A stretch of 62,129 nucleotides of DNA, the filler included, from Jimgerdemannia flammicorona (lineage: Eukaryota), in assembly GCA_003990765.1 (NCBI GenBank). It is 3 parts of 3 records of this genome, joined end to end, with 100 filler letters (N's around TTAATTAATTAA, not from the genome) between each part and the next. Parts side by side here need not be neighbours in the genome. Positions count along the whole stretch, not along the records: positions 20,756 to 41,398 come from RBNJ01001628.1; 2 more parts are not named here. One strand, given 5' to 3'. Position 1 is the first letter of the stretch. The number at the start of each line of letters is the position of its first letter. The position numbers and the translations under genes were made by a program. The notes below the pieces were generated by a model, which was not told the origin of the DNA, did no database searches, and saw only the letters and a program-made list of their open reading frames with translations. Below are positions 1-62,129 of this stretch, piece by piece.

Positions 1-78
1 CCCTAACCCTAACCCTAACCCTAACCCTAACCCTAACCCTAACCCTAACCCTAACCCTAACCCTAACCCTAACCCTAA
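1..78. repeat. Telomere repeat (CCCTAA)13, chromosome end
   Basis: 13 perfect CCCTAA units at the start of the window. Confidence 0.98.
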
Positions 79-896
79 CTCTCACAGCTGTGCCTCCGGC
101 CGCCAAAGCCGTGCCCCCTAAAAAGGGCAAGGCCAAGGCCCCCGGGCCAGTGCCCCAGGCTACGCTTCTGGGACCCAGTGCCGCTGGTCCGTCTTCGTCC
201 CCTGCTTCAACCCCCGCCCCCCCCAAATCGTATGCCGCCGCCGCCAAGAAGGTTTCTATCAAGGATAGGACCCAGGCCTACCCCGAGATGGAAAGAGCGG
301 CTGCTGCCACCACCCTTTCGCGCATGACCCGCAAGCCGACCTCTCATTTGTCACCGACTGAGAAGGGCGCTAGGCTGCAGCGCGTCTACGTTGACGGATT
401 TGCCCATCTGAAGATCGGGCAGATCCAGAAGAACTTGTACGACGTCCATGTGATGTTGTCAAAAGTTCTCAACATGTCGTACGTCTCGGCGTCGACCATA
501 GAATTCCTTCTCCACCCTGATTATATCACGGCGTTCCAAAAGAAGATGAAGACGCTCGGGTTCTCTGTGCTATCGGCCTGGGACCCCGCGCTCTCACACA
601 ACAAGAACGCCACGGAGGCCATGAAGATACAGGTCCTCCAATCCTTCCATGCTCGGGTCCGGCAGTTGGCAGGCGAAGCCACTGCGAAGAGGCCTGAGGT
701 GCAGACCTTCTACAGGGCATGGGCCACGGAACTCGGCCTCACCCTCACCTCCCCCGCCTCCCCAATGGCCAGCCCTGCTTCGAAGGCAGGTGGTATGGTG
801 GCCATGACGGGCGATATGGCGATGGATTTGGAAGCTGAAGCTTCTGCCTCAGGTGCTTCTCACGCTGTTGGTGCTAACGTACCCGGCCCCCAATGA
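79..896 (+). pseudogene. C-terminal part of ORF1 (gag-like, Pro/Ala/Ser-rich) of copy 1
   Basis: ORF 90..896 matches the 3' half of ORF1 in copies 2 and 3; the N-terminus is missing. Confidence 0.85.
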
Positions 897-3800
897 GAGT
901 CGGGTTCCTTAATGCACATGGACTACCCCAGGACAAGTTCGATGTACTCAGTCGGTTGATTGGTCCTGCCCTCGACATTCTTTTCGTTTGTGAAACGTGG
1001 CACATTCCGCTGCATCCCTCTCCGCTCATTCACTATCCTCCCCCCGGCGTCACACAGGATCGTGGGTCACCAGAACGGTGGTCTCGTGGTCCTTGTGTCA
1101 AACCGTTTCGCCCCCCTCATTTCTGGGTCCTTCGCCGACCCCTTCCATATCCGGCTCATGTTCCAGGGCCTGGCTTTGGTTGGGGTTTACGCCCCCCCCT
1201 CTCTTCCTATTGGTGGTTTCCGCGATCTAGTGTCTGGACCCTTCCCGGGTAAGGCCCTATTGATCGGTGACATCAATACCCACTTCGGTGCCCACCTTGG
1301 TGACGTCAACTCTGGCCCTCGTGACCGGATGGATGTCGTCGACACCTCCCTGATGACGTGGTTGTTGAACCACCTGACCCCGGTGGCTGGATCCACGCGC
1401 GTTGATCACGCGTTCACCACCGCGTCCCTCCACGCGTCCCTCTCCTGCTCCACCCCCCCTGTCGCTACCGACCACCCCTCCCTCCTCACCGTCTCCTTCC
1501 CCTTCTCTCCCTCGCCGGTCGCTGCCTTGGCTGGTGTCCGATGTTACTCTGCGAGATACCTGACCGACCCGGTCGTTCAAGCTCACCTTCGGGAATCAGC
1601 GGATATCATTTGCGATACCATTATCAGGTCTATTTACTCTGTTAGGGACCACATCGCCGGCTTTCGCTCTGTGGATGATCGCCAGCAGTTTGTGGATTCC
1701 CTTGATGCTCTTTTGACCTCTGGTCTGCAGTCTGTCTGTGAGGACATTCTTGGCTCGTATGACGCAAGAGAGATCAGAGCAGCGCCGCTCCCTAGGCATG
1801 ACCTCCTTCGTAGTGCATCTTCGGTCTCTGATGCCATCCGTGGTTTCAAGCGAGCATATCGCTCCACCCCTTCCGCGCCTCTTCAGTCTCGCTCCCCCAA
1901 TATCCCTGTGTTCGATGATGTGGTTGCTCACTTCACCACTATCTTCGGCCAGCCCGACGCCTCCCTCCGCCTCGATGACTCTGAAGATGTCTTCCCCCTC
2001 GGCGTGGGCGCCCTTGGGCTGCAGTCTTGGTTTGACCAACCTGCGGTTTGGAGGGCTGTCCAAAGCTACCCCCTCTCTAAGGCATGTGGTGCCGACTCCT
2101 TGCACGTCCGGATCCTTTGGGTGATGGCGGGTGAGAAGGACGCCCCCTGTAGCCTTTCGAAAGCCCTCTCGTTCTTCTTCCAGATGTGCGTGGTCTGGGG
2201 GCTCACTCCCCGCCGCTGGAACTCAGCCATCATCACCCCGGTCCCCAAGAAGGAGGAATCACGTATGATCAATGGATTTCGCCCTATTGCTCTGACTGAA
2301 ATGTTTCATAGACTCTTCGAGCGGTGTTTGGAAGGATACGTCAAGAGCCGAGGTAGCCTGACAGAAATGTCGCACTGCCAAGGTGGCTTCCGAACCCACT
2401 TCTTGTCCCTTTCATATGTCTTGTTGTCGCACGAGACGTGGGCTAAGGGATGGGGCCGCCGTGTCTTCTTAGACCTCCAGCAGGCATATGATCGAGTCCC
2501 CCTCAAGTGTATTCTCTCCCGCCTTGAGGAGCGAGGTGCCGATGCGGCCCTCCTTAGCATTATTCGAAGCCTGTTCAACCACTGTTCCAACCAAGTGGTT
2601 GTTAATGGCCTCGTCACCCCTTTGGTCCCCACTGAGCGTGGCCTCTTCCAGGGCTCCCTCCTCTCCCCCTGGCTCTTTGATGTCTTTATCGATCCCCTCG
2701 CCGCCTCCTTTGACGATCAGTTCAAGGAGTACGACTTCCCCCTCGGGCTCTTCTTCGCTGATGACATCGCCCTCACCCCCCGCACTGCCGCGGAAGGGTA
2801 GAGGATGGTCGATTTTTGCGAGGATTGGCTTTGGGTGAATGGTATGGAGCTCAACTCCAAGAAGTGCGGTTATGTTGGCCCTGCTGACTGTACTGTACTG
2901 ATTGGGGGTATGCCCTGCCCACGACCCACCTCCTACGTGTACCTGGGCATGCCGTACACCAACAAAGGGTTTGACTTTGTCGACCTAGCGTTGCAGAATG
3001 CGGCGAAAGTGGAATGAACTCTTGGATTCTGCCACGCCCGTGGTCCCCTCTGGTTGCCAATGGTCAAGCTGGCCATCGTACGGACTTTCATCAGGCCTCA
3101 GCTGGAGTATGGCCTTCCCCTTCTACGTGCCTCCTGTCCGGCTACTACCACGGGGCTTCAAGTGTTGAAGCGTCCCAAGCAGGTCTTTGATGACGCTGTC
3201 CCCTGGGCGGTTGGATTTTCCGGCCGGCCCTTGCTTGGCAGTTCGATTCTCGGCCTCCCTTCCTTCCTTCGTCGTATGTCCGACCTCTGCTGCATGTTCC
3301 AAGCCCACCTGGATTGGTGTAGCAAGTCGAGCAACAACCCCATCGGCCTCCTTAGCGAGCACTTTGTCACATGTCCCCTGGGTTCTATTATCGACAAGTT
3401 CCAGCATTGGACCTCTTGGCTTGACTTCCTCGACTGGTACTGGGACCTCCGTCCCCTGGTCCGCAAGACTCGCTCGCTCCGCTCCTTCCTCCAGTCCTTC
3501 CTCCAGGACCAGCTGTTACAGGAATGGGCCTCCTCGTCCCAGGCTCTCGTTCAGTACATTACCCCCAAAGGCCGTTTACGGTCGCGGGGGGCCGATTGCG
3601 TCCTCTCCTTCCCCCCCCGGCTTGTGCATTCTGCTCTAGCCTGGCACTATGGCTACTTTGGCCAACCCTGCCCCTGCCCCTGTGGAGATAAGTTTCATCG
3701 TGGCCATCTCCTTAGGTGTGGTCTTCTCGACGGTTCGTATTCTGCTTTCCGAGGTTCCTCAGATCGAGATGAACAGCTCGACTGATTTACCAGTGACGAA

Positions 3801-3938
3801 TGGCAGGAGGAACTTTGTATATACCCTCTTCATGCTCTTCATGAGACAGCCTACCATGCTATTGACGCCATGTGTAATTCTGGTGGCCACCTCGCGGTCG
3901 GGTTCTGCCTGACCGAGATTACGAAGATGCTTGGGTGA
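893..3938 (+). pseudogene. ORF2 (AP endonuclease + reverse transcriptase) of copy 1, disrupted
   Basis: APE motifs FLNAHGL, FVCETWH, LIGDIN, RVDHAF, TDH; RT motifs FRPIALTE, QGGFR, FLDLQQAYDRV, GLFQGSLLSP, FADD; C-terminal CPC..H...H...C; frameshift near 1033 and stops ending at 2801, 3017, 3785. Confidence 0.92.
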
Positions 3939-4330
3939 TCGAGCGATTGCACATTTTCTTTATCTCTTTCTTTCCCCTCATTCGCCTGGGTTGGTTCCCC
4001 GTTGTTGAGAGCGCATTGAGTTATTCATCTCATTTCAGTCGTTTGGTGTTTAGTTGTCAATACGGTTCATGTAGTAGGCGTCGGGCGGATGTGTATTATA
4101 TCTTAGCATTTCTTTTCTTTGCTTTTTACATTTATTGTCTCTACGGCCGTGACAAAATGGTTTTTATCCAGCCCGTCCATAGGGTGGTCACCTCTCTGGC
4201 CTTTGTTGTACTTCTTTGCTAGTTGTTTACTTCGCTGGCCTTGTTTTGCTTTTCTCATCCTAGGAGTCTTTGTCTTTTGTTGCTCCGATATACCTTGTCT
4301 TCCCTACAATGAATAAATTCTTACTTGAAG

Positions 4331-4341
4331 CCCAACCCAAG
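4331..4341. repeat. Degenerate telomeric spacer between copies 1 and 2
   Basis: CCCAACCCAAG at the same junction where copies 2 and 3 have CCTAAC repeats. Confidence 0.6.
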
Positions 4342-4553
4342 CCACTCGCGTGATTTCCCCATTTGATTAGACTCGGCTTTACGGCCCGAAGCTATTCCAA
4401 ATTAAGAAAGCAGTCACTTTGATTAGCTAAGCCTCTCATCGGGTATAAATACCCCCCTTCCCCATTATTTTTTCGTTGCACAAACAAAGGTCATGTGACT
4501 CGCGTTTCACAATTTCAAACAAACAAACAAACACACCTCCGCCTATTTTGGCA

Positions 4554-6055
4554 ATGTCGGCCACCTCCTCCGTCGTCGGTGATGACGGCAACGCCACCCG
4601 TCTCTTTGCACGCTTCGGTGCCTCGCTCCGCTACGCTGAATGTCGCGGCATCGGTCTTCTTTCCCTTGGCTTCGGCGAGGGTAGCCTTATGGCGATGTGC
4701 AGGTCGTGCGGGGATGCACGACCGATATCAGCATATTTATCTTCCCTGCGCGACGCGGAAGATGACGAAGAGTTTGCGATCTCGTCCGATTCGGACCACA
4801 ACGCCCAATGGGCACACAATTACTCTCCCATGCCCCCGCCCCTCAATCAGAACAAGCGTGGTCGCCCGAACACTAGTTTGGGAATGACCCCTACGGCCGG
4901 TCGTGCGGGCCCCTCCGCTGAGCCTGATTTGGTCACGAAGATGGCTGCGATGAGGAAGCAGATCTCGGATCTGCTGACTCAAGTGGCCGATCTGGCCAAA
5001 ATCAATGCTCAACTGATGGCACAGCTTACTGCACGTCATGCGCCTATCGCCCCCTCGTCATCTGGTACTCCTTCGGGAAGTACCCCTGCCGCTCCTTCCA
5101 CATCCGCCCCCCCCAAGTCCTCGGCCCCCCCTTCTACTGGTCCTGCCGCGAACACGCGGTCAAAGGCCCAGAAGCGAGTGGACAAGCAGGCCGCTAAAGC
5201 CGCCGCATCGCAGTCTGGTGCGCTGCCAAAGGAGGCAACTCCCACGGCTGTGTCTCCGGCCGCTAAAGCCGCATCCCCTAAAAAGGGCAAAGCCAAGGCT
5301 CCCGGGCCAGTGCCCCAGGTTACACCTACAGGACCCAGCGCCGCCGGTCCGTCTTCGTCCCCTGCTTCGACCCCCACCCCCCTCAAATCGTATGCCGCCA
5401 CCGCCAAGAAGGTATCTATCAAAGATAGGACCCAGGCCTACCCCGAGACGGAAAGGGCAGCTGCCGCTGCCGCCCTTTCGCGCATGACCCGCAAGCCGAC
5501 CTCTCATTTATCGCCGACTGAGAAGGGCGCTAGGCTGCAGCGCGTTTACATCGACGGATTTGCCCATCTGAAGATCGGGCAGATCCGGAAGAACTTGTAC
5601 ATGTCCATGTGATGTTGTCAAAAGTTCTCAACATGTCGTATGTCTTGGCATCGACCATCGAATTCCTGCTCTGCCCTGATTATGTCACGGAATTCCAAAA
5701 GAAGATGAAGGCGCTCGGGTTCTCAGTGCTATCGGCCTGGGACCCCGCGCTCCCACGAAACAAGAACGCCACGGAGGCCGTGAAGACATGAGTACTCCAA
5801 TCATTCCATGCTCGGGTCCGGCAGTTGGCAGGCGATGCCACTGCAAAGAGGCCTGAGGTGCAGACCTTTTACAGGGCATGGGCCACGGAACTCGGCCTCA
5901 CCCTCCCCTCCCCCGCCTCCCCGCTGGCCGGCCCTGCTTCGAAGGCAGGTGGTACTGTGGCTGTGACAGGTGATATGGCGATGGATTTGGAAGCCGAAGC
6001 TTTCGCCTCAGGTGCTTCCCATGCTGTTGGCGCTAACGCGCCTGGCCCCCAATGA
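4554..6055 (+). pseudogene. ORF1 (gag-like; N-terminal CxxC...CxxC, coiled coil, low-complexity linker) of copy 2
   Basis: MSATSS...AECRGIG...MCRSCG...; frameshift near 5600 and in-frame stop at 5789. Confidence 0.85.
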
Positions 6056-9000
6056 GAGTCGGGTTCCTCAATGCACACGGACTACCCTAGGACAAGTTCG
6101 ATGTGCTCAGTCGGTTGATTGGTCCTGCCCTCGACGGTCTTTTCGTATGTGAAACGTGGCACATTCCGCTGCATCCCTCTCCGCTCATTCACATGTCCTC
6201 TCCTCCGGCGTCGCACAGGATCGTGGGTCACCAGAACGGTGGTCTCGTGGTCCTTGTGTCAAACCGTTTCGCTCCCCTCATTTCCGGGTCCTCCGCTGAC
6301 CCCTTCCATATCTGGCTCATGTTCCAGGGCCTGGCTTTGGTTGGGGTTTATGCCCCCCCCTCTCTTCCCATTGGTGGATTCCGTGATTTAGTGTCTGGAC
6401 CCTTTCCGGGTAAGGCTCTACTGATCGGTGACATCAATACCCGCTTCGGTGCCTGCCTTGGTGACGTCAACTCTGGTCCACGCGATCAGATGGATGTCGT
6501 CGACACTTCCTTGATGACGTAGTCATTGAACCACCTGACCCCGGTGGCTGGATCTACACGCGTTGACCACGCGTTCGCCACCGCGTCCCTCCACGTGTCC
6601 CTCACCTGCTCCACCCCTCCTGTCGCTACCGACCACCCCTCTCTCCTCACCGTTTCCTTTCCCTTCTCCCCCTCGCCGATCACTGCCTTGGCTGGCGTTC
6701 GACGCTACTCTGCGAAATACCTGACCGATCCGGTCATCCAAGCTCACCTTCGGGAATCAGCAGATATTGTATGCGATACCGTTGTCAGGTCCATTTATTC
6801 CGTCCGGGACCACATCACTGGCTTTTGCTCTGTGGAAGATCGTCAGCAGTTTGTAGACTCCCTCGACGCCCTTTTAACCTCTGGTCTACAGTCAGTCTGT
6901 GAGGACATTCTTGGCTCATATGACACTAGGGAAATCAGGGCAGCGCCGCTCCCCAGGTGGGACCTTCTTCGCAGTGCATCTTCGGTCTCTGATGCCATTC
7001 GTGGTTTTAAGCGAGCGTACTGCTCCACCCCCCTTGCGCCCCTCCAATCTTGCTCCCCCAATGTCCTGGTGTTCGACGACGTGGTTGCTCACTTTACCAC
7101 CATCTTCGACCAACCGGATGCCTCCCTCCGCCTCAATGACTCTGAGGACATCTTCCCCCTCGGCGTGGGTGCTCTTGGGCTGTAGTCTTGGTTTGACCAA
7201 CCTGTGGTTTGGAGAGCTATCCGTAGCTACCCCCTCTCTAAGGCATGTGGTGCTGACTCCTTGCATGTCCGGATCCTTCGGGTGATGGCAGGTGAGAAGG
7301 ATGCCCCTTGTAGCCTTTCGAAGGCCCTCTCATTCTTCTTCCAGTTGTGCGTGGTCTGGGGGCTCACTCCCCGCCGCTGGAACTCCGCCATCATCACCCC
7401 AGTCCCTAAGAAGGAGGAATCATGTACGATTGATGGATTTCGCCCTATCGCTCTTACCGAAATGTTTCGTAGACTCTTCGAGCAGTGTTTGGAAGGATAC
7501 GTCAAGAGCCGAAGTGGCCTGACAGAAATGTTGCGCTGCCAAGGTGGCTTCCGAACCCGCTTCTCATCCCTTTCCCATGTCTTGTTGTCGCATGAGATGT
7601 GGGCTAAAGGATGGGGCCGCCGTGTCTTTTTGGACCTCTGGCAGGCATATGATCGAGTCCCCCTCAAGTGCATTCTTTCTCGCCTTGAGGCGCGAGGTGC
7701 TGATGCGGCCCTCCTTAGCATTATCTGAAGCCTGTTCAATCACTATTCTTATCAGGTGGTTGTCAATGGCCTCATCACCCCTTCAGTCCCCACTGAGCGC
7801 GGCCTCTTCCAGGGCTCCCTCCTCTCCCCTTGGCTGTTTGATGTCTTTATCGACCCCCTCGCCACCTCCTTTGATGAGCAGTTCAAGGAGTACGACTTCC
7901 CCCTCGGGCTTTTCTTTGCGGATGATATCGCCCTTACCCCCCGCACTGCCGCGGAAGGGCAAAGGATGGTTGATTTCTGCGAAGATTGGCTTCAGGTGAA
8001 CGGTATGGAGCTCAACCCCAAGAAGTGTGGTTATGTCAGCCCGGCTGACTGTGCTGTGCTGATTGGGGGAGTGCCCTGCCTGCGACCCACCTCCTACGTG
8101 TACCTGGGCGTGCCGTACACCAACAAAGGGTTTGACTTTGTCGACCTGGCGTTGCAGAATGCGGCGAAGGCGGAACATACTCTTGGTTTCTGCCGTGCCC
8201 GTGGTCCCCTCTGGTCACCAATGGTCAAGCTGGCCATTGTACGAACATTCATCAGGCCTCAGTTGGAGTATGGCCTCCCACTTTTACGAGCTTCCTGTCC
8301 GGCTACTACCACGTGGCTTCAGGTGTTGAAGCGTCCCGAGTAGGTCTTTGATGATGCAGTCGCCTGGGCGGTCGGATTTTCCGGCCGTCCCTTGCTTGGC
8401 AGCTCGATTCTTGGCCTCCCTTCCTTCCTTCGTCGTACGTCTGACCTCTGCTGCATATTCCAAGCCCATCTGGATTGGTGTAGCAAGTCGGGCAACAACC
8501 CCATCAGCCCCCTTAGCGAGCGCTTTATCACGCATCCCCTGGGTTCTATTATTGACAAGTTCCGGCGTTGGACCTCTTGGCTTGACTTCCTCGACTGGTA
8601 CTGGGACCTCCATCCCCAGGTCCGCAAGACTCGCTCGCTCCGCTCCTTCCTCCAGTCCTTCCTCCGGGATCAGCTGCTGCAGGAATGGGCCTCCTCCTCT
8701 CAGGCTCTAGTTCAGTATATCACCCCCAAAGGCCGTTTACGGTCGCAGGGCGCCAATCGTGTCCTCTCCTTCCCCCCCCGGCTTGTGTGTTCTGCCCTCG
8801 CCTGGCGCTATGGCTACTTTGGCCAACCCCGCCCCTGCCCCTGTAGAGATAAGTTTCATCGTGGCCATCTCCTCAGGTGCGGTCTTCTCGATGGTTCGTA
8901 TTCTGCTTTCCGAGGTTCTTCAGACCGAGATGAACAACTCGACTGGTTTACCAATGACGAATGGCAGGAGGAGCTTCGCATCTACCCTCTTCACGCTCTT

Positions 9001-9099
9001 TACGAGACAGCCTACTACGCTATCGACGCCATGTGTAATTCTGGTGGCCACCTCGTGGTTGGGTTCTGCCTGACCGAGATTACGAAGATACTTGGGTGA
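6052..9099 (+). pseudogene. ORF2 APE-RT of copy 2 (3048 nt, one frame, several nonsense codons)
   Basis: Same motifs as copy 1; stops ending at about 6090, 6522, 7185, 7728, 8343. Confidence 0.92.
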
Positions 9100-9491
9100 T
9101 CGAGCGATCGCACATTTTCTTTATTTCCTTCCTTCCCCTCATTCGCCTTGGTTGGTTCCCTGTTGTTGAGAGCGCATTGAGTTATTCATCTCATTTCAGT
9201 CATTTAGTATTTAGTTGTCGAACGGTTCATGTAGTAGGTGCCGGGCGAATGTGTATTATATTTTAGCTTTTCTTTTCTTTACTTTCTGCATTTATTATCT
9301 CTACGGCCATGACAAAATGGTTTTGTCCAGCCCATCCATAGAGTGGTCACCTCTCTGGCCTTTGTTTTGTACTTCTTAGCTAGTTGGTTACTTCGCTGGC
9401 CTTGTTTTGCTTTTCTCATCTTAGGAGTCTTTGTCTTTTGTTGCTCCGATGTACCTTATCTTCTCTACAATAAATAAATCCTTACTTGAAG

Positions 9492-9509
9492 CCTAACTCT
9501 AACCCTAAC
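9492..9509. repeat. Interstitial telomeric tract between copies 2 and 3
   Basis: CCTAACTCTAACCCTAAC. Confidence 0.9.
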
Positions 9510-12500
9510 CCACTCACGTGATTTCCCCATTTGGTTAGACTCGGCTTTATGGCCCGAGGCTATTCCAAATTAAGAAAGCAGTCACTTTGATTAGCTAAGC
9601 CTCTCATCGGGTATAAATACCCCCTTTCCCCATTATTTTTTCGTTGTACAAACAAAGGTCACGTGACCCGTGTTTCACAATTTCAAACAAACAAACAAAC
9701 CCACCTCCGCCTGTTTCGGCAATGTCGGCCACCTCCTCCATCATCGGTGATGACGGCAACGCCACCCATCTCTTCGCGTGCTTTGGCGCCTCGCTCCGCT
9801 GCGCTGAATGTCGCGGTATCGGTCTTCTCTCCCTCGGCTTCGGCGAGGGTAGCCTTACGGCGATGTGCAGGTCGTGCGGGGATGCATGACCGATATTGGT
9901 GTATTTATTTTCCCTGCGCGATGCGGAAGATGACGAAGAGATCGCGATCTCGTCCGATTCAGACCACGACGCCCAGTGCGTCAACTATTCTCCCACGCCC
10001 CCGCCCCTCAATCAGAACAAGGGTGGTCGCCCGAACACTAGTTTGGGAATGACCCCGATGGCCGGTCATGCGGGCCCCTCTGCTGAACCTGATTTGGTCA
10101 TGGAGATGGCCGCGATGAGGAAGCAGATCTCGGATCTGCTGACTCAAGTGGCCGATTTGGCCAAAATCAATGCCCAGCTGATGGCGCAGCTTGCTGCACG
10201 TCATGCGCCCACCGCCCCCTCGACATCTGGTGCTCCTTCGGGAAGTACCTCCGCCAGCCCATCTCTGTCCTCCGCTTCGACCCCCACCCCCCCCAAATCG
10301 TACGCCGCCGCCGCCAAGAAGGTCTCTATCAAGGATAGGACCCAGGCCTACCCTGAGACGGAAAGGGCAGCTGCCGCTGCCGCCCTTTCACACATGACCC
10401 GCAAGCCGATCTCTCATTTGTCACCGACTGAGAAGGGCGCTAGACTGCAGCGCGTTTACGTCGATGGATTTGCCCATCTGAAGATCGGGCAGATCCGGAA
10501 GAACTTGTACAACGTCCATGTGATGTTGTCAAAAGTTCTCAACATGTGTATGTCTCGGCATTGACCATCGAATTCCTGCTCTGCCCTGATTATGTCACGG
10601 CGTTCCAAAAGAAGATGAAGGCGCTCGGGTTCTCGGTGCTGTCGGCCTGGGACCCCGCGCTCCCACGCAACAAGAACGCCACGGAGGCCGTGAAGACACG
10701 GGTACTCCAGTTATTCCATGCTCGGGTCCGGTAGTTGGCAGGCGAAGCCACTGCGAAGAGGCCTGAGGTGCAGACCTTCTACAGAGCATGGGCCGCAGAA
10801 CTCGGCCTCACCCTCCCCTCCTTCACCTCCCCGTCGGCCGGCCCTACTTCGAAGGCAGGTGGTACTGTGGCCGTAATGGGTGATATGGTGATGGATTTGG
10901 AAGCTGAAGCTTCCACCTCAGGTGCTTCCCATGCCGTTGGCGCTAGCACGCCTGGCCCCCAATGAGAGTCGGGTGCCTCAATGCACACGGACTACCCCAG
11001 GACAAGTTTGATGTGCTTAGTCGGTTGATTGGTCCTGCCCTCGACATTCTTTTCGTATGTGAAACATGACACATTCCACTGTGTCCCTCTCCGCTCATTC
11101 ACATGTCCTCCCCTCTGGCGTCACACAGGATCGTGGGTCACCATAACGGTGGTCTCGTGGTCCTTGTGTCAAACCGTTTTGCCCCTCTCATTTCCGGGTC
11201 CTCCGCCGACCCCTTACATATCCGGCTCATGTTCCAGGGTCTGGCTTTGGTTGGGGTTTACGCCCCCCCCTCTCTTCACATTGGTGGTTTCCGTGATCTA
11301 GTGTCTGGACCCTTCCCGGGTAAGGCCCTATTGATCGGTAACATCAATACCCGTTTCGGTGCCCACCTTGGGGACGTCAACTCTGGTCCGCATGACCGGA
11401 TGGATGTCGTCGACACCTCCTTGATGATGTGGTCATTGAATCACCTGACTCCGGTGGCTGGATCTACACGTGTTGACCACGCATTCGCCACCGCATCCCT
11501 CCACGCGTCCCTCACCTGCTCCACCCCTCCTGTCGCTACCGATCACCCCTCCCTCCTCACTGTCTCCTTCCCCTTCTCCCCCTCGCCGGTTGCCACCTTG
11601 GCTGGTGTCCGTCATTACTCTGCAAGATACCTGACCGATCTGGTCGTTCAAGCTCACCTTCGGAAATCAGCAGATATCATTTGCAATACCGTTATCAGGT
11701 CTATCTACTCTGTTAGAGACCACATCGCTGGCTTTCGCTCTGTGGATGATCGCCAGCAGTTTGTGGATTCCCTTGATGCTCTTTTGACCTCTGGTCTGCA
11801 GTCTGTCTGTGAGGACATTCTTGGCTCGTATGACGCAAGAGAAATCAGAGCAGCGCCACTCCCTAGGTGAGACCTCCTTTGCAGTGCATCTTCGGTCTCT
11901 GATGCCATTCGTGGATTCAAGCGAGCGTATCGCTCCACCCCCTCCACGCCTCTTCAGTCCCGCTCCCCCAATGTCCCAGTGTTTGATGATGTGGTTGCTC
12001 ACTTTACCACTATCTTCGGCCAGCCAGACGCCTCCCTCTGCCTCGATGACTCTGAAGATGTCTTCCCCCTCGGCGTGGGCGCTCTTGGGCTGCAGTCTTG
12101 GTTTGACCAACCTGCGGTCTGGAGGGCTGTCCGCAGCTACCCCCTCTCTAAGGCATATGGTGCCGACTCCTTGCACGTCCGGATCCTTCGGGTGATGGCG
12201 GGTGAGAAGGACGCCCCCTGTAGCCTTTCGAAAGCCCTTTCATTCTTCTTCCAGATGTGCATGGTCTGGGGGCTCACTCCTCACTGCTGGAATTCCGCCA
12301 TCATCACCCCGGTCCCCAAGAAGGAGGAATCGCATACGATCGATGGATTTCGCCCTATTGCTCTGACTGAAATATTTCATAGACTCTTCGAGCGGTGTTT
12401 GGAAGGATACGTCAAGAGTCGAAGTGGACTAACAGAAATGTCACGCAGCCAAGGCAGCTTCCGAACCCGCTTCTCATCCCTTTCTCATGTCCTGTTATCG

Positions 12501-14404
12501 CACGAGACGTGGGCTAAGGGATGGGGCCGCCGTGTCTTCTTAGACCTCCGGCAGGCATATGATCGAGTCCCCCTCAAGTGTATTCTCTCCCGCCTTGAGG
12601 AGCGAGGTGCCGATGCGGCCCTCCTTAGCATTATTCGAAGCCTGTTCAACCACTATTCCTACCAAGTGGTTGTTAATGGCCTCGTCACCCCTTCGGTCCC
12701 CACTGAGCGTGGCCTCTTCCAGGGCTCCCTCCTCTCCCCCTGGCTCTTTGATATCTTTATCGATCCCCTCGCCGCCTCCTTTGACGATCAGTTCAAGGAG
12801 TACGACTTCCCCCTTGGGCTCTTCTTCGCTGATGACATCGCCCTCACCCCCCGCACTGCCGCGGAAGGGCAGAGGATGGTCGATTTTTGCGAGGATTGGC
12901 TTCGGGTGAATGGTATGGAGCTCAACCCCAAGAAGTGCGGTTATGTTGGCCCTGCTGACTGTACTGTACTGATTGGGGGTATGCCCTGCCCGCAACCCAC
13001 CTCCTACGTGTACCTGGGCGTGCCGTACACCAACAAAGGGTTTGACTTTGTCGACCTAACGTTGCAGAATGCGGCGAAAGTGGAATGAATTCTTGGATTC
13101 TGCCGCGCCCGTGGTCCACTCTGGTCGCCAATGGTCAAGCTGGCCATCGTACGTACTTTCATCAGGCCTCAGCTGGAGTATGGCCTCCCCCTTCTACGAG
13201 CTTCCTGTTTGGCTACTACCATGGGGCTTCAGGTGCTGAAGCGTCCCGAGCAGGTCTTTGATGACGCTGTTGCTTGGGCGGTTGGATTTTCCAGCTGCCC
13301 GTTGCTTGGCAGTTCGATTCTTGGCCTCCCTTCCTTCCTTCGTCGTACATCTGACCTCTGCTGCATGTTCCAAGCCCATCTGGATTGGTGTAGCAAGTCG
13401 GGTAACAACCCCATCGGCCCCCTTAGCGAGTACTTTGTCATGCGTCCCCCGGGTTCTATTATTGACAAGTTCCGGCATTGGACCTCTTGGCTTGACTTCC
13501 TCGACTGGTACTGGGACCTCCGTCCCCAGGTCCGCAAGACTTGCTCGCTCCGCTCCTTCCTCCAGTCCTTCCTTTGGGACCAGCTACTGCAGGAATGGGC
13601 CTCCTCCTCCCAGGCTCTCATTCGGTACATCACCCCCAAAGGCCATTTATGGTCACGGGGCACCGATCGCGTCCTCTCCTTTCCCACCCGGCTTGTGCAT
13701 TCTGCCCTTGCCTGGCGCTATGGCTACTTTGGCCAACCCCGCCCCTGCTCCTGTGGAGATAAGTTTCATCGTGGCTATCTCCTTAGGTGCGGTCTTCTCG
13801 ACAGTTCGTATTCTGCTTTCCGAGGTTCTTCAGATCGAGATGAACAGCTCGACTGGTTTACCAGTAACGAATGGCAGGAGGAACTTCGTATCTACCCTCT
13901 TCATGCTCTTCATGAGACAGCCTACCACGCTATCGACGCCATGTGTAATTCTAGTGGCCACCTCGCGGTCGGGTTCTGCCTGACCAAGATTACGAAGATG
14001 CTTGGGTGATCGAGCGATCGCACATTTTCTTTATTTCTTTCTTTCCCCTCATTCACCCTGGTTGGTTCCCCCCATTGTTGAGAGCACATTGAATTATTCA
14101 TTTCATGTCAGTCATTTGGTATTTGGTTGACGATACAGTTCTTGTAGTAGGCGCTGGGTAAATGTGTATTATATCTTAGCCTTTCTTTTCTCTGCTTTTT
14201 TGCATTTATTATCCTTATGGCCATGACAAAATGGTTTTATCCAGCCCGTCCATAGGGTGGTCACCTCTCTGGCCTTTGTTATATACTTCTTCGCTAGTTG
14301 TTTACTTCGCTGGCCTTGTTTTGCTTTTCTCATCTTAGGAGTCTTTGTCTTTTGTTGCTCCAATGTACCTTTCTTCTCTACAATGAATAAATTCTTACTT
14401 GAAG
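9510..14404 (+). mobile_element. Telomere-associated non-LTR retrotransposon, copy 3 (both ends present; about 260-bp deletion in ORF1)
   Basis: Colinear with copy 2; ORF1 9722..10965 and ORF2 10962..14009, both with nonsense codons. Confidence 0.94.
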
Positions 14405-14438
14405 CCTAACCCTAACCCCAACCCTAACCCTAACCCTA
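14405..14438. repeat. Interstitial telomeric tract (former chromosome end)
   Basis: CCTAACCCTAACCCCAACCCTAACCCTAACCCTA. Confidence 0.92.
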
Positions 14439-17400
14439 TCCTTGACATCAGTAATTGATCCCAGTCTGACCACCATGTCATCTGTAAAGGCCCCTACCTT
14501 CCACCCAATATCAAAGATGGAGAGCCCCACTATCTTCCTCCTGATTCTATTCAGTAGTGATTCTAGAAAAAGAGTATACAAAATAGAGAACAATGAGTAC
14601 CCCTGGGGGACCCCCCTGCCTAGGGAAAAAGCCACCCCTCGATATCCATTACACATAAGCACTACCCTACTCCCTTTCAATAGACTAACTATTACTGACT
14701 GGAACTGGTGTTGAACTCTAGTCCTATCCAAAACTTTTATCAGTCAGACTCACCTCACCTAGTCATAAGCCTTCTCCTGGTCCATGAAGACCAGATACCC
14801 ATCCAGTCCACAAGCCCACACCCCTTCAATAACTCTATATACTCAGGCCATGCCATCCCTAATGAGCTGTCTCTCTATAAAGCCTCTCTGATTAATGCCC
14901 AAGATTTGCTGTACTACCTTTTATAGCCTTGCAACCACCACCTTAGTAACCAACTTTCTGTTCAAATCCAAGAGCATAATTGGCCTCCAGTTCTTCCAGT
15001 CCTCTCGCCTTCCTTTGTTCTTGTAGAGAAATGTTACCAACCCCAGATCCTGTTCCCCTACCCATCTCCCTGTCTGTAGAATAAGATCACATAATACTGT
15101 CATCTCCCCTAGTACTTCTGAGATCTTGACCATCTACTTCAGGGGCCGTACCCAATATTGTTATAGCCAGAATCTGACAGATCTCCTCCTCTTGGACTGG
15201 CAACACCAAGTCACTCATCCTCTTTACTTGTGGGGTTACCAATCATCTAATACATGACCAATCACATCAGTATCTACCCCACCCTCCTCCTCACTCCACA
15301 ATCCACTCCAGTACTCCTTTAAGGATCCAAGAATGTCTTGAATATCATGGACCAGGACACCATCAGAATCAAGCACCTCCTCCTACCTTTGTTACACCCT
15401 CCTTGCCCAAAGGGCCCTTATGAGAAACTTAGAGGGCCTCTCTCCCTCTTCCAAACCCTGCAACCATAGCCTAGCTGCCAAGACCTTCACCCTTGCTTCT
15501 TTCTCCTCTCGCAGCATCTGTTATAGTTCACCAATCTCCTTTTTCACTCTTATAGACCTTCAATTCTCCTCCCACTCTAATGTCACCAGTCTCACCCAAT
15601 CTCTTAAGAACCTAGACAGTCTACTAGAAGCCCATCTCACTTTTCACCTCCTCTGTTTCCCAGCCTCCTTGCCAGCCTCACTCCAGTATATCTTGGCTAT
15701 CTCCTTCATTCTCATCTACCAAATACCAGCTGAGGTGCCTTCCTGCCTCCAACACTCTACCTATAGCTGAATGTCTGCAGCCCACCTATCCCACCAGATT
15801 CTATCATCTATTAAGGAGAAATTGAGGTACTAATGTCCAGGCCCATACCCACTTCCCCCAAACTAACCCTGTCTGAGAATCTCTCAGTGATCTGACTAAG
15901 GACACCATTCCACCTTCAGTGACCTCCAAACATTCAAACCCTGGCAGCTGGCCATCAGAATCCAATCAATTCTCATCCCCAAGCCTTCTGCCCAATGCAT
16001 GTATACCCTCCTCTCCCTCAGCACTTCTTACCCATATCCACTAGAGCACTCAGCCTTTCCACTTTCTCCCATGCTGTCAGCCCTCCACTCTGACCCTCAA
16101 CTCCTTGTCCTCCATCTATTCTGTCTAACAGTACCTCTCAAACCATATTAAAGTCTCCACCCAGTACATCCATCCCAGCCTCTGTAAGTATCTCACTCTC
16201 TTGAAAATCCTTCACTTAGTCTATATACTCAATCCATATAGCAGAGTAGTAATAAGATCCCACTATAATTGATTCTCATCCAGTATATATCCACTGATCC
16301 CAGACCAGTCTATTCCCCCAGCTCTGTATATTCCTTATCTCCTCTCTATCTTTCCATATCAAAATCCCAACCTAGCCTATCCAAACTGCCTCACCTCCCT
16401 ATTTCTTCATACATTTCAGTTTATCTAAGTCATCTTCACACCTGATCCTGCAAGAGGAAGAGATTGACCTCCAATCTCTTCAGCCAAGTAAAAATGTTCC
16501 TTTGTCAAGAAGCACTCTATAACCAATTTATATTTAGTGAAAAAATGTTGGTTATTCTATTCATATTGATGAATAGTATTTTTATCTAATCTATCTCTAC
16601 TGCTCCAAGTTCATCTCTTCCTATGCCATGTCCAGATTATGTTCTATAGTCCACCTCTTCTTTAGCCCTCTGAGCCTCCAATCCAGCCAACAGCTCATTC
16701 ATCTCTCTATCTGTCTTCTCCTCAAACTCCTCTTGGTATTCCAGGCAGGCCTTCTGCCAGAGCTGCAATCTGTGTCCTTGATCCAACAGTACTTGGCCCT
16801 CTCACCAGTAACCCCTGCTAGTTTGGCCTCTCACTTCATATTCACCTCATATCCTTCCTTCTTCTGATATACCACAATGATCTCTGTCTTCAATGCCAAC
16901 TCTACACCATCTCTCTGCAATACCTGTACTCAATGCTCATTGCTCATTACCCTCAAGGCCACCTCTCCAAGCTCTTCAGCTGCCAGGTTATTCATCATCC
17001 TGCACATCTAAAGTAGATTTCCCACCTCCTTCCCTCCTAGGGTCACTGGTCTTCTACTATCTAATATTGTGGTATTAGCTCTGGCACTCACAGCCTCATC
17101 CCATACCTTTGGGACATCCACCAATTTCTCCTCTCCAACCTCTACTACCTGTCCCCCCTTTGCTACCTCAGGCACACCAAATTGTACTTACTGGGCCCTC
17201 TTCATTGGCACATCCTCTCCTGCCCTGCTCCAGTAAGCCAGCCCTTGCCTGATGAGAGGGATAGGGGTAGGCAATCCCTCCCAGTCCTCCTCCCAGACCT
17301 CGAACGTACCTCAGTATATGGGTCACTACCAGCTGCTTTCCTGTCCTCCTCTGTTCCTTTCTCTATACTCCCACCCTTCTTACTAGTCCAGACACTCACC

Positions 17401-18680
17401 TTGGCACCCCATGGTTCCACCATCCCACCTGCCTTCTTCAACACTCGACTCCCCATCTTAGCCAGTAACTCTTTCTGACATTTATGGCCCTGAACTTTTT
17501 CCCACTATCTCTTGTCTACTCTGATCCTCTTCCCATCCACCACCTCTATGTATGTTGACTCCTCATAGGACTTCCACACCTTTGCCCACTACTCTACCAC
17601 TCCACTCATCTCTTCCAGTGCCTCCAGCAAGTCCTCTTCCTCCTCCTCGCTCCTCTTTACCCTTGTCACCTTGCACAAGATCACCCTCCAGACCATCACC
17701 AAGGGCCAGTCCCTTGTCTTCCCTGTAGCTTCTCTCCCTACCAACCAAATCTACACATCCACATCCCCTGTCCTGAGTGAGGTCCCTTCTCAGACCCTGA
17801 ACCCAATATCCACTACTTTGCCATACTCTGCCATAACCTCCTCTACTCTCCTTCTCATCTCCACTACCATCACCATGGGCACTCCCTTTACCAGCAGTTG
17901 GACTACCCTAGGGTCTCATTTCAGACAATCATGCCATTGGGACACACACCTCTCTAACAATCAATCCAACCTTCAGTACTTCCTCTAGGGGCTCAGCCTT
18001 CTCAAAACCCACCTCCATTCCCTCCAGTTCTTTCAGAAACTTCATGGATACTGCTCAAGCCACCTGCTTAGTGATAAGCCCTAGCACCATTTTTGCCATC
18101 ACTGTCAGATCCCAGTAGTACAATGTAACTATAAATGCTGAGATGGATTTCTTGAGTAATGGTGCCACCGCTAGGCCTATCACACTATCTGCCAAATCTC
18201 CCTGCCTTCTAAGCCTCAGCTTCTTAGCCATGTCATCAGCTATCACATCTGGATTTTTTTTCAGATTGGCAGTCCTGTCACCATCAACTATCACATCCCA
18301 CCCAACCACTACTCCCTCAGCTCTGCTGCCCTCACCCCTAAGTACTACTCCCCTATGAACTGTCATCATCTCCACCTCCTTGCCTTTCCTCAGCCAACCC
18401 TTCAGCCCTATTATCTACTGCCTCTCCTTCACTGTCTCTGCAAAGCTCACTCTCTCAGACCCCTGTCCTCCCCTGCCACCTCTACCTCCTCCTTTTCCTC
18501 CTCCCAACAGCCCTCTTATATCACTCCCCAGGCCAGAACCTCTCTCCACCTACTGCCAGTCGAATGTACTAGGGCTGCCCTGCCCAGTACGTACTCTAGA
18601 GTACTTGTTATTTACTATTTCCTTATCATCTTTCTCTAATAAACGACTTGAGAGTGTGTTGTAAAGTGTGTGTAATATAA
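14439..18680 (-). mobile_element. Decayed L1/Tx1-like LINE, 3'-truncated just after the RT xxDD motif
   Basis: ORF2 start MNRITNIFSLN at 16564; WKNWRPIMLLD, GRGVPQG, GAFTDDMVV; ORF1 remnants similar to 48670-50600; many stops, CpG nearly absent. Confidence 0.88.
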
Positions 18681-18689
18681 ATATTAGCT

Positions 18690-20655
18690 GAGAAAGGTCT
18701 GGACAAAGTGGTCTTTTGGAGAAGAGCAGTGGGGCTTTATAGGAGATAGACTTATTAGAGATGGGACTGCCTGGGTTCATGGCATCATAGAAGGGACCCA
18801 GTCTTGTGGGTTGGATAGTAGACTTGTGTTTTTGAACTAGGAGAAGACCTACAACTATATTCAGCAGGTATAGTTGGGCAAGGTTCTAGATAGGATTTGT
18901 ATTCCTCTATAGTTTCAGGCTTCTATATTGAGTTTTTTGGAGGGAAGTAGGGCAGCACTGATATATAATGGTTACAGAGGTTTGGCATTTCCTCTGGGGA
19001 GAGGAGTACCTCATAGAGACCCACTGTCATCTATCCTTTATGCCCTTTCACTAGAACCTTTGATGGATAGGATCTGCCAGAAGGTGACTGAGCTCTCTAT
19101 GTATGAAGAAGTGTGGAAGAGAGGGGCCTTTGCAGATGATATGGTAATTAGACTTGGATCAGTTGCAGATATCAAGACACTTAAGAAAACAGTAGAATGG
19201 TATGAGATACACTCTTGTGTGAAACTTAATTAGCATAAATGTGAGACAATAGTGTTGGGGAATAGGTTAGTCAGAGGGGATATCATTGGAACAATTGTCC
19301 CCACAGGAGAGGTAGTGTAGTATCTTGGGATCTTTCTTTCGGTATATGGGTCAGTCCTTCTCAGAGTATGGTGGAAGAGGAGAGTGCTCATTTGGGAGGA
19401 GGCTCTGAGAGGTTGGGGGAGTCATCACATCTCCCTGGAAGGGCAGGTGTCAATCTTGAATGTTTACTAGTTTCCCAAGCTATGGTACATGGCATATCAC
19501 TTAGACTTTCCAGTCTGAGTGGTGAAGAGATTGACAAAACTGGCTAGAGATTCGATTTGGGCAGGAAGAAGGTCCCAGATTAGTTGAGATACCCTGGTGG
19601 AGCTGGTGATTAGGGGAGGCCTAGGTCTTGTAGACTTCTCTAGGTGTCTTTACTGCCTGCGAGCTAGGTGGTTGAAGAGGGCAGTTGAACTACAAGAAGG
19701 AGGTTGGGTACCACTGATACAGAAGGTGTAGTCTCTTCTTGAGGTTTCTCAGGTGACTTTCTTTTCTGGTAGGTCTGAATGGAAGCCAGCAGATATAGTA
19801 TAAGGGATTCTGGTAGGGAGTGGTGGATAGAGTACATCAGATTGGACTATATTGGTGTGGTAATGAGGAGGAGATGATATGGGGCCCTGCTATATGGCAG
19901 TGGGATCATCTGCTTCTAGGGAGGACTCAACTAGCAGAGTTTGACATTGATGATGGGGTGGAGTATCAGAGGAGTCTTGGCCAAGACCTTTGGCCAAGTA
20001 GTTGGTAGGCAGAGAGGATTGGTGAGGAGTGGAACTGGGTAGGAATCTGGTCCTAGAGTACTGAGGTGCAGTAGTGGCTACCTCCCAAGTTCTGGGTGGT
20101 TTGGTAGTGAATACTATGGTGGAATGTTATGTTAAATTTCCATGCTGGGTATCTGGTGGTTGGTGGCCAACTGGAGTGTAAGGAGAGTTATAATGTCAGA
20201 TAAGCTAGGGGATTTATGCAGTCACTGAAACATTGGCTGGGTGAGTATGAGTTTTTGGGGGACTTTTGGATAGCTATAGGAGACCAGCTAGGTGTTGAAA
20301 GGAGGCTAGATAGAGTGAGAGAATGATGGGAGGATTTAAGATCTAGACTAGTAAGAGATGTTGGCAATGAGTAGCTCACTATAGAGTGAGTTATAGCAAT
20401 GTAGATTGGGCTGGCTGGTCATTGGCTCTTTGTTTTTGAGGAAGGGTAATAAGTAGAATTATAGAAGAAGTTGTTGAGGTGAGAGGAGTTGTTGAGTGAT
20501 CTACTGACTGAGTGGTAGATTGGTTGGAGTCCCTGGAGTGAGCGATATCACCATCTGGTAGAGGAGATTTGTGGGCAGAGTGGTGGGTGAGTGGAGATAG
20601 TGTTTGATAAAGTGGTCTTTATCCGTGAAGAGGTGGCGTGGGGCCCCCCCCAAAT
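18690..20655 (+). mobile_element. Decayed 5'-truncated L1/Tx1-like LINE (RT and C-terminal region)
   Basis: GRGVPHRDPLSSILYAL, GAFADDMV; colinear with 52290-54200; many TAG/TGA stops. Confidence 0.85.
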
Positions 20656-20755
20656 NNNNNNNNNNNNNNNNNNNNNNNNNNNNNNNNNNNNNNNNNNNNT
20701 TAATTAATTAANNNNNNNNNNNNNNNNNNNNNNNNNNNNNNNNNNNNNNNNNNNN
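20656..20755. other. Assembly gap with artificial TTAATTAATTAA stop spacer
   Basis: N run with a central six-frame stop linker. Confidence 0.97.
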
Positions 20756-21044
20756 GGGTTCAGGGGTCGGGTTCAGGTTTGGGTTAAGGGTAAATAACGG
20801 GTCGGGTGACATACATTTCCAGGTCGGGTTAAAGACGGGTGACGTATTATTCCGGGTCGGGTTAAAGACGGGTGACGTACAATTCTGGGTCGGGTTAAAG
20901 ACGGGTGACGTATAATTCCGGGTCGGGTTAAAGACGGGTGACGTATAATTCCGGGTTGGGTTAAAGACGGGTGACGTCTAATTCCGGGTTGGCTGTTTTA
21001 CGGGTCGGGTTTCGGGTTAATCGGGTCGGGTTTGCGGAGCACTA
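20756..21044 (+). repeat. 33-bp tandem array ending in CACTA; probable DNA-transposon (hAT-like) terminus
   Basis: About 5 units of GGGTCGGGTTAAAGACGGGTGACGTATAATTCC, then CGGGT-rich sequence ending GCACTA; the same structure recurs at 41770-42107. Confidence 0.7.
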
Positions 21045-21249
21045 ATCACTATGGTGGAATGATAGATTGTTCAATGCACCTTTAAACTACCGTCATTGAC
21101 AATTTTATCAATAGACTCCAGTTTATGATTCAGGTTATAAAGTGCAAATGATAACTCTCGGGTTCAAAATTGTGTAACGTGTGAATCATGATTACATGAT
21201 CCAAATCGATAAAGTCTGACTTTACAATATTCCCAAAAATATTACAACT

Positions 21250-22653
21250 ATGTTTGAGCGCATTGAACTTACTGATGCCGTGTACCACATTGCACACATC
21301 GCGGCTGGTAGCATCCATTTCACAGCAAAGATCGACAATCGAGGATCAGCCCAAATATGCATTGTGAAAGGTGCTGCCAAAAGTGACTATGATACTAAAC
21401 AATGCATATGGGTCTATTGTACGCGCAGTGGGTGTGTAAAATATGGAGAATCCGTGCATCCACTTAATCCATCGGAAGAATTTGGATTTGGATTTGAAAT
21501 CACAGAGTCTGGGACCCGGATTGTCGTTGCAGGAAATGAATTTGTGCAAACTGAGTCGGCTCAAAGTTGGTCGATCCTCATCATCGACAGAGGAGCTAAT
21601 ATTCGACTATACGCCGTGGATATACAAATTCCAGAGAAGGAATCGCGTATTGTCAGCCCGCGCGTTAGATCTATTGAACGTATCGCAATGTCTCAGGATG
21701 GTCATAGTTGTGTGTGTATCCAAGACCGGACACTGACTATATGGAATATAACTAGCAAACCACGGTTAGAAGATGTAATTCTTGTACCGGAGTGCGTGGG
21801 GGATCAGGTCAGCATGGCGATTTCTAATGTCGGAGATGGTGGACTACCCAATTGGATTGCGCTGAGTTGTGACAAGATGATAACTATTTTTTCTGATTAT
21901 AACCGTCGCGAATATACCAAGACACAACTAAAGTTTCCGGGCCAAGTATATTGTATTGGTGGAAACACTTTAATTGTTGATGATTTCAAGGTGTTTCGCG
22001 TATTGTCTACACTTTCCCCAAAACCGAAATTTACGACAATTCGTGTACAGAATAGCGATGAATATACCCTTCAACCGTTAAAATTCAATAAGCTTCTGTG
22101 TGGATCGGGGGTAGTGGACATGGGTTTAGGCAAAATTACACAAGAGCTTAAACACTGTTCTCCCATTCACAGTAAATGCGATGTTGATGCCGATGGACGA
22201 ATTGTGATATACAACGATGGTGCACTACAATACCATTTTGGGGATATCCGACTGCAGTGTCTTCGTTTGGACCTAAATGCAATGACAATTGTTGGAGTGG
22301 AGATTGTCGTATTGGGTGGAGATAAATTTGTATTGACTATCGATGCCGATGACAATTTTGTGTTGTTCGGCTTGTTCAATCCGTGCACAAATATGCCAAT
22401 GCAATATGCCAATGTGCCACATAGATTTGGGGCTGGATTTAGGCGTGCGATTGCTCATATTAGCAATAATCACAGTCAGATTCGATTTATAATTCCATTG
22501 GAATCTGTAGTTAGTGTATGTAATATTAAAATTCCCAGATTCAAAATGCACGACCAACACTCCACTTTATTCTCGCTACACATTGCATTATTCATTGGTT
22601 TATATGGAATGGCTATATGGTATATTTGGCGCAATTTGTATTATATATGGTAA
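21250..22653 (+). CDS. Hypothetical protein, beta-rich (possibly WD40/beta-propeller-like) with C-terminal transmembrane helix
   Basis: 467-aa intronless ORF; IAMSQDG...TLTIWNI resembles a WD blade; hydrophobic C-terminal LFSLHIALFIGLYGMAIWYIW; AATAAA after the stop. Confidence 0.7.
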   Translation: MFERIELTDAVYHIAHIAAGSIHFTAKIDNRGSAQICIVKGAAKSDYDTKQCIWVYCTRSGCVKYGESVHPLNPSEEFGFGFEITESGTRIVVAGNEFVQTESAQSWSILIIDRGANIRLYAVDIQIPEKESRIVSPRVRSIERIAMSQDGHSCVCIQDRTLTIWNITSKPRLEDVILVPECVGDQVSMAISNVGDGGLPNWIALSCDKMITIFSDYNRREYTKTQLKFPGQVYCIGGNTLIVDDFKVFRVLSTLSPKPKFTTIRVQNSDEYTLQPLKFNKLLCGSGVVDMGLGKITQELKHCSPIHSKCDVDADGRIVIYNDGALQYHFGDIRLQCLRLDLNAMTIVGVEIVVLGGDKFVLTIDADDNFVLFGLFNPCTNMPMQYANVPHRFGAGFRRAIAHISNNHSQIRFIIPLESVVSVCNIKIPRFKMHDQHSTLFSLHIALFIGLYGMAIWYIWRNLYYIW

Positions 22654-23819
22654 ATAATAAAATTCTATGCTCAACATTAAAATATAATGATCTATTGTAA
22701 TATATGGCATTCCAAATAAGTATTGGCGTTATATTCTTCGATTTTAGCAAATTCTTTATGCTCATTCAAACTATCGGCGATGATTTCTACTACGATGAAT
22801 GATCACCTGTCATCAGCCACTTGTAGTGAGATCGAGACCAAGCGATGTATATTTTCTGTTCATAATATTTCAAAAAGCATGCCGAGTGGGATGATTCATT
22901 GCATAAACCTTAGGATCGGCAGATCAATCACCCGAACATGATTTAAAATCTATACTAAATATCTCATTTGTATCACTTTTATAATGATATGAATATCACA
23001 AAATTATCCGACATTATTTGGTACTATGATTCTATACTTGAGAAAGTTTTCTTGGTCAAGATAAACTTAATGGATGTGCTCAAAAACTCAACACACAAAC
23101 ATTTAATATCTATGATAATAGTGATTTGAAAACCCAGCCAAGTTGCATATTTAGAATAGTTGGTGGAGGGGGAGGGGGAGGGCGAGTGTATTGCAAACAA
23201 TCATTGCTTGATTTACAGTAGCTCATTCCATATTTAGTGACACCAGCAAAGAAATCCACATTCTGCTGTACACCAAGTCCAAACGAATAGCTTTGAGAGC
23301 TGCTCTGAAGGTATATTTTACATATTAGCAATAATATTTCCCTTTCTATTATTTTATTCTATATCTGCCTCAATAATAGTATTACATTTTATTTGTTATT
23401 TATACCCGGCTATCTCTCCCAGCAATTTCGCTAATATATTGGCCAAGGTATTAATACATAAAAATGTCGAGTCTGTCATTTTTTCAATTCTGGCAGACAA
23501 CCAGCGGAATGGTCATGTGATCTTACTGTAAAATTTATATTGGGCACACGGTTATTATGGGCACACGATCAGATGATTAATTTTAGTCAAGGGATTTTAA
23601 AATCAATATGACTCACTTATCGATCTGCCAGTATATAATATTAGTTATTGCGAGCAATTCGGATATTTGACCACCATAATAACATCTGAATTCTAATAAT
23701 TATGAATTTAGAGTGTGCTTTAATGACAATATTCTATCCAATATTCAAGATAAAGTAAAGCCAAATTGTTTACAGAAGACTGTGTAAGAGAGAGTAAACT
23801 TTGTTTTGCAGGATATAAT

Positions 23820-24052
23820 ATTTGACGCATAAAAATGCTAGACTCGACATTTTTATGCGTCAAATTTCAATAATCATGTGATAACATCATTGAACCAATC
23901 AAATATTAACGCATAAAAATGCTAGACCCGACATTTTTATGCATCAAATTTCAATAATCATGTGATAACATCATTGAACCAATCGAATATTAACGCATAA
24001 AAATGCTAGACTCGACATTTTTATGCGTCAAATTTTTAATAATCATGTGATT
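23820..24052. repeat. 84-bp tandem repeat (about 2.7 units), each unit containing the island palindrome
   Basis: AAAAATGCTAGA recurs at 23831, 23915, 23999; first copy has perfect 18-bp arms ATTTGACGCATAAAAATG/CATTTTTATGCGTCAAAT around CTAGACTCGA. Confidence 0.93.
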
Positions 24053-24117
24053 TAATATTGTTAAACACGAAGCATAAAATTGATTTCGGTGCATTAAATT
24101 TTTGTATTCTGTATACC

Positions 24118-24999
24118 ATGAGTGAAATTACATTTGACCCCACCCACGCCTATGCTATTGTCATTGGTACAGGCACAAATAAGCATGGCGAAATCTCGAG
24201 AAATTACGAATCGACGATAAACGATGCAATATGCATCAAAAATATTCTTATCCAAATATGCAAATATTCAGAGAGCCAAGTCGAACTTCTTGTTGGCAAA
24301 CAGGCTACATATGAAGCTATAGAAACAGCGTTCGTCAACACCCGAAAACGCATCGAAAAAAACAACGATGATAATGCAATGGTCGTCGTTTTCTTTTCTG
24401 GCCATGGAACACCGAAAAAACTATTCCCATTCGGAGGAAATAGGTTTATAGACGGAGATTTTGTGTATTGTAATATAACCTTGGCAACGAGAGTATTGTT
24501 GTTGATCAATGCGTGCTATTCTGGTAGTTTTATTCCCAACCTGTTTAGCGACCGTCAACGCCAACGACTTTCTCTTTATTACGGGGTTTCAATTATATCT
24601 GCTTCCAGATTAGAGGCCGAAACGGCATATTTATCCAAAGATAAATCGACAACATATAGTCCCTTCACGATAGGACTTGTACAAGCTTTTCGCGGTAAAA
24701 CAAACGCTGACAACGGATTGGTTTATGTGGCCGATCTCCACACACAGTGTGCAACATATGTTAGCGACATAACAAATGGTCATCAATTGCCACAGTTTGA
24801 CTTCATGGGGGAGAATTTTCCAGTCGGATATCACCAATACCCGTTGGATGAATTGGAATTATCACGCGATACTACACAGAAAATCACATCGACTGTACCT
24901 ATTGTAAACAATTATAATGGTTATGTCTATGTGAGTGGTATTAACATGCAGGGAGCTACATTTGGCCCAGGTGCTAATTTCTCTATTATCAATAATTAG
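24118..24999 (+). CDS. Caspase/metacaspase-like peptidase (C14 clan) with N/G-rich C-terminal tail
   Basis: AYAIVIG, TINDA, ATYEAI, VFFSGHG (catalytic His), LINACYSG (catalytic Cys), SPFT; first ATG at 24118. Confidence 0.88.
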   Translation: MSEITFDPTHAYAIVIGTGTNKHGEISRNYESTINDAICIKNILIQICKYSESQVELLVGKQATYEAIETAFVNTRKRIEKNNDDNAMVVVFFSGHGTPKKLFPFGGNRFIDGDFVYCNITLATRVLLLINACYSGSFIPNLFSDRQRQRLSLYYGVSIISASRLEAETAYLSKDKSTTYSPFTIGLVQAFRGKTNADNGLVYVADLHTQCATYVSDITNGHQLPQFDFMGENFPVGYHQYPLDELELSRDTTQKITSTVPIVNNYNGYVYVSGINMQGATFGPGANFSIINN

Positions 25000-25059
25000 A
25001 ACTCAATCGATACGTAGTGTGTGTGTTCAAATAAAGTATATTAAATAAATGTTTTAACG

Positions 25060-25731
25060 TGTATTTGGGCATATCACATTCCAAATTGAACATAATCAAA
25101 TAGTAAAACACCGGCATTATATTGTTTCTGAGTCTTCCAATTAATCAACAGTTTGAATTCGATGGTACCATTATAATATTCCAGTGGAATAGCTATTTTC
25201 TTTCGAAATGTGTACCATCGTTCGAATAAGAACTCGTGAGGAACAATAAATGCCTATATTGTATTACTTTGAGGAAATCCATGTTCGCTATTCATCTGAT
25301 AAAATATTTTTATTGATTTCAAATACTTTGTTCCACAACTTAGCAATTTTAACTGTAGTTCGAATCTATCGGCTTTGGAAGATCCTAGTGTGTATTCGTG
25401 GACAAATCTGTTGCGCGTTTGTGTTGGCGACAAACGGATAACCTTTTTAAATATAGAATCATCGTCGAATGTGCATACGGCATTTCTACGTTGTGGTAAT
25501 GTGGAAAACGAGCGATGGCATTGATAAATTGTAATGTATGCATTTTTCCAGTCGCGTACTGTTGTTGGGGCATATTAATGGAAAATCCAAACGCAGTTTT
25601 TGCATCCAGAACCATTCATCGGTCAAAAAGAAGGTAAATCCGTGATATGCCAGTGCCGCATGTATAATATCGTTTGGTGAGAGGCGATATAGAACATATG
25701 CCAGCAACTCGGTTGGTAAACTGAAAATCAT
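25060..25731 (-). pseudogene. F-box protein pseudogene
   Basis: N-terminal F-box SLPTELLAYVLYRLSPNDI...FW; the frame closes at 25486 and coding-like sequence continues with stops; 3' limit approximate. Confidence 0.6.
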
Positions 25732-25802
25732 TTTTTTTTCTTGTGGGGTATCACATTGTTAAAAAAAAAATCATTCTATATATGAAATTGTACACATCAT
25801 CA

Positions 25803-26624
25803 TCACAAACATTTTATTGGCTGTAACAATTTGTTCCATTCTCTGCGAGCATGGAGAGTATATGGGTGATTGTCCCCATATCTAATACAGAAGATGCAAT
25901 AAGCATATTTAAAATATTCAGATGCAAGCTCAACTTTACCCATGCACCAGCAAATCACGCCAAGACTAGTATAAGACTTGCCTGTTTCTTCATGCTCTGG
26001 TCCCAGATAGCGACTACGAATTCTTAGTCCGTATATGCAAAATTGCCGCGCTCTGTTGATATCGCCGAGTTTCTCATATATTATTCCCAGATTGTATGCG
26101 GCAGTTGCAATGTGCTGATAATCGATATTGAACGTTGGATCCAAAATTCTCATCACCCAACTATAACACTCTTTAGCAGTTTTGAAATTGCCCGAGTTCA
26201 TGTAGATCTTGGCAATCCTAAGCATCTTGATTGCCGTCTCTCGGTGGTTCTCTCCGAATATTTCAACGGTTTGGTTGTAGTCCTGCATGTCGCGACATAT
26301 GCTGTCCAGTGCAGCCAGATCTTTCTGGGATTGTATTGTGTCGGGATGGCTGGGTCCGAGGGTGGCGGCACAAGAACGGTATACCACGCTGTAGAACCTT
26401 TGCGCATTGCTATATTCGCCCAACTGTTCGTAACGATATGCCATATTGACGATCAAGCGCAGTGTGTGTGGATGTCGGGGTCCCAGCTTGAGGGAGAACG
26501 TCTCCAGCGTCTGTATAAACATGCAGTATGTGTACGTATATGAGTTGTTGGCAATAAAGTATCTAATGGTGGCCTTTCTCGACTGCCTCCCCAGCCTCCA
26601 CTCTTTGACGATGATGTCGGACAT
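25803..26624 (-). CDS. Tetratricopeptide-repeat protein (kinesin-light-chain/NLR-type TPRs)
   Basis: LGPRHPHTL, LGPSHPDT, FGENHRETA, LGPEHEETGKSY, YGDNHPYT repeat junctions; first ATG at 26624. Confidence 0.88.
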   Translation of the reverse strand: MSDIIVKEWRLGRQSRKATIRYFIANNSYTYTYCMFIQTLETFSLKLGPRHPHTLRLIVNMAYRYEQLGEYSNAQRFYSVVYRSCAATLGPSHPDTIQSQKDLAALDSICRDMQDYNQTVEIFGENHRETAIKMLRIAKIYMNSGNFKTAKECYSWVMRILDPTFNIDYQHIATAAYNLGIIYEKLGDINRARQFCIYGLRIRSRYLGPEHEETGKSYTSLGVICWCMGKVELASEYFKYAYCIFCIRYGDNHPYTLHARREWNKLLQPIKCL

Positions 26625-26664
26625 TGTCAATGAGACGAAAAAGTGTAACAGCAATTTTAACAAT

Positions 26665-27339
26665 CTATATAGTTAGCGCCTTTCTGTGAAACGATGCAGC
26701 AACACGGTGGTTTCCCTGCCTATTGTAGAGTGCAGCCAGATTGTCCCAGGCAGTTGCTGTCAGCAGATCCTCCTGCTCCAGCATCGCATCGCAAATCATG
26801 GCCATGTCAACATACAATGGAATTGCATCACTGTACAAATTTCGTCGCACGCAAATATTACCGAGATTTTCGATAGTTTGCACTGTGGATATATGGTTCA
26901 AACCTAAAATACGTTTGCGTATACACACTTCTCGTTTGTACATTTTTATAGCATCGTGTGTTTTATGCTGCATTTCATATATTTTCGCCAGATTGTGGCA
27001 TGATTGTGCAATGTGGATTGGCTCCAATGGTTCTTTGTATATCTCAAGTACCCATCTATAGAGAATTTCGGCATGGTTGTATTTGCGTCGATGTTCATAA
27101 ATTGTTGCCAAATTGCTTATCGAGCGAGTCATGTTCAGATAATCCAAATCGTCTTTGGATGCAATGTTGTTAAATATAGATATTGCCAGTTTGTACAGCA
27201 TTTTCGCATCGCCAAACCGCTCCTTACCATGATGTGACATGGCTAGATCATTCAATGCAATTGTCGCATCTCGCTTATCATGTGCTGTCAAGATTCGATC
27301 AATGGTGGTTGTTTCAATTTTATCAAAAAATTCAATCAT
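26665..27339 (-). CDS. Tetratricopeptide-repeat protein
   Basis: ALNDLA, SISNLATIY...AEILY, SCHNLAKIY, LGLNHIST, AWDNLAALYNRQG. Confidence 0.85.
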   Translation of the reverse strand: MIEFFDKIETTTIDRILTAHDKRDATIALNDLAMSHHGKERFGDAKMLYKLAISIFNNIASKDDLDYLNMTRSISNLATIYEHRRKYNHAEILYRWVLEIYKEPLEPIHIAQSCHNLAKIYEMQHKTHDAIKMYKREVCIRKRILGLNHISTVQTIENLGNICVRRNLYSDAIPLYVDMAMICDAMLEQEDLLTATAWDNLAALYNRQGNHRVAASFHRKALTI

Positions 27340-27384
27340 TATTTTATATGACGAGAAGAGGTTGATAACAAAGTATTTAACGTG

Positions 27385-27386
<2 letters not shown>

Positions 27387-27421
<35 letters not shown>
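27387..27421. repeat. (TA)n microsatellite
   Basis: About 17 TA units upstream of the TPR gene. Confidence 0.9.
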
Positions 27422-27423
<2 letters not shown>

Positions 27424-27745
27424 GCAGAATTCAAGCTAGTGCCTATGATAGAGTAGCTTGCAACGTATATATAACATCACTTTCTATAATATGCACTAAG
27501 TAGTATGATGTGGTGGAGCAATAAATAATGAACTGTTGTTGGATCGGGTACATTTAATACATACTAGACTCGACATTTTATTAACTACACAATACTTATA
27601 ACGTTATTGTATGAGAATATAACTATTTTACTAAACACTATTTCTAAATACAAAATTCTATATGATATCTAGTATTCAGAGTTATTGTCTGTTGAATTAA
27701 CACCATGGTCTTATGACTAATCATCCATTTGGGCTGTACCCAATC

Positions 27746-27797
27746 AAAATTCGACGCATAAAAATGCCGAGTTCGACATTTTTATGCGTCGAATTTT
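27746..27797. repeat. Island palindrome (21-bp perfect arms, 10-bp core CCGAGTTCGA)
   Basis: AAAATTCGACGCATAAAAATG / CATTTTTATGCGTCGAATTTT. Confidence 0.93.
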
Positions 27798-27848
27798 ACA
27801 TCATTTCAAGTGTGGCCTCATCGAATATATTTAGTAAGATTGCGATTA

Positions 27849-27900
27849 AAAATTTGACGCATAAAAATGTCAAACTCGACATTTTTATGCGTCAAATTTT
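27849..27900. repeat. Island palindrome (21-bp perfect arms, core TCAAACTCGA)
   Basis: AAAATTTGACGCATAAAAATG / CATTTTTATGCGTCAAATTTT. Confidence 0.93.
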
Positions 27901-28176
27901 AATTGGTGATCACAAGTATTGAAGGTAAGAAAAGTTGATCAGTATCAAAGTGTCAGACTCGATATTTTATACGTTAAATCTCAGATTTTTTATGAGTAGA
28001 TATAATTTACAATATAGGTGTAGTCATACAATCAAACGTAACATATTTATAAAAACGCATATTATCTCAACTCAACGCTCCACACTTATTCGTTCTTGGT
28101 GATCAATCATATATTGTCGATTTTTGAAAACGTTTACAACTCTATAATATGAATTTGACTATCTAGCATTCTCGGG

Positions 28177-28521
28177 CTAACTCATCCAACAAGGAGGCGG
28201 ATCTTCTCCAACAACATTTTCGAGTGACAAGATCTCTATATTGTTATCCATCGTAATACACTTTAATTTTTTTATGTAGTCATCCGGGACGTTTCTGAAT
28301 ATAGTATATGCCCATTTGGCATAATGAAATATATCAATTGCGGCATTTCTGGACTCAACACTCGGGATTGCGGCAAATCGAGTGATAATTATCTCGGCCT
28401 TTTCTTCAAACGGCATTGCATTCCCTAACTTTATAGCCATTTCATTGATCTCTCTACCAATATTGCGATATTTGATTATATTGTCACCTACTGTATTCTG
28501 AACTATGTCTCTGATATACAT
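28177..28521 (-). CDS. Small hypothetical helical protein sharing a motif with the LTR-encoded ORFs
   Basis: 114-aa ORF; YRNIGREI and AKWAYTIFRNVP..YIKKL...ILS. Confidence 0.6.
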   Translation of the reverse strand: MYIRDIVQNTVGDNIIKYRNIGREINEMAIKLGNAMPFEEKAEIIITRFAAIPSVESRNAAIDIFHYAKWAYTIFRNVPDDYIKKLKCITMDNNIEILSLENVVGEDPPPCWMS

Positions 28522-28623
28522 GGTAAGATCAATGTGAGACAGCGAGTGTAGTGGCGAACTCGTAAAAGTTGTTGTATTTATATAAACAATCTAGCTTATT
28601 GTGGAATGAATAAAATTTTATTT

Positions 28624-30141
28624 TCAATGCAATGCGTCATATTCCTCAAAGTATGTGCTGTGATATCCCGGACATCCCCAAAATCGCTGCCACACGTTGC
28701 CTGTGTACAGGAACGCGTATATCTCTTTATACCCACGATGATCCGAATCAAATACACATCCCCGTTTTTTAAACAGCCTTTCAACGAGAATTTTAAAATC
28801 GGGATCGATTTGGCCTTTGGAAATGCTAATTTTTATCGAGTCGATTTGGCTCCATGCATCGAGGTGTTTGATTCCTTTGCCCACGCACGGCGATTCAATG
28901 TATTCGAGCTGCAGTTCGCGCAGACGTGTGCTCGTTGACGTGCAGACAGCAATAAATGCATTGTCCACATTGATGTAGTAAAGCTTGAGATTGGTCAGCA
29001 GCTGGCATTTCGTAATAAACTCGCACATCACGGACGATTTCACATTCTGCTGGACATTGACCGAATTGAGCGTGAGGGTGGCGAGGTAGGGGCATCGGTC
29101 GGCGATCGTCCGAAAAAATATATCGCTAAACGGGCCACCCTTGTGCTTGATCGATATGCTGCATATGTTGTATCCCAAACATCGCGGCAGGTCGCGTGGC
29201 AGGGCGCCAACGAGTCGGACATGCTGCAAGTGTGGCAGAATGAAATTACGATCGGAACAACGCCACTGATGTTGTCTATTTTGGATCTCCAATCGCGTTA
29301 GATTCGTGCACTCGGCTGTAATTGCCGCAACGAGATTGTCGTTGAACAGGTTTGAACAATCGTCGATGTACAGCGTGCGGAGTCGCAACCCCATGGTCCG
29401 AAGTGCTTGCACCAGATGTGCTGGTTCAATGAATGATATGGATGCCAATACCAGATGGCTGAGTTTTGGCAATGCGAGCACGGTCGAAACAAGGGTGCGT
29501 GATCGTTGTGCGAGAAACGATAGTCGGACTGTTCGTAGGGTAGGATGTAATTTCAGTTCTACTGGACCAGGATCTCCTTCGATACACAGTTCGGATAAAT
29601 TGGCACAGCTTGCAAGCATGCTACACCCGATTGCACATCTTGCAAGCATGTTACACTCGATTGCACAGTGGTTATTGGCTATGGTTGGATAATCGCGTCG
29701 ATCGTAGACCAGCGTCAAATTTTTAATTTGATTCCAGCTGATTCGGTCGGTTATGATTTGCAGAGCCGAACAATTGCATGTTGTAAAGAGGCCCGGAGTG
29801 TGGATGCTGTTTGCACTCATCACCAAACGGACGGATTGTACATACTGCAAACCGGGTAACCCATCTCTATTGCGCTGTATGAACCGTGCCAAATGCGCCA
29901 CATCTCGTGGAAGTCCATTTCGGCCATTTAATTTCAGATGCAGTGTGTTCCATATTACCAGCAACGCACATCGGCGCAATAGCGTCGAAACTTTGGAACA
30001 TGGAATGAGCGACGATCGTCTATTAGAGTTTTGAAAATATAGATAGAATATGTCTTCTGTAGGTTGATGATCATTTAGATACTCGGTTCGTTTAATGATT
30101 TGAAATATTTTTATCCATATTTCTGGAGGTAGTGACACCAT
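28624..30141 (-). CDS. F-box/leucine-rich-repeat protein
   Basis: SLPPEIWIKIF...CSKVS..LRR.AL..IW F-box; Cys-containing LRRs (CANLSELCI, CTNLTRLEI, CPYLATLTL, CQLLTNLKL). Confidence 0.9.
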   Translation of the reverse strand: MVSLPPEIWIKIFQIIKRTEYLNDHQPTEDIFYLYFQNSNRRSSLIPCSKVSTLLRRCALLVIWNTLHLKLNGRNGLPRDVAHLARFIQRNRDGLPGLQYVQSVRLVMSANSIHTPGLFTTCNCSALQIITDRISWNQIKNLTLVYDRRDYPTIANNHCAIECNMLARCAIGCSMLASCANLSELCIEGDPGPVELKLHPTLRTVRLSFLAQRSRTLVSTVLALPKLSHLVLASISFIEPAHLVQALRTMGLRLRTLYIDDCSNLFNDNLVAAITAECTNLTRLEIQNRQHQWRCSDRNFILPHLQHVRLVGALPRDLPRCLGYNICSISIKHKGGPFSDIFFRTIADRCPYLATLTLNSVNVQQNVKSSVMCEFITKCQLLTNLKLYYINVDNAFIAVCTSTSTRLRELQLEYIESPCVGKGIKHLDAWSQIDSIKISISKGQIDPDFKILVERLFKKRGCVFDSDHRGYKEIYAFLYTGNVWQRFWGCPGYHSTYFEEYDALH

Positions 30142-30365
30142 GATTTAAAAATTGTACAACTTTACATGTTTTTTTCCAAAAATTAAATCAATATTTCTTC
30201 ATACTCATCATTTCATCATAAGTTTCGGTGATCACGTGTATATGTATTGTAAAAAATTATATTGGGCACACGATGAAATATTTTGGGCACACATGAAATG
30301 TGTACCACAAAGAACTAATATATAATTTAACAACGCGTGGACTGTGCCAACATGTCCTCGCAAAC

Positions 30366-32132
30366 ATGTCTCCACACACTAGACGAAACACTACTATTAA
30401 AAAGTCTAGATTACACCATCACGGCCGTCATCTACTCAACATAATAGGTGATTATGGCAGATATAGCGAAATGACTGTGTTGGCGACCCAAGAGTTAGCC
30501 AAGGAGTACACCAGACTTGGACAATACGAGAAAGCACTCAACTTGTACAAAAAAATTAGCGCTATTCAAAAAAAGCTACCAGCCCAGTCAAAGTACCCAC
30601 ACCGATCGCGGAATCTGGAGAGGATTGCCGAGATGCTTTGCAATCTGAATCGACATGCGGAATCGAGAGAGTATTATATACAGGCTCTCAATATACAGCA
30701 AGCGAATCTGTGTGTCGATGATACACAGGTTATCCAGACCATGCTGATGATAGCAACAAGCTACTGCTACGAGAGGCGATTTGACGCGGGTGTCGACCTG
30801 TGCAAACGCATACTGGACATGCAGACACCATCGGACTCGCTGAGGGCAAGAACTCTCATGACTCTGGGCGTCATGTACTCTGGATGGGACGAGCATTTGG
30901 ACGAGTCTGAAACTTGTTATCGCGAAGCAGCCAACATCTTTGATGCGCTAGGCGAACCGCTATCGAGAGAGGTGTTTGCTCGATTGATGGGCGACTTGAG
31001 CTTCCGACAGAAGCGGTATATCGATGCCGAAACGCATTACACCGTTTTGCGGAATGTTGCATCAGATAAAGGTATGGCCCTGCTCCGGCTTTGCATTATC
31101 TATCGCGAATTAAATCTGTTTGCCGACGGGGAGAAGGCGGGGGGCGAGGCGATTGTGGAACTTGCCGACACTGTCCATGCAACGGACGCCTATATGCAGC
31201 TGGGATTGTTGCATCTCGAATGGCGCAACTTGGACAAGGCGGAGGAATTCTTGGCCGTTGCAGACATGAAATGGGACGTTACACGGCAGCGGCGAACAGA
31301 CATTCCGGTACAATATCTCACAGACGTGTACATCGAGCGTGGTAACTTTGCGAAAGCAGCAGAACTGCAAATTCGACAGAGTTCAATCTACGCCGATTGG
31401 AAAATGGCAGACGAGGCTGAACAGTGTTTGGTGCGAGCGGCAGAATTACTGCGAGCGGCAGAATTGCTGCGAGCGGCCGATTCAGCGAGATTAGACATAG
31501 CCGTATTGTGGATGGACTTGGGTAAAATTCGATTCAAGCGAAATCCGCTGGACAGATTCGTCGAGACGTGCTTCGACACAGGATTTTCCATAGCAAAGGA
31601 TTTGGCGGATGTTAATTTTAACGAAATTGTGGCATTTGTCAACGGCCTACTCGTATTTTACGCGCAATATGTCAAATATGCGCAGAAAACGTGGACAATA
31701 TTAATGGATCTATATCAAATCGCGATTAGTCGCGGTAATCGAAGATGTGAAATGCACGCTGTTCGAAGAGTAGTTGATTTTCTTATGAAATATCAGCGCT
31801 ATCATATCGCCGAATGTTGGTGTTGCCAACTAGTTGAAATTCAGAAATGTGTCGAAGGGTATGAACACGAAAACACAATCAATGTGTTAATCGTCCTGGC
31901 GACGATATATCAGCGCCTAGATCTGAATGGGACCGCATTGTGGTGTTGGCGAGAAATAGATGTTATGCAAAGTTCGAAACACATGATTGAAAAATTAGAA
32001 CGTAAGAAATCCGAGTTGTGGTGTTGGCGGGATATAGATGTTATGCAAAGTCCAAAACACCTGATTAAAAAATTAGAACGTAGGGAAATGGAGTTGATGG
32101 CGCTGTCATTTCCGAAATTCTTTTGTATCTAG
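30366..32132 (+). CDS. Tetratricopeptide-repeat protein
   Basis: LAKEYTRLGQYEKALNLY, YYIQALNIQ, LGLLHLEWRNLDKAEEF, EGYEHENTI; internal duplications RAAELL x2 and a 26-aa C-terminal repeat. Confidence 0.85.
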   Translation: MSPHTRRNTTIKKSRLHHHGRHLLNIIGDYGRYSEMTVLATQELAKEYTRLGQYEKALNLYKKISAIQKKLPAQSKYPHRSRNLERIAEMLCNLNRHAESREYYIQALNIQQANLCVDDTQVIQTMLMIATSYCYERRFDAGVDLCKRILDMQTPSDSLRARTLMTLGVMYSGWDEHLDESETCYREAANIFDALGEPLSREVFARLMGDLSFRQKRYIDAETHYTVLRNVASDKGMALLRLCIIYRELNLFADGEKAGGEAIVELADTVHATDAYMQLGLLHLEWRNLDKAEEFLAVADMKWDVTRQRRTDIPVQYLTDVYIERGNFAKAAELQIRQSSIYADWKMADEAEQCLVRAAELLRAAELLRAADSARLDIAVLWMDLGKIRFKRNPLDRFVETCFDTGFSIAKDLADVNFNEIVAFVNGLLVFYAQYVKYAQKTWTILMDLYQIAISRGNRRCEMHAVRRVVDFLMKYQRYHIAECWCCQLVEIQKCVEGYEHENTINVLIVLATIYQRLDLNGTALWCWREIDVMQSSKHMIEKLERKKSELWCWRDIDVMQSPKHLIKKLERREMELMALSFPKFFCI

Positions 32133-33268
32133 TTTATTAATCCGAGGTATTTGGATAGTTGCATAGAATACATATCGGTCCAACACGAGATTGTATTTGG
32201 ATTTATACTTGGATATATGTGGTATTGCAAATTCTGCTGTTCACTCAGTCTCTCTAGCAACGTTGTGGTTTTGCTCCATTGACGTACGCCCTCCAACTCC
32301 AAACATTGCAGATTTATAAAGGCGCTAATATCATTCACATCATCTCCAGTAATTGCGAGATTATCGGACGATATTCGCAACTCTTGTAAATTGTATGCTT
32401 TGGATGCACAACTGCGGAGAAAATAATCATCGATTCCGCCAATGTCGTAGAACGATATTTTGGTTAGCCGTGTACATTTATCAATTAATTGGCAGATTGT
32501 ACGTCTGTTTGTACGCGAACTATCAAGTGCAGTGATTGAGATGGACGATAGTTTGGGACAGCTATTCGAAATGGCATCAATCAGATCGTCGATAGGACAA
32601 TTTCTACACTGTGTCAGATGTATAGATTGTAAATGCTGACCTCGATCGTTGATCAGACTACAAAGATCGGATGAATTATCGAATCGAATATATCCAAAAT
32701 CTATAGCTCGAGGCACCACATTGGCCAACGCCGATTTGAAATTATCTATCGGGGTATAAGTTGAATAAATGTGCCTTATACGTAGATATTGCAACGATCT
32801 TGAAAAAGTTGGTAATGTAATTCTCGGAGATTCCATCAAGTAGAATAAATTGAAACTGATGAGATTATTTGCACCGAAAAAGAACTCAATGGTCCTGTAT
32901 ATGGATAGATATGGAATTTCACTCAAAATTCTAACGTGTTTGAGCTCATCCATCGGTAGACATTTTAATATACTATCAACGTTTGAAATTTCTTGTGGAT
33001 CATCACCATAGATCTTGATGTCCACGTCTCTGGTAAACTCGAGTAGAGATTTCCATTCATGAAATTTTGAAAATTTTATAGCATTGCAATCTACGGTAAT
33101 AGTCATCATAGTTTCTACCATTTCGATCTCGATTTGATTCCATATCAATGGTGTTGTGAGTGTATACCATGATCGGCATACTCTTGAACAGTCAGCCAAA
33201 CTTTTCTGATCGTAAAGAATGTCAAAAATCAATAGTAACACTTCGTTGGAAAGTGTGTATATACACAT
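32129..33268 (-). CDS. F-box/leucine-rich-repeat protein
   Basis: TLSNEVLLLIFDIL...CSRVCRSWY...PLIW F-box; LRRs CPKLSSISI, CTRLTKISF, NLQELRI. Confidence 0.9.
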   Translation of the reverse strand: MCIYTLSNEVLLLIFDILYDQKSLADCSRVCRSWYTLTTPLIWNQIEIEMVETMMTITVDCNAIKFSKFHEWKSLLEFTRDVDIKIYGDDPQEISNVDSILKCLPMDELKHVRILSEIPYLSIYRTIEFFFGANNLISFNLFYLMESPRITLPTFSRSLQYLRIRHIYSTYTPIDNFKSALANVVPRAIDFGYIRFDNSSDLCSLINDRGQHLQSIHLTQCRNCPIDDLIDAISNSCPKLSSISITALDSSRTNRRTICQLIDKCTRLTKISFYDIGGIDDYFLRSCASKAYNLQELRISSDNLAITGDDVNDISAFINLQCLELEGVRQWSKTTTLLERLSEQQNLQYHIYPSINPNTISCWTDMYSMQLSKYLGLIN

Positions 33269-33357
33269 AATAATGTATTGTATTCTATATGTGTGGGAAA
33301 TGTTGTATTTATGTCAACTTTCGGCTAATTAATAATCCGTGCTGTTGCCCAATAATA

Positions 33358-33403
33358 TTTTGACGCATAAAAATGCTAGACTCGACATTTTTATGCGTTA
33401 AAT
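33358..33403. repeat. Island palindrome (core CTAGACTCGA)
   Basis: TTTTGACGCATAAAAATG-CTAGACTCGA-CATTTTTATGCGTTAAAT. Confidence 0.9.
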
Positions 33404-33536
33404 TTCTTATCATCGTCATCAGCCCATCACCCCCCCCCCTCCCCCACCCAATGCTGTCTGCCACAAATCGCTTTATAAGTCTGAACGTATTTTATACAAA
33501 TTTATTTGAGATAATATGAAGAGCCAGGATATATAA

Positions 33537-34623
33537 CTATATCAAGGATACATTTGAAAAAACTGACAAATCCAAACAAACTGGCTGGAATTCGTGCAGC
33601 TTGCAATAAGGATGATGATAATTCCTCAGCTGTGATTCACCACGATCGATAGCATCGCTAATCCTATGAATCAGCTCAGGTATATTGTATATACCTAGCG
33701 ATCCATCGCGTGCTCGTTCTTGCAATATGCGCAAAACGTCTATATATTTTTCAATGTTAATAATCATTTGAGTGTTGATCGTCTGCCATTTCCTATTCAC
33801 ACTTTCTATTTCTTGAATCTGTGAATTTTCACGGCTTGATCCACCACGCCATGTATCCAGCGAATTTAAAATTTGGTTGACTAGCTGGATCTTGATGACA
33901 TTTCCAAACATGAACTTTTGGATTCTGCGGTGCGGAAGATTGTGTCGACGAATAACCTCCTCATTATCAATCGATTTTTGTAAAGCTGTGAGATATTCTT
34001 GAAGTTGCCAGTGTCTATTTTAAAACAATTAACTATTAGTTTTTTTCCGGTTATTTAAAATACCTTTTTGAAAAAATATATACTCACAGAATATAACGGT
34101 TTGAAACCTTTTCCACAATCCTTTCCAACGTTCTTTCCATATCGGCCACATAGTTATTCGATACAATATCGGGTAAGTTAACCAGATCGCGGTCAGTTAG
34201 TACAAAGCGCATGTGTTTGACAGATGCTATGAAGAGGGTGATATCGGCGCTGGTGGATGCCTGGAATATATGACTCTGTCTATCAATCTCATCGATCGTG
34301 TCTTTAATGATGATCAACAATCCAACAAGAGTTCCCTTTCCACCGATACTGAAAGATTCAGTGGAATTTATGATGGAAAACAGGTCATATATGCCCATTC
34401 GCAGGTTTCTAAACTCTTTTCGCATTGCCGGTTCATTGTATCCGCTCACCGACAGATATGCCAACTGTGTTGACACGAGTCTATCTATATGGAACTCGGT
34501 GATATCACTGGACTGTGCAGTTCCATCAATAGACTTTAAATCGGTCGACTTGTAGTGCGCGCTGGATATGAAAAAGATCGTGCAAGACACGATAAAAATC
34601 GCTAATAACATGCGTCGTATCAT
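33537..34623 (-). CDS. Predicted secreted or membrane-anchored helical protein, two exons (337 aa)
   Basis: Hydrophobic N-terminus MLLAIFIVSCTIFFISSA; intron 34015..34087 (GTGAGT...ACTAAT...TAG) joins ORFs 34084..34623 and 33537..33911 in frame. Confidence 0.72.
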
Positions 34624-34731
34624 GTTTGCTCCAGCGCAATAATCACAAGGTACCGTATTTTATTATGGAAATCATGTGCACACTGTTCACACGGTTTTAG
34701 ACACAGATAATTTATTATGGTAATACAGGTA

Positions 34732-35409
34732 CTACTTCTTCTTCCGTTTACAGCTATCTGGAACATCATTATTATGAGGTCGTTTTTTAGAAGTGGTGGT
34801 GGTGGAGGAGGAGGAGGAGGGGGGGTGTGGTGTGTTTTTTGGTTGGGTAGAACGTACAGGGTTTCTTAACAACTGCTCAACACCTTTGGACAGCGATGCA
34901 AATTTTGTATCAGTTGATGGTGTTGTCAGCTCATCGAACCTATCTTCATCTGATGAATGGTAACTAACAACAAGGTATAGAATGTTATCAGCAGATGTAT
35001 ATTGAAATGTTCTTTTAATCAATCCGCCGTCTTTAAAATCGTAAACGTCGTCAGTGAGTGAGCCAACTATACGATAATCTTTATTCTGCTTACACTTTCT
35101 ATACTTGGATTCTTTTTTTCGAACACATCTACCCTTATTTTCGGGATAAAGACGTGTCGTTGTCTGGCGATAGTAGCGAATGCCAGAGGTGAATCTGCGT
35201 GAGGGACTCCAAAATTGGTCATCGCGTATTCGCTGTGATCTATCTTTAACAATGACGAATATAGCGCCGTGTTCAACCACCAATCGATCTTTGTTGGCAA
35301 TTGTTTCTGGATTTACTGGGCGAAGTAAGTCGCTTGTGCAAGCAAGTATAAGAGTCAATGCATCTGCCCGCGATTCAAGCTTGCCAGTGTATGTGCGATT
35401 GATTGACAT
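34732..35409 (-). CDS. Divergent Gti1/Pac2 (WOPR) family transcription factor
   Basis: TYTGKLESRADAL...AC, GAIFV, WSPSR, YYRQ, GSLTDDVYDFKDGGLIKRT, VVSYH, L.TPS; basic C-terminal KRKKK. Confidence 0.85.
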   Translation of the reverse strand: MSINRTYTGKLESRADALTLILACTSDLLRPVNPETIANKDRLVVEHGAIFVIVKDRSQRIRDDQFWSPSRRFTSGIRYYRQTTTRLYPENKGRCVRKKESKYRKCKQNKDYRIVGSLTDDVYDFKDGGLIKRTFQYTSADNILYLVVSYHSSDEDRFDELTTPSTDTKFASLSKGVEQLLRNPVRSTQPKNTPHPPSSSSSTTTTSKKRPHNNDVPDSCKRKKK

Positions 35410-35512
35410 GATTTAACACAAACGTCCATTTTTTTAAGCGTTGGTTGGTTTTATATTCGTCTAATAAGCTTAGTCATATGATTATTTTAATGTGGTACAC
35501 AGTACCCCAATC

Positions 35513-35564
35513 AAAATTTGACGCATAAAAATGTCGAGTCTAGCATTTTTATGCGTCAAATTTT
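35513..35564. repeat. Island palindrome, reversed core (TCGAGTCTAG)
   Basis: 21-bp perfect arms AAAATTTGACGCATAAAAATG / CATTTTTATGCGTCAAATTTT. Confidence 0.93.
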
Positions 35565-35649
35565 AATTGGTGTGCATATACTGATTATCGAGATAAGATT
35601 GATATGGAAATAGTACAGAATGGAATTAGATTCGGCCGATGTCACCGAA

Positions 35650-36024
35650 TCATCTAAATAAGTTATATTTGATAAAACGTATACACGGTTCTGCAGCGAC
35701 AATACAAAGAGCAAGAAATAGAATTAATATCACAAGCAATACAATAATACATAATTCAGTATAAATGGGTTTTGGAACAAATCCAATCAAAACACTGAAT
35801 ATGTTAAATCTACACTGAAAGTGATTCCATAATTGCAATGCTGTGATGTTGTTTACAATACGCTCACAATAATTGTAGATAAGTTTCGTACATCGGATCC
35901 ACAGTACGATAATGGCAAGTGTTGCAATATACCAAAATATATGTCCACCAAACAGATCATCAAATAACTGGTAATACTATTCGACCAGGGATACAAACTC
36001 CATCAAGATAGTATTTTTAAACAT
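35650..36024 (-). pseudogene. Small membrane protein, nonsense-interrupted paralogue of 37501..37830
   Basis: MFKNTILMEFVSLVE*YYQL...IFWYIATLAIIVLWIRC...LQLWNHFQCRFNIFSVLIGFVP; TAG where the paralogue has TGG. Confidence 0.65.
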
Positions 36025-36640
36025 GGGTGAAACTGATATTAGAAACTGTTTCGCAATTATATATATAATTAGAATCAATTTCAACAATGACATCATACAT
36101 GATATTTTTTTAAACATAAGCGTGTGCCCGTATTGTAAAATCGTGTGCCCAATATATATACATTGCGCGCACACACTTGCTCACCATTCCCTCTCCCTGA
36201 TAGCATTCCATGCCATTTCAGTTACAACCTGTAATAAAAGGAAAATGAAATTGCTAGGGGAGATAGCCAGACACAATATAGAATAAAATAAATAAAGAGA
36301 AAAATATTATTGTCAAGACAGATAAAATATTATTATAAACAAGTTGGTGAGAAAATTGATGCATAAAAATCTTTTAATCTTGATTACTTGAAATTTGGTC
36401 CACCCAAAATTTATGTTGGGCATACGGTTTATAATATGGGCACACAAATAAAGTTCTCCAGTAGAGGGGGGGGGGGCAGCGATAATCTGAACATATGATA
36501 ATAAATTTAATATCTAAAAAATATGCATGCGATGATGACTACATATTACTGGACTCATCTGATTGTATACAGAGATTATCAGAAATGAGTAAGATCATAT
36601 ATAAACCGCTGGCACAGTCAAACCTGCCACAAAACCCTCA

Positions 36641-37102
36641 ATGACCATTCTACCCAAAACCCACACAAAACCCTCAATGACCATTCTACTCAAAAAAACC
36701 CAACTGCTCTCGGATTCCTGGTCTGCATTGGTGCTTAAGATATCACCCTACCATCAAACTATCCTCGCTAGTGATTCCCAAAGAGCAGCCAAAATAAAGG
36801 AAGAATGGGTGACGTTGCGATATTACACAACACAACAGAACCTTTCACACTTCCACAAGAAGGTCCATCCGAAGTACACTGGAACAGAAAACCCGTGTCT
36901 GTGTGAAGATATGGACATTTTTCATGAAATCCTTTATGGTGCCAGCTGGGAACAAGAATTCGCTGATTATCAGGAAAGGCTGCACAGCAATAGCCGCCAT
37001 TGGTTAGTCTACTACAATGAATACATCAATGAATTGGGACGAAAGGAGTTACAAAGAAGTAATGATAGATATCTATTCGATGGTGATGATGATGAGGATT
37101 AG
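36641..37102 (+). CDS. Hypothetical protein with acidic C-terminus
   Basis: 153-aa ORF, TATA-like TATATAAA upstream, 36-bp duplication at the start, AATAAA downstream. Confidence 0.6.
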   Translation: MTILPKTHTKPSMTILLKKTQLLSDSWSALVLKISPYHQTILASDSQRAAKIKEEWVTLRYYTTQQNLSHFHKKVHPKYTGTENPCLCEDMDIFHEILYGASWEQEFADYQERLHSNSRHWLVYYNEYINELGRKELQRSNDRYLFDGDDDED

Positions 37103-37418
37103 GAAATAATGTCATGGCATAATTATATAATCCAATAATAGATGCTAAATAAACTTAAGATATATAAATTAGCTATCATGTATTAGAATAATTAACTCGC
37201 CACTATACTACTCGAGATCAAATATAAACAAATTAGTACCAATTGGAATATTTGCAAAGATGCAGGCGAGCGAGCATATGTATGGGTAGAGTTGAGATCT
37301 TCGTGGAAGATATAGTTTTGATTATCCGAAGTGCATAATCGCGATGGGTGTGCATGTGAATCTTTTAAGATGCACATTACACAACCATGTACGATCTTAC
37401 TAAATATATTCACCAGGT

Positions 37419-37470
37419 AAAATTCGGCGCATAAAAATGTCGAGTCTAGCATTTTTAAGCGCCAAATTGT
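37419..37470. repeat. Island palindrome, reversed core, with compensatory GGCGC/GCGCC arm change
   Basis: AAAATTCGGCGCATAAAAATG-TCGAGTCTAG-CATTTTTAAGCGCCAAATT. Confidence 0.88.
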
Positions 37471-37500
37471 GATTGACGGGCATCTCTTGAGATAAGATTG

Positions 37501-37830
37501 TTAATTAAATAAGTTGTGTTTGATAAAATGTATACTCATTTCTGCAAAGTACGAGAAATAGAAATTACTATGTGACAATTTGGTACAGATAGGGCTTGGA
37601 ACAAATCCAATCAAAACACTGAATATGTTAAATCTACACTGAAAGTAATTCCACAATTGCAATGCGATGCTGATGTTTACAATGCACTCGCAACAGGTGT
37701 AGATACGTTTTATACATCGGATCCATAGTACAATGATGACAAGTGTTGCAGTATACCAAAATATATGTATACTATACTGATCATCGTATAGCTGGTAATA
37801 CCATTTGACTAGGGATACAAACTCCATCAA
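37501..37830 (-). CDS. Small predicted membrane protein
   Basis: About 109-aa hydrophobic ORF; paralogue at 35650..36024. Confidence 0.55.
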   Translation of the reverse strand: MMEFVSLVKWYYQLYDDQYSIHIFWYTATLVIIVLWIRCIKRIYTCCECIVNISIALQLWNYFQCRFNIFSVLIGFVPSPICTKLSHSNFYFSYFAEMSIHFIKHNLFN

Positions 37831-38200
37831 GATAGTATTTTTGAATATGTGTGAGACCGATGTTGTATACTAAATGGGTGGAATCAATTTCACACAATAC
37901 TTTTTTAAATGAAGTCGGTAATTATAGATGGATTGTGTGCCCATATTGTAAAATCGTGTGCCCAATATATTTAAATCTACATATATTGCACGCACACTCC
38001 CCCCCCCCCCAAACCAACCCATCGAAGAGAATACCACACTGATTATTTCTATAGCAGTTCTAGAGCCTACAACTCCTTTATCATTTGCATTCCGCATTGA
38101 CCACACATATATTTTTCTGTAGTAATGGCTCTATAAAATTGCGATATATATATATATAATTAGTATAAGAACTAAATAAATATTAATCAGCCAAGTATTA

Positions 38201-39575
38201 TTACCTCGAGTGTGGTTGCTTTGAGATTGGCATTGGGCGTGTAAATGTATCGCGTGGTCTCTGACTGGCATCATATGCATTTGTCAGATATCGCAAGATA
38301 GTAGGAGTATCAAAATCCAAGCTCCATCCTCCCCATTCACATATCTCCCCTATTGATTTGCGCTGTCCTGCATAGTAATGCCAGTACTGACACCCACCAC
38401 GTCGAAATGAATGTGTATCATACAGGTCTGACTTTACAATTCCAATTGCCTGTAGATCCTTTCGGAATCGATTTCGGAAGGATTTGTAGCTTACTCTCTG
38501 GGTTACATCGAGATCTTGGTTATCATTTCTGGCAACAAAGAAATATCCGTCGGTATCACCGCGGTAGTACAACCATCTCATATATGCTCGTATAGGGCAA
38601 AGATACTTATTATAATTATTGCGCCATAATATAAAGGGCTTGATTCCTGTAAGATAATAGATGAATTAGAAGCATCGCAGATACATTTGCTTTACGGACA
38701 TTCTGAGAGACAGCCTACCTCCGCTCTGTGCCGTTTTACGAAAGTTCAATGTTAATGTGATATATCTCTTTCGAAACTCGATGTGTGTCCATTGAATATT
38801 CAGTACTTCGTCACCACGCAGAAGACACAGATATGCAAACATGTATGCACAGTATTGGCGGGCACCAATAACTCCTTCTTGTTGGCAGTATGTATACAAT
38901 TCGTCCATATCATTGGGTGTCAAAGCACGCACCGACTCTGCCGCCTCCCCACGCCGCGCCTTACGCTGTCGCAAACTGCGTATATACCGTCGCACATCCT
39001 CTGACTGCGTTGGATTTCCAACCCATTTTTGCTGGGTTTCATCATATTCAAATATCGCCTTCCTCCTGCCATTGATATTATAATACCGGGTAATAGCTGA
39101 TTGTATTGCCAATGCAGTTGAAATCTGCATTGTATACGCGAACAACAGTAATAAATATGTGATCATTACCAAAGTTCGAGATACAAAATTATATTTACCG
39201 AATGTCCTAGACATCCAATAGGACTACCATGCTTATCGGCGGTATCTCTAGGTTCGCACTGTTTATATATATATGCACAGATATCCTTTGGTGTCATTTC
39301 GGTAACAATCGTAGGATCAAATTCTTTGTTGTAGAAATGTTTATATCGCTGGCATTGAAAACGGTAGTATCCATTCCATGTGCTATCAGATTGACAAATA
39401 AACATATATTAATATTATCGCCAATACCGTATAGATTGTATATATACACACACCTATTATAAACCTTTTGGGTGCCTGCCGTGATGTCATTCTCTTGTTC
39501 CATTGCGGCATAGTGTCCATAATCTATTTTGCCATTAATAGGTTTGGAATTGGTAGCATCATTTGGTATGACCAT
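38201..39575 (-). CDS. Tyrosine recombinase (Crypton-like DNA breaking-rejoining enzyme), four exons, 385 aa, apparently intact
   Basis: GT-AG introns 39383..39453, 39125..39198, 38647..38718 give one open frame (1158 nt) with LLRGDEV (R), FRKT (K), LCPIRAY, THSFRRGG (HxxR), WGGW, ILRY (Y). Confidence 0.9.
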
Positions 39576-39614
39576 TATCTGAATAATAATAATATATAGT
39601 ATATTTGGTCACAT

Positions 39615-41019
39615 TTAATATATATCAGCGATGTCTTTTGCCTGTCGTTTTACTGCATTTCTGTTCTCTATTTTAGATATCAACCGCTTATATGTAATTG
39701 TCTCAGTTTCATCAAAATATTCAGCATAAAGACCAGGTAGTCCACCATATATTTTGTATTCTCTAAACAGTTTCTACAAAATGAAATCAAGCAATATTAA
39801 TTATAATTCAGACCAACATAACCCCATTATATATAAATAGTAACTATCATACCTCACGCTCTAGTACTTTATTACGGATGCGCTTCCAATTCTTTGTTTT
39901 ATACCATTTATCTCGGAGCGCCTGGATAGTTCCATCCTCAACCTGCATGATCGCATCTTCAATATTTTTAATAGCTGGCACCCTGGGGCGCATGTCAACT
40001 GATGGCAACGTTATCACAGACCCGATACTCGATGATGTCCAGGGTTTGCCCTCACAACGTTCACACTCACAATCAGAGTTAGATTTATCAGAACCTCGTT
40101 CGAACCATTTTTTGGCTTCTGCATATCCACGATCCAATGAATTGAATTTGAGTACATATTCATGTCGTCGATGTTTTGATGTCCCGATATTCTCCCAACG
40201 TTCATCCATAGGTACTGAAAAGAAGTCAAAAAGGCTCTCTAACAAATCCTGTTTTTTCAATGATTTTCGTAGTTTTGAAGCCCCCAATGGCAATTGTTTG
40301 TTGATCTCGCCTACAATTCGTTTGAGTGTTACAATAGAAGGGTTTGCACGTACCGTATCAAGATCGATACCATATTTTTTAGCCTTATTTTGCGACTTGG
40401 TCGTTGTACGTATGCGTTTGTAGCGACGTTGGATATCAGATGTAGGCAACTTGTGTTTTCGATTGGTGTTATCTCCATCCACAACTTCCTCAATATCTTC
40501 CCCGGCCTCCTCCGAATCACCAATATCTTCATCGGTCTCTTCAGAATCATCAGTATCGTTGTCTTCCTCATTGTCATCAATCTCTTCTGGAATCTTAGTA
40601 TATTTGTCATCATCATCATCATCTTCCCCGCTGTCCTCACCATTTTTAATGTTCGCTTTCACACCTCCAGTATCCTTTGATATAACGGTAGGGTGCTGGA
40701 CAATGATATGAAGGTTCCTTTTGGTGGGCTGGCTAGCAAAGTGCTCATAAATATCATCTTGCACTGACAACATCTCGCCACATAGCACATTCTTGATATC
40801 GATATCGGGGTCAGTGTTGATTGCAGTCAGAGGGATGCTGACCTTCCAAAGTATGAGTTCGTTGACAATAATCTGATCATATCGCTTTTGCAACCGTGTC
40901 TTAATTAACTCTCTGAGCTTGTCGATGCTTTCAGTCTTGGGTATATTGACATGGAACGTATATATGGATGGAGGGGTGTTTCTGTGTATCAGACAGTTGA
41001 GTGTTATAATATTGACCAT
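39615..41019 (-). CDS. Crinkler (CRN) N-terminal ubiquitin-like domain protein with acidic linker, two exons (441 aa)
   Basis: ITLNCLI...FHVNI...SIDKLRELIK...LILWKVSIP...LHIIVQHP is the fungal CRN-N pattern; intron 39774..39852 (GTATGA...TTGTAG) extends the frame to a stop at 39615. Confidence 0.85.
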
Positions 41020-41099
41020 TTTGTGTATATAAATAAGGTGACGCTGACAATGTTTATATATACAAGTTGGGGCGCACAGCCATGTGAACAAAATTTATT

Positions 41100-41271
41100 T
41101 TGCCCACCCTCAACATAACTCGCGACGTTCCCCACCCTCGACAAATCGAAATTCTGCCCACCCTCGACAAAATTTTAGGCTCCCCCATCCGGCCTTGCAA
41201 AATTGCACTATCAGATGCACCCCGGCCTTGAGGGTAACACCAGATCGGGCCTTGAAATTGCACTATCAGGG
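41100..41271. repeat. Short direct-repeat cluster, putative element terminus
   Basis: CCCACCCTC x3 (two followed by GACAAA), GGCCTTG x3, AAATTGCACTATCAG x2. Confidence 0.7.
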
Positions 41272-41398
41272 CATTAAATCAGTTATAGTTTATTTGATAA
41301 TACCTTACTACTTGGATAACCGTGGTAATTCTAGAGCTAATACATGCTAAAAATCCCGACTTCTGGAAGGGATGTATTTATTAGATAAAAAACCAATG
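41272..41398 (+). rRNA. 18S rRNA gene fragment (5' region, starts internally, cut by the gap)
   Basis: CATTAAATCAGTTATAGTTTATTTGAT...GGATAACCGTGGTAATTCTAGAGCTAATACATGC...TATTTATTAGATAAAAAACCAATG is conserved fungal SSU sequence. Confidence 0.93.
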
Positions 41399-41498
41399 NN
41401 NNNNNNNNNNNNNNNNNNNNNNNNNNNNNNNNNNNNNNNNNNTTAATTAATTAANNNNNNNNNNNNNNNNNNNNNNNNNNNNNNNNNNNNNNNNNNNN
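41399..41498. other. Assembly gap with artificial TTAATTAATTAA spacer
   Basis: N run with linker. Confidence 0.97.
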
Positions 41499-42107
41499 GG
41501 TTCGGAATATATGGAGGAAGATGGTTCGGAATATGAGAAGGAGGAGGATCAGTTGGTTTATAGCGATGAAGAGGAGGATCAGTTGGTTTATAGCGATGAA
41601 GAGTAAGATCTGTTCACACCAGTAAGTTCTTTATTTTCCTGATTTACTTCCTATTTATTTCCGATTTCATTTTGATTTCTGATTCCTAATTATGTTTCTG
41701 TTTGTTTATTCTAAATATATCTTAGATGTGCAATATATTTTTTTTGGTGCCTTGTAGCTTAAAGGCAGATTAAAGACGGGTCTGTGTCGGGTTAAATACG
41801 GGTCAGGGTCGGGTCATGTATATTTCTCGGGTTGGGTTAAAGACGGGTTACGTATAATTCCGGGTCGGGTTAAAGATGGGTGACGTACATTTCCAGGTTG
41901 GGTTAAAGATGGGTGACGTATAATTCCAGGTCAGGTTAAAGACGGGTAACGTATTATTCCAGATCGGGTTAAAGACGGGTGATGTATTATTCTGGGTCGG
42001 GTTAAAGATGGGTGACGTATAATTCCAGGTCGGGTTAAAGACGGGTGACGTATAATTCCGGGTTGGGTTAAATATGTACACGGGTCGGCTCGGGTTGCGA
42101 TGCACTA
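41499..42107 (+). mobile_element. 3' end of a probable hAT-like DNA transposon: acidic ORF tail, 33-bp subterminal array, CACTA end
   Basis: GSEYMEEDGSEYEKEEDQLVYSDEEEDQLVYSDEE* then about 7 units of the 33-mer; ends GCACTA as at 21044; no transposase domain visible. Confidence 0.55.
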
Positions 42108-42816
42108 AGTACCAGGCTAGGGGTAGTTATCAGGGCTGGGATGGACAATATTTTGGTGAGGCCTTTCGATTGGCTGGTGGGGGGTGGGGTGGTACAGGGG
42201 CCAGCATCCTGGCTGTACTCAACTAGAACCAGGAGCTGATACAGTAATGCGATTGAGGCCTGCAGGCTTGAGGAGTGGGGTCTTCCTTATTTGGCTTTAC
42301 CTGACTGGAACCAAGAGCTGATATGGCAATATGATTGAGGCCTGCAGGCTCAGAGAGTAGAAGTGGGATCTCTTCTGTCCCTAGCCCATGTATAAGTTCT
42401 TTGTGGAAGGTTCTGCATGTAAGTCCTTTACTCACCTGCTTTGAATCTACTTTACTCTCTGTTAGTTGGTTGAGGGGTTTTTTCTTTACCTCAGGCTTTC
42501 TTTTGGGGTTTGGGGGGCTATTATTTATTCAGTCCCAGCACTGCTAGATCTGATGCATAGGTGTGCTCTCGCATATAAATGATGATCCAGCCCTAGTAAG
42601 CAGACAAGTCTGGTCTATATCATAGGAGTCAATATAGCCAGTGTTTGACAGATATAGCTAGAGTGGTGGGACTGCTGGACAATTTAGTAGTCTAGGTTAA
42701 TGGGGGGATATTGTTTGGTGAGTAGTAGGGGAGGGTTTTGGCCTATATAGTCTAGGTTTCCTTCCAATACAAATCTGCAGGACTATAAGTCCATTAAAAA
42801 AAAAAAAAAAAAAAAA
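42108..42816 (+). mobile_element. Probable 3' fragment of a LINE with poly(A) tail
   Basis: G-rich, CpG-poor sequence ending GACTATAAGTCCATT followed by A21. Confidence 0.5.
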
Positions 42817-44093
42817 GACAAACCTATAAACAAAACTCAGATTATAATACTATTAGTAATATAGTATAAGAAAGTACTCAAGAAGATAGTATATATCTTT
42901 ATTATAATAGTTTATCTCAAAAAGTAAAATAAGAAGCTATCAATCAATAAAAATATCATATTATTACTTAAAATTTTTAAGAATATCTTTTCAGATAAGC
43001 TATCTGGTCTACTCTTAGACTTTAACTTTATTACTCTCTATTCTATATTATACTAATATAGAAGTACAAATATACTCTTCACTCAATCCTATATGAAACC
43101 TCCTCTCTTCTCTCTCTCTCTCCATCTCTTTGGAGAGTCATTAAATCTTCAGAAACTCTAACTCTCTCTTACTCTTCCTGTAAATATACTCTACAAGCCC
43201 CCTATAGAGTCTTTCTCCAGATTTCCACTTCTGCCATAAACTATTCAGAATATTCAGTAATAATTATTCAGAATATCTAATAATAACTATTTAGAATATC
43301 CAGCAATAACTATTTCTATCTTATAACTCATACTCTAAGTATCAAACACTAACTATTCTCAAATATATATAGCCAATATCCAGCAAGCCTAATCTAAATA
43401 GTTAGAATTCACTCAATAGTCAATTACTCATCTCTAACCTCTCCTACTAGCCTCTTCCAAAGATCACTCCACCTTCTACTCTCTATCTTCCCAGAAGGTT
43501 GTACCCCTAGCTGATTCTCAATTACTCTCTAAAAGTCTCTCATAATCTCACACTCTCTAAACTAATGTTCAGGAGTCTATACTACTCCATCTTCTTGCCC
43601 AATATTAAAATACTCCTCATACTCTAAGGTACTCTCTTCCACCAAATATCCTGTCCTATAATTTAGTATTATATTATATTATAAAAATCTCCACTATGTT
43701 ATCCAAAACTTGGGGGAAAGTTATCTCACTACCTGCTTGCTCTAAGACTAAATACTATTCTAGTTCTACTTCTCACTGATTTCTATCCTCTGTCAGGTCT
43801 CAGATTATAAATCTTTTCTAATGTCTGCAGATATTCTAAGCCATCCTTCAAACAAAAATCATTCACTGGCATACCCTATAATAGAAGGTGATCCTACTTC
43901 TATATCTGGGTCTCCAGTCTTTCTCTCTCTCATTACCCCACTATCTGAGTCCAATTCAATGAGCACTATCAACTACTCTCTACTAGAATCCCCTATAGCA
44001 TATCTTCTGGCTCTTCTCTAGTATTATTAGAGAGAGAAAATCACCAGTCTTACTCTGGGGACCTTCCATACCCTCTGTATAAGAAGTACCTAC
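42817..44093 (-). mobile_element. Heavily C-to-T mutated L1-like remnants
   Basis: TpA-rich; 43350-43700 resembles the reverse complement of the L1 3' region (for example 53690-54100). Confidence 0.5.
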
Positions 44094-45635
44094 TGTAATG
44101 GTGACCTCAGAATAATGACATCAGTACAGAAGACAGCCTTTCCTTACAAGCCACCAGATTGAAGCACAAGAAGATCATATGGCATACAAGATAAGCAATG
44201 ATGACCAACTGTAAGTCATTGTGACTACAGTACAAGCATTCTGAAGAATATAAAAGAAGAATGGAACCACAAAAGCAGCAACCAACAAGAACCACTAATC
44301 CCAAATAGCTCAAAGACTTATCACAAATGAAATGCCTGCTGCCCACCAAATCTCAAGGTCAAGAAATCACCAATCTCAATTAAGGAAAGGATGTTCCAAG
44401 ACATCAAAAGAGCCATAGGGACCCACTCAAGAAGGACTCCTAGTGTCAACCTGAGTACTGCAGACCCTTATCACTTCATTCTCTACTGCCATGAAATGGA
44501 AACAAGGATCACCATTGCTACTGAATGCCTCCAAATATGGTAGGAGTACAAAATAAGAAACCTCCTCTGCCGGAAGTCCCCACAGGCCAGTACCCAAGAG
44601 CTATAAGATGCCACTCCCATGAATATATATAAAACAAGGACAGCTAAGAAGATCCATCAGATCTTCAGGCATGCACCATGGTCGATCTCCAACTTAGAGT
44701 ATGTTAGAGTCTCAGACTTCAGAGATCTGTCATCCCACTGTATCAATGCACTAGAAGCCAGGGTGACTATAGAAGCCCAGTCCACTATCACCCTCAATAG
44801 TGAAGAAGTAGAAAACTTCTAGCACCTTATTCTTCAGAACAACCCAGACCAATTCCTGCAAGGATTGATCTCAGTATTCCAAGGCCCAAGCATCTAGGTT
44901 AGACCTCCCCAAGACCCCACATTTGTTCTCTATTTTGTAGAAGAGAATCTCATAGACTAGAGAGCTCCAGATCTTGTTCCCAATTTCCCTGCCACAGCCA
45001 GACGTGATGATGTCATCGGCAATAACATCATCCTATGTGACATTGAAGTATGTAAAACATACAACCTGCATGATGAATTCACAGATCTCATCTCCTTCAG
45101 TAATGATGATGATAAAGCCCCCATAATCCTGAACTTTCTGCTCTAAAAAGTTCTTTGTTATACTGGATAATGCCAGCACTGGTATTCTCATGTAACACTG
45201 GATAATGCCAGCATTAGTATTCTGAGATAACACGAAATTGTTCTAGCACCGGTATTTTGATGTAATACTAAATAATGCCAGCATCCTGAACCTATATAAC
45301 CATCAGTACCAGCCCTGGAACTTAGTAGTTTTAGTTATTAGAATTTATATTTAGCTTTATATCTTAGCAACCATTTAATTATATTTTATATAAATACCCC
45401 TCTTATTTCCTCTGAAATAAAGTTAGTTAAGTTTCAGTCAAGTTCACTTATACACACTTCCTTGCAAGTAATCTAAGAGATAACAAGATAGTTAAAGATA
45501 AGAAGTTTGAGGACTATAAGACCTTGGGAAGGCACTCCAATAAGAACTTACTTATAACAAACTTGAGTTAGTCTAAGAGATACACCTTGAAGAGAATCTG
45601 ATATATTTGAAGGACTCAGTGACCACTATGTGACA
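44094..45635 (+). repeat. 5' LTR (about 1.54 kb) containing an ORF remnant and a 35-bp minisatellite
   Basis: TGTAA...TGACA; colinear with 59272..60879. Confidence 0.9.
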
Positions 45636-45756
45636 ACTTGGTGCCTATTGGCTAGTGATTCAAGATGAATCCCTCACTTTCAAGCTGAAAAATGAACAAC
45701 TCCCACAACAACTACCCTGACTACAAGAGTCACCCCTACAAGAATTCAAGATAAGA

Positions 45757-47612
45757 TGGAAATATACTCCCCCACATTCTATAGATATACTACTGAAGAG
45801 TCAATCCTGACCTTCATTGAAGACTTTGAACAATTCGCCACCATATGAGCCCTTGGTGTGGATGCTCAATTAGCCCTTCTACCAGTCAGCCTCAGAGGAT
45901 CTGCCAGAGACAAGTTCAATGTAACCACTATTGCTGATACTAGTGCAGCCAAACTTGCCAACATGAAGGTCTTCCTCAGAACAACATATTATACTGAAGA
46001 GATCAAGCAAGCTCTCAAGGATCAACTCAATACTATCTGCCAGGAACTTAGTGAAGATTCCAACTTATTCTATATCTGAATCTGCCACCAGATTGTCTTG
46101 GCTGGCTATGATGACTGCCTCAAGGAACAAATAGCAGATTCAACCTTCCTCAAAGGAGTTTACTCTGAAATTGCCCTAGCAATCTGGTCTACCCCAGCTG
46201 TACTGACTCTTGATCAGAAAGTGGTCTTTACACAGAGATATTGGACTGTCAGATATCCTGCCGAACACTCAATAGAGAAAATAACTGGCATCAAGATAGA
46301 GCCATTAAAGCCAACTAGTATCTTATCTACTACAGTCATAAACAGACAACCAACCCCACCTATCCTCAAGATAGCCAAAGCTGATCCAGTGGAAGAACTC
46401 ATCAAGCAGTTCACCAAGATAACTGCACACCTTGGTGATATTGTTAGAGAGGTCCAAAGTGCTAACAGGAGACCAGTGCAGAGATTTGCAGCTGCTATAG
46501 AAGAATGCAATATCATATGCTTCAGATGTAGAGAAGAAGACCACTATGCAAAGAGTTGCATGACCAAAATAAGATGCAAAGCCCAACCAAACAATGCTAG
46601 TAGAACCAGGGAACAAACCAATGCAGTAGTCATTGAGGAGATCAGTGATACTAATGATAAAGAATACTATGAGGAGCTCGAATTCTACCCTGCTACTGAA
46701 GGTACCAGAACCCAGTTCAAGCCCTATGACAAGAAGAGCAACAGCAAGCCAGTTGGAAGACCAAAGAAGATCCCAGCTGTCACTATTCAAAGTAAGACCC
46801 AACTCGAGGAGATTGATCAAGACATAGAGTTAGATGAAGCTGCCTGCCAAATTATTGAAGGCACTACTCCAGTCTCAGGAGAAAGCAAAAGCAAGAAGGA
46901 ACAGAAGCTATACAAGACCAAGATCCACCAGTATGACATCTACAAGGACCTCAAGGAACAGAAGGTCAATGCCACTTTTGGACAGCTAGCTGAAGTTCCT
47001 GCCTTTAGACAGCAGTTGAGAGTAGGACTTGCAACTACTGCCAAGAATCAAGAGTACAAGATTGTAGAAGCTCACAATGCACAAGAAGAATCTGAGAACT
47101 CAGGTAAAGAATCCAAAGACCAGTGTAAGACATCAGCCTATATCTCCTACCAGATTGAAGACTGTATCTTTGATACCATCATTGATACTGATACTGGAGG
47201 ATATCTCATGAGCAAGAAGACAATTAACCACCTAGGTTGGGATATTGAAGAGTCTACCAAGATGGTCTATGTCACAGCAGATGGTATACAAGCTACCCCC
47301 CTTGGCAAAATCTGAGAAGTCTCCATTAAGATAGGAGGAGCTACCATCCCAGTAGATGTGATTGTTATAAGTACCACCAACTATGACATCCTCATTGGCA
47401 ACCAATGGCTTCACAAGGCCAAGGCCATTATTGACCTCAATATCCAGAAGATACAGATCAACTACAGAGGAAGAAAGGTACAAGTCTCTATCAATGTTCA
47501 CAAAGGAGTTCTACCAGACATAGAGGAAGGAGATGAAGAAAATACAGAGGTCTTCATACACTTGGTGAATAAGAATAAGAGCAAGACACCCAAGCTCATA
47601 GATGAGCAGTAG
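45757..47612 (+). pseudogene. gag (CCHC knuckle) and aspartic protease of the gypsy element
   Basis: CFRCREEDHYAKSC; IIDTDTGG; YDILIGNQWL; several stops; start approximate. Confidence 0.85.
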
Positions 47613-47849
47613 TATAACAAGATCCTCAATGGGTATGCCCCTCAAGGAAGATGCCCCCATGGTACTAGAATATACTGCTCCAAATATCTGAATGACTGCT
47701 GGTCCTGTATCAGTGAAGTCAGGAAAATCTGCCAACAGAAACATGAGCAAGAAGCTGCCAAAGCAAAAAGGAAAGCTGAAGAAGATGACCAGCCCCCAGA
47801 GCTTCAAGCTGACAGTGACAATGAGGAGGAATAAGAATCAGACATTACC

Positions 47850-48270
47850 CTCAAAGTCAAGAAGTTTCACTCTAAAGCCAAGATCTCAGAATACAAGACT
47901 AAAGGAGCCATAGGAATGGACCTTGCCAGCATTCAAGATGCTATCCTTGAACCACAGACCACTACCCTACTTGGCACTGGAATTGGAGTTAAGCTGCCAA
48001 AAAACTATACTGGAATTATCACGACCAGGAGCAGTCTGGCCAAAGTGAAATCTCAGTTGAAGGAGGAGTAATTGACTCTGATTACACTGGCAAGATCTTC
48101 CTCATAGTCAGAAATCACAACCATACCACTCCCTTTGAAGTCAAGAAGCATAACAGGATTGGCCAGATGCTGATCTATGAAATCAAGAAGCCCAAGATCA
48201 TAGAAGCCATCAAACTCATCAAGACTAAGAGAGGAGAACAAGGCTTTGGATCTACTGGAAGAGGAGCCTA
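47850..48270 (+). pseudogene. dUTPase domain of the gypsy pol
   Basis: All five dUTPase motifs: GMDL, RSS, GVIDSDYTG, RIGQM, RGEQGFGSTG; one frameshift near 48050. Confidence 0.88.
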
Positions 48271-48583
48271 TGCTGCCACCAAGATTACTGAACTTGAGTA
48301 TAAGAAAGACAAGGACCAGAACAAGTACACATATACCATTGGAGAAAACTTTCCCCTGGAAGAACAACTTCTCAAGATCCTATACTAGAATGAAGGAGTA
48401 CTTGCTATAGACTTTAGGGATATCCACAATCAAGAACCCAAGTACTACCATAAAGTTGACACTGGTGATACCAAACCTATCTACCAGAAAGCCAGACCCA
48501 TACCACCTGCCTACAGAGAGTGGCTGTAAGCTGAACTCAAGGAAATAGAAGAAGCCAGAATCATCAAGCAAACTATCAGCCCC

Positions 48584-51500
48584 CGACATCTTTCACCAGT
48601 AACATTTGGGTGACACAAGGCTCAGACAACACTTTTTACCATGTTTTTGGTATCCAACAACTATTGACATAGATGGCAACAATCAAACTGGTGAGTATAC
48701 TGGCCAGGGGAGTGGTGGTGCCTTTGGCTGGCAGTAGGTGGGGAGGAGGGGAGATGGTTTGGGGATGCCAGGGGCCTCAATGGCTAGCCAGGGCCCTGGT
48801 AGTGGTGGGAGGGGTGGTCTGAGGCAGAGAGGAGGGGAGAGATTGACCTTTGCTGACAAGGTCAGAATGGGGAAGATGGCCTCAGGTCTAGGTAGTTGGC
48901 TGGGCCTAGAGAAGGCATTGACAGCTATTGATAGAGGACAGAGAGGTGTGCCCAGGGGAGTTTCAGACAGTAGAGGAGGAGTGAGAGTAGGGGCTGGATA
49001 TGTGACTGTTGATGGAGCTATGACTAGGGATCTGGCAAAAAATCCAGATGTGATGACAGTTGACAATTCAGGACAGAGAGTGGGCATAAGACCTGGGGAC
49101 CTGGTAGATGGGGTAATAGGCATAGTATTGGCCCCATTACTCAAGGAGTCGAGATCAGAATTCATAGTCACAATGTGTTTCCAGGGCTTGGTGGTGACAG
49201 TGAGGATGATTCTGGGGCTAGTGGCATAGAAGGCAAAGGGAGCAGCATTGGTGAAGTTTTTGAAGGGGAAGGAAGGGGTTGAGGTGGGGTTCGAGGAGGA
49301 AGATACCTTGTTGGCAGCCTTAGAGAAGGGAGTGACAGTTGGTGGGTTGTAGTCTCTATGGCCAGGTACATATGCTGGGACCCCCAAGTGGTGCAGTTGA
49401 TGATATTAGACCTCCTTATAGTGTTGAAGAAGAGGACCAGAGAGTTGGTTGTACATAGAAGTAATTAAGGAGTATGGAGAGATTGTGGATGTTGAGTTCA
49501 AGGTCTGAGAGGGTACGGAGCTTTGGACTGATGACATCGATGTCAGGGTGAGGCTGGCTGGGAAGGAGAATATGGAGAAGTCAAGGGACTGGCCAGTAAT
49601 ACTATGGTGGGGACTGGTGGAGTGCAAGGTCACGAGGGTGAAGGGGACCCAAGAGGAGGAGGAAGATCTGTTAGAGGCTCTGGAGGATCTGGAAGGGGCA
49701 GTTGCAAGGAGGAGATTGGTCTGGAAGGAGTTTGAGGCCAGGACAGTGGTGGGGAAGGTGGATGGAAAAAGGGTCTGAATAGAGAGGGGGGCCTGGGAGA
49801 AGATGCAGGGAAGGAAAATCCAGAAGGAGCTACTGGCAAAGTTGGGGGGGAGTAGAGCTGGTAGAAGCTCAGGGGAGGGGAGTGTGGAATTGCAGGAGAG
49901 TACCTGGGCTGAGGGGGGCAAAAGGGCCTGGGGTGGGGCTCAGATTGGAGTGGAGGAGGAGAGGGAAGGCAATATGGAGATAGATGTAGAAATGAGCAAA
50001 GGTGTATGCTCTCAGTATAGTATCCCGGATGGAGCTGAGGGGGAGGAGAAGCTACTGGATGTACCAGATGAGGAGTGGGATGAGTCAGGGAGGAGGAGCA
50101 TACTGGTGGACCCCAAGGTAGATGGGGGATAAATTGTTCAGGGTGCAGCAGAGGCAGTGGATGAGGAGAAGTAGATGTGGAAGACTCTGGAAGGGGTAGT
50201 GGCAGAAGAGCTGAGGGGAGAGAATTTCAGGATTATGGAAGAGAGGTATTGGAAGGAGATCCTATAGGGGGAAGAGATGCCAAGGAAGATGAGGAATGAG
50301 ATCCTGGCTGTTCTTCTAGAATCAGTTGAATATCAAGTTGATGATCAGAGAGAAGAGGAACTTAGGAGGATTGCAAGTGACAAGGCATCTTACTTGTAGA
50401 ACTTGAGGAAGGGACTGGAGAAGTAGCATGCAGTCTGTATAGACTATTGGTTGGATATGGAGGTAGTGGATGGGGTGGAATGTCAGGAAATCTTGGAGGT
50501 ACTGGATGCTCAGGCTAATGCAGAGGGTGACTTGGAAGCTAAATGGTGCTTGAATCTGGCTGAGGATGAGATGAGCATAGAATACTAGACTGGGGTCTCT
50601 ATTGCAACATTCTTTCAATATGAACAGTACAACTAGGATATTTTCTTTGAATGTAAATAGGTTATGAGGGGTGACTAGAAGGAAGTATATATTTGGATGG
50701 CTTAAGGAACTGGATGTGGACCTCTTTTTGTTACAGGATATTCATTATGAGGCAGATGTGAATTTATAGGATTAGACTAAGGAATGGGGGGGGGGCAGTG
50801 GTATGGAGGGAGAAAGTGGGTATTCTCATTAGAAAAGAAATGGGGGACATTGGGGACATTGGACATTGGAGATCTCGAGTGGTGTGGGGAGTGTAGAAGT
50901 GGCCTGAAAGGGGCTCATTGATAGTTGGATCTTATTACTGCCCAGCTGAGAGAGGGGAGAGGGTGGATTGGATTTGCAGGTTAAAAGAGACCAGTGTCTT
51001 GGGAGAAGTTGGGTTGGACTGCATGGGGGGTGATTTCAATATGGTATGGGATAAGGAGATAGATAGAACAGATGGCAGAAGAGGCATGCAGAGCAAAAGT
51101 GGTGGGTTGGGTGACTGATTGGAGACAGAGAGGTTGAGTTCTTTAGTGGACTTGGGGAGACAGTTTTGGGTTAATCAGTGGGTGTATACCCACTGGGCAG
51201 CAGGGCTGGGCTCCAGGATTAACTGGGTTTTGACAGTGGAGTGTTGGGGAGCTGATATCTGGTTGGTGCTGGAGGTAGTTTGGTGTCTGTGGTCTGATCA
51301 CTGGAGGCTACTTAGAGGGGAGAGGTTTGGGGGAAGTGAGGATGAGCCTGGACATTGGTGGCTAAATTCTTCCTTGTTAGAGGATAGGGCTTTGTGGGAG
51401 GGTTGGGAAATGGAGGTTGTCAGAAATATCAGAAGGTGGCAGGAATGGGGCCTGGGGATTGGGGACCACTAGAGGAGACTGAAGGTGAATGCTCAAGGGT

Positions 51501-54376
51501 ATTGGAGGGAAGCAGGGAAAAGAAGGTGTGCCCAGCGATAGTGGAGGGTGCTGTGGGCCTCAGGGTATCTGGCGGCACTCATGAGGAGATGGGCAGATGT
51601 GCTAGAAGATGGAGAGGAGACTGATTGATGTATTGTGAGAATCCAAAAAGAGGTGGAGGAGCTTAAAGGAGTGTTACGAAGAGAGGAGAAGGTGAGACTG
51701 CAGGAGATGGTGGCCTGACTGCGGTGGCAGGGGCTTGAGAAGAGGGAGAGGCCTACTAGGTTTTGACATGGTTGTTACAAGCTTGACAAATGAAGCAGTG
51801 GTGGGAGGGGGTTCTGGATGTGAATGGTGAGCTGGTGGTGGGGACTCCAGTAATTCTGGGATTACTAAGAACCTATTGGGAGAATCTATAGAGTGAGGAG
51901 GAAGGAGGAGTGGATGCTTTGAACATTGAAAGGCAGCTGGGAGATTGGCACCCAAACCCTGTGATGGGCCTAGGGGCTTTGGGGGACCCAGTGAGTGGAG
52001 AGGAAATTTGCAAGATTGTAGCATTGATGAGTAAGAGGATGGCTCTGGGGGAGAATGGACTTCTCTGGGATTTTTGGAAGAAGATAGCTGGAGTGGGCAA
52101 AGTGTTAGAGGAAATGACCACTATATATAATGAGGTTCTTCAGTCTGGTACTTGGATTGGGGGCCAGCACCTAGGGCTAGTCTCCTTGCTCTATAAGAAC
52201 AAGGGGAGGTGGAAAGATTGGAAGAACTGACAGCCAATTATATTACTTGACATAGACTGCAAACTGGTGATGAAGATCTTAGTGATGAGGCTGTAAGGAA
52301 TCACTCAGCAGGTGCTTGGTATGGAGTAGTGTAGGTTTGTCAGTGGCCAGTTGATTCGCAATGGGACAGCTTAGATATATGGAGTAATTGAAGGTACCTG
52401 AGCTGTAGGGGTAGATGGCCAGTTGATATTTCTGAATCAAGAGAAGGCCTATGATAGAGTATGAAGGATCTGGCTAGAGGGGGTACTGAAATGGATTGGT
52501 ATCCTCCTGGGGTTCCAAGGATCATTGATCAGCCTCTTGAAGGACAGTTAGGTGACATTGGTCATTAATGGCCACAGGGGGGTGACTTTTCCCCTGGGGC
52601 ATGGGGTGCTGCAAGGGGACCCCTTGTCATCCATATTGTATGCCCTCTCCTTGGAGCCCCTACTGGACAGGATTCGGCATCAGATTGGAGATTTGGATAT
52701 TTTAGGAATTAATTGGAAGGTGGGGGCCTTTGCTGATGATATGGTGGTCAGGCTGGACTCCTTGATAGATGTGGGGGGGTTACAGAGGTCTGTGGAATGA
52801 TATGAGAGGAGTTCTGGTGCTAAACTAAACTGGCACAAATGTGAGACTCTGGTGCTGGATACTGGAATTATTGGTGGTAATGTCATTGGGACAGTGGTGC
52901 CAGCTGGCGAACCAGTGCATTATTTGGAGATCTACTTCTCAGTATTCGGATCTCTTCTTCCCCATGCTTGGTGGAACTGATAACTTCTGGAGTGGGGAAA
53001 TATTCTGCTATGATGGGGAGGTCAGCATATGTCCCTAGTGGGGAGGGTGATGGTGCTAAATGTATATTGGATGCCAAAGCTGTGGTATGTAGAGTATTAT
53101 TTGGATTTCCTATCTTGGGTGGTCAGAGGGCTGTTGAAGATGGCAAGGTCATGGATCTGGGGAGGGTGGCAAAGCCAGGTGGGTTGGGAGGTGCTCACAA
53201 TATATATGAAAAGAGGTGGGCTGGGTTTAGTTGACTTTACTAAGTGGCTTCACTGCTTGAGAGCTTGGTGGTTGAGGAGGGCGAGTGAGCTAAGGGGCCA
53301 GGAGTGGGTGCCACTCATGCAGAGGGTGTAGGAGGTTCGGTATTCCCCTCATGGTGACTCTGGTGACCTGCTTGTAATGGTGGCCATAGATGGGAGCAGG
53401 AGGATGTAGTTTATGGACTTCTGGTGGGGGGTGGTGGATGATGCTAAGAAAATTGGACTTCAGTGGCAAGGTAATGAAGCTGAGGAGGATTGGGGACTGC
53501 AGATGTAGCAGTGAGACAGGCTTTTACTGAGTGGTGTTCTGGTGGAGGATTTTCAGCTTGGTAAGAGTTTGGAGTGTCTGCAGGGCTTGGGTAGAGACCT
53601 ATGGCCTGAAGCCTGGCAGAGGGTTGGAATTGGTGAGAAGTGGGATTGGAATGGACTCTGGCTTTGGAGCAAATGGGTGAAGCAGTAGCTACCTCCCAAG
53701 TTCTGGGTAGTGTGGTGGTGAGTCCTATGGCGGAATGTGATGTTGAACTATTGGTCTGGATACTTGGTAGATGGTAGAGTATTCAAGTGCGAGAAATGTT
53801 CTAATATTGGTCAGGAGGAAGAAGTGGTACAAATGTCTGAACATTGGCTTGGCGAGTGCAAGATTATGGAGGAGTTTTGGAGATATATCACAGACTGGCT
53901 AGGGCTGTGTACCTTGGAGGAAGGGGAAGGGGGGAGATGGGGAGAGCTCTGCCAGAGACTAGTGGATGGGGTTAGGGATAAATGGCTGACCCTTGGTTGG
54001 GCTCTGGCCATGTGGGTTGGGTTGGCTAGGCATTGGGTTCATATATTTGAGGAGGGATGGCAGATGGAAGTTGGGAATAAGGTGGCCCATTAGGAAAGAT
54101 TATTATTGGACATTTTGAATAGCTGGTGGTGAGGGTGGGGGCTGGGTGGGGGGAATTGCAGGGGTTTGGTATAGTGTATCTCCCAGAAGAGTGGTGGAAG
54201 GATTCAGGTAGTGGGTGATTGGGTTGTGCTAGGGTAGGGGGAGGTCGAGGGGAGAGGGTTGGGTCTACAGGACATTGGTTGAGGGTTTGGAGTGATGTTG
54301 TATTGTTAGAATTATAGATGACAGTAATAAAGGGCAGTCCAAGAGACTATAAAAAAAAAAAAAAAAAAAAAAAAAA
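48584..54376 (+). mobile_element. Full-length decayed L1/Tx1-like LINE inserted in the gypsy RT
   Basis: TSD TATCAGCCCC (48574 and 54379); ORF2 from 50620 (FSLNVN, LQDIH, GGDFN, WSDH, QGDPLS, FADD, CEKC...H...C); AATAAA plus poly(A) 54351..54376. Confidence 0.92.
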
Positions 54377-55382
54377 GTTATCAGCCCCTGGGCCTCACCC
54401 ATTGTCCTAGCCCTAAAGAAAGGAAGCAAGCCTGGAGAGTTTATACCAAGACTCTGCATTGACTACAGGAAGCTCAATGCTATCACCAAGAAGGATAGGC
54501 AGTCCTTGCTAAATATTCAAGAAATCCTTACCACTCTTGGAAGTAAAGCCAAATACTACACTACCTTGGATCTGTTCTCAGGCTTCTATCAGATTGGTCT
54601 CACTCAAGATACCAGTGAGAAATCAGCCTTCATCATACCTGATGCCACCTATATCTATCTGTGAATGCCATTTAGAATATGCAATACCCCAGCAAGTTTC
54701 CAGTGAATAATGAACAGAGTCTTCAGTAATGAGATTGGAAAATGGCTCTTTGTCTATATTGATGATGTGATCATCTTCAGCAACACTGCATGGAAATATA
54801 TCAATCATATACAGCTAGCCCTCAAGAGGCTCAAGGAGCATGATCTCTACATCAAGCCCAAGAAATGCAAGTTTGCAGCTCAAGAAATTGCCTACCTAGG
54901 ACATCTCATCAACCAGACTGGAATCCACACAGACCCCATGAAGATTGAGACTATTGCAGCCTACCCAAGACCCAGAACAACCACAGAAGTCCATGCCTTC
55001 CTTGGACTAGCCAGCTACTATAGAAGATTCATCAAAGGATACTCCAACATTGCAGCACCTATCTATGAGCTACTGAAGAAGGAGACCAAATTCAAATGGA
55101 CCAAGGAGTGTCAAGAAATCTTAAATAAACTCAAGACTAGATTGACCTAAGCACCTATCCTCAGAAGATCAGACTGGAACCTAGAATTCATCCTGCAGAC
55201 AGATGCAAGTGCTATAGGACTTGGAGCAGTCCTAGCTCAGAAGAAAGATGGACATGAATATGTCATCTCCTATATAAGCTAAGGTACCCACAGAGCAGAA
55301 CAGAACTATGAGTCATGTAAGCTTGAATGCTTAGCAGTAGTCTGGGCAGTAGACAAGTTCCACTACTACCTAGCTGGGAAAC

Positions 55383-57452
55383 TGTAAGCGCACAACCTCT
55401 AAGCCACTGAAATTGTACGTCACCCTCTGAACAAGCCACTGAAATCACACACGACCTCTGAACAAATCTGGAAATCACCTGCTTGATCATGAAGCTGAGT
55501 CAAACCGAAGTCACAGCATACAAAGCTGAGTCAATATGAAGTCACAGAACACAAGATATATATAAATGGAATCTTACCAATCAGGACCAAATGCATATAT
55601 ACTGAGCACTGAGACACATCGAATTAGAAAACCAAAACAAACAACAACCACAACTTCCAAACACACAAATATGACCACTGAGATCTACAACCATATCCGC
55701 GCTGATATTTGGAATGCCATTGTCAACCGAGCCACACCCCCTCTGCCCCTCATGAATATCCATAGCCTGGCACCCCTCTACTTCGTGGAAGCCCGATGGA
55801 ATGCCCTGAACATGCTTAGCGAGGCTCACCAAATCGGACAGATCTCGAGCTACTACCAGATCGGCCGCCTCCTGGAAGATATGGTCGAACACCACCATGA
55901 TACAGACATTACCCAGATGTCTCAACACCAGAAGCTCATCGCCTGCAAACATCGAGAACTCTTCTATGAGTACAACACCTTTATTCTCCGCCTCCGAGTC
56001 ACTACCAGCGAAATGGTTGCTACCCTGTCCTATGGCCAAATCGATGACATGATACAAGAACTCAACCACAAGTACCTCGAGTATGTCGAAACCACAGACA
56101 GAACCTTCCCGCACCCTGATGACCACATTCTACAAATGCCTCAAGTTGGATACGCCATGAAGGACGTCTATGATATAATCCACTTCGACGAAGATGAAGC
56201 AGAAGACAATGATCCCTCGGATACTGACATGACCTCTAGCCAAGGATCTCTGCCAACCCTGATCACTCCGCCAACCTTGCCGATGAACTTACAACAGTTC
56301 ATAACTGCATACGAGACTTATTGGGATAATGACCACTGATACGAATACCAACCTGCATTCACCCCCGACTACTTCAACTACAATGAAGAGACCGGAGAAC
56401 ACAACCTGTACCTTCAGACAACCCTCAAGATTGAACCAACCACTCCACCACCCGAGTACGAGTGACTTGAACCACAGCCACCAGCTTACTACAACTCCGC
56501 GACTCATAGTGCTGTAACCTATAGAAGGTATGCAGACAGCGAATCCGATGAAAGCGAAGACAGTACACCCATCCTTCGCCCACCAACACCTTATCCAGCA
56601 TATGAAACAGATGATGCTATCCTGTGGGATGGAGATGAAGTCCCAATGTATTACTACCTCAGCCAACAAGGAGAAGTAATCCACGAACTACTCTTCCTAG
56701 ATGACTACTTCATCAGAGATGATGCAATTGATGGTGATATCATCGAAGACTACCCAGATAGTACCTAAACCTATAAATAGTCTAGTAGTCATAGTATAGA
56801 TAGATTAGCCTTGTACGACGTGACTGTGAACTGACTCAGTAGTCAGACAATCTCTTGATATGTCAGATTACACTTGTACTACGTGACTGTATTTCGACTC
56901 AGCAAGGCACTTAGTACTACATCCATATTCAGCATAGTCCAGACAGCCCCTCACTAGTATAAATACCCCCTCCCCCAGACCTCAGAATCTCAGACTTGAA
57001 GACTTGAACAATCCGAACACAACTCCTGAGCACTTCTCCACAATACCCCTCACACAATACTCCTAGTATAGCAATATCATGAATAGCAAATAAACCTATT
57101 CCATAACCCACAAACCACTCTTAAGTAAATCCGCTCCCCGTTAGGTCCTACTCCTAACCCTGTCACGAAATTTCCTAATTGGGTATTGTCTGCAGTGATA
57201 TGCCAATTCAACTAAGCTGGTCTTAGTTTCTTGAACTTCCTGAAATATGGAAAATCCTGAACATCTAGAACTAGTCCAGAAAAGGACTTTGGTTGAGACG
57301 TCAACCCAATCTTGAAATCAATAAGCATAGAGGATGTACTCCATACGAAATTGATCTTGACCATAAGAAAACGGTCTTCCAGAATATCCAGAACTTCCAG
57401 AAAACCCTTCCAGAACTACATAACGGTCACCCTAAAAAGTAACCCTCTTACA
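55383..57452 (+). mobile_element. Solo LTR-like insertion (2070 bp) of a second family
   Basis: Termini TGTAAG...CTTACA; 5-bp TSD GAAAC (55378, 57453); the RNase H frame rejoins across it; CpG retained. Confidence 0.88.
55566..56339 (+). CDS. Intact ORF inside the solo LTR, unknown helical protein
   Basis: 257-aa ORF (alternative ATG at 55671, downstream of TATATAAA); YYQIGRLL...IACKHRELF...ILRL...TLS. Confidence 0.7.
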   Translation: MESYQSGPNAYILSTETHRIRKPKQTTTTTSKHTNMTTEIYNHIRADIWNAIVNRATPPLPLMNIHSLAPLYFVEARWNALNMLSEAHQIGQISSYYQIGRLLEDMVEHHHDTDITQMSQHQKLIACKHRELFYEYNTFILRLRVTTSEMVATLSYGQIDDMIQELNHKYLEYVETTDRTFPHPDDHILQMPQVGYAMKDVYDIIHFDEDEAEDNDPSDTDMTSSQGSLPTLITPPTLPMNLQQFITAYETYWDNDH

Positions 57453-58990
57453 GAAACACTTCACCATTCAAACAGACTATTCTGCTCTTGCCTGGTTATT
57501 CCACACTCTAAACCCCAAAGGAATATATACCAGATGGATCTACAGGCTGTAAGAGTATGACTGTACTGTCAAGCACCACTCAGGAAAGACCAATACCAAT
57601 GCTGATATACTCTCAAGGATACCTCGAAACATCCCTATCAAGATTATTCAATATGAATAAGGAGCTATACTATGGATTAATCAGCTACCTTGGACAGTGG
57701 AAGATGTCCAACCACCTCAAACTCTGGACAATCACCATTATCAACCAGACTTGGAAATAGTTTGAATTAGACAACACTACCTCAGAAAAAGAGAAAAGCT
57801 AGTAATACCCGAACACAAGAAGTATCAAGTAATGAAGGAAGTATATGAGCAAAAATACTTAGGAGGAACCAACACATATGACAAGGCAAGAAGAACTATA
57901 TGGTGGCCCAAGATAGAAGAAGACCTGCATCAATTTGTCAAAGAGTGTGACAAGTGCCAAAAACAGAAACAAGATCAGCAAGACCAGGCATCTGGGTTAT
58001 CAAGAATTGAGCCTATCTTCCACCACATTACAATGGATATCATTGGATCACTACCAGTAACACTATCAGGAAACTACTATATTATAGTTATTATAGACCT
58101 CTTCACCAAATAGATAGAGGCAGGAGTATTACAAGAAGCCAATGCCCTCTCTATAGCTAACTTCCTACACTGAGAAATCATCTGCCACTACAAGACACCA
58201 AAGCAAATCACAACAGACTGTGGAATGGAATTTGTCAATGGATTCCATGAGATAATGTATCAGAAATATAAGATCCAGCATATCAAGACCACCACATACC
58301 ACCCTCAAGGAAATGGACAGATAGAGAGAACCAACAAGACCCTCAAGAACATCCTAGTGAAGATCTCAGAGATATATGAGAATTGGGATAACTATCTCCC
58401 AACTGCCCTCTCTATCCTATGAGACATATGGTTACAGAGCATACACTTTACCCCAAGAGAGCTGCTCTTTAGAGAAGAAGATTCTGATGGAATCTCAGCC
58501 ACAAATCTAGACCTAACTTGGAGATGAGTTGATGTAGAAATCCAGAGACTACACCAAATCAGGAAGAAGGCTGAAGATTATATTATCAAGTTACAAGTGC
58601 TGACAAGGAAGAATGCAGAAAAGAATCATAAGGCCCTAAAACCCATCTAAATTGGAGAAAAGGTTCTACTGTATTGAAATATAGTAGAAGTCTCATGGTC
58701 ATGAAAACTGGAGCCCAAATAGGAAGAACTCTTCTATGTGCAAGATATCAAGGGAACTATCTTCTGGCTTAGAAAAATCTCAGGGACCATACTGCCTACT
58801 ATAGTATATAGGAACAGACTCAAGAAGTACTATGAACCTATACAAGAGAAGCAAAATGTAATGACTGCCTGCAAGGTTCTAGTCTGCAAATTATAACAGT
58901 ATGTCCCATGACCAGCAGGCTATCTGTCTGGACCATTCTCTAAGGGATACGGCACTGGCAACTACTCATTCATGAGACTTTCAAAGTCAG

Positions 58991-59035
58991 GGCAGTCCAA
59001 GTGACTATAAAAAAAAAAAAAAAAAAAAAAAAAAA
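58991..59035 (+). mobile_element. Extremely 5'-truncated L1 insertion (18 nt + A27)
   Basis: GGCAGTCCAAGTGACTAT matches the L1 3' end at 54333; 17-bp TSD GAGACTTTCAAAGTCAG at 58974 and 59036. Confidence 0.9.
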
Positions 59036-59271
59036 GAGACTTTCAAAGTCAGAGGAGTTTGAATCATCAACTGATTGGTCAAGATCAGAATCAGGCCCTT
59101 GCTCTATATGAAGAGAGCAACCCTTCACTATCATACCAAAATACAAAGGGAAGACACCAGCCCATAAACACCACTTTTCAACCCCTTGCCAGAGGTTATG
59201 ACATCAACAAATTTTTCAGGACTGGACCAATGAATAAGAATGCTCAAGAAGATCCTTATTTAGGAGGAAGA

Positions 59272-60879
59272 TGTAACAGTGACCTCAGAATGATGACATC
59301 AGCACAGGAGACAGTCTTTCCTTGCAAGCCACCAGATCAAAGCACAAGAAGATCATATGGCATATGAGATAAGCAATGATGACCAACTGTGAGTCATTGT
59401 GACCACAGCACAAGCATCCTGAAGAATATAAAAGAAGGATCAAGGAACTGTAGTAGCAACAACCAACAAGAACCACTAATCTCAAAATAGCTCAAAGACT
59501 TACCATAAACAAAATACCTGCTGCCTACCAAACCTCAAGGTCAAGGAATCACCAAGGTATTTTGGTTAAGGAAAGGATGTTCCAAGACATCAGAAGAGCC
59601 ATGGGGACCCACTCAAGAAGGACTTCTAGTGTCAATCTGGGTACTACAGACCCTTATCACTTCATTCTCTACCACTGTGAAATAGAAACAAGAATCACCA
59701 TTGCTACTGAATGCCTCCAAATGTAGCAGGAGTACAAAATAGGAAACCTCCTCTGCCGGGAGTTCCCACAGACCAGCACCCAAGAGCTACAAAATGCCAC
59801 TCCCATGGATATATACAAAACAAGAATAACTAAGAAGATCTATCAGATCTTCAGGCATATACCATGGTCAATCCCCAACTTGGAGTATGTTAGAGTCTCA
59901 GACTTCAGAGACCTATCATCCTACCATATCAATGCACTAGAAGTCAGGATGGCTACAGAAGCCCAGTCCACTATCACTCTCAACAGTGAAGAAGTAGAAG
60001 ACTTCTAGCACCCTATCCTTCAGGATAACCCAGACCAATTCCTACAAGAATTGATCTCAGTATTCTAAGGCCCAAGCATCCAGGTTAGACCTTCCCAAGA
60101 CCCCACATTTGTTTCCTATTTTGTGGAAGAGAACCTTATAGACTAGAGAGCTCCAGATCTTATTCCCGATTTCCCTGCCACAGCTGGACATGATGACATC
60201 ATCGGTGATGAAATTATTCCATGCAACATCAAAGTATGTAAAATTTGTAACCTGTATGACAAATTTGTAGATCTCATCTCCTTCAGTGATGATGATGATG
60301 AAGCCCCCATGATCCTGAACTTTCTGCTCTAAAAAAGTTCTTTATTATACTGGATAATGCCAGCACCAGTATTCTTATGTAATACTGGATAATGCCAGTA
60401 CCAGTATTCTCATATAACACTGGATAATGCCAGCACTGGTATTCTCATATAATACTGGATAATGCCAGCACTGGTATTCTGAGGTGACGTGAAATTGTTC
60501 TAACTGGCATTTTGATATAATACTAAATAATGACAGCATCCTGAACCTGTACAACCATTAGTACCAGCTCTGGAACTTAGTAGTTTTAGTTATTGGAATT
60601 TATATTTAGCTTTATATCTTAGCAACTATTGAATTATATTTTGTATAAATACTCCTCTTATTTCCTCTGAAATAAAGTCAGTTAAGTTCACTTATACACA
60701 CTTCCTTGCAAGTAATCTAAGAGATAACAAGATAGTTAAAGATAAGAAGTTTGAGGACTATAAGACCTTGGAAAGGCACTCCAATAAGAACTTGCTTATA
60801 ACAAACTTGAGTTAGTCTAAGAGATATACCTTGAAGAGAATTTGGTATATTTGAAGGACTCAGTGACCACTACATGATA
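59272..60879 (+). repeat. 3' LTR (about 1.6 kb)
   Basis: Colinear with the 5' LTR; four rather than two copies of the 35-bp unit. Confidence 0.9.
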
Positions 60880-61980
60880 TTATATATATTTAGTAACTAT
60901 TTATATTTATTTTAAATATATATTTTTCTATTATTAATAACTTAATATTTATATAAGATCTAAAAAAAGATCTAGAAGAATCTTGAAAAAGAAGAGAAAG
61001 ACTAAGAAATAAGTTCTTAGTAAAGATGATAAATAGAATTCTATAATGTTTCAAAAAGTTCTATAACTAGATACTTAATATTACTTAGTATTAAAAAAAG
61101 ATAAAAATATTCTAATAATATCTTAGTATTAAAAGAAGATTTTTAGATACTCAGAAAATACTGAAACATAGTAGAATATTTAAGAAAAGACAAGAAAAGA
61201 CCAGCAGAAAGATGTAAAAAAAGTACTAAGACTAAAATATAACTATGAAATTATTATAATAGATAAGACATCTTATCTTATAGTATTTTTTAAGTTCTTA
61301 TTAGTAATAGAAAGTCTAGAAATATTAAATTCTTCTAAGATATTATTGGACTTTATTTAGATCAGAGTCTCTAGAAATTTATATATTAATAGATAGTAGT
61401 TTAGTAGAATTCTATTGATATTTAATTGCTCTAAGAATAGTAGTAATAATTTTGTTCTTAACTTATTCTCAGTATCATTACTGAGTACTTATATTGAGAA
61501 GAGTGAATTATCTATATAGAATTATTTCAGAATATTTATACTTCTTTTTACTGAAGTTATTTAGAGATATAATTATCTTTTAGAAATTTCATTAGAATTT
61601 TCATTATACCAGATATCTGTATTAAGTTACTACTTCTTCTGTATTTGACAAAAGATTATCTTCTTTTTTTTAAATAGTATATATTATACTTAGGATATCC
61701 TTTCTATTTTATAAGATAGTATTAGGTGAGCTTGGCAGCTTATCCAAATTGGTAATTCTTATAATCCAAGATATAGTCTATTTTATATTCTAATTACTGA
61801 TTAATAATTACTAGATCTAGAGGTAATATAGTTCTCTCTTTAAAGATATTTAGAGTATATAACTGAAGTTGAGATATCAAAGAAAAACTATACTAATATT
61901 TCCTATTAATAAGTAGTTAGTTTTCTTATCCCTTTATCTGTAAATAAGATCGTCTTTTAAAATCATTTAGCAGACAAATT
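60880..61980. other. Very AT-rich, TpA-enriched decayed repeat DNA
   Basis: Almost no CpG, abundant TAG/CTA, no ORFs. Confidence 0.6.
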
Positions 61981-62129
61981 AAAGTTTGAAAAAAATGATT
62001 TTTTGAAACATTATTTTTCTGTTAAAAATATATCTCAATTTGTTTAAAAACAAATTTTTTTTTTTTTGTAAAATTTTTACCAAAGGTAGAATTATTATAT
62101 AAAAAATTATTGGTAATTTTTTTTAAAAG

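Follow-up and report, generated by a model that had tools for sequence, protein, structure and literature searches.

The middle contig (20,643 bp) of the DNA analyzed here, from the mycorrhizal fungus Jimgerdemannia flammicorona, holds a family of palindromes with eight full and three to four decayed copies, all located between ORFs at 23.4–37.5 kb, and the central 34 bp of the palindrome is under constraint. We give an even chance to the reading that this palindrome is a repeat that was amplified locally and retained as a promoter-proximal site for protein binding; we infer both the protein binding and the regulatory role. The window, meaning the whole 62,129-nucleotide stretch that was analyzed, is made of three unrelated, size-sorted contigs (20,655, 20,643, and 20,631 bp) joined by artificial linkers (44N+TTAATTAATTAA+44N), and the restriction of the palindrome to one contig therefore rests on 20.6 kb. 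The two remaining contigs, which come from the same genome and make up 41 kb of the window, yielded no copies. The J. flammicorona genome is transposon-rich.

When up to two mismatches were allowed, the 17-nt arm gave 16 matches in the window against 0.02 expected, arranged as eight inverted pairs with a 10-nt gap, and none of 100 shuffles reached 16. No copy lies inside any ORF with a Pfam family. The repeated intergenic palindrome of a preliminary description of this DNA is confirmed. An 86-aa ATG ORF (37192–37452) begins inside the copy at 37419 and was taken as spurious. Among the half-site matches, 16 of 20 fall in full palindromes, and this rarity of solitary half-sites indicates that the unit is a dimeric site. 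The copies are as follows.

23450..23493, minus strand: decayed copy with core 8/10 and a single well-kept arm; a GGGCACAC doublet lies 47 bp away
23821..23864, plus strand: full palindrome, tandem unit 1 of three (84 bp), core CTAGACTCGA, 17-nt arms perfect
23905..23948, plus strand: full palindrome, tandem unit 2 of three, core CTAGACCCGA
23989..24032, plus strand: full palindrome, tandem unit 3 of three, 85 bp upstream of the caspase-like ORF ATG at 24118
27555..27590, plus strand: decayed copy, core 10/10 intact, both arms decayed
27750..27793, minus strand: full palindrome, centre nearly symmetric (CCGAGTTCGA), same T-to-C change in both arms
27853..27896, plus strand: full palindrome, centre nearly symmetric (TCAAACTCGA), paired in inverted orientation with copy 27750 at a distance of 103 bp
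27946..27985, plus strand: half copy, core plus one arm
33359..33402, plus strand: full palindrome, 90 bp upstream of the F-box ORF ATG (32129–33268, minus strand)
35517..35560, minus strand: full palindrome, best extended arms (27 nt), within the segmental duplication 35440–36190, 107 bp upstream of the Gti1/Pac2 ORF ATG (34732–35409, minus strand)
36355..36400, strand unassigned: weak relic consisting of a single arm (3 mismatches) that lacks a partner; a GGGCACAC doublet lies 16 bp away
37423..37466, minus strand: full palindrome, paralogue of 35517–35560, in the duplicated segment 37340–38010

An extra half-site is present at 24072–24082, just after the third tandem unit. The degenerate copies claimed earlier at 23450, 27555, and 27946 are real, while the one at 36355 is weak, and the predicted fold of this relic is no better than that of shuffles.

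In the best copies, the arms extend up to 27 nt (CCAATCAAAATTTGACGCATAAAAATG) and the palindrome to 64 bp overall, longer than the 46–52 bp first proposed. The conserved unit is the central 34 bp, in which 12-bp inner arms (CGCATAAAAATG) enclose a 10-bp centre. Deviations from the consensus occur in 2/192 cells of the inner arms versus 17/144 cells of the outer arm and core (Fisher P = 3.7e-5). Likewise, the pair 35517/37423 differs by one mismatch in the central 34 bp versus 20% substitutions in the surrounding duplicated DNA (binomial P = 0.004). The mean column identity among copies is 88% over 64 bp. At centre positions 1–6, 8/48 cells deviate, compared with 8/64 in the outer arms and 45/176 in the far flanks. 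The 10-bp centre is the same in five of the eight full copies and one base off in a sixth; in the other two it is heavily altered and close to symmetric. The asymmetric core of the preliminary description thus holds for six of eight full copies, in which the centre is off-symmetric, but not for copies 27746 and 27849, which are near-perfect palindromes about a 2-nt centre. The orientation of the sites is mixed: the 10 asymmetric-half matches point six one way and four the other, the half copy 27946 (by eye) adds one plus, and the orientation relative to the neighboring gene is inconsistent.

The copies are not independent of one another and form two local clusters, namely a tandem array (84-bp unit, 2.8 units, 94% identity) and the group at 27555–27985, as well as one segmental-duplication pair, and they reduce to about five loci. 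The segmental duplication of ~700 bp (35440–36190 / 37340–38010) carries the palindrome, ORF108, and the GGGCACAC doublet together, and its homology runs through the palindrome on both sides with no stop at the core. Flanking DNA could not be aligned between different loci (39% mean column identity in an alignment including the palindromes and locally duplicated copies), implying that some of the copies came in as short units. By eye, weak inverted repeats farther out (caatctta ... taagattg) surround some copies. Searches turned up no related DNA, and look-alike palindromes in metagenome contigs are located in mitochondrial genomes.

Three palindrome loci lie upstream of ATGs, those of the caspase-like, F-box, and Gti1/Pac2 ORFs, and four loci are also located 34–320 bp downstream of a same-strand ORF. 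Copy 37423..37466 lies 34 bp past the ORF108 stop and is not upstream of any gene. As described before, the blocks between sites contain 1–4 ORFs, which lie on both strands and in some cases have introns. In addition, TGGGCACAC occurs 11 times in the window against 0.31 expected, with 8 of the 11 in the palindrome contig, and GGGCACAC forms doublets that constitute a second intergenic motif, each directed toward a downstream gene start.

23541..23566, plus strand: GGGCACAC doublet
30263–30292, plus strand: GGGCACAC doublet
36122–36151, minus strand: GGGCACAC doublet
36417–36445, plus strand: GGGCACAC doublet
37935–37964, minus strand: GGGCACAC doublet

The doublet is a directional, promoter-like motif, found 73–195 bp upstream of several block ORFs. 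Since it is shared as five gene-pointing doublets, common cis-elements are a property of this cluster.

The contig also encodes a tyrosine recombinase, which lies toward the ribosomal end.

38201..39575, minus strand: tyrosine recombinase gene (exons 39454–39575, 39199–39382, 38719–39124, and 38201–38646)
39615..41019, minus strand: gene with a Crinkler N-terminal domain, immediately upstream of the recombinase
41097..41269, plus strand: short direct repeats in the interval between the Crinkler gene and the 18S junction (3x GCCCACCCTCGACAAA-like, 2x AAATTGCACTATCAG), within the window confined to this interval
41272..41398, plus strand: 18S rRNA, 5'-truncated (model positions 99–227), at the contig end

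Judged from its sequence, the recombinase gene is intact, in agreement with the preliminary description, and Cre-like. The superfamily pattern R...K...H-x-x-R...H/W...Y is present as R103 and K130 in exon 3 and H79, R82, W108, and Y120 in exon 4, and all six residues align with the invariant columns of the family and with Cre. Exon 3 scores 35.3 bits against Pfam Phage_integrase (cut-off 27.1), the family profile matches the Cre catalytic domain with E = 7.3e-11, and 17/17 PDB matches are Cre or Tre. A short fifth exon is possible near 38070–38130, and the deposited model joins the Crinkler and recombinase genes via a 75-nt GT-AG intron (39579–39653). The family is small, with members in fungi, chytrids, and aphelids. 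This genome contains at least two diverged copies (402/485 aligned positions identical), the second of which sits on an 8,444-bp contig. Identical members on 2–3 contigs of the aphelid Amoeboaphelidium suggest that the family is probably mobile. No reverse transcriptase lies near the recombinase. The palindrome nearest to the gene, about 600 bp past its 3' end, is an ordinary copy. The recombinase gene is Crypton-like and related to Cre, and it may share the palindrome contig by coincidence.

According to the reading that we favor, one short-palindrome family, about 64 bp at most and with a 34-bp conserved centre, would have been amplified within the contig through tandem and segmental duplication and through the insertion of short patches between genes. 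Selection preserves the 12-bp inner arms but lets the outer arms and some of the centre drift, a pattern that would mark the centre as the recognition site of a protein binding as a symmetric dimer. Because the copies mostly lie ~100 bp upstream of ATGs and share the neighborhood of a directional promoter-like motif, a role as a promoter-proximal cis-regulatory site, comparable to short inverted-repeat elements in the effector-gene promoters of other fungi, appears likeliest, and the spread of short palindromes without a recombinase has general precedent. However, near-perfect palindromes of 34–64 bp are rare as eukaryotic transcription-factor sites, the regularity in ATG distance is post hoc and comes from three loci with short intergenic regions, copy 37423 precedes no gene, and the orientation to neighboring genes is inconsistent. 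The absence of the palindrome from the other 41 kb fits a local function and equally fits a link to the recombinase. Moreover, simple tyrosine-recombinase sites have exactly this layout of inverted 12-bp arms flanking a centre that is off-symmetric, and the gene for a Cre-like enzyme lies 0.6–15 kb away.

It is possible, though in our view doubtful, that the palindromes are lox-like sites of this enzyme. Each 12-bp arm would then be bound by one of two monomers, with strand exchange inside the centre; excision or re-insertion would affect the blocks that lie between same-orientation sites, and inversion those between opposed sites. The sites of loxP/Cre, FRT/Flp, and rox/Dre likewise have conserved inverted arms (~12–13 bp) around a short centre, off-symmetric here in 6/8 copies, and the nearly invariant inner arms lie within the ~11–14 bp of simple Cre/Flp-type sites. 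The total conserved length of 34 bp (12+10+12 bp) is a further point in common, and the profile of the neighboring family aligns to Cre at R, H-x-x-R, W, and Y. This possibility is also consistent with the intact catalytic residues, the profile match to Cre, the probable mobility of the family, the presence of every copy on the contig of the enzyme, a centre preserved in five of eight full copies and even in the decayed copy 27555, and the lack of a detected target-site duplication, as expected for recombinase-mediated insertion. However, the site and the enzyme are linked only by sharing one 20.6-kb contig in a genome rich in transposons, no sign of rearrangement or recombination products was seen, and the pair 35517/37423 arose through a duplication whose homology crosses the site. 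Known tyrosine recombinases have 6–8 bp between cleavage points, whereas the centre here has 10 bp and its positions 1–6 are about as variable as the outer arms and less variable than the far flanks. The two near-symmetric copies have centres unlike all others and could not pair with the rest. The arms of up to 27 nt, the many intergenic places, and the tandem triplets, whose 84-bp spacing is odd for active sites, differ from loxP, FRT, and rox as well. In excerpts of two sources, described Cryptons are without inverted repeats and carry only 4–6-bp direct repeats (PMC3212892, PMC13465315).

That the palindromes are tiny non-autonomous foldback or MITE-like transposons, with a transposase elsewhere, no host function, and no relation to the recombinase, seems improbable to us. 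The copies are related by descent, the unalignable flanks imply arrival as short units, weak outer inverted repeats flank some of them, and intergenic, promoter-near positions are typical insertion sites. Target-site duplications, which the preliminary description had named as the mark of a MITE, were consistent at none of 234 arm-length/duplication-length combinations, bar the AATT of the palindrome itself, in a search of low power because the element ends are undefined; with this limit, terminal repeats plus duplication did not place the palindrome among MITE or foldback elements. Furthermore, no recognizable transposase was found among the scanned contig ORFs of at least 100 aa, the window's two remaining contigs, which come from the same genome, lack copies, and conservation peaks at the centre and is lowest at the ends, the reverse of transposase-recognized terminal repeats. 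The inverted-repeat elements of Fusarium oxysporum effector promoters are known as mimp. The palindromes resemble mimp as short inverted-repeat DNA ~100 bp upstream of effector/conflict-type genes in a cluster that encodes a Gti1/Pac2-family regulator, but they are much shorter, centre-conserved, and without a target-site duplication found or a known transposase partner. Short inverted-repeat elements of the MITE type are reported in Fusarium effector promoters in an excerpt of one article (PMC13465315). A transcribed RNA hairpin, acting as a 3'-end/termination signal or small-RNA precursor, is the least probable reading and a very unlikely one. Hairpin predictions are strong (z-scores of −6.4 to −7.8 in 4/6 full copies folded), and the four loci downstream of same-strand ORFs would suit it. 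However, arm covariation was not above shuffled controls (the score was reached in 151/500 shuffles), several copies carry unpaired changes, the sequence itself is conserved beyond pairing, and no Rfam family matched the palindrome.

The preliminary description proposed an integron-like system, and a tyrosine recombinase ending a series of gene blocks split by hairpin-capable inverted repeats does recall one. The attC sites of integrons differ in sequence and resemble each other only in folding into an imperfect structure that has extrahelical bases, whereas the sites here are near-identical perfect palindromes with perfect stems. Integron cassettes are single genes, mostly promoterless and in one orientation, that are transcribed from a shared promoter beside the integrase, whereas the blocks here have 1–4 genes on both strands, some with promoter-like motifs; moreover, site orientation is mixed, unlike the single orientation of attC sites along an array, and no attI or common promoter is evident. 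Integron membership was rejected on both the cassettes and the attC sites. The recombinase resembles those of Cryptons as a stand-alone, intron-containing gene with at least two diverged genome copies and multi-copy relatives in an aphelid, but neither GCR1_C (CryptonF) nor DUF3504 (CryptonA/Glomhopper) was detected in the 22 family members or any window exon (E <= 0.01), and assignment to Cryptons by domain was rejected. Similarly, DUF3435, the captain domain of the giant cargo-carrying Starships of Pezizomycotina, had no match in the window exons or the 22 family members, the host is a mucoromycote, and only one junction is seen. Assignment to Starships by captain was rejected, and only the first-gene position resembles a captain: going inward from an abrupt junction with ribosomal DNA, the gene carrying the recombinase comes first, at 252 bp, and about 20 kb of accessory-type genes come after it. 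According to an excerpt of PMC11162782, 5S rDNA is a target of some Starships.

The motif analysis covered one 20,643-bp contig (the middle contig, RBNJ01001628.1, window positions 20756-41398) together with protein databases. With up to two mismatches allowed, the 17-nt arm of the motif matches 16 times against 0.02 expected, and these matches form eight inverted pairs with a 10-nt gap, which bears out the preliminary description of a motif repeated between the genes of this contig. The arms extend up to 27 nt in the best copies, giving 64 bp in total, and none of the copies lies inside an ORF of recognised family.

Palindrome copies (by start coordinate) and the genes between them
23821, 23905, 23989, 27750, 27853, 33359, 35517, 37423: full copies, all in the middle contig
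23450: decayed copy
27555: decayed copy, core 10/10 with decayed arms
27946: decayed copy, core and one arm
36355: weak relic
Between the copies, both strands: ORFs for a caspase-like protein (Peptidase_C14), two TPR proteins, two F-box-like proteins and an F-box relic, a Gti1/Pac2 regulator and several family-less proteins

Three copies form a tandem array of an 84-bp unit (2.8 units, 94% matches), four lie within 430 bp (27555-27985), and those at 35517 and 37423 sit inside a ~700-bp segmental duplication that also carries a small ORF and a promoter-like doublet, with homology lying to either side of the palindrome. Because the copies within the array, the cluster and the duplication are not independent, they amount to about five loci. 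The flanks do not align between loci; with the palindromes and the locally duplicated copies included, the alignment has a mean column identity of 39%. Orientation is mixed: the asymmetric half AGACTCGACATTTTTAT matches 10 times against 0.18 expected, six on one strand and four on the other. While the 10-bp asymmetric core described earlier holds for six full copies, in which CTAG replaces TCGA on one side, it does not hold for those at 27750 and 27853, whose centre is approximately ATG-TCGA-AC-TCGA-CAT, a near-perfect palindrome around two bases. Solitary half-sites are rare, as 16 of the 20 half-site matches fall in full palindromes, three in decayed or partial copies and one in another contig.

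Across the eight full copies, 2 of 192 cells in the 12-bp inner arms are off consensus, compared with 8 of 64 in the outer 4 nt of the arms, 9 of 80 in the 10-nt centre (8 of them in its first six positions) and 45 of 176 farther out. Set against the outer arm and centre combined, the inner arms deviate significantly less (Fisher P = 3.7e-5). The pair at 35517 and 37423 served as an internal neutral yardstick: in the duplicated DNA beside the palindrome, 20% of the aligned positions differ, against 1 of 34 in the central 34 bp (P = 0.004). This low divergence relative to the yardstick, together with the near-invariance of the inner arms, implies that the centre is functional or is being homogenised.

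The palindromes lie 85, 90 and 107 bp upstream of the ATG of the caspase-like, F-box and Gti1/Pac2 genes, respectively, a regularity recognised post hoc. The cluster at 27.7 kb lies 410 bp upstream of a TPR gene, and the copy at 37423 is placed between two convergent ORFs. Another motif, TGGGCACAC, is found 11 times where 0.31 would be expected, and eight of these occurrences fall in the middle contig. Five doublets of it (23541-23566, 30263-30292, 36122-36151, 36417-36445 and 37935-37964) are confined to the middle contig, their members spaced 17-21 bp start to start, with one mismatched member in two of the five. Every doublet is directed at a downstream gene start, the ATG following within 73-195 bp for four of them, and the doublets are a candidate for a shared promoter element of the gene cluster. 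Taken together, the palindromes and the TGGGCACAC doublets indicate that more than one conserved module is common to the intergenic regions of the middle contig. Between the caspase-like and TPR genes, a short ORF at 25486-25731 with an F-box-like start (MIFSLPTELLAYVLYRL...) is probably the relic of a third F-box gene.

The same contig encodes a recombinase in four exons joined by GT-AG introns.

Recombinase exons
39454-39575, minus strand: exon 1
39199-39382, minus strand: exon 2
38719-39124, minus strand: exon 3
38201-38646, minus strand: exon 4

This splice pattern is confirmed by P0001, a deposited paralogue, and the predicted enzyme comprises ~430-450 residues (four exons and a possible short fifth). 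Exon 3 matches Pfam Phage_integrase at 35.3 bits (threshold 27.1) and all six catalytic residues are present in the exons, which agrees with the earlier statement that the tyrosine recombinase is intact. An exhaustive search with exon 4 returned, at E <= 0.001, just 260 cluster representatives out of 1.84 billion; the names of ten relatives that were looked up include chytrid, aphelid and agaricomycetes, and the aphelid relatives are present as identical copies on 2-3 contigs. Aligning 22 longer family members shows no or almost no variation at the R, K, H, W and Y positions. Moreover, the family profile matches Cre with E = 7.3e-11, all 17 hits being Cre or Tre, and at E <= 0.01 none of the family's members has a match to DUF3504, DUF3435 or GCR1_C. 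Judged from its sequence, the enzyme is intact and Cre-like and is probably of Crypton type, although it falls outside every Crypton group named in the portions available of two sources (PMC3212892, PMC13465315). No locus of the family was found in viral contigs.

A second copy of the recombinase is present in the genome on an 8,444-bp contig, with 402 of 485 aligned positions identical, and both copies lie directly downstream of a Crinkler-domain gene. Both deposited models, P0001 and P0161 (a hypothetical protein matching the window's locus), fuse Crinkler and recombinase. Within the window, splicing of a 75-nt GT-AG interval at 39579-39653 would drop the Crinkler stop codon and create an in-frame fusion to the recombinase. 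No Crinkler domain was detected in the 12 other family members scanned. The Crinkler-recombinase fusion is a prediction of the deposited gene models.

The exact motif (28 specified bases) has no match in either metagenome or viral contigs. A looser form with 22 specified bases gave 27 rows, representing 26 loci, in metagenome contigs, all with other flanks; their centres are mostly self-complementary (AAATTAATTT or AAATGCATTT), with other centres at five loci. The one metagenome contig that was checked carries nad5, cob with a GIY-YIG intron ORF, and nad1. These look-alikes were rejected as relatives of the motif, since their flanks differ and the checked contig is a mitochondrial genome. At L004, one of the metagenome loci, as at L002-L026, a perfect palindrome of 32 bp, GCATAAAAATGAAATTAATTTCATTTTTATGC, is repeated at intervals of ~3.8-4 kb, its flanks conserved, on contigs of up to 49-54 kb; it is a palindromic repeat dispersed through a mitochondrial genome. 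The 11-nt arm that it has in common with the window motif is shared only because the search pattern required it. Translation of an open frame through a palindrome (35491-35610) yielded no candidate in the protein collection and was uninformative. The available portions of the literature on fungal tyrosine recombinases and Cryptons, Jimgerdemannia transposable elements and eukaryotic integron-like systems describe neither such sites nor a fungal integron-like system.

We give roughly an even chance to the reading that the palindromes are a palindromic repeat that was amplified locally and is retained as a protein-binding site close to promoters. As nothing more than a local repeat, whether regulatory or selfish, they would be a well-characterised case of a common thing, valuable mainly as a marker for the spread of intergenic modules in an ectomycorrhizal mucoromycote's fast-evolving gene cluster. 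It is possible, though doubtful, that they are instead lox-like recombination sites of the Cre-like enzyme. The layout of the sites, the constraint over 34 bp and the presence of the enzyme on the same contig are consistent with such sites, as is the absence of target-site duplications, whose presence the preliminary description had named as refuting them: none is common to the copies over 234 combinations of boundary and length, a check of low power with element ends undefined. However, no rearrangement was seen, the segmental duplication crosses a site, sites occur as tandem triplets, and two symmetric copies have private centres. Variability in the centre's first six positions is about that of the outer arms, the sites lie close to promoters and beside a second cis-motif, and a Crypton-type gene has a high prior of lying near anything in a transposon-rich genome. 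Were the palindromes cognate sites, this eukaryotic Cre-like family would gain its first described natural site, and with it a possible new orthogonal pair of recombinase and site, and the palindromes would give the first sign of programmed gene-block shuffling in a fungal chromosome. The broader analogy with integrons fails on its defining features, namely site diversity, uniform orientation and single promoterless cassettes.

A selfish foldback element appears quite unlikely; the palindrome is conserved in its middle and not at its ends, the reverse of terminal repeats recognised by a transposase. As for folding, hairpins in four of the six full copies examined have z-scores of -6.4 to -7.8 relative to shuffles, while those at 33358 and 37419 reach -3.8 and -2.1, and the two decayed copies folded cannot be told apart from shuffles. 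Covariation between the arms shows no excess over shuffled controls (151/500), so we make no claim of selection for a hairpin, and a function as an RNA hairpin is very improbable.

The middle contig opens in a 33-bp satellite and closes in 127 bp of 18S rRNA. At the junction 41271/41272, unique DNA switches abruptly to 18S rRNA from model position 99; Rfam detects the fragment when the 18S stretch is searched alone, and a search of the whole window returned nothing. Going inward from the junction, one reaches the Crinkler-recombinase gene first, after 252 bp, and this interval holds three GCCCACCCTCGACAAA-like and two AAATTGCACTATCAG repeats (repeat region from 41097 on) that occur nowhere else in the window. 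The third contig's start yielded no sign of the remainder of the 18S gene. A word length of 127 nt is common among assemblers, and the matching 127-nt overlap therefore suggests a true graph link rather than a chimera. The contig may mark an insertion into the rDNA array or the truncated edge of that array. A giant-virus or plasmid origin was considered and is unsupported, given the fungal-type genes, the GT-AG introns of the recombinase and Crinkler genes and the nuclear 18S end.

The layout of this contig end recalls the ends of Starships and their repeated targeting of 5S rDNA, as described in PMC11162782; unlike in Starships, the enzyme here is not a captain and a single junction is seen. 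On an unlikely reading, the 20.6-kb contig would belong to a cargo-carrying tyrosine-recombinase element from an early-diverging fungus, of which it would form the recombinase-proximal end; the element would lie within an 18S rRNA gene (98/99), with the Crinkler-linked Cre-like enzyme as its 'captain' and the 34-bp palindromes as internal lox-like sites inverting, losing or gaining conflict-type blocks (caspase-like, TPR, F-box, Gti1/Pac2). If so, a eukaryote would possess a natural, chromosomal system of multi-site recombination.

The linkers at 20656-20755 and 41399-41498, each a TTAATTAATTAA block between two 44-N runs (four N runs in total), are artificial. The pieces of 20,655, 20,643 and 20,631 bp are ordered by size and are not neighbours, and adjacency across the linkers is meaningless. 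The 33-bp satellite CGGGTGACGTATAATTCCGGGTCGGGTTAAAGA is common to the start of the middle contig (20803-20989) and the inside of the third (41810-42072). Three reverse-transcriptase ORFs are present in the first and third contigs of the window. The first contig opens with the telomere repeat (CCCTAA)13, followed by three ~5-kb tandem units that are GC-rich (52-58%) and have short interstitial telomere repeats at their borders (9471-9521, 14390-14464). An ORF matching an RVT_1 reverse transcriptase is present in two of these units (960-2801, 11979-13088), and positions 1-14464 have the layout of a telomere-associated retroelement array. The third contig carries a 1.5-kb direct repeat (44094-45633 and 59272-60877, 86-96% identity), two near-identical A26-27 tails (54331-54376, 58989-59035), each preceded by AGGGCAGTCCAAG.GACTAT, and an RVT_1 fragment at 54710-55150, all of which are retroelement remains. 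Strongly GC-skewed stretches of the first contig (15781-18589) and the third (48698-51407) share diverged inverted matches (71-77%) and are probably one repeat family in opposite orientations.
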